Positions 1-40,000 of a stretch of 40,000 nucleotides of DNA are shown here, one piece after another. The DNA is taken from the NCBI RefSeq assembly GCF_900107455.1, contig NZ_FNQB01000004.1:280193-320192 (forward strand). Reading direction: 5' to 3'. The notes under the pieces are model-generated. The model was not told where the DNA came from. It saw nothing but the letters and a program-made list of their open reading frames with translations, and did no database searches. The translations under genes and the position numbers were made by a program. The stretch comes from Asanoa ishikariensis. GTDB lineage: Bacteria > Actinomycetota > Actinomycetes > Mycobacteriales > Micromonosporaceae. Within the stretch, counting starts at the first letter, position 1. Every line of letters begins with the position of its first letter.

Positions 1-627
1 CACGGCGAGTTGCACGATGCTGGGGCGGGTCCGTTCGACGGCGGCCTCGCGCAGGGCGGCACTCGGGGTGATCCGGGAGGCGCGGCGGGCGGATCGCCAC
101 ACGCCGAGCAGCGCGACCACCGCGCCGGCGGGCGCGGCGACCACCCAGGCGATCCACGGGCTCGGTGCTTCCAGGTGCAGGGTGGTGATCCCGATGGTCC
201 GCACCAGGTCGAGCACGGCCGGTGCCAGCATCGTGCCGAGCAGGCAGCCGACGGTGGTGGCCGCGGCGGCGACGACGGTGGACTCGCCCAGCAACAGGCG
301 CCGCACCTGTCGTGGCGTCGCGCCGACCAGGCGGAGCAGGCCGAGCTCACGCCGGCGGCTGGCCACGACGAAGCCGAACGTGCTGCCCACCACGAACAGG
401 GCCATGAACGCCGAGACCGCCGACATCATCCCGAACATCGCGGCCAGGTCGTCGAGTTGGGTCCGCTGGTCGGCGGTGACACCCGGGAGGTTCGAGGTGG
501 CGTCCACGGACCCGATGAGCGTCGTGGTGACGGCGATCAGCACGACGCCGAACAGCAACGCGACGAAGGCGCCCAGGTAGCCGCGCCAGGAGCTGCGAAC
601 GGTCTGCCGTGCCAGCGCGAGCATCAT
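1..627 (-). CDS. ABC transporter permease, FtsX/MacB-like (partial; 3' end lies outside the window)
   Basis: My own minus-strand translation starts at ATGATG (627/624), overlapping the upstream ATPase stop (TGA 624-626). It reads MMLALARQTVRSSWRGYLGAFVALLFGVVLIAVTTT... with hydrophobic helices and the ...SRRRELGLLRLVGATPRQV... segment typical of FtsX-family permeases. It runs off the window, so it is absent from the ORF track. Confidence 0.75.
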   Translation of the reverse strand, partial: MMLALARQTVRSSWRGYLGAFVALLFGVVLIAVTTTLIGSVDATSNLPGVTADQRTQLDDLAAMFGMMSAVSAFMALFVVGSTFGFVVASRRRELGLLRLVGATPRQVRRLLLGESTVVAAAATTVGCLLGTMLAPAVLDLVRTIGITTLHLEAPSPWIAWVVAAPAGAVVALLGVWRSARRASRITPSAALREAAVERTRPSIVQLAV

Positions 628-1349
628 CGCTCCAGCTCGTTCATCGCGGCCGCGATCTGGCCGGCGTCGGCGCGCGCGAGGTGACCGACGATCTGCCCGT
701 CGGCGAGGAACAGCACACCGTCGGCGAAGGAGGCGGCCAGCGGGTCGTGCGTCACCATGACGACGCTCTGCCCGCCCTGGGTCAGCGAGCGCAGGAGCTC
801 GAGGACGTCGCGCCCGGTCCCGCGGTCCAGGGCACCGGTGGGCTCGTCGGCGAAGAGGACGTCGGGCCGGCCGTACACCGCCCGGGCGATCGCGACCCGT
901 TGCTGCTGACCGCCGGACAGCTCCGAGGGCCGGCGCCTGGCCTGGTCGCGCAGGCCCACGTGCGCGAGGGCCGCCAGCACACCCGCCCGGTCGGCCCGGC
1001 GTCCGGCCAGCCGGGCGGGAAGGGCGACGTTGTCGAACGCGGTGAGCGAGTCCAACAGGTTGTACGACTGGAAGACGAACGCCATCGACGTACGCCGGAA
1101 GCGGGTCAACGCCGTTTCGTTCAGCTTGTCCAACCGGGTGTCGCCGATGGTCACCCGCCCGCTGGTCGGCCGGTCGAGGCCGGCGGCGAGCTGCAGCAGG
1201 GTGGACTTGCCGGACCCGGAGGGGCCCATGATCGCGGTGAAGGTGCCCCGCTGGACCACGTGGGTCACGCCCCGCAGGGCGTGCACGGAGCCGGCCCGCG
1301 AGCGGTAGGTACGGGTGAGACCGTCGAGCGTGACGGCAGCCTGGTTCAT
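624..1349 (-). CDS. ABC transporter ATP-binding protein (MacB/LolD-like)
   Basis: Track ORF 624..1385. Walker A GPSGSGKST, signature LSGGQQQR, Walker B LFADEPTGALD. Preferred start is ATG 1349 (MNQAAVTLDGL...), preceded by a GGAGGG RBS. The 1385 start is an upstream extension. Confidence 0.9.
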   Translation of the reverse strand: MNQAAVTLDGLTRTYRSRAGSVHALRGVTHVVQRGTFTAIMGPSGSGKSTLLQLAAGLDRPTSGRVTIGDTRLDKLNETALTRFRRTSMAFVFQSYNLLDSLTAFDNVALPARLAGRRADRAGVLAALAHVGLRDQARRRPSELSGGQQQRVAIARAVYGRPDVLFADEPTGALDRGTGRDVLELLRSLTQGGQSVVMVTHDPLAASFADGVLFLADGQIVGHLARADAGQIAAAMNELER

Positions 1350-1457
1350 GCCCTCCAGTGCAGCCGCCGGCGGGTCGCGGCACACGGGCCTGGACGCGAC
1401 ATCGAGGTAGCGTGCGCGCTACCGCGTACCGCCGGATCGGTCCGTAGGGTTGGGCGA

Positions 1458-2684
1458 GTGAGTCGGTTCCCGGACGCCTGGTCGGCCGTGCGTGGCCGCC
1501 CCGTCCGGTTCCTGACGTCGGTGTGGCCGTGGCGGGCGCTCGCCTACGTCGCCAGCACCCTGCCGATCGGCCTGGCCTGGTTGCTCGTGATGGTCGTGGT
1601 GCTCGGGGTCGGCGTGGCCACGATCGTGGTGGTCGCCGGGCTGTTCGTCCTCGCCGGCCTGCCGACGCTCGCGCACCTCGCCGCCCGGGGCGAGCGCTGG
1701 CGGATCCGGCTGGTCATCCCGGGAAGGCGCGGCCCTCTTGCCCCCCGCGACGGCCGGCGGCCCCTCTCCTGGCCCGAGATGGGCGTCACCGTCCTGCTCG
1801 CGACGCTGTTCTGGCTGGTCGACGCCGTGGCGCTGGTGCTGCTGACCGCCCCGGTCGTGCTGCTGCTGGCCCCGCTGCTGGTCCGGTACGACACGCTCGA
1901 GGTCGCCGGATGGCGGGTCGACGGCACCGGCAAGGCGTGGGCGGCGGTGGCGGTCGGCCTCGTCGCCCTCGTCCTGGTGCTCTACGCGATCACGGCGCTG
2001 GCCTGTGGCCAGGCGGCACTGGTCCGGCAGTTGCTGGACCCACCCGAGGCGCGGCTGGTCGAGGCGGTCGCGCAGCTCCGCAAATCCCGCAGCGGGCTGG
2101 TCGACGCGTTCGAGACCGAACGGCGCCGGATCGAGCGCGACCTTCACGACGGCGTCCAGCAGCGGCTGGTCGCGCTGACCATGACGCTGGGCAGCGCCGA
2201 GCTCGACCTGCCCAGCGGTCCCGGCCTCGAGCTCGTCCGCGAGGCGCACCAGCAGGCGGAGCAGGCCCTCGCCGATCTGCGCACCACGATCCGGGGCATC
2301 CACCCGCAGGTGCTCACCGACCACGGTCTGGCGGCGGCCGTGCACGAGATCGCCGGCCGGTCACCCGTCCCGGTCCACCTCGACCTCGCCGTGGAAGGCC
2401 GGCTCCCGCCCGCGATCGAGGCCGCGGCGTACTTCTTCGTCAGCGAGAGCCTGACCAACGTCGCCAAGCACGCCCACGCCCGGTCGGCGCAGGTGCACGC
2501 GTGGACCTCAGACGGGACCCTTGTCGTGTCGGTGGTCGACGACGGCATCGGAGGCGCCGACCCGCAGGCGGGCACCGGTCTGGCCGGGCTGCGCGCCCGA
2601 CTCGACGCCCTCGACGGCGAGTTGGACGTCACCAGCCCCGCCGGCGGCCCGACCCAGGTGAGGATGACGTGCCAGATCCAGTGA
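1458..2684 (+). CDS. Sensor histidine kinase, HisKA_3/DesK-NarX type, membrane-bound
   Basis: C-terminal part of track ORF 609..2684. N-terminal hydrophobic helices, H-box ERRRIERDLHDGVQQRL, and HATPase_c-like ESLTNVAKHA ... DDGIGGAD ... GTGLAGLRARL. In-frame GTG at 1458 begins VSRFPDAW. The upstream 283 codons overlap the divergent ABC ATPase gene and look non-coding. Confidence 0.85.
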   Translation: MSRFPDAWSAVRGRPVRFLTSVWPWRALAYVASTLPIGLAWLLVMVVVLGVGVATIVVVAGLFVLAGLPTLAHLAARGERWRIRLVIPGRRGPLAPRDGRRPLSWPEMGVTVLLATLFWLVDAVALVLLTAPVVLLLAPLLVRYDTLEVAGWRVDGTGKAWAAVAVGLVALVLVLYAITALACGQAALVRQLLDPPEARLVEAVAQLRKSRSGLVDAFETERRRIERDLHDGVQQRLVALTMTLGSAELDLPSGPGLELVREAHQQAEQALADLRTTIRGIHPQVLTDHGLAAAVHEIAGRSPVPVHLDLAVEGRLPPAIEAAAYFFVSESLTNVAKHAHARSAQVHAWTSDGTLVVSVVDDGIGGADPQAGTGLAGLRARLDALDGELDVTSPAGGPTQVRMTCQIQ

Positions 2685-3331
2685 CGCCGCTGCGGATCGT
2701 GGTGGCCGAGGACGCGGCCCTGCTCCGCGAGGGGCTGGTGCGGATACTCGAACGGGCGGGCCACGAGATCGTCGCGGCGGTCGCCGATGGCCAGGCCCTG
2801 CTCACGTACGTGGCGAGCACCGCACCTGACATCGTCATCACCGACATCCGCATGCCGCCCACCCACACCGACGAGGGCCTGCGCGCGGCCGCGATCATCC
2901 GGGCCGAACATCCCGGCGTGGCCATCATGTTGCTGTCCGCCTACGTGGCCGACGCGTACGTCGGAGACCTGCTCGACTCGGCCCCGGGCGGCGGCATCGG
3001 CTATCTGCTCAAGGACCGGGTCGGCCACGTGCGCGACTTCCTCGACAGCGTCGACCGCGTGGCGGCGGGCGGCACCGTCGTCGACGGCGAGGTCGTCCGC
3101 CAACTCGTCCGCCGCCGGCACGCCGACGGTCCACTCGCGACACTCACGGACCGCGAACGCGAGGTCCTGGCGCTCATGGCCGAAGGCCATACGAACAACG
3201 CGATCGCGGGAAAGCTGTTCGTCAGCGAGGCGGCGGTACGCAAGCACATCGGCAACATCTTCGCCAAGCTCCCGCTGGATCCGGCGTCGGACCGGCGCGT
3301 GTCGGCCGTGCTCACCTACCTGCGCGGATGA
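2681..3331 (+). CDS. Two-component response regulator, NarL/LuxR family
   Basis: C-terminal part of track ORF 1523..3331. Receiver domain (RIVVAEDAALLREGL ... DIVITDIRMPP) plus LuxR HTH (LTDREREVLALMAEGHTNNAIAGKLFVSEAAVRKHIGNIFAKL). The GTG 2681 start overlaps the kinase stop (GTGA). Confidence 0.9.
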   Translation: MTPLRIVVAEDAALLREGLVRILERAGHEIVAAVADGQALLTYVASTAPDIVITDIRMPPTHTDEGLRAAAIIRAEHPGVAIMLLSAYVADAYVGDLLDSAPGGGIGYLLKDRVGHVRDFLDSVDRVAAGGTVVDGEVVRQLVRRRHADGPLATLTDREREVLALMAEGHTNNAIAGKLFVSEAAVRKHIGNIFAKLPLDPASDRRVSAVLTYLRG

Positions 3332-4193
3332 CGGCCTCGGCGACGACGAGGTCCTCCCAGGACATGCCGACGCTCTTGAACAACAAAGGCCGGTCGCGCG
3401 CGGGTCGGACGCGTCCGGTGACGATGTCCCGCATCGGGACCAGATCGTCGGTCCGCATCGCCCCGTCCCGCACCGCCAGGCAGACGTCGCCGGCCTCACG
3501 CAGGGCGGTCGCCACGTCCTCGACGACGACCGTGGCTCGCGCGCACAGCGCGGCCGGGACCTCCCGGGCGTCGGGCTCGTGGGAGCCGACGGCGATGACC
3601 ACGGCGTGGTCCTGGATCAGGTTGGCGTCGAACAGTGGGGTCCGGGCGGAGGTCGCGCAGACGACGACGTCGGCCGCGCGCAGGACGTCTTCCGCCCGAG
3701 GGGTCCCCAGGTCGTCTCTGACCAGGTGCGTCGTCGAGGCGATGGGCACCGTCGCGGCCAGCGTCGCGGCATGCCCGTGCGCCTGCGGACCGGCGCCGAA
3801 GACGGCCAGCCGCAACGGGCCGGGCATGGCCAACAGTCGCGACCGCACGGCGGCCACGGACACCGCGGGGGTACGCAGGGTGGTCAGCGCCGTGCCGTCG
3901 AGCACCGCGCGCAGGCTGAGCGATTCGGCGTCGAAGAGCAGGTAGGACGCCTGGATGCGGGGGAGTCCGCGGGTCGGGTTGTCGGGAGCGACGGTCACCA
4001 CCTTGATCCCGGCGTACGCCTGCGAGCGCTCTGACGGCATCAGCAGGAACTCACCGCCGCGCAACGGGACGGTCTGGCGGGGGAGATCGGCGGCCGGATC
4101 GAGGCCGGCGACGAGCGCGGCCGTGATCGCGTCGACGGCGGCGAGCGGACCACACGCGGCACGCACCGCGTCGGCATCGAGGACCAGCGTCAC
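3312..4193 (-). CDS. Ornithine cyclodeaminase / mu-crystallin family protein
   Basis: C-terminal 294 codons of track ORF 3312..4634. Rossmann motif LAVFGAGPQAHGHA and family-like blocks (EFLLMPS, AGIKVVTVAPDNP, LDGTALTTLRTPAVS, VVCATSARTPLF, AVGSHEPDAREV). Start GTG 4193 (or GTG 4211). The upstream 147 codons are Arg/Pro-rich and look non-coding. Confidence 0.7.
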   Translation of the reverse strand: MTLVLDADAVRAACGPLAAVDAITAALVAGLDPAADLPRQTVPLRGGEFLLMPSERSQAYAGIKVVTVAPDNPTRGLPRIQASYLLFDAESLSLRAVLDGTALTTLRTPAVSVAAVRSRLLAMPGPLRLAVFGAGPQAHGHAATLAATVPIASTTHLVRDDLGTPRAEDVLRAADVVVCATSARTPLFDANLIQDHAVVIAVGSHEPDAREVPAALCARATVVVEDVATALREAGDVCLAVRDGAMRTDDLVPMRDIVTGRVRPARDRPLLFKSVGMSWEDLVVAEAVIRAGR

Positions 4194-4815
4194 GGGACCA
4201 TCCTTGCGCACGTCCGAGCGGATGGTCTTCGCGCGATGACGGTGAGCGCTTTGCGGATGGTCCTGGCCGCGACCGCTCGTTCCTCCTGGACCCCGGCATC
4301 GATCACCAACGGTGAGACCGTCACTACTGCTACTTGGGCCCGATGCGCGGGTGGGCCGTGCTGTATTCTTCCGCGGGGTCGCGCCGCGTCGCTCGACAAG
4401 CCCACCGGTGGTGCTGCCGACGCTAGACCGGATGCGCGAGACCCAGGGGTCTGCGTTTACGCGGCGGCGGACCAGTCGCAAGAAGGTTGCCCTCGGTTCG
4501 GCGCCAACCGTTCTGGCTGTGCAGATAGCACGATACTGCGCTGGCGTGAAGAGCCTTCGAGGCCCCGAAACTGCAGGAGGCCGCGGCACGCGCCTGCCGC
4601 CGGTTGGCTCAATGCTCGCGCGGCTGGCCGCCATCGCCGGCGGTCAGCGATGTGCGGTGCAACGTCCAAAATCGAACTGGTGTTCCCGCGTGTCGTGCGG
4701 CCCACCTCGTTCCGTGGCTCTTCCCGGTTCGGTAGGCTGGCGCCACTAGATCCAAGAAACTGCGGCTGAGCTGTCTGTTGGTTCACCGTAGTTACTGCAA
4801 AGGAAGGTAGCGCGC

Positions 4816-5520
4816 ATGTCTGACACGAAGCCGAAGGCCGTGGTCCTCCTCAGCGGTGGCCTTGACTCCGCTACGGTGCTCGCGATGGCGCTGCGCGAGG
4901 GGTACGAGGCGTATGCGCTGAGTTTCCGGTACGGCCAGCGCCACACGGTCGAGTTGAAGGCCGCGGCTGCGGTAGCTGAGCAGTTCGGCGTCCGTCGGCA
5001 CGTCATCGCCGACATCGACCTGCGGGCCTTCGGCGGTTCGGCCCTCACGGACGACGGGATCGCGGTGCCGCACTACGCCAGCGCAGACGAGCTGAGCCAA
5101 GACATTCCGGTCACCTACGTGCCAGCACGTAACACCATCTTTCTGTCCTTCGCCCTCGCGTGGGCAGAGACGCTTGACGCCTCAGACGTGTTCATTGGCG
5201 TCAACGCGCTTGACTACAGCGGCTACCCGGACTGCCGTCCGGAGTTTATCGCCGCCTACGAGGCGATGGCGAACCTAGCCACGAAGGCGGGAGTGGAAGG
5301 GCGTCAGCGGTTGCGCATCCACACGCCGCTTATCGAACTGACGAAGGCCCAGACGATTCGTAGTGGCCTGGAGCTTGGTGTTGACTACTCGCTGACGCAC
5401 AGCTGCTATGACCCAGCCGATGATCGGGCCTGCGGGACGTGTGACTCTTGCCTGCTACGGGGACGTGGGTTCGCCGAGCTCGGTCTCTCTGACCCGGCAC
5501 TGGCACCCGCCGCCGGGTGA
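4816..5520 (+). CDS. queC: 7-cyano-7-deazaguanine (preQ0) synthase QueC
   Basis: Track ORF 4816..5520. PP-loop [13 protein letters not shown] and C-terminal zinc cluster CYDP...[13 protein letters not shown] preceded by an AAGGAAGG RBS. Confidence 0.9.
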
Positions 5521-5523
5521 GTC

Positions 5524-6165
5524 GTGGTGTACCGGGTCAAGGAGATCTTCTACACGCTGCAAGGCGAGGGCACGCATGCCGGCCGGCCGGCCGTGTTCTG
5601 TCGGTTCACTAGCTGCAATCTGTGGACCGGCAGGGAGCAGGACCGGCATCGTGCCCTATGCCAGTTTTGCGACACGGACTTCGTCGGCACAGACGGCCCC
5701 GGAGGTGGGCGATTCCGTTCCGCGGCGGATCTGGCCGCTGCGGTCGCCCGCACTTGGGAGGGCGAACCGCATCCACGTAGCAGGCCCTATGTCGTCTGCA
5801 CCGGAGGCGAACCGCTACTGCAACTCGACGACGAGGCCGTACACGCCCTGCACAATCTGGGCTTTGAGGTGGCCGTGGAGACCAACGGCACTCGCCCGGC
5901 GCCGGCCGGTCTCGACTGGATCTGCGTCAGCCCCAAAGCTGGCGCACCGGTCGTGTTGACCGCAGGACACGACCTGAAGTTGGTCTTTCCGCAGGCGGGC
6001 GCCGAGCCCGAATTGTTCGAGGACCTGGAGTTCGAGCACTTCATGCTTCAGCCGATGGACGGACCGGACCGGGTGGCGAACACCGAGGCCGCGGTTCGCT
6101 ACTGCATGAAGCATCCGCAATGGCGTTTGAGCTTGCAGACGCACAAGTACATAGGAATCGCCTGA
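5524..6165 (+). CDS. queE: 7-carboxy-7-deazaguanine synthase QueE (radical SAM)
   Basis: Track ORF 5524..6165. [11 protein letters not shown]-terminus and a CX14CX2C cluster motif ([20 protein letters not shown]), as in the Burkholderia-type QueE subclass. GTG start 3 nt after the queC stop. Confidence 0.9.
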
Positions 6166-6521
6166 TGGAAATATTCCGGGAGTTCACCTTCGAAGCCGCA
6201 CACCGGCTTCCCAACGTGCCGGAAGGACACAAGTGCGCCCGGTTGCACGGCCATTCCTATCGAGTTCAGGTACACGTCTCGGGTGAGGTCGACGCGCAAA
6301 CCGGGTGGGTGATGGACTTCGGCGACCTCAAGAAGGCGTTCCAGCCTTTGCACGCTCAACTCGACCACTACTACCTCAACGAGGTAGCGGGCCTGGAGAA
6401 TCCGACCAGCGAGGTGCTTGCCCGCTGGATCTGGGATCGGCTCATAGGCCAGTTGCCGGTGTCCGCCGTGATGGTGCGCGAGACGTGCACATCCGGCTGC
6501 GTCTATCGAGGGGAGCAGTGA
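6165..6521 (+). CDS. queD: 6-carboxy-5,6,7,8-tetrahydropterin synthase QueD
   Basis: In-frame ATG 6165 within track ORF 6120..6521. [32 protein letters not shown] is the typical PTPS/QueD His-triad region. The start shares 1 nt with the queE stop (TGATG). Confidence 0.9.
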
Positions 6522-7318
6522 TGTTGCCGGACGTGCAGGGACTCTCGGACGAGCGAGGCGTCACCCTGGACGACGTCGGAATCGAAGGTCTTCGGTATCC
6601 GCTGCTGATTGCGGACGGTCAAGGCGTCAAGCGCGAGACTGTCGCCACTGTCGACATGTCCGTCGGCATAGAGGCAGACGTCAAGGGCGCACATCTGAGC
6701 CGTTTCGTGGAAGTGCTGCATGCATGGCGGGACCAACTCGATGCGACGAGTGCGATCAGCCTTGCCGAGGACGTGCGTACCCGGCTTGGCACTCGCGACG
6801 CCCGGGTGCGACTGTCGTTCGCCTACTTCCTCGAGCGTCGGGCGCCGGTTACCGGGGCCTGCTCGTTTTCCGAGTACCAATGCACTTTGACGGTTGCGAC
6901 GAGTGGGGGCGCTGCCTCGCTCCTGTTGCAGGTCCGTGTTCCGGTGACGAGCGTGTGTCCCTGCAGCAAGGCGATCAGCGACCGTGGTGCACACAACCAG
7001 CGTGGCTACGTCACCATCGAGGTCGAACCAGCGACCGGTGCGCAGCTCTGGTTCGACGACCTCATCGATGTCGCGGAAGCATCGGCATCATCACCGGTGT
7101 ATGCCTTGCTCAAGCGGCCCGACGAGCGGCACGTCACGATGGCGGGCTATGACAACCCTGTCTTCGTCGAGGACATGGCACGCCATGTCGCCGTTGTGCT
7201 TCGCGGCGACGTGCGTATCGCTCGATTCCGGGCCCGGGTCGTCAATGACGAGAGCATCCACAATCACGCCGCATTCGCGCGGCTGGACTGGACGGCCACC
7301 GACGACGGGAACGCGTGA
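6521..7318 (+). CDS. folE2: GTP cyclohydrolase I type 2 (FolE2/MptA family)
   Basis: In-frame ATG 6521 within track ORF 6305..7318. FolE2-like blocks DVQG..DERG, GAHLSRFVE, VTSVCPCSKAIS, AHNQRGYVT, FVEDMAR. The start shares 1 nt with the queD stop. Confidence 0.85.
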   Translation: MLPDVQGLSDERGVTLDDVGIEGLRYPLLIADGQGVKRETVATVDMSVGIEADVKGAHLSRFVEVLHAWRDQLDATSAISLAEDVRTRLGTRDARVRLSFAYFLERRAPVTGACSFSEYQCTLTVATSGGAASLLLQVRVPVTSVCPCSKAISDRGAHNQRGYVTIEVEPATGAQLWFDDLIDVAEASASSPVYALLKRPDERHVTMAGYDNPVFVEDMARHVAVVLRGDVRIARFRARVVNDESIHNHAAFARLDWTATDDGNA

Positions 7319-8268
7319 TGTCTAACGCTGCTTCCGTCATCTCGCCGATCCACGTCATCGTCACCTGTGCCAATCGCAAGACCGCAGCGGTGCCAGACGA
7401 GCTCCGGCTCGGCGGCTTGAAGGTTCATTCGGCGCAGCAACGGTTCCCGGTCTGGGCGGAACGGCTCGCGACTACGGATTGCCCCAGGGTCCCGGCGATC
7501 GATCTCTATGCCGGGGAGCACTGGCACGGTGCCCGTGCCCTCCGGCAGACTCTTTCGAGCGCCGCGAACCTTTGGGTCTGCTCCGCCGGTTACGGGCTTG
7601 TCGCCGCAGACGCGCCGCTTGCTCCGTACGCGGCGACCTTCGCCCCTGGGGCGGACGACTCCGCTGGTTCGTCGCCAACGGAGATGCGTGAGTGGTGGCG
7701 GCAGCTCACCCGATGGAATTGGTCCGCGGAGGCTGGCCCCCGATCGTTCGCCGATCTTGCGCGGCAGAACCCACAGGGCGTCATCATCGCGGTGCTGTCT
7801 GAGTCCTACATGCGGGCCTGCTCCGACGATCTCCGCGAGGCTGTCGCCTGCTTGAACGACCGCGAACAATTCGCGATCTTCGGTCCGCCCAATCGCTGCA
7901 CGGAACTCGATGAGTTCGTTGTGCCGGTAACGGGTGCGCTGCGTCCGGTGGTCGGCGGCAGCATGCAGGCGCTCAACGTCCGCGCTGCTAACCATCTTCT
8001 CCGCGCCGCAGGCGACAGGTTCTCGTACAGCGCCCTCTGCAAACTCGCTCAGGAGGCTACCGAAGCGGCTGCTCCGGATCCGGGCCGGCGGCCGGCTGGA
8101 CAGAAACTGGGCGACGACGAAGTGCGTGAGTACATCCGCCGGGCTCTCGCTGAAGGACGTAGTTCCGCTACGGGTCTTCTGCGGAGGTTGCGCGCGTCAG
8201 GTCAATCCTGCGAACAAGCCCGCTTCCACGCCCTGTTCGCAGCGATCGCCGGGGAGGTGCAGGGATGA
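7315..8268 (+). CDS. dpdC: DUF328/YaaA-like protein with a C-terminal extension; DpdC candidate (preQ0-DNA to ADG-DNA step)
   Basis: Track ORF 7315..8268. By eye it is collinear with E. coli YaaA blocks: [10 protein letters not shown] ~ [20 protein letters not shown] ~ [27 protein letters not shown] ~ [34 protein letters not shown] ~ VINLASDEYFKSV. It sits immediately upstream of the DGQHR/dpdA genes. The DpdC assignment is from position plus my recollection that DpdC is DUF328-like, and is unverified. Confidence 0.55.
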   Translation: [317 protein letters not shown]

Positions 8269-9410
8269 CGTCGACAGCCGTCTCCGCGAGGCATCTGGTC
8301 CGGAGGGCCCTGCGCATCGACCAGACGGGCACCCAACCGCTGTTCGTTTTCGCGCTGCGCGCCGACGAGGTGTTGCGGATCGCCGACATTTCCCGAGTCA
8401 GCAGGGACGAGGCCGGCAACCTCATCGGCTACCAACGACCTGAGGTGCGTCGGCACGTGGAGGAGATCGTCGAGTACCTGAACACCGCAGGATCACTGTT
8501 TCCCAACCCGATTATTCTCGCTCTGTCGTCGCGGACGCGGTTCGAGTCCAGCCGTGGGCCGGGGGCTGGCGATGGTCTGGCTACGTCCGGCAAACTGACG
8601 ATTCCACTGCCGGCGGACGGAAAACCCAAGCCGGCCTGGATTGTGGACGGCCAGCAGCGAGCGCTCGCCCTTGCACGGACTCACCGCAGCGACTTCCCAG
8701 TTCCGGTAACCGCGTTCGTTGCCGACAGCGTCGGCCTGCAACGTGATCAGTTTCTACGCGTCAACAACACCAGGCCGCTTCCGCGCGGGCTTGTCACCGA
8801 ACTGCTTCCCGAGGTGGACAGTCCTCTCCCGCCGCGACTGGCGATCCGCAAGGCTCCAGCGGCCCTGTGCGACGTGCTCAACACGGACCCCGCCTCTCCA
8901 ATGCACGGGCTCATCAAGAGGGCTTCGACCACGCGCGAGCAAGCGCCAAACGCAGTCATTACTGACACGGTCATCGTCAACATGATCAATGAAAGCCTCA
9001 CGTCACCGTCCGGATGCCTGTTCCCTTATCGGGATGTCAGCCGGAACGAAACCGACTTCGACGGCATCCTGCAGGCGCTGTTCACCTACTGGGCGGCGGT
9101 GCGCGATACTTTCCCGGACGCGTGGGGGAAGCCGGCTAACAAAAGCAGACTGATGCACGGCGCAGGCGTTCGCGCGATGGGCCGGCTCATGGACCGAATC
9201 CTTGGTGTTGTTGATCCACGTAGCCCCAACGCGCCGGAGACAATCCGGCAGCACTTGGCCCTTATCGCACCGTATTGCCACTGGACCGCAGGCACGTGGG
9301 ACGACCTCGGCCTGCGCTGGAACGAGATCGAGAACGTGCACCGACATATACAAGAGTTGTCCAGTTACCTAATCCGTGTTCAGCGCAACACCCGGGTGGA
9401 GTTGGCGTGA
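8265..9410 (+). CDS. dpdB: DGQHR domain (ParB/DndB-like) protein, DpdB-like, paralog 1
   Basis: Track ORF 8265..9410. GYQRPEVRRHVEEIVEYL and WIVDGQQRALAL (DGQHR motif), then QFLRVNNTRPLPRGLVTELL. ATGA overlap with the upstream gene, GTGA overlap with dpdA. Confidence 0.75.
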   Translation: MTSTAVSARHLVRRALRIDQTGTQPLFVFALRADEVLRIADISRVSRDEAGNLIGYQRPEVRRHVEEIVEYLNTAGSLFPNPIILALSSRTRFESSRGPGAGDGLATSGKLTIPLPADGKPKPAWIVDGQQRALALARTHRSDFPVPVTAFVADSVGLQRDQFLRVNNTRPLPRGLVTELLPEVDSPLPPRLAIRKAPAALCDVLNTDPASPMHGLIKRASTTREQAPNAVITDTVIVNMINESLTSPSGCLFPYRDVSRNETDFDGILQALFTYWAAVRDTFPDAWGKPANKSRLMHGAGVRAMGRLMDRILGVVDPRSPNAPETIRQHLALIAPYCHWTAGTWDDLGLRWNEIENVHRHIQELSSYLIRVQRNTRVELA

Positions 9411-10648
9411 GATTCTTCTTCCCGGACAGCCAGGACCAGGTCGATCCGACCTTCGACTTCGAGACCGAGGAGCACGATCCGTTTCGCGTGCGACAGCGGG
9501 ACGATCTCTATGCCCACGAGGTGTTGACAGGGGCCCCGTTCGACGGCTTGCTCGTCTCAAAGGCCATCGTCGACGGCCAGGCCGGCAGCAGCGCCGGCAA
9601 GTACACCGTGGCTCAGCGGCACCGGCTCTACCGCGAAGGCGCTCGTCGGTTCTTCCGCCTGGACCACGGGCATACACCTCTCAAGATCATGGGGGACTGT
9701 GGAGCATTCTCTTACGTCGCGGAGGCGAAGCCGCCGTACACGGTTGACGAGGTTATCGACTTCTACGACGGATGCGGATTCGACTACGGCATTTCCGTCG
9801 ACCACGTCATCTTCCAGTACGACCCGACAGCGAGCCTGGCGGAAGCCGAAGGGAGAGGGTGGGCGGAGCGTCAGCGGATCACGCTCGAGCTCGCGGAAGC
9901 GTTCCTGGACCGATGTGCGACGAGACGGGTGAACTTCAGCCCTTACGGTGTGGCGCAAGGATGGAGCCCGCAGTCCTATGCCGAGGCGGTGAATAGGCTG
10001 CAAGACCTGGGCTATCGGCACATCGCCCTCGGTGGGATGGTGCCGCTCAAGTCGCGCGACATCCTGGCGTGCCTCGCCGCCATCAAGCAGGAGCTTCGAA
10101 GCGATATGGAGATGCACTTGCTGGGTATCAGCCGGTGCGATGACGTTCCGAGCTTCGCCGCGGGCGGAGTCACCAGCTTCGACAGCACGTCGCCGTTCAG
10201 GCAGGCGTTCAAGGACGATCGCGACAATTACTACACGCAGTCGCGCACCTATGTCGCCCTGCGGGTGCCGCAGGTGGATGGCAATCTGAAGTTGAGGGCC
10301 CGGATCCGTTCCGGCGAGATCAGCCAGGGCATGGCGATCGCGTTGGAGCGGGAGGCGCTTGATCAACTCCGTCGGTACGACAAGGACGAAACTGACGTCG
10401 ACTCCGTCGTGCAGGCACTCGCGTCCTACAGCGCCGTCTGGGACGGCAAGTCCGACCGCAGCAGTCAATATCGTGAGACACTCACCGACCGTCCGTGGCG
10501 AAACTGTTCTTGTGACCTCTGCCAGCGGCACGGTATTGAGATCGCGATCTTCAGAGGATCCGAACGCAACAAGCGCCGTGGATTCCACAACCTGTACGTC
10601 TTCGAACAGCAACTTCGTGCCCGCCAAGCAAGGAAGGACCCCGCGTGA
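9407..10648 (+). CDS. dpdA: tRNA-guanine transglycosylase-like DNA transglycosylase DpdA
   Basis: In-frame GTG 9407 within track ORF 9275..10648. N-terminus VRFFFPDSQDQVDPTFDF, TIM-barrel-like core (GDCGAFSY, ALGGMVPLK, HLLGISR, FDSTSP) and a TGT-type zinc site CSCDLCQRHG...FHN. About 413 aa. Confidence 0.85.
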   Translation: MRFFFPDSQDQVDPTFDFETEEHDPFRVRQRDDLYAHEVLTGAPFDGLLVSKAIVDGQAGSSAGKYTVAQRHRLYREGARRFFRLDHGHTPLKIMGDCGAFSYVAEAKPPYTVDEVIDFYDGCGFDYGISVDHVIFQYDPTASLAEAEGRGWAERQRITLELAEAFLDRCATRRVNFSPYGVAQGWSPQSYAEAVNRLQDLGYRHIALGGMVPLKSRDILACLAAIKQELRSDMEMHLLGISRCDDVPSFAAGGVTSFDSTSPFRQAFKDDRDNYYTQSRTYVALRVPQVDGNLKLRARIRSGEISQGMAIALEREALDQLRRYDKDETDVDSVVQALASYSAVWDGKSDRSSQYRETLTDRPWRNCSCDLCQRHGIEIAIFRGSERNKRRGFHNLYVFEQQLRARQARKDPA

Positions 10649-11796
10649 CCGAGACCTCCGAGCGTGATAGTGGTACGGCGACTGAACTCCGGCTGCCCAC
10701 GCTGAAGATCGATCAGGGGCGCGGGCGCAGCCTGTTCAGCTTCGCCGTCGACGGCAAGCTGGTGCCGCAGATCGCAACGGTTTCCCGCATCCGCCGCGAC
10801 CAGAACACCGAACTACACGGCTATCAGCGCCCCGAAGCGCTCAGCCACGTGGCGGCAATCCGTCGGTACATCGAGACTGACGAGAGTCCCATGCTTCCCA
10901 ACGCCATCGTTATCGCGTTCGACGAGCGAGTTCGATTCGAGCCGGCTTCAGGCAGCACCATCGACGAACCGGGCTACGTACAGGCCGGCACCTTGGTCAT
11001 TCCGTTGATCGACGGGCCGGACCACGAACGGCCTGGATTCATCGTGGATGGTCAGCAACGTTGCGCCGCCATCCGAGACGCCCGCGTCGACCGATTCCCG
11101 ATCAGCGTGAACGCCTTCGTCACCAGCGAGACCGCTGACCAGCGTTCGCAATTCATCCTGGTCAACTCCACCAAAGCACTGCCGAAGGGCCTGATTCACG
11201 AGTTGCTACCTCGTGCGTCCGGCGCTCTGCCGACACCGCTGCGTGTTCGCCAACTGCCGGCCACGCTGCTGGAGCGACTCAACTTCGACGCCGTGCGTTC
11301 CCCGCTGCATCACATGATTCAGACCCCGACCAACCCAGGCGGATACATCAAGGACAACTCGATGCTTCGGATGCTGGAAAACAGCCTTTCCGACGGCGCC
11401 CTTTACCGTTATCGCAACGACGACGGGCTGCCCAGCACCGGGGAAATGCTGACGTTGCTGTACAACTTCTGGGCCGCCGTCAGGGATACCTTCCCGGACG
11501 CGTGGGGCAAGCCGTCTCGCAAATCCCGGCTCATGCACGGTGCGGGCATCGTCAGCATGGGATACCTGATGGACGCGATCAGCCACGTCCGTGACAACGG
11601 AGGCGAGATCGTCAGCACCGAGGAGTTCGCCGTCGACCTCAAGGCCGTGGCCGAGGATTGCCACTGGACCGAGGGCGAATGGAGGTTCAGCGACGGTGTC
11701 GTCCGCAAGTGGAACGACATCCAGAACACTCCGAAGGACATCCAGCGAGTGGCGGACATGCTGCAGAACCGCTATCGGGCCAGCCAACTCCGCTGA
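10645..11796 (+). CDS. dpdB: DGQHR domain (ParB/DndB-like) protein, DpdB-like, paralog 2
   Basis: Track ORF 10645..11796. GYQRPEALSHVAAIRRYI, FIVDGQQRCAAI, QFILVNSTKALPKGLIHELL. Collinear with the 8265..9410 product over its full length, including a near-identical block FWAAVRDTFPDAWGKPSRKSRLMHGAG. GTGA overlap with the dpdA stop. Confidence 0.75.
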   Translation: MTETSERDSGTATELRLPTLKIDQGRGRSLFSFAVDGKLVPQIATVSRIRRDQNTELHGYQRPEALSHVAAIRRYIETDESPMLPNAIVIAFDERVRFEPASGSTIDEPGYVQAGTLVIPLIDGPDHERPGFIVDGQQRCAAIRDARVDRFPISVNAFVTSETADQRSQFILVNSTKALPKGLIHELLPRASGALPTPLRVRQLPATLLERLNFDAVRSPLHHMIQTPTNPGGYIKDNSMLRMLENSLSDGALYRYRNDDGLPSTGEMLTLLYNFWAAVRDTFPDAWGKPSRKSRLMHGAGIVSMGYLMDAISHVRDNGGEIVSTEEFAVDLKAVAEDCHWTEGEWRFSDGVVRKWNDIQNTPKDIQRVADMLQNRYRASQLR

Positions 11797-11809
11797 CCGA
11801 GAAACCAGG

Positions 11810-11842
11810 GTCCGGGCGCACGCGCGACGCGTACGCCCGGAC
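11810..11842. terminator. Hairpin between the convergent modification and restriction operons (candidate bidirectional terminator)
   Basis: gtccgggcgcacgcg-cga-cgcgtacgcccggac gives 14 paired positions with one C/A mismatch and a 3-nt loop. It lies in the 55-bp gap between stop codons at 11796 (+) and 11852 (-). There is no U-tract, as is common in high-GC actinobacteria. Confidence 0.5.
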
Positions 11843-11851
11843 TCTGCCGGC

Positions 11852-13801
11852 TCACAGGGCGGAGGCTACCGCTCGCAGAAGTGACGCCGAGCCCGATCCG
11901 TCCGCTTCTCTGATGATCGTGTCCTTGCGCGCCTGGGCGCGGATGAACCCTGTGGCGGCATGGGTTGCGCAGCGGGTGGCCATGATGATTACGTCCGCCC
12001 GGCGGACCCACTGTTTGAGCCGTGGGCTACCCACATGGTCGTTGCTGTATTGGATGACCAGTGCGGGCGCCGCCTCCTTCAGCGCATCGCCTGCCCTACG
12101 CAGCACGCCGTCGTCCAGCGAGTAGAGCAGGACCTGACGGGCGGTGTTCGGCATCGTTCCCGGTGCGCCGGACTCCCGTTTGACGTCCCACGGCAGCTCC
12201 AACCCGAGCTCGCCGTCAATGATGCGGGCGAGGGCGAGTTGGTCGGCTTCAAGCCGAGTCCGTTGGCTTGCCATCGGAGCCAGCAGACGCTCTGCGATTC
12301 GCCGACGGGCCTCCTGATCCGGACTTGGTGCCCGGGCGATCGCGTCGCAGATGTCCAACACGATCGAGGCGTTGTTGACGCTGACCCAGCTGGCCGACTC
12401 GTCGCCGAGGTCGGCCAGCAACTGCCGGTACTCACCGGCGGCCAGCCCATCTCGCAACGAGATCTCCAGCAGGGCGACGATGCCGGCCATGTCGCTGAAC
12501 CGGAATCGGCTGTATGTGAGGGCATTGGTGAGGAAAGCACGAGCAGTCAGGCTGGCCGGCTGACCGAAACCGTCAGCTTCGACGAACGCCCCAGCTAGCT
12601 CCCAGGCGCGCTCGGCGCTGTCGTCGTCAAGTCTGTTCAGCAACTCCGCTAGAGCGTTGTCGGAGGCTACCGCCGGTTCCCAGGAGCGCCAGGCTTCCTC
12701 GGCCATCGCCGGCCGGACGTCCCTGCCCGCGGCGATCTCCTCCACGAGTTCCGTCCAGCTACCAGGCGCCGTAGGCGTCTCTGCCTTCCGCTCTTCCGCC
12801 GTCAGTTCTTTCGGCTCGGCGGTGTGCGGCCGGAATGTCGGATGAAGCGATTCGAGGTACTCGACGACGCCGAGCTTCGCACCGACCAGCCGCTGCCAAG
12901 CCGACTCGTCGGCTTGGAGCCGTTGCCATAGAACGACGTTGCCGCTGCCAGCGGAGGTGAGCGCCAAGACGGTCAAGGCCTCGACCCCAAAATCGGTCAG
13001 CGGTCCGTCGGCCAGTCCGGGGGCCACTGACGCATCGCGTTCCAGCACCTCGAGGGCGCGGTCCAGGTTGCCCTCGGCAAGGGGGGCGGCCACCAGCGTT
13101 GAGTGCAGCGCGTCCAGGATCGCTTCGCGGACCGGCAGCGGTGGCCGCGTCGCCACCACGTCGCGCAGCAGGGGAAGACGCAACAATTCGCTGTGTCGTC
13201 CCATCCGGGCCAGTCGTTTGACTGTCAGGTAGGCGATGTTCATCCCGCCGAGGCCGGCGCCTTCGAGACGGTTCAAGAGTTCAGCGCTGCTGCGGTGATC
13301 ACCCGCCGCCATCGCGAGTTCGAACTCGGCCAGCAACCGGCCGACCGGCAGAGTTTCGGTCCAGTGCGTGACCGGCCGATGGGTAATGACCCGGTGCATT
13401 CGCTTGAGCGCGCGCCAGAGTTCCCGAGAGGTCGCCTGGGAGTGTTCCAGCACGAACACTCGCCGATGTCCCACGAACGCGGCCACGGCATCGTCGATCG
13501 GATCGCCACCACGCAGGGGCTCCGGACGGTCGGCGAGCGCAGCGTGGCTGGGAACCACGAAGGCGTTCAACCATTCGCGTACGGCGTTTGCGTGCCGGAC
13601 GTCCCGCGGGATCACGTAGATATGTTTGGTCGCCTTTCCGGGCTCGTTGCGCGGAAGGATGTACGGAATGCTAGATCCTTTGACGGCGAAGTCCGCCATG
13701 AAGCCGGCGAGGAACTCAGCCGCCCCCGCACCGGGATCGCGCCCGGGCCAACTGTCATTTCCCGGCCCGAAGAAGACGTCTAGGAAGGTCTCCTGGTTCA
13801 C
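11852..13801 (-). CDS. 649-aa protein of unknown function, last gene of the restriction operon; DpdD-position candidate
   Basis: C-terminal part of track ORF 11852..13960. GTG 13801 overlaps the PLD gene stop (GTGA). Largely helical. The C-terminal roughly 90 aa (VLLYSLDDG...VRRADVIIMATRCATHAATGFIRAQARKDTIIREADGSGSASLL) resembles the DUF2325-type module by eye. Assignment is by elimination and context only. Confidence 0.45.
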   Translation of the reverse strand: MNQETFLDVFFGPGNDSWPGRDPGAGAAEFLAGFMADFAVKGSSIPYILPRNEPGKATKHIYVIPRDVRHANAVREWLNAFVVPSHAALADRPEPLRGGDPIDDAVAAFVGHRRVFVLEHSQATSRELWRALKRMHRVITHRPVTHWTETLPVGRLLAEFELAMAAGDHRSSAELLNRLEGAGLGGMNIAYLTVKRLARMGRHSELLRLPLLRDVVATRPPLPVREAILDALHSTLVAAPLAEGNLDRALEVLERDASVAPGLADGPLTDFGVEALTVLALTSAGSGNVVLWQRLQADESAWQRLVGAKLGVVEYLESLHPTFRPHTAEPKELTAEERKAETPTAPGSWTELVEEIAAGRDVRPAMAEEAWRSWEPAVASDNALAELLNRLDDDSAERAWELAGAFVEADGFGQPASLTARAFLTNALTYSRFRFSDMAGIVALLEISLRDGLAAGEYRQLLADLGDESASWVSVNNASIVLDICDAIARAPSPDQEARRRIAERLLAPMASQRTRLEADQLALARIIDGELGLELPWDVKRESGAPGTMPNTARQVLLYSLDDGVLRRAGDALKEAAPALVIQYSNDHVGSPRLKQWVRRADVIIMATRCATHAATGFIRAQARKDTIIREADGSGSASLLRAVASAL

Positions 13802-14328
13802 GGTGCCGCCCCGGTCCCGGCACCGAACCGTCGTTCGAAGTCGAGCCTCGCGTGGGCGGCCGTCGCCGGGTCGATGCGATAGCTGACGGCTTCGTCGTTG
13901 ACCGCCATCCCCCGGTAGGTGAAGTTCATCGAGCCGGTGATCAGCCAATCCTCCCCGCACAGCGTCTTCTCGTGTACGTCTTCGGCCTTGATCACGCTGA
14001 CCGAGCCGGTGATCGCCTGCCGGTCCAGGCGGGCGAGGAAGACGCTATTGAACTTATCCGGACGGGTGACAACCGATAGGCGGCCGCCGGCGTGAGTGAT
14101 GCCGGCGAGCACCTCGGCAAGCGTGTAGACGCGGTTGGACGGATCGGGGAAGACGGCGTCGTACGCCGCGCTCCGATTGTCGATCGCGTCGACGTCGCCG
14201 ATCCACGGCGAGACCAGCCACAGGTGCGAACTGGGCGTCATGAGTTCGGCCAGCAGCGCCGTGGCCAGGATCCCGTCGATGCGTACCCCCGTACGCGCAC
14301 TTGTTCGTACCACCCGTTCGTCGGTCAC
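13798..14328 (-). CDS. dpdK: Phospholipase D-like (HKD) nuclease domain protein, DpdK-like
   Basis: Track ORF 13798..14328. A single HKD motif VHEKTLCGEDWLITGSMNFT in a 176-aa protein. The GTG 14328 start overlaps the upstream helicase stop (GTGA). Confidence 0.8.
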   Translation of the reverse strand: MTDERVVRTSARTGVRIDGILATALLAELMTPSSHLWLVSPWIGDVDAIDNRSAAYDAVFPDPSNRVYTLAEVLAGITHAGGRLSVVTRPDKFNSVFLARLDRQAITGSVSVIKAEDVHEKTLCGEDWLITGSMNFTYRGMAVNDEAVSYRIDPATAAHARLDFERRFGAGTGAAP

Positions 14329-17300
14329 TGAACGAACTCCCGAATCTCTACGACGCAGCGGATCTTCCCGGCCTCGCGGGCGACGGAGCGGACCTGGCCG
14401 TACACCCGCAGTGCTCCGTGATCCACCGCAATGGTCGGCACCAGGCGCATGGCGGAGGTCAGGTCAGTCATGGTTTCAACCGGCGCGATCAGTTGCACCG
14501 CACCCGACCGGTTGATCTCCGTCGCGTACCTTTCCCGCCATCCAGGGTCAGTGATGTCTATCTGCGTCATCCGCTCGTCGTGTGCCGCCTGCACCAGAAG
14601 ACGGTCCAGCAACGGGCTCGGCGCGAACGGCTGATAGTGGACAAGTTGCTGGGAGCGGGCGTCGGCGCCGCGCGGCCACAGCATGCTGTACACCTGGTCC
14701 GCAGCGAACCGGTGGATGTCCAGGCCGGGCACGGCGATGTGGCCTGTGCTCGCCAGATAGGAGAAGACCGCGGCGTCAACCTCGAAGCCGAGCCGGGTCT
14801 GGGTCTCGTCCCAGACCCTCATCAACTCAAGAACGAGCCGATCAGTATTTCGGTCCGTACCCTTCCGGAGGAGGCGCCCGGACAGTGCCGACACGGCCTG
14901 TTGTCTGGGGTGTCCGTCGATCGCAGCCCAGGCCCGCTTCAGTTCACGCAGGGCATCCTCCGCCGCTCCGGCGGACGGCGGGTCACGCAGCACCTCGATC
15001 TGCCGTGCCGCGGCCGACTGAGGATCGTCGACGACGCGCCGCAACAACTGCGTAAGCGTGTCATGCAGGTATTCGTAATCACTAGGAGCCAGGGCGTTGT
15101 CGACAAGCGACCAGAACCGGCGCGGATCCTGCTGGTAGTAGGGCACCAACTGGCTGACGAGGCCCAGTCCGCCTAGCGCCGTCTCGCTCAGCCAGATTGT
15201 GGTGACACCGTCTGCTGTCTCTGGCGCGATGACGTCGACGGTGAGGTCACCGTCCTGTGCGTCTGGGCACGCGCGCTGCGCTGCCGCCAGGATCGCCGCG
15301 GCCACGGTGTCCCGGTACGCCCGCTGAGCCAGGTCGGCCGTCTGATCTCCGATGTCGTCGCACCAGAGCAGCCGGCTGTGCCGGTCGACGGCCTCCCTGA
15401 CCACCTTCAAGGTGGCTAGGTGCCGCAGGTCATTCGTCAACCGATCTGGTCCGGTGCTGCCCTCGCTGCGGTAGATGGCATTGAGGACCTGGTCGACCTG
15501 ATCGGACCAGCGTCCGTCGGACAACGAGCCGTGCGCCAGTTCGGGATCGTTTGGGCCACCCCCACACCGCTTCAGCGCGTACGCGGTGGTGTACACCAGG
15601 GCCAGCCATCCGCGGGCGAACACATTGACGTGGTCGTCCAGTTCGGGGTCGGACAGGAGTGCGGCCTTGAACGCCAGGAACCGCCATTGAGGCGAGCGTA
15701 CGTAGGCGGCGACGCGTTCGTCGGATGGATCCACCGCGGCGATCGTGAATTTGATCGCGTCGACGTCAAGCCGGAACCCGAGTGCCGCGGGCTCGCCGTG
15801 GTGGCGGTACTCCACCTTGCTGGTGGTTCGCTCCGTACCGATCTGAGTCGTGCAACTTGCGCCCGTGGTCATCCGGCGCACCTCCACGGGATTGCCGGCC
15901 GCGCTGGTCGCGAATCCGACCGAGCGAACGCGCTCTTCCCACAGCGACGCCTTAGGGATCGCACCGCCGTAGAGATGGTCGGGAACGAAATGGGACTCCC
16001 ACACCGGAATGCCCTGCGACTGGTCTTTGACGTCACGCGGCGGCTCGGCCAGTTTGATGACGTGCGGGCGAAGCACGTGGATGGACCGCTGGCCGGGCGG
16101 CTGCCAGCGCCCCTCGTCGTCGTACTGTTCGACGAACGAGGTGATCTCCAGACCGCCGCCGTCCCGGGGGCCGGGCAACGGTAGCCAGGTGCGGTCGTAG
16201 CTACTCCGGTGGCCGTACCGGCGGCTGACCCGACCAGGCACAGCCTCACGCAGGGCGCTCTCAATCGGCATCGACTCGTCGTCCGCCGTGCGGAACGGCA
16301 ACCGGAAGGTCACCTCCGGAAGGTTCAGCGGATCGAACAGGGTACGAGTTACGAACTCGGGCAGCAGCGACCCCGGTCGGGCACCCGGTTCGGACGCCCG
16401 CCAGTTCGATTCCAGGCGTCGCAGGATTGTCGGTACGACGCCGAGCAGAAGCGAACGCGGCGGTTCCCACATGAGCGCCGTCACCTCGTCGGCGGGGATG
16501 TCCAAGGCCCGCCGCAGCCATACGGCCAGGTCCTCCTGAAGTTCCTGGTTATCCAGCAGGTCCCGCAACCGGTTAAGCACGGCTTCAGTACCTTGCACCT
16601 GGGTGGCATTTGCCGCCGGTGCCCTGACTACCTTGCGACTGTCGCATGAGGCACGCCGCCCCAGCCAGTCCAGCAAAGCCTGCGTCGCCTGGATCTTCAG
16701 CACGAACCGGTTGTTGACCGGTAATCTGCGCGCGGGGAGTTCTGGCGCGAACAATTGATCGTAGGCCTGGTAGGTGAGCCGGTCCCGGCCGAAGTCCGAG
16801 AGCGTCACCACGGTCCAGGGTCGCGTCAGGCGGCGCCGTCCGGCGCGCCCACGTCGCTGCAGGAACGATGCGGCATCGCGGGGCGCCTTATGCTGCAGCA
16901 CCAATCCGACCCGTTCGTCGTCGACGCCGACCTCGAGTGACGCCGTCGCCACGACGAGATCGGCGTCTTGGTCAACCCCGGAATCCTGCGACGAGGTCCG
17001 GGCTACGCGCAAACCATGACGGACAAGCTGTGGGTCCAAGTCCCGGCCGATGCGATGTACAAGGTCCCACGACTGGCCGTCCACGTACTGCTCGTTGGTG
17101 GCACCGTCCTTCGAACGCAGACCGGCCAGCACCTGGGGCGTCTTCCGTTGTCCCGGAGCCTGGCCTTCAGCATCGGAAAGGTCGTTGAACAGACGGTTCG
17201 TCACGTCGAGGTCGTCAGTGAATACGAATCCACGTGAGCCGTAGAGAGACTCCGAGCCGCGTACATCGAGGAGACGCGCGTGCAGCATCGCGGCCTGGAT

Positions 17301-18734
17301 GGTGGTCGACAGAGGGCTGACCCGGGAAACCGGGTCGACTCGTAGGGCGATGGCATATTCGCGGCCCTCCTCCTCCATATCATCGGGATGGGGAGTGAGG
17401 TAGTCGACGTCGTGCCGGTCGATGCCGGTGAGTTCGCTGAAGAAATCAGCGGCGTCGCGAAGCGTCGCGCTCAGGCCGACCATCATCGGTTGCTTACCGA
17501 GCCTGCTGCGCCATCGACGCATCAACAGAGCGACCTGGGCGCCGTGCATGCCACTGTACGTATGCGCCTCGTCGAGCAGGACCAAGCGTGGTCCCCGCGG
17601 TCCCGACCACCCGAGCAGGGGACCGTTCCGACGCTCTGTGCTGTGGAGGTTCAGCATCTCGGTGGTGGTGAACAGTAGGTCGGGTGGATTTCGGTGCAAG
17701 CCGTCCCGAGTGAGAATCAGGTGCTCGATCACCGGCTGGTCGCAATGCGGGTCGGCACACTGCAGCCGCTCGCGTGGCTGAACCGCAGTCCGGTCGACCT
17801 CAGCCCAAACCAGGTCGCCCCGGCAGGTGGGACACTTGAGGTATGGGCAAACGGCATTCGTGCCCTGTCGTCGCCAGGCTCCATCACCGGGACGGATCAG
17901 CCGGCGATCGGTCGCGCTGTAGACCGTGTCGCCGTAGAGAACTCCAATGCGGAGAGTCCGGCTGCCGTGCGAGTTCTGTGCCTTGTTGATCACGGCGGTG
18001 TTGCCCACCGCTTCGCGGAGTTGGTCACGCAGAAGCTCGTTACGCGGGTACAACGCCAGCGTGTGAACCCCCGTGCCGCCGGCGTGGGCGTGGTCGGTCA
18101 TCGCCAGCAACGCCGGCAGGTAGAAAGAGAGCGTCTTCCCGCTACCCGTGCCTGCGCCGACGATCACGGCCCGTGCCGCACCGGCCGTGAGGTTCTCGCG
18201 GATGGTGACGCTGGCGGCGACCTGGAACCCAGCCAGTTTCCGACCGCCCAGAAGGGCTTCCACGACCGCGCTCTGCCGAGCGTCGAGGCCCGCGTGGCCG
18301 GCCGACGAAAGCCTCGCGAGCACGTCCGCGGTGGGAATGTCCCGGGCTGGGTACCGGCGCCGGTTCACGTGCAGCCGGTAGTCGGCAACCAGGCGCGCCG
18401 ACCTCTCCCACCAACGGCCTACCCGTTGGTCGCCTCTAGGAGGAAAGATTTGGCGCAGCGAGGCGGTCAGGCGGACCGCCTCACCGAGGCGGGTCCGGTA
18501 GCTACGTGGTGAGCTTTGCGGCACCTCGAGCACCAGGCCGCGATCAACCAACTCGTCCATCACCTCGTCCGACGACAGATCCGGCGCGCCGCGCTTGTCG
18601 AGGTGGTGATCGATGACGGTCATCAGTTCGTCGCGGGAGATGACTCCGCTGGTGATCCCCCAGGTCAGCAGCGGCAGCTCGAGGTTCTCCAGGTCATCGA
18701 GAATCTCGGAGGTGAAACGTAGGCGGTCGTTCAC
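14325..18734 (-). CDS. dpdJ: Large DEAD/DEAH-box helicase (about 1469 aa) with a Cys4 zinc-ribbon insert and a long C-terminal region, DpdJ-like
   Basis: C-terminal part of track ORF 14325..19058. GTG 18734 is preceded by GGAGGG and overlaps the upstream stop (GTGA). Motif I GAGTGSGKT, motif II LLDEAHTYSG, motif VI QRRGRAGRR. CPYLKCPTC...CADPHC lies between motifs Ib and II. About 700 aa after the helicase core has no motif I recognise. Confidence 0.75.
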   Translation of the reverse strand: MNDRLRFTSEILDDLENLELPLLTWGITSGVISRDELMTVIDHHLDKRGAPDLSSDEVMDELVDRGLVLEVPQSSPRSYRTRLGEAVRLTASLRQIFPPRGDQRVGRWWERSARLVADYRLHVNRRRYPARDIPTADVLARLSSAGHAGLDARQSAVVEALLGGRKLAGFQVAASVTIRENLTAGAARAVIVGAGTGSGKTLSFYLPALLAMTDHAHAGGTGVHTLALYPRNELLRDQLREAVGNTAVINKAQNSHGSRTLRIGVLYGDTVYSATDRRLIRPGDGAWRRQGTNAVCPYLKCPTCRGDLVWAEVDRTAVQPRERLQCADPHCDQPVIEHLILTRDGLHRNPPDLLFTTTEMLNLHSTERRNGPLLGWSGPRGPRLVLLDEAHTYSGMHGAQVALLMRRWRSRLGKQPMMVGLSATLRDAADFFSELTGIDRHDVDYLTPHPDDMEEEGREYAIALRVDPVSRVSPLSTTIQAAMLHARLLDVRGSESLYGSRGFVFTDDLDVTNRLFNDLSDAEGQAPGQRKTPQVLAGLRSKDGATNEQYVDGQSWDLVHRIGRDLDPQLVRHGLRVARTSSQDSGVDQDADLVVATASLEVGVDDERVGLVLQHKAPRDAASFLQRRGRAGRRRLTRPWTVVTLSDFGRDRLTYQAYDQLFAPELPARRLPVNNRFVLKIQATQALLDWLGRRASCDSRKVVRAPAANATQVQGTEAVLNRLRDLLDNQELQEDLAVWLRRALDIPADEVTALMWEPPRSLLLGVVPTILRRLESNWRASEPGARPGSLLPEFVTRTLFDPLNLPEVTFRLPFRTADDESMPIESALREAVPGRVSRRYGHRSSYDRTWLPLPGPRDGGGLEITSFVEQYDDEGRWQPPGQRSIHVLRPHVIKLAEPPRDVKDQSQGIPVWESHFVPDHLYGGAIPKASLWEERVRSVGFATSAAGNPVEVRRMTTGASCTTQIGTERTTSKVEYRHHGEPAALGFRLDVDAIKFTIAAVDPSDERVAAYVRSPQWRFLAFKAALLSDPELDDHVNVFARGWLALVYTTAYALKRCGGGPNDPELAHGSLSDGRWSDQVDQVLNAIYRSEGSTGPDRLTNDLRHLATLKVVREAVDRHSRLLWCDDIGDQTADLAQRAYRDTVAAAILAAAQRACPDAQDGDLTVDVIAPETADGVTTIWLSETALGGLGLVSQLVPYYQQDPRRFWSLVDNALAPSDYEYLHDTLTQLLRRVVDDPQSAAARQIEVLRDPPSAGAAEDALRELKRAWAAIDGHPRQQAVSALSGRLLRKGTDRNTDRLVLELMRVWDETQTRLGFEVDAAVFSYLASTGHIAVPGLDIHRFAADQVYSMLWPRGADARSQQLVHYQPFAPSPLLDRLLVQAAHDERMTQIDITDPGWRERYATEINRSGAVQLIAPVETMTDLTSAMRLVPTIAVDHGALRVYGQVRSVAREAGKIRCVVEIREFVQ

Positions 18735-19402
18735 GACACCCTCCGCCGGACTTCGATCGTCGAGCCAAGCTTGTGCTGGTGAATCAGCGTGAGGTCGTCG
18801 GCCGTCAACTTGTCGAACGTTGTCCCAGCGTTGAGCCGACCGAAGAGTTCGACAAGTTGCGGGTCCGGATCCGGCGCCTCGTCGAGCCGCTCGCGAAGGC
18901 TGTCGTGGATCAACCGGAACTGAGTGATGGCTGCGGCGCGCGGTTCGCCGTTGCGGAACTTCTCGAGGTCGCGGAGGGAGAGATTCGCGTCGTGGGCAGC
19001 CTTGCCCTCGAGCATGACGCGCCGACCTACCTGTAGCTCCCCCAGGCGCGCGTCGCACCAGTCGACCCAGGCCTGCTTCAGGGTGGCGCCGATCTTGGTG
19101 CTTACCTCAGACACGGTGTTGATCGCGCCATCTAGAGCCTTGTTGGAAGGCACGCCCTTGCCCGAGCGGCCGCGGAACGTAGCGAGCCCGGCATCGGCAT
19201 CCGTCAGGTCGATCGCCGCGCCCTTGGCGTTGAGTTGCCGTGCGGCGTCGAGCACGACCCGGAGTTGATCTAGGTTCTTCCGGAGTGTATCGATCTTTGT
19301 GTGCACCGCGAACTCGTTTACTTGGTCCGACTGGCTGACCGCGATCCGGCGGGCCTCGGCGGCGAGCAGCAGCGCCTTCTCGCTTACCGACTGGTTACTC
19401 AC
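18731..19402 (-). CDS. 223-aa predicted coiled-coil protein; DpdI-position candidate
   Basis: Track ORF 18731..19402. The GTG start overlaps the upstream gene stop (GTGAGTAA). Helical and charged sequence with no catalytic motif recognised. Assignment is by position only. Confidence 0.45.
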   Translation of the reverse strand: MSNQSVSEKALLLAAEARRIAVSQSDQVNEFAVHTKIDTLRKNLDQLRVVLDAARQLNAKGAAIDLTDADAGLATFRGRSGKGVPSNKALDGAINTVSEVSTKIGATLKQAWVDWCDARLGELQVGRRVMLEGKAAHDANLSLRDLEKFRNGEPRAAAITQFRLIHDSLRERLDEAPDPDPQLVELFGRLNAGTTFDKLTADDLTLIHQHKLGSTIEVRRRVS

Positions 19403-22400
19403 CTGACTTCTCCAGCTCCGTCATGTCGCCCACGATCTGCTGCCACTCGGTGTGCACCTTGCGCACCTGTTCGGCCAGGTCCTCGCCCCGCCCGCCGGCG
19501 TGCTTCGCCGCCGCCTCCAGGCCGAACTGCAACCATGCGTCGCACTCCTTGAGGAAGGCCATCAGCGATCCCAGATCTGCACCCCGGTCTCGGACAGCCG
19601 TGGTGATCTGGATCCGTTTCCACTCGTTGTCCTCGGCATTTTCCAGTCGTTCGAGGTCCCGTCGCACCTGCTCGATGACCTGGGAGTTTCGACCGCGTAC
19701 GGCCTTGAGCTTCGCAGGGAAGCCCGCCACAAGGTCCTCACCACCGGGCAGCAGACCCGTGGCCTTGGCCTCCTTGAACGCCTGGTTGACCGCGTCCAGG
19801 GTCTCACTCACGTTCACGCCGGCGGGGATCCACCCGGATAGTTGTTCGCTGATGACGCGCAGAGCACTGTTCTGTTGTTCCACGAGTTCGTCGAACTTTG
19901 TGAGTGGCGCGTTCGCGTCCCGATACCACTTGACTGCTTCCGACTTCGCGATGGACCAATCTGCGGCCGCCTGCCGGATGAGTGGCATGATGCGGGCGGC
20001 ATCGAGGATTCGGGCGTTGAGGCCGCTCGTGCCCTGGCGCGCGCCCAGTAGTTGGCGCAGGTCCGCCACCATCGCGGGCCGGGCGGACCGGTGCTTGGTA
20101 AGGGCGGTGTTCCAGCGGTCCGACCGTATCGCGGCGTCGCCGAGTTCCCAGGTGATGCCCTCGTCGAAAGCCGCGGCGACGAGCTCGGTGTCCTTCATGC
20201 CCGGCCATGCGCGGCCGGCCAGGGCGGCGCCCATCAGAGACACTCGAAGCGCGGCGACCAGCCGGTCGTCCTCCGCGCTGCGAACGCGTAGCACGGCTGC
20301 GATGACGTCAGGCTGGTGCAGTTCGGCGAGGCGGGCGAGCCGCGGCAGAGCCGATTCGTTTCCGGGGGCGTCGGCCTTTGCTTGGAGGGTCAGCAGATGT
20401 TCGAAGAAGACCGCATTGTGCTGGTTCCGAACGAAACGAATCGGAGCGCCCGCGCTTTGCGCCTCTCCTGCGGCGTTCTCGATCGAAACCACCGATGAAG
20501 CGTTTGGCCATGCGGTCTTTTTGATGTCCGCTCCTGGTTCGGCCATCAGCGGCGTGCTCCAGTCGCAACGGCTCATTACCGCCGTACCGACGATTTGACG
20601 GATCCTCATAGCCGCGTTCTGTTCCAGCGGCTCGCGCCCGGCCGCCCACTCCAGAACGGATTTCACGTTGGCCTGCAACGATCTCGTCCAGTTTGCCCTG
20701 TGATCATTCGGCTTCTTGGGCGGCAGTCGTGGTGGTTCGTCGTCCAACTGCTCGAGAACTCGGCGCCCGGCGACATTGAGTTCAGGGATGGCGAAGGCCT
20801 CGTGGATACCGGAAGCCAGGTTAATCACCTCGGCGGGAGCACCGCCCCAAAACTCCAGCATGACCGTCCGGCGGGCAGAGTCGACCGCATCCAGTTTTTC
20901 AATCTCGACCGCGACGAAAGGCGAGAGCGGATCCTCGCCGCGCGCCAACGGGAACTGCTCCTGGAAACGACTACCCGGAAAACGTCTGTCGGCCAGGTCC
21001 TCTGCGTCCTCGAGCACCGGACGAATCACCCGGCCGATGATCCGGCGAGGGTTGAAAGTGTCTAGTTCGCCCCGGGCGGGGGTGCTCCGAATAGCTCGCC
21101 GAAGCGCGTGCCAGTTGAAGGGGAATAAGCCGTGCCCGCTTGGGGAGACACCGAACGCCTCATGACAGCTGTCGCGGAACTTGCAGTCGACGCACGCGTT
21201 CGGCACTTCGGCGTTGTAGGCGACGCCGGCGGCTTCCAACCGGTCTACCCCGATGCGCGCGGCGTTCAAGTATCGCCCGACGAAGTCCTCGGTTTGCCTT
21301 CGTCCCTCCGTGTCCGCGTCGAAGTCGGTGTCGAGGTCGTAGACGTACGGGGTGGCTGCCTCGATTCGGGTGACGACGGTCTTGGTGAGCGTGAGGTAGT
21401 AACCCGACGTGATTGCCATCAGCGTCCGGACCGGTGCATAGATTTGCCGTCCGTCGCGAACACCTGCTTCGATCAGGACCTCAAGCAGGTCCTGCTGCAA
21501 ACCTTGGATGACCGCGAAGTCCTCGATCAAGAGGACGAGTTCCTTGCCCTGCCGCTGATACTCCTCGCGAATTGTCAGCATGGCGTCCTGGAGCCGGCCG
21601 CCGAGCTTGAACACCTGCTGCACCGCGGTGGAGAGATTTTCAGTGATCAGGTCCGCCGCCGCAGTCTGCAACTCCGGCCGACTCATGATCAGAGTGAGTA
21701 GTGAACGGACCCGCTGGGCGGCCTCGCTGACGTCGCTAATGTGCGGCAGGTCCTCTGGGGTGAACTGGGTGGGCCGGTCAGACTCGCCGTCGCCTCGGTC
21801 ATTGAGCAGGCTCGCGGCGAGGCGTGGGATCAGTGATCCGGGGTCGTCCGTTAGATGGTGCCCGACAGTCACGTCGCGGAGCACCTCAGCCAGCTTGCCC
21901 TGACTCACCAAAGCCCTGCGGGACGGGTCGGAGCCGGGTTGCGCGCCTGTGATCGCCTCGGCTAGCGCGAACAGCAAGTGTCGCTGCAAGGCCTTCTCGT
22001 CCATACCGCTGGCGAGATCGTCGACCTGGTTGCGCAATTGGGTGAGCTTTTCGCTATGGATGTCGCTGCGTTCAAGCAGGATCCGAACGAGCGCCCGTAG
22101 ACTGGTGCTGGCCTTGGGGATATGGATGATTACCCGGTGGTCGACAGGCATCCGGCTGGTGCGTTCGTGGACCCATCGCACGAGGTGCGATTTCCCGGTG
22201 CCGGACTCGCCAATCACCGGCATGAGCAAGGCGCCGTTCCCCGGCGAGCGGTTCAAGAAGTCTTGCAGTACATCCTCCTCAGTCACCACCGCCCCAGCCA
22301 CGCCCTCGAGCAACTGCGGATCACGCCGCCGGATGCGCAGCGGCGCATGGGTGGCCAAGAAGACAGCGGTGGACGGGCTGACGGCCTCGGTACTCAGCGT

Positions 22401-22451
22401 CGAGATCGCGGTGGAGACCGTCCAGCAGACCCTCTCATCCAGGTCAGACAT
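19395..22451 (-). CDS. Large P-loop NTPase (about 1018 aa); DpdH-position candidate
   Basis: Track ORF 19395..22529, with preferred ATG 22451 (MSDLDERV...) overlapping the upstream stop by 8 nt. Walker A VIGESGTGKSHLV, Walker B-like LVLLIEDFAVIQG, Cys/His cluster CVDCKFRDSCH (nt about 21161-21205). Confidence 0.6.
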   Translation of the reverse strand: MSDLDERVCWTVSTAISTLSTEAVSPSTAVFLATHAPLRIRRRDPQLLEGVAGAVVTEEDVLQDFLNRSPGNGALLMPVIGESGTGKSHLVRWVHERTSRMPVDHRVIIHIPKASTSLRALVRILLERSDIHSEKLTQLRNQVDDLASGMDEKALQRHLLFALAEAITGAQPGSDPSRRALVSQGKLAEVLRDVTVGHHLTDDPGSLIPRLAASLLNDRGDGESDRPTQFTPEDLPHISDVSEAAQRVRSLLTLIMSRPELQTAAADLITENLSTAVQQVFKLGGRLQDAMLTIREEYQRQGKELVLLIEDFAVIQGLQQDLLEVLIEAGVRDGRQIYAPVRTLMAITSGYYLTLTKTVVTRIEAATPYVYDLDTDFDADTEGRRQTEDFVGRYLNAARIGVDRLEAAGVAYNAEVPNACVDCKFRDSCHEAFGVSPSGHGLFPFNWHALRRAIRSTPARGELDTFNPRRIIGRVIRPVLEDAEDLADRRFPGSRFQEQFPLARGEDPLSPFVAVEIEKLDAVDSARRTVMLEFWGGAPAEVINLASGIHEAFAIPELNVAGRRVLEQLDDEPPRLPPKKPNDHRANWTRSLQANVKSVLEWAAGREPLEQNAAMRIRQIVGTAVMSRCDWSTPLMAEPGADIKKTAWPNASSVVSIENAAGEAQSAGAPIRFVRNQHNAVFFEHLLTLQAKADAPGNESALPRLARLAELHQPDVIAAVLRVRSAEDDRLVAALRVSLMGAALAGRAWPGMKDTELVAAAFDEGITWELGDAAIRSDRWNTALTKHRSARPAMVADLRQLLGARQGTSGLNARILDAARIMPLIRQAAADWSIAKSEAVKWYRDANAPLTKFDELVEQQNSALRVISEQLSGWIPAGVNVSETLDAVNQAFKEAKATGLLPGGEDLVAGFPAKLKAVRGRNSQVIEQVRRDLERLENAEDNEWKRIQITTAVRDRGADLGSLMAFLKECDAWLQFGLEAAAKHAGGRGEDLAEQVRKVHTEWQQIVGDMTELEKSGE

Positions 22452-23364
22452 CGGTGACGTCTCCAATCTCGACATCGGCGAACAGCCCGATACCGCCAGG
22501 TGCTGCAGGATCGAGGAATTGCATTTCATTGCTGGCGTCGGAAGAGGTGGTCAGCTTCAACCACCCGCCCTCGCGGCCCCGCTGTAGCGCGAACGCCAGG
22601 CTGTCCGCCACCTTCCGAGGCCCAACGGGGAGGCCTAACGCCACGCTGAACGCGCCGCCGGGAAAAACTGGAAGGGCGTGCAGCAGGCCGGCAACGAACG
22701 TGGGAGCGTCGAGTTTGGTGCCCGGTTTCCACATTCCGCGGACGGCTCCCCGGACCGCCCGGGTGCAGTCTGGGACCAATCCCGATGTTCCGTCATCGAA
22801 TGGCAGCAATAGCGGTTCCGCGAACCCCAGTGCGGGTGCCCAGTACGTAAAGAGGTTCCACCGCTCTTTATTCTGGAGAGGGTTGCCGAACTCGATGTCC
22901 AAAGCCTTGTATTGCTCTGCATTGAACGTTTTTGTGCTGACCGGATCCAGTTGGCTTCCTCGGGTGAGGAACCAGCTAAGGGCCCGTATGAGGTCCTTGC
23001 CGTTGGTCTGAGACGAGGGGTCGTCGACGACCTCCTTAGGCGTGACGCGAGTAAGCACACGCCCGCGGACGATGTCGTAAAAGCCGGCGATGTCATCTCC
23101 GTCGATGTCGTCGGTGAGCGCGATGACCTCGTCGTCCACAGCCACGAGGCCGAGCGCCACGGCTGTGTTCAAAGCCTTCTCGAAGATGCGCTGGCCGTCG
23201 TCCAGTCGCTCGGGTTCCTTCGTCGTGGCGAAGAGGGTGGGCGGGCTGAGCATGGCCTTGGCCTCGACCAGCCGCTGCTTGCGGCCCGGCTGAACGGCCA
23301 GATGCCGGACGAGCGCCCAGAGTGGCCGCGGCAGCGACGATTCAACGTTGATTAGGGCTACCAT
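22444..23364 (-). CDS. 306-aa protein of unknown function; DpdG-position candidate
   Basis: C-terminal part of track ORF 22444..23817. ATG 23364 (MVALINVESSLPRPLW...) overlaps the RecQ-like gene stop (TAG 23358-23360) by 7 nt. The upstream 151 codons are Arg/Pro-rich and overlap the neighbouring gene, so they are discounted. Confidence 0.5.
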   Translation of the reverse strand: MVALINVESSLPRPLWALVRHLAVQPGRKQRLVEAKAMLSPPTLFATTKEPERLDDGQRIFEKALNTAVALGLVAVDDEVIALTDDIDGDDIAGFYDIVRGRVLTRVTPKEVVDDPSSQTNGKDLIRALSWFLTRGSQLDPVSTKTFNAEQYKALDIEFGNPLQNKERWNLFTYWAPALGFAEPLLLPFDDGTSGLVPDCTRAVRGAVRGMWKPGTKLDAPTFVAGLLHALPVFPGGAFSVALGLPVGPRKVADSLAFALQRGREGGWLKLTTSSDASNEMQFLDPAAPGGIGLFADVEIGDVTDV

Positions 23365-25907
23365 GCGGGGTCCTTCGAGAGGATGTCGAGCGGGATTGCC
23401 TTGTTCATGTATCTCAGCGGTGTTCCGGGACGGTGCGGATCGGGCAGAGTCGCTGGGTGTACAAGGTAAGTGGGCGCCTCCATGCCAAGCCGCTCTACTA
23501 CAGCTTCTGGCAGGGACTCGGTGGTCTCGTCGAGAACCCAGACAAGCGCGCTCTCGTACATGCCCAGCAGGCTCGCGTCGCGATCCACGATCACGGGGTA
23601 GGGTGCGGCCCGGCGTTGTACCCGGCGCAGCAAGGGTTCTGACAGGCCAGGGCCACCCAGGACGCCACACCGCAGCCGGACGAGCTTTTCGAGCAAGTCG
23701 GGGAGCAGGTCGTCGAGATGCTCTCGCCGGCTCCAGTAGATGCTCAGCAGCGGACTGCCGCCACGATACCGGGCCAAGGGATCCGGGCGAGCGGGCCAGC
23801 GTGCGCTGGCTGGCCAAGGGAGCATCCCGCGTCGGCGCATTCCAGTCTGTTCGTCAGGTGCCCGGTGTTTCCGACAGTGGGGGCAACTGCGGCACGAGAG
23901 CCCAGTGGCCAAGGTGCCACCTTGCCACCTGAGCCGGTAGTACTCGGCGAGAATCTCTGACACGCAACGCTCGCCACGCAACAGGGATTTGAGCTGACGC
24001 AGGGCGGTCTGCTGTTGGTCGTGCACCACCTGACGTTGTGCAGTCAGCCGCTCCTTGAAGAAAAATTGGTTGTTGAGTTGGCCTTCGCGCTCACTGACCA
24101 CGCGGAGCACGGCCTGTTGGTCGACAGGCGATTCGCCGTCCTCGTCTTGGTCGCGTCGCCAGGCCGGAGCTTCCTGGCGGATCAGCCCCGCCTGCTCCAT
24201 CAGGTTGAGCAGGCGGACATTCCACTGGATGTTCCGGGCTGATTCGGCGCGCAGATAGGCTGGCAACTCCGCAAGATCGATCTCCAGCGTGGAATCCTCG
24301 GCCACCCGAGCCTTGGCGCGCATGCTCCGCCAGCGGACCCAGCCCAAGTCGTCACCGATCAGGGTCACTCGGCTGAGCCGCTCGGCCAAGTTCTTGTCCA
24401 CCGGTGCGGTGGCCATGTACGCGACGCACGCCCGCCCGTCCCGGCCGCCACGACCGACCTCCTGGTAGTAGCGGTCGATCGTCTCAGGCAAGCACGCGTG
24501 CACGACCGACCGGACGCTCGCCATATCCACGCCCAGACCGAACGCCGAGGTGCCGACAACGACGTCGAAGCGGGTGGCCGACTCATTCCCGGAGGCGTCC
24601 TCGCCGCGCCAGCCGTTGATCACGGTGCGCCGCTCAGCCTCACCGGAGTCCCCGGTCAGTTGAGTTACTCGGCCGAAACCGGCCTCGCGGAGCCGGCGTG
24701 CCCAGTCTGTGGCATCTTGGCGCGTGGTGGTGTAGAGGACCAGCGGCCGCGGCAGCGCGTTGATCGCCTCCATGACCGCGCTGTCCCGCGCATCCTGATC
24801 GGTGAAGTCGTCGACGAAGTAAATGGGCTCGGCCCGAGTGTGCGAGGCCCAGACCAACTCCACCGGGCTCGGCTTCCCGAAAGTCTCCCTGAGGGTGTGG
24901 ACCTGCGAGGCGGTGAGGGTGGCGCTCATCGCGATGGTCACCACCTGGCGCCCCTCCGGCGCAACCCTTAGCCACGACCGGCGCTTAGCCGCGATGGCCT
25001 GAAACTCAGGCCGGAAGTCGTGGCCCCACTGCTCGACGATGTGTGCCTCGTCAATGATCAGGTGGGTCAAATGACCAGCCCGCGCGGCAGCTTCCAACGC
25101 AAAACTCAGGCCGGTGGTCACAGCCTCCGGCGCCGCGATCACCATCCCTTGCTGGCCAGTACGGATGTCCTGCCGGATCGTCTCCTTCACAGCCTTGTCA
25201 AGGCTGCCGGTGTATGCGAACGCCCGTGTCGCGGCAGTCTTGTCACCGCGTTGGATAAGGCGACGGCGCAGTCGGCGCTCCATGTCCAAGGCTAGGACCA
25301 CGGTCGGCACAACCATGACCGCGACACCACCATTTCGGATTGCCGGCAGCACGGTCGCCCACGCGACCTCGGTCTTGCCCTCACCCGTCGGCAGGCAGGC
25401 GATCACGGTGCCACCGGCCGGCGCAGTGGCCAAGGTACGAGCGGCCTCTCGCTGTCCGTACGAGGAGTAATTGCCGAAGCCGAGCGCCTCGGTCCAGAAG
25501 GGATCAGCTGGCAGATCGCGCTCACGGCCAGCGACTCCAGCGTAAACGCGCGACAAATCGTCCTCGGCGGCTGCATCAGGGCTCGGTGAGGGCGACCAGG
25601 GTTCGCCGCCAATGCGTAGGCGTTCCCCGGTCGGAAGGACTGTGCAGCGGGCCGATTTCCACTGCTGCTCAGTCGGTAGGCGAGGACCTGTCGGCACAAC
25701 CAACGAGTCCTGGACGCCGGTGCGGGCCTGATGCTCGAGCAGAACCTGCCTGGTCAACGCGACGACGTCACGCCAGCGCGCTGCGCCGGTTTCCAGGCTG
25801 GCCACGGCGTCACGCAGCCGGCGACAGGTGCCGGCCGTGGGAATGTGCTCGACGTCGGGCCACGCTTGCCAGATCGACTGTGCGGTCGTCCAGTCGTCAT
25901 GCTGCAC
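23358..25907 (-). CDS. dpdF: RecQ-like DEAD/DEAH superfamily 2 helicase, DpdF-like
   Basis: Track ORF 23358..25907. Motif I CLPTGEGKTEV, motif II LIIDEAHIVEQWGHDFRPEF (RecQ-type), MSATLT, and VVGTSAFGLGVDMASVRSVVHACLPETIDRYYQEVGRGGRDG. Downstream CRSCPHCRKH zinc-like motif. Confidence 0.8.
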   Translation of the reverse strand: MQHDDWTTAQSIWQAWPDVEHIPTAGTCRRLRDAVASLETGAARWRDVVALTRQVLLEHQARTGVQDSLVVPTGPRLPTEQQWKSARCTVLPTGERLRIGGEPWSPSPSPDAAAEDDLSRVYAGVAGRERDLPADPFWTEALGFGNYSSYGQREAARTLATAPAGGTVIACLPTGEGKTEVAWATVLPAIRNGGVAVMVVPTVVLALDMERRLRRRLIQRGDKTAATRAFAYTGSLDKAVKETIRQDIRTGQQGMVIAAPEAVTTGLSFALEAAARAGHLTHLIIDEAHIVEQWGHDFRPEFQAIAAKRRSWLRVAPEGRQVVTIAMSATLTASQVHTLRETFGKPSPVELVWASHTRAEPIYFVDDFTDQDARDSAVMEAINALPRPLVLYTTTRQDATDWARRLREAGFGRVTQLTGDSGEAERRTVINGWRGEDASGNESATRFDVVVGTSAFGLGVDMASVRSVVHACLPETIDRYYQEVGRGGRDGRACVAYMATAPVDKNLAERLSRVTLIGDDLGWVRWRSMRAKARVAEDSTLEIDLAELPAYLRAESARNIQWNVRLLNLMEQAGLIRQEAPAWRRDQDEDGESPVDQQAVLRVVSEREGQLNNQFFFKERLTAQRQVVHDQQQTALRQLKSLLRGERCVSEILAEYYRLRWQGGTLATGLSCRSCPHCRKHRAPDEQTGMRRRGMLPWPASARWPARPDPLARYRGGSPLLSIYWSRREHLDDLLPDLLEKLVRLRCGVLGGPGLSEPLLRRVQRRAAPYPVIVDRDASLLGMYESALVWVLDETTESLPEAVVERLGMEAPTYLVHPATLPDPHRPGTPLRYMNKAIPLDILSKDPAW

Positions 25908-28900
25908 GATCGATCCCCCATTGGTTGCCCCCCACGATGCACGTCGCCGCGACTACGCGAATCTTCGGGCGAAGAAGCCCGTTAACTAGGAGGTTTGTCA
26001 TGTCCACGTTCGTCACATAGCTCTCGGTGTCGGAGAGCAGCCGTCCGGCGGCCTTCCGAGCCAATGCTTGCGCCCGCTGGATGGCCAGTTTGCGACGGCC
26101 TTCGGCGTGAGCGGCAGTAGTCTTCGCCTGGAGGTCTTCACTGCTCGCGAGGAGTTCGCGAGCAGTCGCTTCGGCGGTCCGCGCGGCGTCCGCGAAGCGC
26201 GCGAGGCCGCCGAAGCTGTTCAGGACCGGCGTGGCGCGATCGGGGTTCAAGTTGATGTCTCGCGCCCCGTACGGCTGGTTCAGCCACCTGAGGAGGTGTT
26301 CATCGCTAACTCGGGTGCCTGCGGTGTCTAGCCAGACCCGTTCGATGTAAGGCGGTAGCAGCAGGTCGGCGTGCCGCCGAATCGCGTGCTGGGCTTCCTC
26401 GCCGGCATCGGGGTGGTCGAGGGCCGACGTCAAGTCGGCCTCTACCACGACCTCGAATCCAAAGTGCACAGTCTCGTGTGGCTGGCCAGGGCGCCACAGT
26501 GCTGAGGCTTGTCCTCGGTCGTCGATCGCGATGACGGCGCTGAGTAGTTCGATTAGCGGATTGCCGATTCGGAAGAGTCGGACGCCACCATCGTGTAGAT
26601 CGGTGGTGTGCAGGCTGACATTGCGATTGAACGCTCCAGTCATACTGCCGGCCGGGAGGTGGCGGCGTCCGTGCGCCAGAACCAGCGGGGAGATCAACGG
26701 TGGAGCGCTGCTGTTGAATCCGAACGTCACCACGGCTTCGCCGGGTGGTTCGACGGTGAGACGGACACCGCCGCTGGTGTGGGAGGTCAGGGCTCGCAAA
26801 GCACGCTCCTGGCGCTGCCAGCCCAGCTCCATCCGGGCGATCGCCTTGGCGACCCGCAACCCGTTCGGGTCTTCGTGGATCGATTCGAGGGCATCCATCG
26901 CCTCGATCTCGATCCGCTCCTTGCGCAGTTCGGCGACGACCTGGTCCGTCCGCGCGGTTATCGCGGTCGGCCCGTTGAGTACGGCCGCCTCCCAAGCTTG
27001 CTCTTGAATCTGGTCCAGTCGGTCTTGCAACGCCGACAGAGAGCCGTCGAACGCGCCTACCGCGTCTACTAGGAAGTCGCGCCAGGCGGAGTTGAAAGAC
27101 TCGTCGGAGCCACCACCCGACTCGCAGTGTTGGGCAGCGGGTTGTTTGCCGCTCCACGACCAGCCAGCGAACCGGTCAACCCGCCCTAGCCTTTGTTCCA
27201 GCCGGTTCGGCGACCAGGGCAACCGAAGGTGGACGACGACGTCGGCCTCTTGCAGGTTGACCCCGTCCTCTCCGCTGTCGTCCACGATCAGCAGCGCCGA
27301 CCCGGTTCCTAGGCGCCAGGTCGAGAGGTCGGCCGCGACTTGGTCGCCAGCTCGGCTGCCGGTGTGACGCAGGATGGTCCATGGGGTCCGCCGCGTGAGC
27401 AACGCAGCGAGGTCGTCCGCCATCCGCCCGGGGCCGCAGAAAACGACCGGTCGCTGGGCTCCCTTCAGCACTCGGCCAAGTTCGTTGAGAGCCAGCGCGG
27501 GGCTGGTCGTCATCTGGGTTAGCTCGTCCAACGTCTGTTTTTCCGTTGACAACACAGGAACATCGCGAAGTACCGCTCGCTCGGACACGGAGAGTCCGGC
27601 GCTACTCGCCGAGGCCGCAATCCCGTCGATCCGCCACCGAAGCGCATCGATCAGGTCCCCGGAAAGTTCGTCGACTCGGCTGGCGAGGATCGCAAGCACC
27701 TGGCCGTAACGGCGGGCAAGCCTCTCGTCGTCGTGGTCCACCAGCCATTGGGCGACTCGCTGCTGCCACTCCAGCAGGGCTTGTTGTGCAAGTAGCGCGC
27801 GGCGACTGCCCAGCGCGAGGCTTGCTGGCCGGCTACGACTGGTGACCTCGAAGGGCACCAGGTCTTCGTCCCGTGTCGACAGCACGTCGGTGCGGCGGTG
27901 CCGGATCATCCGGCGGTGCATCCGGTACGTCTCGCTGATGTGTGCGCGCAGCAAGTCCAACGCCTCGGCCAACTTTGGCCGCTCCGTTTCGCTGTGCAGG
28001 TCGCCGAACTCGGTGAGGAATTTCCGGATGCCGATCGAAAGCTCGTCGAAGGTCTCGTCGCCGGGAATAATCGTGGCGATTTCATCGAGCACCTGCGGCA
28101 GCAACATCTCAAATTCTGCGTTCAGGCCGTGAACGGCATTGGCGAGTAGTCTTCGATCCTCGAAATGGACGCGGAACCGATCCAGATCGGACCACTTGTA
28201 AAGATGTGGATCGAGCAGATGCAGAAGGCTGAGGTGCAATTCCGGGCGAGCGGCGGCGGGCGTCGCGGAGAGCAGGATGAGCCGGGGTACTGAATGCGCC
28301 AAGGCCACCAACTGCGGGTAGGGTGCCTGCCGAGGGTCGCCGGTCCGGGTGAGGTTGTGCACCTCGTCGATCACGAGAAGATCGAAGCCGTGGTACTCGC
28401 GCCAGCGGTCGGGAGCCTCGTGTTGCCCGATCCGGATGTCCGCGTTCGGGAAGTCGTCGATGAAGAACTTGGTGCGCAACTCGGCCTTCCACTGCCGGCG
28501 CAGAAGATCCGGAGTGAGCACAGCGATCCGGGCCGACGGATGGTCGATGAGGTGCTGCCGGATGACCAGCCCTGCCTCGATGGTCTTGCCCAAACCAACC
28601 TCATCGGCCAGCACGTACCGCTGGACAGGATCAGTTAGGACGGTCAGGGCTGTGTCGACTTGGTGGGGATAGATCTCGATGGCTGATGAAACCAGAGCCG
28701 AGAAGTTCGCCGAGGCGGCACGTTGCCACATCAGGCTGTACAACATGGGAATCCGGGCGTCCCGAAAGTATGGTGACTCGTTCGCGCCGGCCGCGAGCAC
28801 CTCCACCGGTGACTGGACCGGCCGGTTCCACCGCACGTAGAGGTTTGTGGCCGAGATCTGTAGGTCGAACTCTCGGTTGGGTAGACGCACCGCGTAGTGG

Positions 28901-29208
28901 TGCGGACCGCCACCTACGACGCGGCCGGCGCGCCACGCGCCGCTGCCTTCGTGGTCGGGCCAGTACACCCGAGTCTGTATCGGAAGAATGACGACAGAAC
29001 ACTGCTGGGCGGGAAGTTTCCATTCGCGAGCGACGGGTCGAGCGGCGGACTCGAAGGCCTCGACCAGCAGATGATCCCCGTCGTGTGCGCGAACTTTGGC
29101 CACGCCTGGAATGGCTGGGTGCTGTACAAATTGCCCCATGGGATGGCTGGTGAGGGGCGATGGCACCTGCGGAGCGTAGCGAGGATCGTAAGCGTTGATG
29201 ATAGGCAT
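25897..29208 (-). CDS. dpdE: SNF2/RapA-like helicase (1103 aa), first gene of the restriction operon, DpdE-like
   Basis: Track ORF 25897..29208. YPHQ, LADEVGLGKTIEAG (motif I), LLVIDEVHNL (motif II), LLSATP, LPWSPNRLEQRLGRVDRF (motif VI). ATG 29208 is preceded by GAGGAG. Confidence 0.8.
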   Translation of the reverse strand: MPIINAYDPRYAPQVPSPLTSHPMGQFVQHPAIPGVAKVRAHDGDHLLVEAFESAARPVAREWKLPAQQCSVVILPIQTRVYWPDHEGSGAWRAGRVVGGGPHHYAVRLPNREFDLQISATNLYVRWNRPVQSPVEVLAAGANESPYFRDARIPMLYSLMWQRAASANFSALVSSAIEIYPHQVDTALTVLTDPVQRYVLADEVGLGKTIEAGLVIRQHLIDHPSARIAVLTPDLLRRQWKAELRTKFFIDDFPNADIRIGQHEAPDRWREYHGFDLLVIDEVHNLTRTGDPRQAPYPQLVALAHSVPRLILLSATPAAARPELHLSLLHLLDPHLYKWSDLDRFRVHFEDRRLLANAVHGLNAEFEMLLPQVLDEIATIIPGDETFDELSIGIRKFLTEFGDLHSETERPKLAEALDLLRAHISETYRMHRRMIRHRRTDVLSTRDEDLVPFEVTSRSRPASLALGSRRALLAQQALLEWQQRVAQWLVDHDDERLARRYGQVLAILASRVDELSGDLIDALRWRIDGIAASASSAGLSVSERAVLRDVPVLSTEKQTLDELTQMTTSPALALNELGRVLKGAQRPVVFCGPGRMADDLAALLTRRTPWTILRHTGSRAGDQVAADLSTWRLGTGSALLIVDDSGEDGVNLQEADVVVHLRLPWSPNRLEQRLGRVDRFAGWSWSGKQPAAQHCESGGGSDESFNSAWRDFLVDAVGAFDGSLSALQDRLDQIQEQAWEAAVLNGPTAITARTDQVVAELRKERIEIEAMDALESIHEDPNGLRVAKAIARMELGWQRQERALRALTSHTSGGVRLTVEPPGEAVVTFGFNSSAPPLISPLVLAHGRRHLPAGSMTGAFNRNVSLHTTDLHDGGVRLFRIGNPLIELLSAVIAIDDRGQASALWRPGQPHETVHFGFEVVVEADLTSALDHPDAGEEAQHAIRRHADLLLPPYIERVWLDTAGTRVSDEHLLRWLNQPYGARDINLNPDRATPVLNSFGGLARFADAARTAEATARELLASSEDLQAKTTAAHAEGRRKLAIQRAQALARKAAGRLLSDTESYVTNVDMTNLLVNGLLRPKIRVVAATCIVGGNQWGIDRAA

Positions 29209-29584
29209 AACGTCTCCTCGCTGGCTATCTAACGTCTTCGTAAGGTCGGCATGTCTTCACAAAAATGCGCCCGAAAGTGCAGGCGTGTCGCGCGGGTTGC
29301 TGGCCGCAACCTGTGCATGCCACCGTGATCGCGGTGCTCGACCGCCTGGCGGTCGAAGCCTAATGGGGTGAGGCAAATAGCAAAGCGTTGGTGTCGCAGG
29401 ATTTCATCGGCTTGCGGAAGCGAATCCGCCTTCGATTTCCCATTTATCGGTATAGGAGTAGCGTTGGCTGTGCTCGCCGGTTGATCCGAAAGGGTTGGGT
29501 TCCGTCCGTCGCGCACAGCACGACAACGGGTTGACTGTGGATGAGCCATCCCTTGGGGGCCCTCGTCTTCGGGGGTCGGGATTC
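29209..29584. promoter_or_regulatory. Divergent control region between the restriction operon (-) and the methyltransferase/kinase pair (+)
   Basis: 376 bp with no convincing ORF, locally AT-richer (for example ttcacaaaaatgcg and tttcccatttatcggtatagg). Contains an 8-bp direct repeat taacgtct (29208-29215 and 29230-29237) and a small inverted repeat ggttgc-N5-gcaacc. Promoter positions themselves are not resolved. Confidence 0.4.
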
Positions 29585-31501
29585 ATGGAACCACTGTCGG
29601 AGAACACTGTCAACAGACAAAGTCTGGACGCCCTGTGTACACTCCGCCGTGTGGAACGGAGAGCAAGGGTCACGGCAGCGGACATCGCCCGCCTTGCGGG
29701 AGTCGGGCGGGCCGCCGTCACCAACTGGCGGAAGCGGCATGCGACGTTCCCGACGCCGGTGGGCGGTACTGCCGCGTCCCCGCACTTCGATCTCGAACAG
29801 GTTGAGGTATGGCTGGCTGACCAGGGCAAACTGCCGGCAGTCGCTGACGAGGATCGAATCTGGCGCAAGCTGCTCGCGAGCGCGGATGATCCGTCCGAAG
29901 CCTTGGCTGCCGCAGGCGAACACCTCCACGGTGTACGCCCTTTGCCCTATTCCGAGTTGGAGTTGGAACTCGCCGACCTTGCGAGAAGACGTGAGCCGCA
30001 GGGCGCGTTCGATGAACTCTGGCGCCGGTTCGTCGGGCTGCCTGGACAGCGTTCGATCACCACACCGGACGCTCTAGCCGACCTGATGGTCACCCTCGCC
30101 CACGTCTCCGGCAGTACAGTCCTGGACCCTGCTTGCGGGAACGGGAGTCTGCTGCGTGCGGCAATCAGGGCCGGCGCCACAACGGTCTATGGCCAAGACA
30201 ACGACGCCGCCGCGACTCGTCTTGCTCGACTCTGGCTCGCGATCAACAATCGGCCAGGGACGGTCGCTACCGACGACTCCCTACGACGGGATGCCTTTCC
30301 CGGCCTCAACGTCGATGCGGTGGTGGCAAACCTGCCGTTCGGCCTTACCAACTGGGGGCATGAGGCGCTCAGCCACGACGCGCGATGGGTCTATGGACTT
30401 CCGCCACGTACCGAACCTGAACTCGCTTGGGTGCAACATGCGCTCGCTCATCTGAAACCCGGGAGGCGTGCGGTACTGCTGATGCCGCCTTCGGCGGCGA
30501 GTCGGCGAGCGGGTCGGCGCATCCGCTCCGAGTTGCTGCGGCGGGGAGCGATTCGTGCGGTAGTCGCGTTGCCGCCGGGAGCTGCCGCGCCTCACGCGAT
30601 CAGCCTGCACCTTTGGGTGCTGCAGCGCACGACCCAGGCCGCTCAAGAGGTCTTATTCGTCGATGCGACCGCGGCAAGCATCGAGTCGGTCACCCGGCGC
30701 ATCGCGGAATCCGTGGAGGGCGCCGACGACGACATGACATACGCGGCCTCGGTGATCGATCTACTGGACGAAGAAGTCGATCTTACGCCCGGCCGGCACG
30801 GCTTGGCAGATGCGGCTGGGGCTGCGTCGGCGAAGACGCTGCACGAGAGCCGGAAACGGCTGGTCGGTATGGTTAACTCGCTTCACGACCTCTTGCCCGA
30901 CTTGCCTGATGCGGACGTCGCTGCCGGCCCGCTTCCCGTGATCGGAGTCGCTGAGTTGGTTCGCACGGGAAGTCTTCATCTGCTTGGTCCGGTCCGTGTC
31001 GGCCCGAGTGATTTGGGTCAGGAGACAGATGTCCCGGTATTGACCAGCGATGACGTCGTAGCGGGCCACAGTGCATCCGGACGCTCGGAAGGGCCGCTTC
31101 ATCCGCAGATCCCTCTGCTGCCAGGCGATGTGGTCGTGCCTACGATCGGCTCGGGCATAGTGGCACGCGTCATCACCGCAGAGCCAGCGGTGCTCGGCCG
31201 CAATCTGCTTCTCCTGCGTTGCACGCCGGATGAACTTGACCCATGGTTCCTCGCGGGCCACTTACGAACATCGACCAACGAACGGCAGACTGCTAGTTCC
31301 TCCGGATCCCAACGTTACGACGTCCGCAAGGCCCAGATCCCACGCATCCCCATTGAGCAGCAGCGGCGGCACGGTGCCGCGTTCCAGAAACTCCAGCAAT
31401 TCGACGTCACCGTCCGAGCGGCCGCGATGCTCAGTGGCGAGCTGTCCCGCCACGCCGCTGACGGCTTGGCCTATGGATTCCTGACGCTTGGCGACATCTG
31501 A
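29585..31501 (+). CDS. N6-adenine DNA methyltransferase (gamma class) with an N-terminal HTH and a C-terminal HsdS-like target-recognition domain
   Basis: Track ORF 29495..31501, preferred ATG 29585 (MEPLSENTV). HTH: VTAADIARLAGVGRAAVTNWRKRHATFPTP. Motif I VLDPACGNGSLL, motif IV VVANLPFGLTNWG. C-terminal roughly 230 aa is TRD-like (VPVLTSDDV...LLPGDVVVP...LDPWFLAGHLRTS...IPRIPIEQQRRHG). No nuclease motif is evident. Confidence 0.85.
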   Translation: MEPLSENTVNRQSLDALCTLRRVERRARVTAADIARLAGVGRAAVTNWRKRHATFPTPVGGTAASPHFDLEQVEVWLADQGKLPAVADEDRIWRKLLASADDPSEALAAAGEHLHGVRPLPYSELELELADLARRREPQGAFDELWRRFVGLPGQRSITTPDALADLMVTLAHVSGSTVLDPACGNGSLLRAAIRAGATTVYGQDNDAAATRLARLWLAINNRPGTVATDDSLRRDAFPGLNVDAVVANLPFGLTNWGHEALSHDARWVYGLPPRTEPELAWVQHALAHLKPGRRAVLLMPPSAASRRAGRRIRSELLRRGAIRAVVALPPGAAAPHAISLHLWVLQRTTQAAQEVLFVDATAASIESVTRRIAESVEGADDDMTYAASVIDLLDEEVDLTPGRHGLADAAGAASAKTLHESRKRLVGMVNSLHDLLPDLPDADVAAGPLPVIGVAELVRTGSLHLLGPVRVGPSDLGQETDVPVLTSDDVVAGHSASGRSEGPLHPQIPLLPGDVVVPTIGSGIVARVITAEPAVLGRNLLLLRCTPDELDPWFLAGHLRTSTNERQTASSSGSQRYDVRKAQIPRIPIEQQRRHGAAFQKLQQFDVTVRAAAMLSGELSRHAADGLAYGFLTLGDI

Positions 31502-33173
31502 ACGGCCCGATGACATCGATCGCCTGAAATGCGCGATGATGGCGGATGCCGAGCAATGGATCGATCATCTATCCACTAGGGCCGTTGCTCGGCCAGCGGA
31601 CAGAATGGGGGTCGCGGTGGCGGGGCGAACGCTCGGCGACGGGCGGTACGAACTGCAAAGCCCGCTCGCGCGTGGAGGGATGGGCGAGGTTTGGCTCGGC
31701 CGCGACACGCGACTTGACCGGGAGATGGCGGTCAAGTTCATCTGGGCCCGGCACGAAGCGCTGGAAGAAGAGCAGCTCCGCCGGTTTTTTCGGGAAGCGA
31801 AGATCACAGCACGGCTGGAGCACCCCGGGGTGCCGGCCGTGTACGACACCGGTGTTGACCAGGACGGTCGCCCGTACATGGTTATGCAACGGGTCCACGG
31901 CATGAGCGTGGCAGACCTCGTCTCCGAGCATGACCCACTGCCGATCAGTTGGGCAGCCACCATCGCCGCGCAAGCATGCGCCGTCCTCGTCGCCGCGCAC
32001 GCCGCATCACTGGTGCATCGTGATCTCAAGCCCAGCAACCTCATGCTCGAACCGAACGGTTGTGTGAAGGTCCTCGACTTCGGCCTGGCCGTGGCACCGA
32101 CCCTGGCTGACTTCTCTCGGATCACCGTGACCGGCCAGCCGATCGGCACCCCGGCGTACATGGCGCCGGAGCAGGTCGAAGCGGGCCTCAGCGAGCCCGC
32201 TACGGACTTGTACGCCCTCGGCTGCACGCTTCACGAGATGATTGCGGGCGACCAAGTCTTCATCGGTCCGACCGCATACTCTGTGATGACGCAGCAGGTG
32301 AGGGACGCGCCGCCGCGACTGCGGTCGTTGCGCTCAGATATCCCCGCGGCGCTGGAGAAACTGGTCCTTGATCTGCTGGAGAAGCGGCCAGAGGACCGCC
32401 CAGCCGGCGCCGACGAGGTTCACCAGCGCCTGCTGCCCTTCGCCAAGAACCTCCCTTCGCTTCCTGGGGTTCTCGAAGCACCAGGTCGACCTAGTCCAGT
32501 CCGTATGTACGCCGAGTTGGTCACTCGAGTGCCAGGCACGGCGCGGGAGTCAACGCCATCCGCTCCTGTGCAAGGCCGGCGTGAACCGAAAACTGCCGAG
32601 CCCGCTGTTACCCGCCAAGCTCTGACGAAAGTGCGCGGCGACGTCGGGCAGTTGATTCGTGACACGAGGTTCAGCGAGGCGGCTGAGATCCTCGCCGACG
32701 CCGAAAACACCGGTCGAGAGGCCTTCGGCGCCACCGACAACGAGGTGCTACGCATCCGCTACGACCTGGCTAACGCGCTGTTTGAGGGCGGTGACTACCG
32801 CCGCGCCGCACCCGTCTACCAAGCGCTTGCTGCTGATCTGCTGGCCGGGGGAGCTGGCTCATCCGACATGGTGTTCGACTGTCGGGTCAGGGCGGCCATC
32901 TGTCAGGCTATGACGGGCGAGGCACGGCAAGCCTTAGAACAACTCGACGGGCTACTTGCCTACCGGCGAGGTTCCTACGGCGCGGACGATCCCCGCACGC
33001 TGGAGCTTCGTAAACAAATCGCCCTGCTGCAGTTGCGGTCCGGCCAACATGACAGGGCCCAAAAGACGCTGACGAGCCTGCTCGATGACGTGCGCCGGTT
33101 GCCGGCCGGCACGGACCCAAGTCCAGCCGAGGTCGCAGATCTGCTCGCGTCCATTCGCTCCGAGAAGAACTAG
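31488..33173 (+). CDS. Hanks-type Ser/Thr protein kinase with a C-terminal TPR-like helical repeat region, no transmembrane segment
   Basis: Track ORF 31488..33173. Gly-loop ARGGMGEVW, MAVKFI (catalytic Lys), HRDLKPSNLML, DFGLA, GTPAYMAPEQ. C-terminal roughly 190 aa is helical-repeat. Start is ambiguous: TTG 31488 overlaps the methyltransferase stop by 14 nt; in-frame ATG candidates are at 31536 and 31605. Confidence 0.85.
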   Translation: MATSERPDDIDRLKCAMMADAEQWIDHLSTRAVARPADRMGVAVAGRTLGDGRYELQSPLARGGMGEVWLGRDTRLDREMAVKFIWARHEALEEEQLRRFFREAKITARLEHPGVPAVYDTGVDQDGRPYMVMQRVHGMSVADLVSEHDPLPISWAATIAAQACAVLVAAHAASLVHRDLKPSNLMLEPNGCVKVLDFGLAVAPTLADFSRITVTGQPIGTPAYMAPEQVEAGLSEPATDLYALGCTLHEMIAGDQVFIGPTAYSVMTQQVRDAPPRLRSLRSDIPAALEKLVLDLLEKRPEDRPAGADEVHQRLLPFAKNLPSLPGVLEAPGRPSPVRMYAELVTRVPGTARESTPSAPVQGRREPKTAEPAVTRQALTKVRGDVGQLIRDTRFSEAAEILADAENTGREAFGATDNEVLRIRYDLANALFEGGDYRRAAPVYQALAADLLAGGAGSSDMVFDCRVRAAICQAMTGEARQALEQLDGLLAYRRGSYGADDPRTLELRKQIALLQLRSGQHDRAQKTLTSLLDDVRRLPAGTDPSPAEVADLLASIRSEKN

Positions 33174-33215
33174 GGACGGCGACGTGCGAGTCGCGACTCG
33201 CCGAGGACCAGCATG

Positions 33216-34541
33216 TCAGGCCGGCAGGTTCGGCTCGTACAGCCACGCGGCGAACAGCTCGCTGAGTGAGCCTGACGTGTGGTGCTGCGCCAGCGTCGTG
33301 AACTGCTCGGTGGTCACCGTGCCGTGCTGATGGGTCTGCGCCCAGTCCCGCACCAGCGCGAAGAACGACGCGTCACCGATGACCGTGCGCAGGGCGTGCA
33401 GGGTCAGTGCTCCGCGCTGGTAGACCCGGTCGTCGAACATCCGCCGTACTCCCGGATCGGCCACCCGCAGGTCCTGCGGCAACCCGGCCAGCAGCCTCCG
33501 CGACCGGGCCGCGTGCATCGCTGCCGAGTCGCCGCCGGAGAGCTCTGACCACAGCCACTCCGCGTACTTCGCGAAGCCCTCGTTCAGCCAGATGTGCCGC
33601 CAGTCGGCCACCGTCAGGCTGTTGCCGAACCACTGGTGCGCCAGCTCGTGGGCGACGAGCCGCTCGGATCCGCGCCGCCCGTCGACGTGGTTCGCGCCGA
33701 AGATGGACAGCCCGTGTGCCTCGACCGGCACGTCCAGCTCCTCGTCGACCACGACGACCGCGTACTCGCTGAACGGGTACGGCCCGAAGAGGCCCTCGAA
33801 GGTCGTCATCATCTCCGGCTGCCGGGCGAAGTCGTGCGCCACCGGGGTGAGCAGCCGCGGCGGGACGGCCGCCCGCTGCGGAATCGGACCGGTGGCCAGG
33901 TCGACGAGCGCGTAACGTCCGATCTGGACGGTCGCGAGGTAGGTCGACATCGGCGCCGACTGCTCGTACACCCAGGTTGTCCTGGTCGCACCGACCGTGC
34001 GGGAGACCAGGGTGCCGTTGGCGACGACGGTGAACCGCGACTGGGTGGTCAGCGCGATCCGGTACGTGGCCTTGTCGGCAGGGTGGTCGTTGCACGGGAA
34101 CCAGGACGGCGCTCCCGTCGGCTGGCTCGCCACGAGCGCGCCGTCGTCGAGCCGCTCCCAGCCGAGGTCGCCCCACCGGCTGGGGATCGCCCGGGGAGCG
34201 CCTTCGTACCGCACCGTGACCGTGAACGGTCTCCCGGCGCGCAGCGGCGACGCCGGTCGGATCCGCAGCTTGCCGGCGCGATGGCTGTAGCGCGCCCGCG
34301 CGCCGTCGACCAGGACCTGGTCGACCTGGAACATGCCGAGATCCAGGCTGACCTCGGCAAGGGTACGGTCGGCCGTCGCGGAGATCGTCGCCCGGCCGGA
34401 GAGCCGGCCCGGACCGGCCCGGTAGTCCAGCTCGAGGTCGTAGTGCGTCGTCCGGTAGCCGTCGTTGCCGTGCCGGGGCAGATACGGGTCCGCGCCCACG
34501 CTCAGTCCGCTTGCCACGCGGCGATCGGGTTGCCCAGCCAA
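33216..34541 (-). CDS. M1-family zinc metallopeptidase (aminopeptidase N-like, short form)
   Basis: Track ORF 33216..34541. HELAHQWFGN...WLNEGFA (HEXXH-X18-E). The usual GxMEN exopeptidase motif position reads VPVEAHG. An alternative GTG start at 34499 lies just after the upstream NRPS stop (34502). Confidence 0.85.
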   Translation of the reverse strand: MAGQPDRRVASGLSVGADPYLPRHGNDGYRTTHYDLELDYRAGPGRLSGRATISATADRTLAEVSLDLGMFQVDQVLVDGARARYSHRAGKLRIRPASPLRAGRPFTVTVRYEGAPRAIPSRWGDLGWERLDDGALVASQPTGAPSWFPCNDHPADKATYRIALTTQSRFTVVANGTLVSRTVGATRTTWVYEQSAPMSTYLATVQIGRYALVDLATGPIPQRAAVPPRLLTPVAHDFARQPEMMTTFEGLFGPYPFSEYAVVVVDEELDVPVEAHGLSIFGANHVDGRRGSERLVAHELAHQWFGNSLTVADWRHIWLNEGFAKYAEWLWSELSGGDSAAMHAARSRRLLAGLPQDLRVADPGVRRMFDDRVYQRGALTLHALRTVIGDASFFALVRDWAQTHQHGTVTTEQFTTLAQHHTSGSLSELFAAWLYEPNLPA

Positions 34542-37500
34542 CGGCCTCCGCCGGGCACGGTCTCGCCGCGCATGACCAGCGACGCCGGCCCGACCGTGGC
34601 ATGCGCACCGACGGTCGCGCCCGGCAGGACGATGCCGTGCGGGCCGAGCGTGGCGCCCTCCTCGAGAGTCACCTGATCCATGCGCATGATCCGATCATGG
34701 AACAGGTGGGTTTGCACGACACAGCCGCGGTTGACGGTGGCGCCGTCGCCGAGGCGGATCAGGTCGCTCTCCGGCAGCCAGTAGGTCTCGCACCACACGC
34801 CGCGCCCGATCCGCGCGCCCAGGCCGCGCAGCCACAGGCTCATCAGCGGGGTGCCGCCGACCGAACCGGCGAGCCACGGGACGGCCAGGACCTCGACGAA
34901 GGTGTCGGCCAGCTCGTTGCGCCACACGAAACTGCTCCACAGCGGGCGCTCGCCGACCCGGAACGCGCCGACCAGCAGCCATTTCGCGGCGAGAGCGACC
35001 ACGCACGCGGCGATCCCGGCCGCGAACAGCAGCGCACCGACGGCGGCGATCGCGACAGCGAAGCCGTAACCGGCGGCGAGAGCCTGAAGACCAGCGAGGG
35101 TGAGCACCGCGAGCGCGACCGTGCTCATGACCGGGATGACCCGGCAGGCCTCGACGAGGGCACGCGCGAACATCAGGTGCGCCGGCGGGTCGAACGTCCG
35201 GCTCTGGTCGCCGTCGGCCACCGCGCGCGGCACCTTCATCGGCGGCATGCCGAGGTAGGAGCTGCCGGCCTTGGCCTTCTTCGGCGTCGCGGACAGCACG
35301 CCGACCAGCCCGCGGTTGGGCACGGCACGGCCGGGCGCGGTCATTCCCGAGTTGCCGAGGAACGCCCGCTTGCCGACGCGGGCGGCGCCGATCCGCAGCC
35401 AGCCGCCGCCCAGCTCGTACGAGGCGACCATGGTGTCGTCGGCGAGGAACGCGCCGTCGCCGACGGTGGTCATCGCGGGCACCGCGAGGACGGTGGACGC
35501 CTCGACCCCGCGGCCGACCCGCATGCCCAGCGCGCGCAGCCAGACCGGCGTGAACAGGCTCGCGTACAGGGGGAACAGGCCGACCCGGGCGAGGCTCATG
35601 AGTCGTTCGGTCGCCCACGCCTGCCACGCGACCCGCCCGTGCACGGGGTGGTAGCCGGCGCGCAGGCCGAGGCTGAGCGCCCGCACCAGGGCCAGAATGA
35701 GCAGCGCGTACGTGGCCACCACCGCCACGGTGGCGAGCGGCACGCCGATCAGCGCCTGCCCGAGGGCGGCCTGGAGGGTGGCGGTGCCCTGCACGAACCG
35801 GCCGAGCACCAGCAGCCCCGGCACCGCCGCGATCGCGGGGAGCAGACCGAGCACGAGCGAGGTCAGCCCGTACGCCAGGGTCCACCCGACCACGCGGTCG
35901 GGACGGCGCTGCGGCCAGCGGCGGGCCGCCCGGCCGGACCGGCTCGCCGGGACACCGGCCCACCGTTGCGCCGCGGGCACCGAACCGATCACGGCCGACC
36001 CGGGTGCGACCTCGGCCCGTTTGCCGATCCGCGCGCCGGGCATCAGCGTGCTGCGGGCGCCGACCGTGGCGCCGGCGCCGATCCGGATGCGGCCGACGTG
36101 CACGACGTCACCGTCGACCCAGTGCCCGGACAGGTCGACCTCCGGCTCGATCGCCGCGCCCGGCCCGATCCGGAGCATGCCGGTCACCGGCGGCAGGGAG
36201 TGCAGGTCGACCCCGGCGCCGATCTTCGCGCCGAGCGCGCGTGCGTAGTAGGTGATCCACACCCCGGTGAGGTTGGTCGCGCCGGTGGACGCCGCGAGCT
36301 GCTCGGCGGCCCACAGTCGCATGTGGACGCGACCGCCACGCGGGTAGGTGCCGCGCCGCACACCGCGCAGCAGCAGGCGGGCGCCGCCGGCCGCGATCGC
36401 GAGCCGGCCCGGCGGGCTGATGAACAGCAGCCAGCCGGCCAGGACCCACCACCAGGACACGGTCGGTGCCCACGGGTACGAGCCGAACATCGCGAGCACG
36501 TTGTTGATCGCGGCCAGGGTCACGACCCAACGCAGCCCGACCACGCCGAGCAGCGGGAGCATCAGGACGCTCTGGGCGATACCCGTGCGCCGGGGCGTCG
36601 GGCGCACGGTGCGGTTGGCCGCCTCCGCGGCCTTGAAGTCGTCGAGCCTGCGGGCCAGCGCGCGCAGGGTCGGGTGCTGGTAGACGTCGCTGACCGACGC
36701 GCCCGGGTAGCGGACGCGCAGCAGCGTGACGAGCTGTGCGGCGCCCAGGCTGGAGCCGCCGGAGGCGAAGAAGTCGTCATCGGTGCCGCCCGGCGCGACG
36801 CCGAGGATCTCGCTCCAGCACTCGGCCAGCCACGCCTCGGTGCCTTCCAGCCGGAGGGCGGTCGCGGCGGCCTCCAGCTCCGGCAGCGGCCACGGCAGGG
36901 CGGCCCGGTCCACCTTGCCCGACGTGCGGGTGGGCAGGCCGTCGACCACGGCTATCAGGGGCACCAGCGCGGCCGGCAGCGCGGCCCGCAGCCGCTCGAC
37001 CGCCGCCGCCTTGTCGAACCCCGTATCTGCCGCCGGCACGACGTACCCGACGAGAAGTTGGTTGCCGTGTGTGGTCGTGCGCACCGCGGCGGCCGCGGCG
37101 GCCACGTCCGGCAGCGCCTGCAGCGCCGCGTCGACCTCGCCCAGCTCGATCCGGCGCCCGCCCAGCTTGACCTGCTCGTCGGCCCGGCCGAGGAACACCA
37201 GCCCCTCAGGCTCGGCGCGGACCAGGTCACCGCTGCGGTACGCGCGCGTCCAGCCGAGTGACGGCAGCGGCGCGAACTTCTCCGCGTCCTTGTCGGCGTC
37301 CAGGTAGCGGGCCAGCCCGACGCCGCCGATCACGAGCTCGCCGATCTCGCCCATCGCGGCCGGGTGGCCCCAGGGACCCATGACCGCCAGCTCCCAGCCG
37401 TCGAGCGGCAGCCCGATGCGCACCGGACCCTCGCCGGTGAGCTGCGCGGCGCAGGCGACGACCGTGGCCTCGGTCGGCCCGTACGTGTTCCACACCTCGC

Positions 37501-38419
37501 GGCCTTCGACGGCCAGCCGCTCGGCGAGCTCGGGCGGGCAGGCCTCGCCGCCGAAGATGAGCAGCCGCACGTCGTCGAGGGCCTCGGCCGGCCAGAGCGT
37601 GGCGAGCGTCGGGACCGTGGACACCACGGTGATCCCCTGCTCGACCAACCACGGCCCGAGATCCATCCCGGTACGCACGAGCGAGCGCGGCGCGGGCACC
37701 AGGCAGGCGCCGTGCCGCCACGCCAGCCACATCTCCTCGCAGGAGGCGTCGAACGCGACCGACAGCCCGGCGAGCACCCGGTCGTCCGGCCCCAGCGGCT
37801 CGTCGCGCAGGAAGAGCCGCGCCTCGGCGTCGACGAACGCGGCGGCGGAGCGGTGGGTCACCGCGACGCCCTTCGGCCGGCCCGTGGACCCGGAGGTGAA
37901 GATGATCCACGCGTCGTCGTCGGGACCGGGGCGGCGGGCCTTTCCACTGGGTGTGCGGCGCTGTGTCAGCGTCCGGTCGGGTCCGAGGACGGCAGACACG
38001 TCCGCCTCGGCGAACACGAGCTCGGCCCGCTCGTCCGGGTCGTCGGCGTCCACCGGCACGTACGCGGCGCCGGCGGCCAGGACGGCGAGGATCGATACGT
38101 ACAGGTCGACGGTGCCGGACGGGACGCGCACGCCGACGCGGTCGCCGACCCCGACGCCGGTCGCGACGAGCCGCTGCCGCAGCTCGCTGATCTCGCCTTC
38201 GAGGGCCTTGTAGGTGAGCTGGGTGGCTCCGTCGTCGATGGCCGGGGCGTTCGGGTGCCGCTGGGCGGTTTGGGCGAGGATGTCCAGAAGGGTGCGCGCG
38301 GGCGGGGCGGTCTCGGCGGAGTACAGGGCCCACGGCTGGCTGGGCGCGACGGGTGCGTCGACGGGCAGCGGCTCAGCGGGGGCCTCGACCAGATCGACTT
38401 CGGCCACGTTCGCGCGCAT
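34502..38419 (-). CDS. Pls/PosA-type single-module NRPS (A-T, then transmembrane segments interleaved with hexapeptide-repeat domains); homopoly(amino acid) synthetase-like
   Basis: Track ORF 34502..38503, preferred ATG 38419 preceded by GGAGGGTGGAG. A-domain core motifs IIFTSGSTGRPKGV, NTYGPTEATV, GELVIGGVGLARYL, YRSGDLV, GRADEQVKLGGRRIELGEVD, GKVDRAAL. T-domain DDFFASGGSSLGAAQL. Then multiple hydrophobic helices and left-handed beta-helix repeats (GAKIGAGVDL..., GARIGRGVWCE...). No condensation or thioesterase domain. Confidence 0.85.
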   Translation of the reverse strand: MRANVAEVDLVEAPAEPLPVDAPVAPSQPWALYSAETAPPARTLLDILAQTAQRHPNAPAIDDGATQLTYKALEGEISELRQRLVATGVGVGDRVGVRVPSGTVDLYVSILAVLAAGAAYVPVDADDPDERAELVFAEADVSAVLGPDRTLTQRRTPSGKARRPGPDDDAWIIFTSGSTGRPKGVAVTHRSAAAFVDAEARLFLRDEPLGPDDRVLAGLSVAFDASCEEMWLAWRHGACLVPAPRSLVRTGMDLGPWLVEQGITVVSTVPTLATLWPAEALDDVRLLIFGGEACPPELAERLAVEGREVWNTYGPTEATVVACAAQLTGEGPVRIGLPLDGWELAVMGPWGHPAAMGEIGELVIGGVGLARYLDADKDAEKFAPLPSLGWTRAYRSGDLVRAEPEGLVFLGRADEQVKLGGRRIELGEVDAALQALPDVAAAAAAVRTTTHGNQLLVGYVVPAADTGFDKAAAVERLRAALPAALVPLIAVVDGLPTRTSGKVDRAALPWPLPELEAAATALRLEGTEAWLAECWSEILGVAPGGTDDDFFASGGSSLGAAQLVTLLRVRYPGASVSDVYQHPTLRALARRLDDFKAAEAANRTVRPTPRRTGIAQSVLMLPLLGVVGLRWVVTLAAINNVLAMFGSYPWAPTVSWWWVLAGWLLFISPPGRLAIAAGGARLLLRGVRRGTYPRGGRVHMRLWAAEQLAASTGATNLTGVWITYYARALGAKIGAGVDLHSLPPVTGMLRIGPGAAIEPEVDLSGHWVDGDVVHVGRIRIGAGATVGARSTLMPGARIGKRAEVAPGSAVIGSVPAAQRWAGVPASRSGRAARRWPQRRPDRVVGWTLAYGLTSLVLGLLPAIAAVPGLLVLGRFVQGTATLQAALGQALIGVPLATVAVVATYALLILALVRALSLGLRAGYHPVHGRVAWQAWATERLMSLARVGLFPLYASLFTPVWLRALGMRVGRGVEASTVLAVPAMTTVGDGAFLADDTMVASYELGGGWLRIGAARVGKRAFLGNSGMTAPGRAVPNRGLVGVLSATPKKAKAGSSYLGMPPMKVPRAVADGDQSRTFDPPAHLMFARALVEACRVIPVMSTVALAVLTLAGLQALAAGYGFAVAIAAVGALLFAAGIAACVVALAAKWLLVGAFRVGERPLWSSFVWRNELADTFVEVLAVPWLAGSVGGTPLMSLWLRGLGARIGRGVWCETYWLPESDLIRLGDGATVNRGCVVQTHLFHDRIMRMDQVTLEEGATLGPHGIVLPGATVGAHATVGPASLVMRGETVPGGGRWLGNPIAAWQAD

Positions 38420-38666
38420 GCTCCACCCTCCGACGAACATGAGCTGCACCGCCGGCGGGCAAGGCGCATCTGTTCCTCGGTGGCGCGCGGACACCGCGAC
38501 CACCGACCGGAAAGCGTAACGCAGTGTTAACCGTAGTTACCCCAAATTCGGCAACCTGGTGGCTGGTATCACAGGGAGGCCCGGGCCGTCCGCGCGCCGG
38601 GTTTCATCTGCCCACATTGGACATGAAGGCCCCGGGCGGCGGCACACGAGTCCACAGTGTCGGGGT

Positions 38667-38697
38667 GTCCCGGGACGATCGACGATCGTCCCGGGAC
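38667..38697. repeat. 31-bp perfect palindrome in the Pls/SARP divergent intergenic region
   Basis: gtcccgggacgatcg-a-cgatcgtcccgggac: 15-bp arms that are exact reverse complements around a single central base. Function is unknown (operator or hairpin). Confidence 0.6.
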
Positions 38698-38847
38698 GTC
38701 GGTCAGCTAGCAGCACTCGATCGAGTGGCCGCCCGACCTTCCCCCGAGTGCGCTCGCGGCGGCCGGTGCGGCCGCCATCGCGATCATGGCGGCGCCGCCC
38801 AGGATCACGATCGCCAGTCGCCGACCCAGGTTCGTGCGGAAGACGCC

Positions 38848-40000
38848 GTGCTCGGGCCGTTGCGGGTCGAGCGCGACGGCATCGGTGTTCCGCTCGGCCC
38901 ACAGCTCACCGCGCTGACCTCGACGCTCCTGCTCGAGCCGGGCGCCGCGATCCCGGCCCGGCGCCTGATCGACCTCCTATGGACCGGCGCACCGCCGGAC
39001 GGCGCGGCGGCCACCCTTCGCAGCCACGTCTCGCATCTGCGCACGGCTCTCGGACCTGATCCGATCGTCACCGTGGGCAGGGGCGCGCGCCTGGGCTATC
39101 GCCTCGACATCGACCCTGACGCCGTCGACTCGCACCGCTTCGCGTCGGCCTGTGCGCATTCGCAGCGGGCCGACGACGCCACGCGTTCGCTGGCTCTCCT
39201 CGACGAAGCGCTGGCGCTGTGGCGCGGTCCCGCGTACGCCGATATCGCCCATCAGCCCTTTGCCCTGCCCCAGATCGCCCGGTTGCAGGGTCTGCGCCAG
39301 GCCGCCCGGCGCGACCGGGCCGAGGCGTTGTCGGCGTCCTACCTCGCGCTGGGGGAGCGGGAGCGCACGATGTTCCGGGTGCTGGGGCTCTTTCCGGGCG
39401 CGGCGATCGGCGTCGACGCCGCCGCCAGTCTGGCCGGCACGACGGCGCTGTCCGCCACCGCGGCACTGGCGGTCCTCGCCGAGTCCAATATGGTCACCGA
39501 ACTGCCCGGCGGACGCTTCAGCACACATGACCTTCTTCGTGCGTACGCCTTCGAGCTGGCGACGCCGGACGCGGAGGCCGCCACCGGACGGCTCGTCGAC
39601 CACTATCTGCACACCGCTGAGGCCGCCGAGCGGCTGTTGAGGCCGCACCGGCACCGCGGGAGCACCGCCACGGCGACCGTGGCGTTCGACGACCAGGAAC
39701 AGGCGATGGCCTGGCTGGCCGCCGAGCGGCCCGTCCTGTTGGCGCTCCTGGAGAGCGCTTCGACCGGCGACACGGCGGCCGCCGCGCTCGCCCGTGCCAT
39801 GACGACGTACCTGCACCGGTCGCTGCAACCGGCCGTCGTCCTGTCCGTGGCGACGTCGGCGCTGCGGGCGACCGAGCGCACCGGTGACGCGTGGGGACAG
39901 GCGGATGCGCTGCGCGAACTCGGCCTGGCGCTCATCCAGCTCGACCGGCACAGCGAGGCGGCCGACACGCTCGACGCGGCGCTGGAACGGTTTCGCGACC
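38848..40000 (+). CDS. AfsR/SARP-family regulator (partial, continues past the window end), apparently lacking half of the BTAD and the NB-ARC P-loop core
   Basis: My own translation (not in the track because there is no stop in the window): VLGPLRVERDGIGVPLGPQLTALTSTLLLEPGAAIPARRLIDLLWTGAPPDGAAATLRSHVSHLRTALG (OmpR-type wHTH), then HRFASA...LDEALALWRGPAYADI (BTAD start), then directly SYLALGERERTMFRVLGLFPG...THDLLRAYA (NB-ARC C-terminal winged-helix region) and TPR-like repeats. The GTG 38848 start is inferred from alignment to the usual VLGPL N-terminus. Confidence 0.7.
   Translation, partial: MLGPLRVERDGIGVPLGPQLTALTSTLLLEPGAAIPARRLIDLLWTGAPPDGAAATLRSHVSHLRTALGPDPIVTVGRGARLGYRLDIDPDAVDSHRFASACAHSQRADDATRSLALLDEALALWRGPAYADIAHQPFALPQIARLQGLRQAARRDRAEALSASYLALGERERTMFRVLGLFPGAAIGVDAAASLAGTTALSATAALAVLAESNMVTELPGGRFSTHDLLRAYAFELATPDAEAATGRLVDHYLHTAEAAERLLRPHRHRGSTATATVAFDDQEQAMAWLAAERPVLLALLESASTGDTAAAALARAMTTYLHRSLQPAVVLSVATSALRATERTGDAWGQADALRELGLALIQLDRHSEAADTLDAALERFRD

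Follow-up and report, generated by a model that had tools for sequence, protein, structure and literature searches.

The chemistry of DpdA, DpdB and DpdC, as well as the role of DpdD-K in restriction, are known from the dpdA-K system of Salmonella enterica serovar Montevideo, in which Asp95, Asp130 and Asp256 are the catalytic residues of DpdA (PMC10164549). DpdB of this organism is a homodimer. Systems of this kind put 7-deazaguanine bases into the DNA of their own cell and attack DNA that does not carry them. A 2025 survey lists 2,335 distinct dpd islands, among which an extra dpdB (n = 801) and embedded que genes are common (PMC11888242). Several of the restriction proteins resemble components of other defence systems: DpdE is like BrxHII and DrmD, DpdH together with DpdI is like BrxC, DpdJ, a YprA-family protein, is like DrmA, and the PLD protein DpdK is like DrmC (10.1101/2025.09.15.676423).

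In the window, by which we mean the whole 40,000-nucleotide stretch of DNA that was analysed, positions 4816-29208 very probably constitute a Dpd restriction-modification system that is intact, was acquired horizontally and provides its own precursor. The system is identified as Dpd because it matches curated equivalog models: in an NCBIfam search DpdA, both DpdB proteins and DpdD, E, F, G, H, J and K were matched along their entire length, with scores exceeding the curated cut-offs. These family assignments lie well outside what chance would give. The genes form two convergent operons of eight genes each, namely queC-queE-queD-folE2-dpdC-dpdB-dpdA-dpdB on the plus strand (4816-11796) and dpdE-F-G-H-I-J-K-D on the minus strand (11852-29208). 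Within each operon, neighbouring genes either overlap by 1-11 nt or are spaced by 3 nt, and both operons are translationally coupled. The 55-bp gap between them contains a 15-bp G+C-rich palindromic hairpin (11810..11842, not assigned to a strand), which is likely a bidirectional terminator. A sigma-70 scan, which is uninformative for actinobacteria, found no promoter-like sites, and at no point of the window did an Rfam family attain its gathering score, a preQ1 riboswitch upstream of queC included. The 29-kb island is foreign-looking DNA, with a G+C content of 64.8% as compared to about 73% in the flanks and a GC3 of 0.67-0.84 as compared to 0.92-0.94. These flanks, together with the nearest relatives of the source (Polymorphospora, Micromonospora, Dactylosporangium and Actinoplanes), are those of a Micromonosporaceae-type organism, in agreement with the high-GC actinobacterium of the original prediction. 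That prediction had also placed every Dpd functional class in two convergent operons, and all the classes it named are present and intact.

The plus-strand operon opens with four genes of preQ0 synthesis. The start of queC, encoding 7-cyano-7-deazaguanine (preQ0) synthase (4816..5520, plus strand; TIGR00364, 216 bits against a cut-off of 150.3; Pfam QueC, E = 2e-78), is supported by the beginning of the profile match and by a AAGGAAGG ribosome-binding site in front of the ATG. It is followed on the same strand by queE, for a radical-SAM 7-carboxy-7-deazaguanine synthase of the Cx14CxxC type (5524..6165; TIGR04508, 353.7 bits, cut-off 240), queD, for 6-carboxytetrahydropterin synthase (6165..6521; TIGR03367, 117.6 bits, cut-off 89; Pfam PTPS, E = 6e-38), and folE2, for GTP cyclohydrolase IB (6521..7318; NF010200, 254.6 bits, cut-off 215; Pfam GCHY-1, E = 7e-82). 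FolE2, QueD, QueE and QueC would convert GTP to preQ0, and we infer that the purpose of this embedded pathway is to make the island independent of the queuosine genes of its host.

The remaining plus-strand genes are those of DNA modification. DpdC (7318..8268) found no match in NCBIfam and fell below threshold in Pfam, where the original prediction of a DUF328-like candidate has its counterpart in YaaA (YaaA/DUF328, 16.4 bits versus 29.6; DUF6884, 22.5 versus 30). It is recognized by PADLOC alone, whose DpdC models PDLC02817 (E = 4e-62, full length) and PDLC02823 (E = 2e-64) bear that candidate out. By analogy, its predicted role is to turn the dPreQ0 of DNA into dADG. The DNA-guanine transglycosylase DpdA (9407..10648), expected at this very location as a TGT-like protein, matches NF041059 with 606.7 bits (cut-off 200) and PDB entry 7UI4 with E = 4e-119, and its start at 9407 is supported by the position at which the profile match begins. 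The S. Montevideo enzyme in 7UI4 has aspartates that serve as nucleophile and general acid, and residues that stack on the base; these positions (D95, D130, D256, F99, L236 and F265) are all conserved here, where they correspond to D97, D132, D259, F101, L239 and F268. The two proteins differ at His181 of the S. Montevideo enzyme, which is replaced here by Gln184; Gln is the residue that bacterial tRNA-guanine transglycosylases use at the equivalent position.

Two genes for ParB-like DpdB proteins flank dpdA; a duplicated DpdB had been predicted. Both products match NF041060 (cut-off 300) and both retain the DGQQR motif: the upstream paralogue (8265..9410, plus strand) with 422 bits and the motif at residues 128-132, the downstream, canonical one (10645..11796, plus strand) with 473 bits and the motif at residues 135-139. 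The downstream copy is closest to the single DpdB of the Enterobacter cloacae plasmid pPOL9A (49%) and to the downstream copies of Micromonospora, and the upstream copy falls into an ‘upstream’ clade with other actinobacterial and alphaproteobacterial upstream copies (bootstrap 200/200). The two DpdB proteins are ancient paralogues, which is a modest new point. As DpdB of S. Montevideo is a homodimer, the two paralogues may act together here, possibly as a heterodimer. DpdA, aided by ATP hydrolysis from the DpdB proteins, would exchange selected guanines of the cell’s own DNA for preQ0.

The minus-strand operon would restrict incoming DNA that lacks the mark. Its products are the SNF2-family helicase DpdE (25897..29208; NF041062, 1094.8 bits, cut-off 500), the RecQ-like DEAD/DEAH helicase DpdF (23358..25907; NF041063, 816.7 bits, cut-off 550), DpdG (22444..23364, with its ATG at 23364; NF041064, 96.4 bits, cut-off 80), the large P-loop ATPase DpdH (19395..22451; NF041065, 1055.8 bits, cut-off 450; Walker A GESGTGKS), a probable, divergent DpdI (18731..19402), the large YprA-like DEAD/DEAH helicase DpdJ (14325..18734; NF041067, 1628 bits, cut-off 800, profile positions 1-1482 of 1482; Walker A AGTGSGKT, DEAH), the small PLD-family nuclease DpdK (13798..14328; NF041068, 192.7 bits, cut-off 100; Pfam PLDc_2; H-x-K ... 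G-S-x-N present) and, in the last position, DpdD (11852..13801; NF041061, 554 bits, cut-off 300; PADLOC PDLC02839, E = 2e-181, full length). In DpdH, DpdJ, DpdE and DpdF the Walker A and DExH motifs are intact. The three SF2 helicases, the large P-loop protein and the PLD nuclease that had been predicted are hence identified by the DpdE/F/J, DpdH and DpdK models, respectively. The putative restriction machinery would combine the SNF2, RecQ-like and YprA-like helicases with a BrxC-like ATPase split into DpdH and DpdI, the nuclease DpdK, DpdD and DpdG. We infer that this copy of Dpd is active.

The expectation that the minus-strand products would match the DpdE-K models held for E, F, G, H, J and K, which together with DpdD exceed the equivalog cut-offs over essentially their full length (seven of seven), and failed for the protein in the slot between dpdH and dpdJ. 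This 223-residue protein, which has the size expected of DpdI, has no direct match in NCBIfam, PADLOC or Pfam, and was assigned by transitive homology. A homologue that is 51% identical to it matches the DpdI model NF041066 collinearly (E = 0.002), and it aligns with the 282-residue slot protein of pPOL9A (hhalign, E = 5e-6), which itself matches NF041066 with E = 4e-31 and 108.7 bits. Proteins of 223-230 residues occupy the same slot in Micromonospora noduli and M. palythoicola, as does the longer protein in pPOL9A. The AF2 model is all-helical (pLDDT 94.8) and has no structural relative in the PDB. The slot protein is most likely a divergent DpdI. Its family comprises 103 representatives; among 77 members, one is reached by NF041066 and none by the PADLOC DpdI model. 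The locus exposes gaps in the current models for this subtype: NCBIfam and PADLOC miss its probable DpdI, and NCBIfam also misses its DpdC. That dpdI is reported to be detected rarely is probably due in part to such model blindness.

As preQ0 is a precursor common to tRNA and metabolite pathways (PMC5699537; PMC11888242), the que and folE2 genes could in principle make tRNA queuosine or a 7-deazapurine secondary metabolite and simply adjoin the dpd genes. We consider this extremely unlikely. The que and folE2 genes share a single operon with dpdC-B-A-B through 1-nt overlaps or 3-nt spacing, the identical eight-gene operon is kept in Micromonospora cathayae, dpd islands from other phyla also have que genes embedded, and neither tgt nor queF nor tailoring genes were found in the island by ORF list, NCBIfam and Pfam. 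It is also quite improbable, if not to the same degree, that the island is decaying or confined to modification, its restriction half being inactive. Islands with modification genes only are indeed common (PMC11888242), as in the Sinorhizobium plasmid module discussed below, and the DpdI slot protein is strongly divergent. However, all eight restriction genes are uninterrupted and translationally coupled, profiles are matched from end to end with the NTPase and PLD motifs kept, and the divergent DpdI family is conserved across its representatives at high model confidence. The preferred reading remains an intact restriction-modification system that provides its own precursor.

Beyond dpdE the same low-GC island contains an HsdM-like N6-adenine DNA methyltransferase that has a target-recognition region of its own (29495..31501, plus strand; Pfam N6_Mtase, E = 1e-36; PADLOC MTase_I, E = 6e-95) and, overlapping its gene, a Ser/Thr protein kinase that carries TPR repeats at its C-terminus (31488..33173, plus strand; Pfam Pkinase, E = 2e-40, and TPR_12; PADLOC PD-T4-6, E = 4e-88). 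The database gene call of the methyltransferase begins at 29651. The pair diverges from dpdE over about 290-440 bp, and in Polymorphospora, the closest relative, it adjoins dpdE in the same divergent layout, which would fit an integral part of this Dpd variant, for instance one that adds a second mark to the DNA or lets the kinase switch restriction. We find this improbable. Homologues of the methyltransferase family number in the thousands, the genes upstream of dpdE are different ones in the Dpd loci of M. noduli and pPOL9A, and both proteins lie below the MADS and PglW cut-offs. MADS was rejected with 28.7 bits for MAD2 (cut-off 720) and 124.4 for MAD6 (cut-off 460), and no further mad genes were found in the island by ORF list and Pfam; Pgl, or BREX type 2, was rejected with 59 bits for PglW (cut-off 990), and NCBIfam and Pfam revealed no PglX-, PglY- or PglZ-like ORFs. 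The pair is not part of Dpd; in five other genomes the methyltransferase family is found without Dpd, beside other defence systems (DISARM-like SNF2/MmeI-type sets, pPIWI-RE, NaeI R-M or kinase-UvrD fusions). The methyltransferase is instead the fixed anchor of a variable defence hotspot, again a modest new point.

Taken together, the data allow a broader proposal, which we put forward tentatively and consider possible rather than probable. The dpdB-dpdA-dpdB sandwich would be an old, distinct modification subtype, in which two position-specific DpdB paralogues split before the spread across Actinomycetota and Alphaproteobacteria and together make up an obligate heteromer, a ParB-like ATPase clamp for DpdA, travelling with a fast-evolving DpdC and DpdI that escape current annotation models. 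As a separate matter, the methyltransferase and TPR kinase would be a two-gene defence module at a Micromonosporaceae defence hotspot. The conserved paralogue pair offers a testable hypothesis on how ParB-like ATPases partner DpdA. The locus is a clean, complete and self-sufficient 16-gene actinobacterial example of Dpd and, because it brings its own preQ0 pathway, a candidate for heterologous reconstitution in hosts without queuosine genes. As a discovery it adds little, since Dpd has been described, 2,335 islands are catalogued and dozens of Micromonosporaceae genomes have a DpdA that is named as such in public annotation; the call is correct but ordinary, as many relatives have the same layout and are mostly annotated already. 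The original prediction rightly regarded the family as known. The four differences it listed (embedded preQ0 pathway, duplicated DpdB, relocated dpdD and the methyltransferase/kinase pair) are real with respect to S. Montevideo, but they are shared with relatives and plasmids and are not distinctive.

Among other defence systems, DISARM gives weak DrmD, DrmA and DrmC matches here, far below their cut-offs, whereas the Dpd equivalogs score far above theirs; PglZ and PglX of BREX are absent from the locus, and BRIGADE is reported only from halophilic archaea (10.1101/2025.09.15.676423). The DpdA proteins of M. cathayae and Polymorphospora sp. are 86-89% identical to the one described here. M. 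palythoicola and M. noduli share the E-F-G-H-I-J-K-D order together with the slot protein, and the operons are conserved in Polymorphospora too. The operons are arranged differently: in M. cathayae the restriction operon, of which the stretch examined covers the dpdJ-K-D end, is found upstream of the modification operon and points the same way. In M. noduli dpdE comes after dpdA-B, also in the same direction, unlike the convergence seen here. The host genes flanking the Micromonosporaceae islands differ as well. In pPOL9A (NZ_CP086409.1), (DpdC-like)-dpdA-dpdB converge on dpdD-K-J-(slot protein)-H-G-F-E, as here, and PGAP likewise labels the DpdC-like and slot proteins ‘hypothetical’; unlike our locus, the plasmid has one DpdB, no que genes and a slot protein nearer to the DpdI model. 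The plasmid modules dpdC-dpdB-dpdA-dpdB-queE-queD(-queC) of Sinorhizobium, Skermanella and Caulobacter share the B-A-B sandwich and the embedded que genes, but these follow dpdA. The Sinorhizobium module lacks the restriction genes; elsewhere another set takes their place, with a ~2,100-residue AAA protein among its members. Compared with S. Montevideo, two DpdB paralogues flank dpdA, dpdD closes the restriction operon rather than opening it, there are four embedded genes of preQ0 synthesis, the operons are convergent, and DpdC and the probable DpdI have diverged too far to be recognized by NCBIfam. Counting this probable DpdI, the two systems have all eleven protein families in common, including the DGQQR ATPase motif of DpdB, the PLD nuclease DpdK and the three SF2 helicases.

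The island comprises two convergent operons. The plus-strand operon carries queC (4816-5520), queE (5524-6165), queD (6165-6521), folE2 (6521-7318), dpdC (7318-8268), an upstream copy of dpdB (8265-9410), dpdA (9407-10648) and a downstream copy of dpdB (10645-11796). The minus-strand restriction operon reads, in its own direction, dpdE (29208-25897), dpdF, dpdG, dpdH, a gene for a 223-aa protein, dpdJ, dpdK and dpdD (13801-11852). Every junction inside both operons is either an overlap of 1-11 nt or a gap of 3 nt, which argues for translational coupling in each of them. The stop codons of dpdB and dpdD face each other across 55 bp. This gap contains a perfect-looking 15-bp G+C-rich palindrome (12 GC), and the corresponding hairpin (11810-11842) is likely to be a bidirectional terminator.

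The original prediction had placed these genes correctly in terms of coordinates, strands and start sites, and its Dpd identity was borne out by the NCBIfam and Pfam profile searches. DpdA, both copies of DpdB, DpdD, DpdE, DpdF, DpdG, DpdH, DpdJ and DpdK exceed the curated NCBIfam equivalog cut-offs nearly end to end, as do QueC, QueE, QueD and FolE2. The Pfam domains found were TGT, DndB, PLDc_2 and DEAD/Helicase_C, with SNF2 borderline and AAA weak, and none of the genes in the island is interrupted. At the level of sequence, the island is confirmed as an intact Dpd-family system, of a subtype that is common in Micromonosporaceae and present too on proteobacterial plasmids.

DpdC has no NCBIfam match and its Pfam matches, to DUF6884 and YaaA/DUF328, are sub-threshold. 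Several PADLOC DpdC models match it over the full length with E-values of 4e-62 to 2e-64. The DpdC equivalents on the Enterobacter cloacae plasmid pPOL9A (L006, 19067-19918) and in Sinorhizobium (L007, 18065-18886) are annotated as ‘hypothetical protein’.

The 223-aa protein, encoded between dpdH and dpdJ at 18731-19402, where dpdI is expected, has no match among the NCBIfam, PADLOC or Pfam models. Only three relatives of it turned up when 5.8 billion proteins were searched with a word index, and an exhaustive HMMER search with a profile of these three yielded a family of 103 representative proteins, nearly all 220-235 aa long and matched end to end. A single member out of 77 aligned matches the DpdI model NF041066 at E < 0.001, and none of the 77 reaches a PADLOC DpdI model. 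The same family holds the dpdH-dpdJ slot in Micromonospora palythoicola (L005, 13083-13754; 51% identity) and M. noduli (L002, 13012-13704; 32% identity), and the M. palythoicola protein matches NF041066 weakly but collinearly (E = 0.002, profile positions 32-223 of 239). The pPOL9A slot protein (29548-30396), hypothetical according to PGAP, matches this model with an E-value of 4e-31 and 108.7 bits, the cut-off being 150 bits, and hhalign aligns the window family with it over the C-terminal 137 columns (E = 5e-6, probability 86%). With hhalign, the window family could not be linked to the slot protein of Caulobacter (E = 0.15), which itself matches the DpdI model weakly (E = 3.5e-7). No annotated dpdI is present in the plasmid clusters examined.

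Because of the shared slot, the M. palythoicola match to NF041066 and the link to pPOL9A, we read the 223-aa protein as a probable fast-evolving DpdI, connected to recognizable homologs through intermediate proteins. DpdH and DpdI have been related to BrxC, DpdE to BrxHII, and DpdJ to YprA-family helicases that have a PLD nuclease partner (10.1101/2025.09.15.676423). The AlphaFold2 model of the slot protein is all-helical with two long helices (mean pLDDT 94.8). A fold search of the PDB found no similar structure, the best E-value being 1.3, so the structure gives no confirmation of the proposed relationship to the BrxC C-terminal region. In this Dpd subtype, the DpdI models of both NCBIfam and PADLOC miss the slot proteins, and this annotation gap may account for the reported low detection of dpdI.

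Adjoining dpdE is a gene for an HsdM-like N6-adenine methyltransferase (29495-31501, with the start at 29651 in the database gene call), the C-terminal region of which resembles type I specificity subunits. It is overlapped by the gene of a Ser/Thr kinase with TPR repeats (31488-33173), whose best PADLOC match is PD-T4-6. Assignment of this pair to MADS or Pgl/BREX fails as neither protein reaches the curated cut-offs, and DISARM was rejected on curated cut-offs as well. The methyltransferase family has thousands of homologs, mostly in Micromonosporaceae. In seven genomic contexts (the window and the loci L012, L013, L014, L016, L017 and L018), the methyltransferase is fixed and the defence content varies on both sides. 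Dpd is its neighbour in the window and also in Polymorphospora (L014). A. missouriensis, Actinoplanes sp. CA-030573 and M. soli have a DISARM-like SNF2 protein with an MmeI-type methyltransferase and a helicase, and Actinoplanes sp. CA-030573 has pPIWI-RE as well. M. chersina and a Dactylosporangium carry NaeI/Dcm/Vsr and kinase-UvrD fusions. A Ser/Thr kinase directly adjoins the methyltransferase in four of the seven. Since the methyltransferase stays in place among variable defence systems, we conclude that the pair is most probably a module of its own within a defence hotspot, outside Dpd. Fitting no named system (MADS, Pgl, BREX), it could be an uncharacterised two-gene module.

The central 29 kb of the window is compositionally foreign, as its G+C content of 64.8% (4194-33215) compares with about 73% at the window ends (1-4193 and 33216-40000), and GC3, at 0.67-0.84 in the island genes, lies below the 0.92-0.94 of the most clear-cut genes in the flanks. 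On the left are genes for an ABC transporter, a two-component system and a protein of the ornithine cyclodeaminase family, and on the right genes for an M1 peptidase and an NRPS-like protein. The latter (34502-38503, minus strand; 1,333 aa) has adenylation, carrier and hexapeptide-transferase domains; with a GC3 of 0.94 it is host-typical and unrelated to the island. The closest relatives of the window’s proteins come from Polymorphospora, Micromonospora, Dactylosporangium and Actinoplanes, which places the host in or near the Micromonosporaceae. As for signatures of mobility, the island and its edges contain no tRNA genes, family searches of the window ORFs gave no integrase or transposase, and direct repeats flanking the island are limited to short matches at chance level. 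At the left border, about 620 bp (4194-4815) separate the ornithine cyclodeaminase-family gene of the host from queC; this stretch has no credible gene and may contain the promoter of the operon or an insertion-site remnant. No Rfam family, the preQ1 riboswitch included, was found in the window or in this region, and a sigma-70 promoter scan, which is uninformative for this phylum, returned no sites. The ORFs 4236-4769 (plus strand) and 29229-29549 (minus strand) have no family matches and a non-coding-like codon-position G+C, and were dismissed as spurious.

In Salmonella Montevideo, DpdA and the ATPase DpdB swap guanine in DNA for preQ0, DpdC turns the inserted base into the amide dADG independently of DpdA and DpdB, and the restriction phenotype comes from dpdD-K (PMC10164549). 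The window DpdA matches the S. Montevideo crystal structure 7UI4 with an E-value of 4e-119. Asp95, Asp130, Asp256, Phe99, Leu236, Phe265 and the Gly-Gly loop, for which a catalytic or substrate-binding role has been shown or proposed (PMC10164549), are all kept, as D97, D132, D259, F101, L239, F268 and G209-G210, and the sole change among the published active-site residues is His181 to Gln184. The DGQQR motif, which is needed for NTPase activity in the DpdB fold (PMC10164549), is intact in both DpdB copies. Walker A motifs are present in DpdJ and DpdH, DExH boxes in DpdE, DpdF and DpdJ, and the PLD-nuclease elements H-x-K and G-S-x-N in DpdK. Furthermore, queC, queE, queD and folE2 make up a complete GTP-to-preQ0 route. 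By analogy, we infer that the window copy is active and would work as in S. Montevideo, with DpdA and DpdB inserting preQ0, DpdC converting it to dADG and dpdD-K restricting.

The two DpdB copies share 42% identity and were compared in a 13-sequence alignment by neighbour-joining. Upstream copies separated from all others in 200 of 200 bootstrap replicates, so the duplication is old, and the lineage of a copy follows its placement with respect to dpdA. The window upstream copy is 87% identical to that of M. cathayae and 42-48% identical to the alphaproteobacterial ones; the downstream copy clusters with Micromonospora downstream copies and the single DpdB of pPOL9A. The two copies represent ancient paralogue lineages common to Actinomycetota and Alphaproteobacteria (the window, Sinorhizobium, Skermanella, Caulobacter and M. 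cathayae). No paper naming or analysing the second lineage was found in the literature searched. As the S. Montevideo DpdB is a homodimer (PMC10164549), it is a reasonable hypothesis that the paralogues form a heteromeric ParB-like ATPase, which the retention of DGQQR in both lineages also suggests.

On the Skermanella (L010, 27086-41242) and Caulobacter (L011, 25100-40759) plasmids, a B-A-B-que module stands beside a different restriction set, which consists of a helicase, hypotheticals the size of DpdG and DpdH, a 230-aa protein with a weak match to DpdI, a ~2,100-aa AAA protein and a ~760-aa hypothetical. These loci appear to be a Dpd-like variant unnamed in annotation. The PGAP name ‘tRNA-guanine transglycosylase DpdA’ is already attached to DpdA homologs of >60% identity in dozens of actinobacterial genomes. 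A single search of genome contigs with one protein gave only four loci.

The original prediction listed four differences of this copy, each of which holds with respect to S. Montevideo; none is special, however, as all occur in other Dpd loci. The embedded preQ0 genes recur in an identical eight-gene operon in M. cathayae (L015), and the Sinorhizobium, Skermanella and Caulobacter plasmids differ in having queE-queD(-queC) after dpdB. Among 2,335 unique dpd islands surveyed, QueD is found in 78% and QueC/QueE in >20% (PMC11888242), and an earlier review agrees on que genes in dpd islands (PMC5699537). M. cathayae shares the B-A-B sandwich, as does each of the three alphaproteobacterial plasmids examined, dpdB being the most frequently duplicated gene in the survey with 801 extra copies (PMC11888242). 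The restriction operon likewise finishes with dpdD in M. noduli, M. palythoicola, M. cathayae and pPOL9A, and the methyltransferase/kinase layout recurs in Polymorphospora, which has a DpdA of 89% identity. What remains of value in this locus is the DpdI/DpdC annotation gap, the pair of DpdB paralogues and the adjacent uncharacterised methyltransferase-kinase module.

What the first reader, a model, noticed from the sequence alone, without database searches (positions are those of the whole stretch)
29585..33173. HTH-methyltransferase-TRD fusion coupled to a TPR Ser/Thr kinase: candidate uncharacterised two-gene epigenetic/defence module
A single polypeptide combines a DNA-binding HTH, a gamma-class N6-adenine methyltransferase (VLDPACGNGSLL / NLPFG) and an HsdS-like recognition domain. 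There is no associated nuclease. Immediately downstream, possibly overlapping by 14 nt, is a soluble Hanks kinase with all catalytic motifs intact and a TPR-like sensor tail. The pair sits inside the low-GC island, divergent from the Dpd restriction operon across a shared 376-bp control region. Methyltransferase-plus-kinase pairing recalls PglX/PglW of the Pgl/BREX type 2 system, and to my recollection the kinase- and methylase-containing MADS system. Here, however, there is no PglY/PglZ-like ATPase or phosphatase and both proteins are much smaller. Three possibilities are a minimal kinase-gated methylation or abortive-infection system, a regulator of the neighbouring Dpd restriction genes, or an orphan methylase with an unrelated kinase.
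Basis: inference. Interest (0 to 1): 0.65.

Follow-up and report, generated by a model that had tools for sequence, protein, structure and literature searches.

The report
Methylase–kinase pair flanking defence cassettes
Two intact neighbouring genes, a DNA adenine methylase with its own DNA-binding head and sequence-reading tail and a soluble sensor kinase, recur together in actinobacterial genomes. There they lie either side by side or at the two ends of several different anti-phage restriction systems, so they look like a shared, uncharacterised accessory pair and not a chance adjacency.

Summary
Gene 1 starts at GTG 29651, not ATG 29585, and ends at 31501. It encodes a 616-aa single-chain type-I-like m6A methyltransferase: winged HTH, HsdM-type catalytic domain (DPACGNG, NLPF) and half-HsdS recognition domain. 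Gene 2 starts at ATG 31605 or GTG 31617 and ends at 33173. It encodes a soluble Hanks kinase with a TPR tail. The proposed 14-nt overlap is not supported.

Both genes have the composition of the Dpd island. The whole block recurs in Polymorphospora at 71–84% protein identity, with a different right flank.

In 49 related loci (L002–L050), 32 carry a co-oriented Hanks kinase within 10 kb downstream of the methylase; 1 carries one upstream.

Orthologues of both genes sit at the two ends of complete DISARM class 1 and type I R-M operons. They also lie next to BREX type 2. In Thermobifida and Amycolatopsis the kinase follows DrmC.

The pair is therefore a conserved accessory of modification-based defence operons. 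Here it is the form with no cassette between the genes, beside Dpd, and it is not Dpd-specific. It is not a member of MADS, Pgl or DISARM.

The mechanism is inferred: an autoregulated methylase plus an infection-sensing kinase. No description was found in my literature searches.

The parts
29209..29650 (.). Intergenic region (442 bp) between divergent dpdE and the methylase gene
   Evidence: ORF map. The start of the methylase is fixed at 29651 by orthologue alignment.
29608..29615 (+). Invariant TGTCAACA box, 36–43 nt upstream of the GTG start. Its reverse strand reads TGTTGACA.
   Evidence: Invariant in the 8-genome alignment A1. It sits at this position in about 43 of 52 loci, whatever gene lies upstream. 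Only one copy matches in the window.
29635..29643 (+). GTGTACACT: an 8-bp palindrome (GTGTACAC) overlapping a -10-like TACACT, 7 nt before the GTG. This suggests a leaderless mRNA and a possible operator.
   Evidence: GTACACT is invariant in A1 and present in Polymorphospora. The promoter and operator roles are inferred, not shown.
29651..31501 (+). Methylase gene, 616 aa: HTH + HsdM-type N6-adenine methyltransferase + half-HsdS
29651..29821 (+). Winged helix-turn-helix, residues 1–57
   Evidence: AF2 secondary structure. PADLOC mad1 4.3e-6. Weak HTH_17/HTH_23. Highly conserved in the family.
30068..30670 (+). Rossmann catalytic domain, residues 140–340, with DPACGNG (motif I) and NLPF (motif IV)
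   Evidence: Pfam N6_Mtase. PDB HsdM hits. Motifs.
30806..31471 (+). Half-HsdS: long helix 386–414, recognition domain 430–565, long helix 568–607
   Evidence: Profile hit to HsdS 5ybb_D and 3okg_A at E 1.3e-7. AF2 model. Full-length Foldseek match to 7eew_A. Not hypervariable: 39–68% identity to the window per 25-residue block.
31502..31604 (+). Spacer between the two genes, with no terminator-like site
31605..33173 (+). Kinase gene, 522 aa from ATG 31605 (518 aa if GTG 31617): soluble Hanks Ser/Thr kinase with TPR tail
31647..32420 (+). Kinase catalytic domain (K44, HRDLKPSN 138, DFG 158, APE 187)
   Evidence: Pfam Pkinase 1.6e-40. Motifs.
32661..33083 (+). TPR repeats (sensor or interaction tail). 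They evolve faster than the kinase domain.
   Evidence: TPR_12, TPR_19 and TPR_6. Identity to orthologues is 62% and 50% in the tail against 80% and 71% in the kinase domain.
4816..29208 (.). Neighbouring Dpd island: QueC, QueE, FolE2, a weakly DpdC-like ORF, DpdB, DpdA and DpdB on +; DpdD, J, (I), H, G, F and E on -
   Evidence: NCBIfam equivalogs. PADLOC.

Best explanation
**What is shown**
- The two genes form a conserved accessory pair found in actinobacterial defence operons that tell self from foreign DNA by DNA modification.
- Gene 1 encodes a single-chain type-I-like m6A methyltransferase.
- Gene 2 encodes a soluble Hanks kinase with a TPR tail. That tail diverges faster than the catalytic domain.
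- In relatives the methylase is the first gene and the kinase the last gene of operons. The middle of those operons is an interchangeable restriction cassette: DISARM class 1 or type I R-M. The pair also lies next to BREX type 2.
- In the window the pair is the form with no cassette between the genes. It sits at the edge of a Dpd island and was inherited with that island.

**What is inferred**
- Because the methylase carries half of an HsdS subunit, it should act as a dimer on a symmetric two-part target. Its recognition domain is conserved across genera, so the same mark is probably written in all of them.
- It is probably made from a leaderless transcript, driven by a conserved promoter that its own HTH may autoregulate.
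- The methylase marks host DNA and sets its own level.
- The kinase is the signalling arm. Its TPR tail is triggered by infection, either by a phage protein or by the methylase sitting on unmethylated DNA. The kinase then phosphorylates host or neighbouring defence proteins, either to arrest the cell or to switch the adjacent restriction system.
- This parallels the methylase/specificity/kinase core of MADS and PglX/PglW of BREX type 2.
For: **Domains:**

**Linkage**
- Of the 49 genome-scan loci (L002–L050), 32 have a same-strand Hanks kinase within 10 kb downstream (about 459 kb scanned). Only 1 has one upstream in about 414 kb, and that one is the TPR orthologue (which also tallies L001).
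- At least 18 contigs under 600 kb hold both a top-120 methylase homologue and a top-120 kinase homologue. The closest methylases go with the closest kinases.

**Side-by-side pairs in different surroundings**
- Window and Polymorphospora: Dpd.
- Paractinoplanes bogorensis: PglW-PglX-PglY follow the pair.
- P. maris: order reversed, placed after DrmA-DrmB.

**Pair at the two ends of a cassette**
- Actinoplanes missouriensis: methylase-DrmD-DrmMI-DrmA-DrmB-DrmC-kinase-UvrD.
- Actinoplanes NPDC026619: methylase-HsdM-HsdS-HsdR-kinase. The methylase and HsdM overlap by 4 nt, and the kinase starts 10 nt after HsdR.
- Eight of nine type I loci show the same layout.

**Beyond the family:** the kinase also follows DrmC in Thermobifida and Amycolatopsis.

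**Composition:** methylase GC3 is below DUF4352 in 40 of 40 loci and below the left flank in 27 of 28. It resembles the cassette genes. In the window both genes have island-like GC3.

**Island inherited as a unit:** DpdE, DpdF, DpdH, methylase and kinase are 77, 75, 84, 71 and 75% identical to Polymorphospora, which has a different right flank.

**Conserved promoter boxes:**

**No terminator-like site between the genes:**
Against: - No experiment supports any of this. Methylation activity, kinase substrates and a phage phenotype are all untested.
- Every cassette already has its own methylase or modification pathway, so the role of an extra methylase is unclear.
- A recognition domain conserved across genera is unusual for a restriction-linked methylase. 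It fits a regulatory or housekeeping mark equally well.
- Motif IV is non-canonical: NLPF here and HPPF in 17 of 42 relatives.
- The nine DISARM-type loci have no kinase within 10 kb. In one of them it was found 15.6 kb away. For three others, and for the BREX-flanked L035, it is only inferred from a shared contig.
- Conserved genes at the ends of a variable region could simply be recombination anchors of a hotspot.
- The TGTCAACA box may be the -35 of the divergent DUF4352 promoter and not an operator.
- Many Micromonospora loci are closely related, so the locus counts overstate the number of independent events.
Confidence: 0.5

Rival explanations
1. **Leftover ends.** The pair is what remains of a larger operon of DISARM or type I R-M type after the core was deleted or swapped out. 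The two genes now act independently: a solitary methylase, and a stand-alone abortive-infection kinase of the PD-T4-6 or Stk2 kind.
For: - In most relatives a cassette of 6–16 kb lies between the two genes.
- The kinase family is primarily linked to DISARM, including genomes where no methylase was seen nearby.
- The kinase hits PD-T4-6 models strongly (4e-88).
Against: - The side-by-side arrangement has persisted with both reading frames intact across 60–76% protein identity. It occurs in at least three lineages with different neighbours and once with reversed order.
- The PD-T4-6 models also hit ordinary Hanks kinases, so that match is not specific.
- There is no sign of decay in either gene.
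Confidence: 0.25
2. **Hotspot anchors.** The methylase and kinase are resident genes that merely flank a site where defence cassettes are exchanged by homologous recombination. They have no role in defence.
For: - Constant ends with a variable middle is the classic hotspot pattern. The MADS preprint (bioRxiv 10.1101/2023.03.30.534895) describes such a hotspot between pheT and a histidine kinase.
- The left-flank genes are also conserved in Micromonospora.
- The methylase recognition domain is conserved.
Against: - GC3 of the methylase and kinases is cassette-like, not flank-like.
- In the window and in Polymorphospora the pair lies inside a mobile low-GC island with different outer flanks.
- The pair changes its order and its neighbours.
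- Start and stop codons overlap with cassette genes.
- Three unrelated kinase types recur at these loci.
- One M. chokoriensis chromosome carries two methylase copies.
Confidence: 0.1
3. **Dedicated Dpd regulator.** The HTH-methylase controls the divergent dpdE–K restriction operon through the shared intergenic region, and the kinase modulates it.
For: - The arrangement is divergent across 442 bp.
- The same arrangement is kept in Polymorphospora.
- From my own knowledge, some HTH-bearing methylases of the SsoII type regulate a divergent restriction gene.
Against: - None of the 49 related genome-scan loci contains Dpd.
- The conserved promoter boxes travel with the methylase whatever lies upstream.
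- The two Dpd cases are one island lineage and so are not independent.
- From my own knowledge, the described Dpd clusters such as that of Salmonella Montevideo work without such genes.
Confidence: 0.07
4. **Reduced member of MADS or BREX type 2 (Pgl).**
For: Domain-level hits to mad1, mad2, mad5 and mad6, and weakly to NCBIfam MAD2, MAD6 and PglW.
Against: - All scores are far below the curated cut-offs: MAD2 28.7 against 720, MAD6 124 against 460, PglW 59 against 990.
- No MAD7, MAD8, PglY or PglZ matched any of the eight largest island proteins scanned. The ten scanned gave other assignments.
- In P. bogorensis the pair co-exists with a genuine PglW and PglX.
Confidence: 0.03

Closest known systems
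Single-chain 'intact' type I methyltransferase of Vibrio vulnificus YJ016 (PDB 7EEW), and type I M2S methyltransferases in general (EcoKI, EcoR124I, PacII)
   Same: - HsdM-type gamma-class catalytic domain.
- An HsdS-like recognition domain flanked by long helices, all in one roughly 610-aa chain.
- 7EEW is the best structural match, aligned over the full length.
- Profile hits to both HsdM and HsdS chains.
   Different: - A winged HTH replaces the HsdM_N domain.
- No HsdR partner is present in the window.
- Sequence identity is only about 16–22%.
- Motif IV is NLPF.
- The recognition domain is conserved across genera instead of shuffled.
MADS (methylation-associated defence system, mad1–8; bioRxiv 10.1101/2023.03.30.534895)
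   Same: It combines an HTH regulator (mad1), an N6 methylase (mad2), a specificity subunit (mad5) and a Hanks kinase (mad6). The window methylase hits mad1, mad2 and mad5 in that order, and the kinase hits mad6.
   Different: - Here the first three are fused into one protein.
- mad3, mad4, mad7 and mad8 were not found among the island proteins scanned. MAD6, MAD7 and MAD8 are mandatory in the authors' model.
- Scores are far below the NCBIfam cut-offs.
BREX type 2 / Pgl (PglX methylase + PglW kinase + PglY + PglZ)
   Same: A methylase and a Ser/Thr kinase are both required in an actinobacterial, modification-based defence system. In P. bogorensis and Actinoplanes TBRC 11911 the pair, or its methylase, physically abuts a type 2 BREX locus.
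   Different: - PglX is an MmeI/Eco57I-type enzyme of about 1170 aa in the locus seen here.
- PglW is a 1400–1600-aa protein with a NERD nuclease and tandem kinase domains (PMC12839542).
- There is no PglY or PglZ here.
- The proteins are not orthologous.
DISARM class 1 (DrmD, DrmMI, DrmA, DrmB, DrmC)
   Same: Orthologues of the kinase directly follow DrmC in Actinoplanes, Thermobifida and Amycolatopsis. Orthologues of the methylase directly precede DrmD in nine of the related loci: four Actinoplanes and five Micromonospora.
   Different: None of the five DISARM core genes is in the window. Neither gene is part of the published DISARM definition.
HTH-bearing, self-regulating methyltransferases of type II systems (for example M.SsoII, M.EcoRII; from my own knowledge)
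   Same: An N-terminal HTH is fused to a methylase. The gene is divergent from a restriction operon. A short palindrome overlaps the likely -10 of its own promoter.
   Different: Those are C5-cytosine enzymes. Operator binding here is untested. The conserved boxes may belong partly to the divergent promoter.
Stand-alone or embedded abortive-infection effectors (PD-T4-6 and Stk2 kinases; PrrC inside the EcoprrI type I locus; from my own knowledge)
   Same: A soluble Hanks kinase in a defence locus, with strong PD-T4-6 model hits. Like PrrC, it is embedded in type I R-M operons in relatives.
   Different: It has a TPR tail. No trigger or substrate is known. The PD-T4-6 models are not specific.

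Membership tests
Type I-like N6-adenine DNA methyltransferase (HsdM/HsdS) | Gamma-class AdoMet-dependent catalytic domain with motif I and motif IV | tested here: met
   - N6_Mtase 1.2e-36.
- DPACGNG and NLPF present. NLPF is a variant of NPPF/Y.
- HsdM chains are the best PDB sequence hits.
Type I-like N6-adenine DNA methyltransferase (HsdM/HsdS) | HsdS-type target recognition domain with flanking conserved helices | tested here: met
   - Profile hit to HsdS 5ybb_D and 3okg_A at 1.3e-7.
- AF2 helices 386–414 and 568–607 around a beta-rich domain.
- Full-length match to 7eew_A.
- Pfam Methylase_S itself is not hit.
Type I-like N6-adenine DNA methyltransferase (HsdM/HsdS) | HsdR restriction subunit encoded with it | tested here: not met
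   No HsdR is in the window. In type I loci of relatives the HsdR belongs to a separate, complete HsdM-HsdS-HsdR set.
Type I-like N6-adenine DNA methyltransferase (HsdM/HsdS) | Methylates a specific DNA motif | not testable with these tools
   Needs a SMRT or Nanopore methylome, or an in vitro assay.
MADS | MAD6 kinase, MAD7 and MAD8 present (mandatory in the authors' model) | tested here: not met
   - The kinase matches mad6 only at domain level: 124 bits against the NCBIfam cut-off of 460.
- No MAD7 or MAD8 match among the eight largest island proteins scanned with PADLOC and NCBIfam.
MADS | MAD2 methylase equivalog | tested here: not met
   NF047738 scores 28.7 bits against a cut-off of 720.
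BREX type 2 / Pgl | PglX (MmeI/Eco57I-type methylase), PglW (NERD + kinases), PglY, PglZ | tested here: not met
   - The methylase is HsdM-type.
- PglW model scores 59 bits against 990.
- No PglY or PglZ in the window.
DISARM class 1 | DrmA, DrmB and DrmC with DrmD and DrmMI | tested here: not met
   The only Drm-model hits in the window are secondary helicase-domain matches by proteins that score far better as DpdE, DpdF or DpdJ. No DISARM model reaches its NCBIfam cut-off. The association is seen only in other genomes.
Dpd system | Being one of DpdA–K or the preQ0 pathway | tested here: not met
   The neighbours DpdD–J and DpdA, DpdB, QueC, QueE and FolE2 pass the equivalog cut-offs. The methylase and kinase match no Dpd model.
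Hanks-type Ser/Thr protein kinase | Catalytic Lys, HRDxKxxN, DFG, APE | tested here: met
   K44, HRDLKPSN at 138, DFG at 158, APE at 187. Pkinase 1.6e-40.
PD-T4-6 single-gene kinase defence | Specific membership, as opposed to a generic Hanks kinase | tested here: inconclusive
   Best PADLOC hit is 4.3e-88. However, unrelated kinases from the related loci hit the same models equally well.
Self-regulating HTH-methyltransferases | HTH binds an operator in its own promoter | not testable with these tools
   The HTH is present. Conserved boxes and an 8-bp palindrome lie at -16 to -9. Binding needs EMSA or footprinting.

The most novel reading that the evidence does not exclude
The HTH-methylase and the TPR kinase may form a portable two-part chassis for interchangeable restriction cassettes. 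The methylase would read or write a family-wide m6A mark and control the operon promoter. The kinase would turn detection of unmethylated DNA or of phage proteins into phosphorylation. DISARM, type I R-M, BREX type 2, Druantia-like, type IIG and Dpd would then be swapped in as effectors. This would be a common controller shared by otherwise unrelated defence systems.
Probability: 0.2. Interest if true: 0.85.

Novelty: new variant of a known kind. Interest (0 to 1): 0.6.

Why it matters
How large modification-based defence systems such as DISARM, BREX and Dpd sense infection and avoid self-damage is still poorly understood. A kinase is known to be needed in Pgl and MADS, but its role is unknown.

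A small methylase–kinase pair shared across at least five kinds of such systems would give a compact, genetically tractable handle on that question, because it also occurs alone as two genes. It would further show that actinobacterial defence operons are built from a constant frame plus exchangeable cassettes.

If the two genes instead prove to be independent, or mere hotspot anchors, the finding is only a useful marker for locating defence islands in Micromonosporaceae.

Tried and rejected
**Searches that gave nothing useful**
- The exact-sequence look-up of the window's methylase and of P0040 was not on record.
- The metagenome scan with the kinase returned only distant generic kinases at 28–39% identity.
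- The viral-contig scan with the methylase profile found only one HTH-only match, so the family is not visibly phage-borne.
- The plasmid collection gave only distant methylase relatives (37–52% identity, partial coverage) in Nonomuraea and Streptomyces. Neither of the two hits whose regions I fetched, both Streptomyces, showed the pairing.
- Rfam found nothing in the intergenic region.
- The sigma-70 consensus scan did not call the conserved boxes. Short-repeat searches in the intergenic region were uninformative.
- The cluster-member look-up gave no positional accessions, so adjacency in four metagenomic contigs could not be proved.
- One plasmid query was lost to a wrong reading frame.

**Ideas tested and dropped**
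- Comparison of the sequences just after the methylase stop codon showed no shared recombination-site-like element at cassette junctions. An integron-like exchange mechanism is therefore not supported.
- ATG 29585 as the start, and the 14-nt overlap.
- A hypervariable recognition domain.
- Membership of MADS, Pgl or DISARM.

Full report
**What is in the window**

The window holds a lower-GC island from about 4.7 to 33.2 kb. Its GC is 0.62–0.67, against 0.72–0.76 outside.

The island carries a complete-looking Dpd system:
- On the + strand: QueC, QueE, FolE2, a weakly DpdC-like ORF, DpdB, DpdA and a second DpdB.
- On the − strand: DpdD, DpdJ, a small ORF, DpdH, DpdG, DpdF and DpdE.
- Most of these pass the NCBIfam equivalog cut-offs.

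The finding is the last two genes of the island. Both are on the + strand and divergent from dpdE. The island ends right after the kinase, where a high-GC3 aminopeptidase gene converges on it. GC3 is 0.92 for that gene, against 0.70 for the methylase and 0.75 for the kinase.

**The methylase**

Sequence evidence:
- Pfam N6_Mtase, E 1.2e-36.
- PADLOC 'Type I methyltransferase' PDLC03037, E 6e-95.
- HsdM chains are the best PDB sequence matches, for example PacII 7vru_A.
- Motif I is DPACGNG and motif IV is NLPF.

An AlphaFold2 model built on 42 homologues has mean pLDDT 85. It shows, in order:
- a winged HTH (residues 1–57);
- a helical domain;
- the Rossmann fold (140–340);
- a long helix (386–414);
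- a β-rich domain (430–565);
- a second long helix (568–607).

This is the layout of half an HsdS subunit. Two results support that reading. The family profile hits solved HsdS subunits over positions 493–607 at E 1.3e-7. The best structural match is the 610-aa single-chain 'intact MTase' of Vibrio vulnificus, 7eew_A, aligned over the whole length.

By analogy with half-HsdS proteins I infer a homodimer acting on a symmetric two-part site.

The recognition domain is not hypervariable. Identity to the window per 25-residue block is 39–68% across 48 relatives from several genera. This suggests one conserved specificity.

**Gene boundaries**

Upstream of the methylase start there is a non-coding element conserved across genera:
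- an invariant TGTCAACA box;
- 22 nt downstream of it, GTGTACACT, which is an 8-bp palindrome overlapping a −10-like TACACT;
- 7 nt after that, the GTG start codon.

This is seen in the eight-genome alignment and in Polymorphospora. The box lies at this position in about 43 of 52 loci, whatever gene sits upstream.

The real start is GTG 29651, the same as the gene caller's 616-aa product. A −10 box 7 nt from the start codon suggests a leaderless mRNA, but that is inference.

The reverse strand of the first box reads TGTTGACA. It is also found upstream of the DUF4352 gene where that gene has moved elsewhere in the locus. The box may therefore serve the divergent promoter as well.

For the kinase, orthologues align only from ORF codon 33–41 onward. 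The gene caller uses ATG 31605, and orthologues would also fit GTG 31617 behind a GGGGG ribosome-binding site. Either start leaves a spacer of at least 103 nt with no terminator-like site. The 14-nt overlap is not supported.

**The kinase**

- Pkinase, E 1.6e-40, plus TPR repeats.
- K44, HRDLKPSN, DFG and APE are all present, and no membrane-like segment exists.
- The TPR tail diverges faster than the catalytic domain: 62% against 80% identity to the closest genome-scan orthologue, and 50% against 71% to the next.

**Is the pairing real?**

From the methylase side, a genome scan returned 49 loci in Micromonosporaceae (L002–L050):
- 32 have a Hanks kinase domain on the same strand within 10 kb downstream, in about 459 kb scanned.
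- Only 1 has one upstream, in about 414 kb scanned, and that one is the TPR orthologue itself.

From the kinase side, the top 120 homologues share a contig with a top-120 methylase homologue in at least 18 contigs under 600 kb. The closest kinases (64–76% identity) go with the closest methylases (58–69%).

**What surrounds the pair elsewhere**

Mapping a panel of neighbour proteins onto the loci, together with the Pfam and PADLOC annotation, gave the layouts below. The counts cover the 49 scan loci plus L001, 50 in all. They add to 44; the other six have an unknown or different downstream cassette, or too little sequence.

| Layout | Loci |
|---|---|
| Methylase, then DrmD-DrmMI-DrmA (DISARM class 1) | 9 |
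| Methylase-HsdM-HsdS-HsdR(-260 aa)-TPR kinase | 9 (kinase seen in 8) |
| Methylase, a short 354-aa kinase, a DrmD-like SNF2 and a 1641-aa type IIG enzyme | 15 |
| Methylase, then a 2083-aa kinase::DruE-like fusion and a DpdE-like SNF2 | 9 (checked in detail in one) |
| Methylase-TPR kinase-PglW-PglX-PglY | 1 |
| DrmA-DrmB-TPR kinase-methylase-UvrD | 1 |

Further details:
- In Actinoplanes missouriensis the DISARM operon continues DrmB-DrmC-TPR kinase-UvrD-GmrSD. The kinase starts 13 nt after DrmC.
- In Actinoplanes NPDC026619 the methylase and HsdM overlap by 4 nt, and the kinase starts 10 nt after HsdR.
- One further locus reads PglY-PglZ-BrxD-BrxHI-methylase.
- Outside the family, kinases 54% identical to the window's follow DrmC and precede UvrD in Thermobifida and Amycolatopsis.

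So the methylase is typically the first gene and the TPR kinase the last gene of operons whose middle is a swappable restriction cassette.

**Relation to Dpd**

None of the 49 genome-scan loci has Dpd. Polymorphospora sp. NPDC050346 has the window's exact arrangement. DpdE, DpdF, DpdH, the methylase and the kinase are 77, 75, 84, 71 and 75% identical to the window's, but the genes to the right differ.

This shows the whole island, pair included, moves or is inherited as one unit. It counts as one lineage, not independent evidence for a Dpd-specific role.

**Anchors or cargo?**

Methylase GC3 is lower than that of the divergent DUF4352 gene in 40 of 40 loci, and lower than the further left flank in 27 of 28. 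It is similar to the cassette genes and the kinases. Several other points argue that the two genes are part of the mobile defence unit and not resident anchors:
- the changing outer flanks;
- the reversed order in one genome;
- the overlapping start and stop codons with cassette genes;
- the recurrence of three unrelated kinase types.

The anchor model is not excluded.

**How it most likely works**

Shown:
- domain make-up, intact motifs and co-orientation;
- conserved linkage and island-like composition;
- conserved promoter boxes.

Inferred:
- The methylase dimer writes a conserved m6A mark and, through its HTH, regulates its own leaderless promoter.
- The TPR kinase is the sensing and signalling arm. 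It is triggered by a phage protein, or by the methylase engaged on unmethylated DNA.
- The kinase then phosphorylates host or defence proteins, either to arrest growth or to switch the neighbouring system.

I put 0.5 on the pair acting together as a defence accessory in this way. The rivals are:
- 0.25 on two independent leftovers of a larger operon;
- 0.10 on hotspot anchors;
- 0.07 on a Dpd-specific regulator;
- 0.03 on a reduced MADS or Pgl.

Caveats:
- Each cassette already has its own modification enzyme.
- Motif IV is non-canonical: NLPF here, and HPPF in 17 of 42 relatives.
- Many Micromonospora loci are close relatives, so they are not independent.

**Comparison with known systems**

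- The methylase is a member of the type I-like M·S class by fold and motifs, but it lacks an HsdR and carries an HTH instead of HsdM_N.
- The pair resembles the mad1/mad2/mad5/mad6 part of MADS at domain level. It fails that system's mandatory MAD7/MAD8 requirement and all NCBIfam cut-offs.
- It is not Pgl. PglX and PglW belong to different families, and they co-exist with the pair in one genome.
- It is not DISARM, although its relatives are DISARM-linked.
- Literature searches on MADS, DISARM, BREX, Dpd and kinases found no description of this pair.

**Verdict**

The adjacency is not a chance one.

The pair is a new variant of the methylase-plus-kinase theme. Its unusual modular placement at the two ends of different defence cassettes deserves a systematic census and a simple genetic test. 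Interest is 0.6.

Noticed in passing
Alignment A2, window methylase residues 227–230 (window 30329–30340): Motif IV is dimorphic in the family: NLPF in 25 of 42 sequences, including the window, and HPPF in 17 of 42. A histidine at the catalytic position is unusual for N6-adenine methyltransferases.
   Followed up: no
L020:12269-18520 and 18055-21510: In Micromonospora, a 2083-aa protein fuses an N-terminal Hanks kinase to a Druantia DruE-like helicase. It is followed by an SNF2 protein that scores 1694 bits on a PADLOC 'DpdE' model. About nine loci have this layout downstream of the methylase.
   Followed up: partly
L053:4963-9898 (minus strand), and the equivalent region in most Micromonospora and Actinoplanes loci: A conserved divergent gene set lies next to the methylase: DUF4352, a roughly 200-aa protein, an RNase H-like 272-aa protein and an SMC-like 817-aa ATPase with weak mad3 and LmuB hits. 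Its GC3 is higher than that of the methylase. It is absent from the window.
   Followed up: partly
L057:10001-16158; L059:10001-16077; L061:10001-13673: The TPR kinase is followed by a UvrD-like helicase of about 700 aa downstream of DISARM DrmC. In two cases a GmrSD-type enzyme follows. This is seen in Actinoplanes, Thermobifida and Amycolatopsis. In Thermobifida no DrmD or DrmMI appears upstream of DrmA in the 10 kb shown.
   Followed up: no
window 8265-9410 and 10645-11796; 7315-8268; 13798-14328; 18731-19402: The Dpd island has two DpdB paralogues around DpdA. The ORF at 7315 is only weakly DpdC/YaaA-like (E 0.0066). No QueD was recognised. Two small minus-strand ORFs, which might be DpdK and DpdI, remain unassigned.
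   Followed up: partly
L042 position ~19786; L050 position ~12853 and 12149-12439: Where DUF4352 lies downstream of the kinase, a TGTTGACA box sits 60–90 nt upstream of it. L050 also carries a 5' fragment of a methylase gene on the opposite strand beside it. This suggests the methylase–DUF4352 promoter region was duplicated or moved as a block.
   Followed up: no
L053:11908-12617 (minus strand), and many Micromonospora loci: Two small overlapping ORFs of 133 and 103 aa on the opposite strand sit directly after the methylase stop codon. They are conserved at 62–100% identity in many loci and have no domain hit. They could be a toxin–antitoxin-like pair.
   Followed up: no
window 34502-38503 (minus strand): Just outside the island lies a 1333-aa ORF whose N-terminal half looks, by eye, like an adenylation/carrier-protein (NRPS-like) enzyme and whose C-terminal half is hydrophobic. 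No domain search was run. GC3 is 0.94, typical of the host.
   Followed up: no
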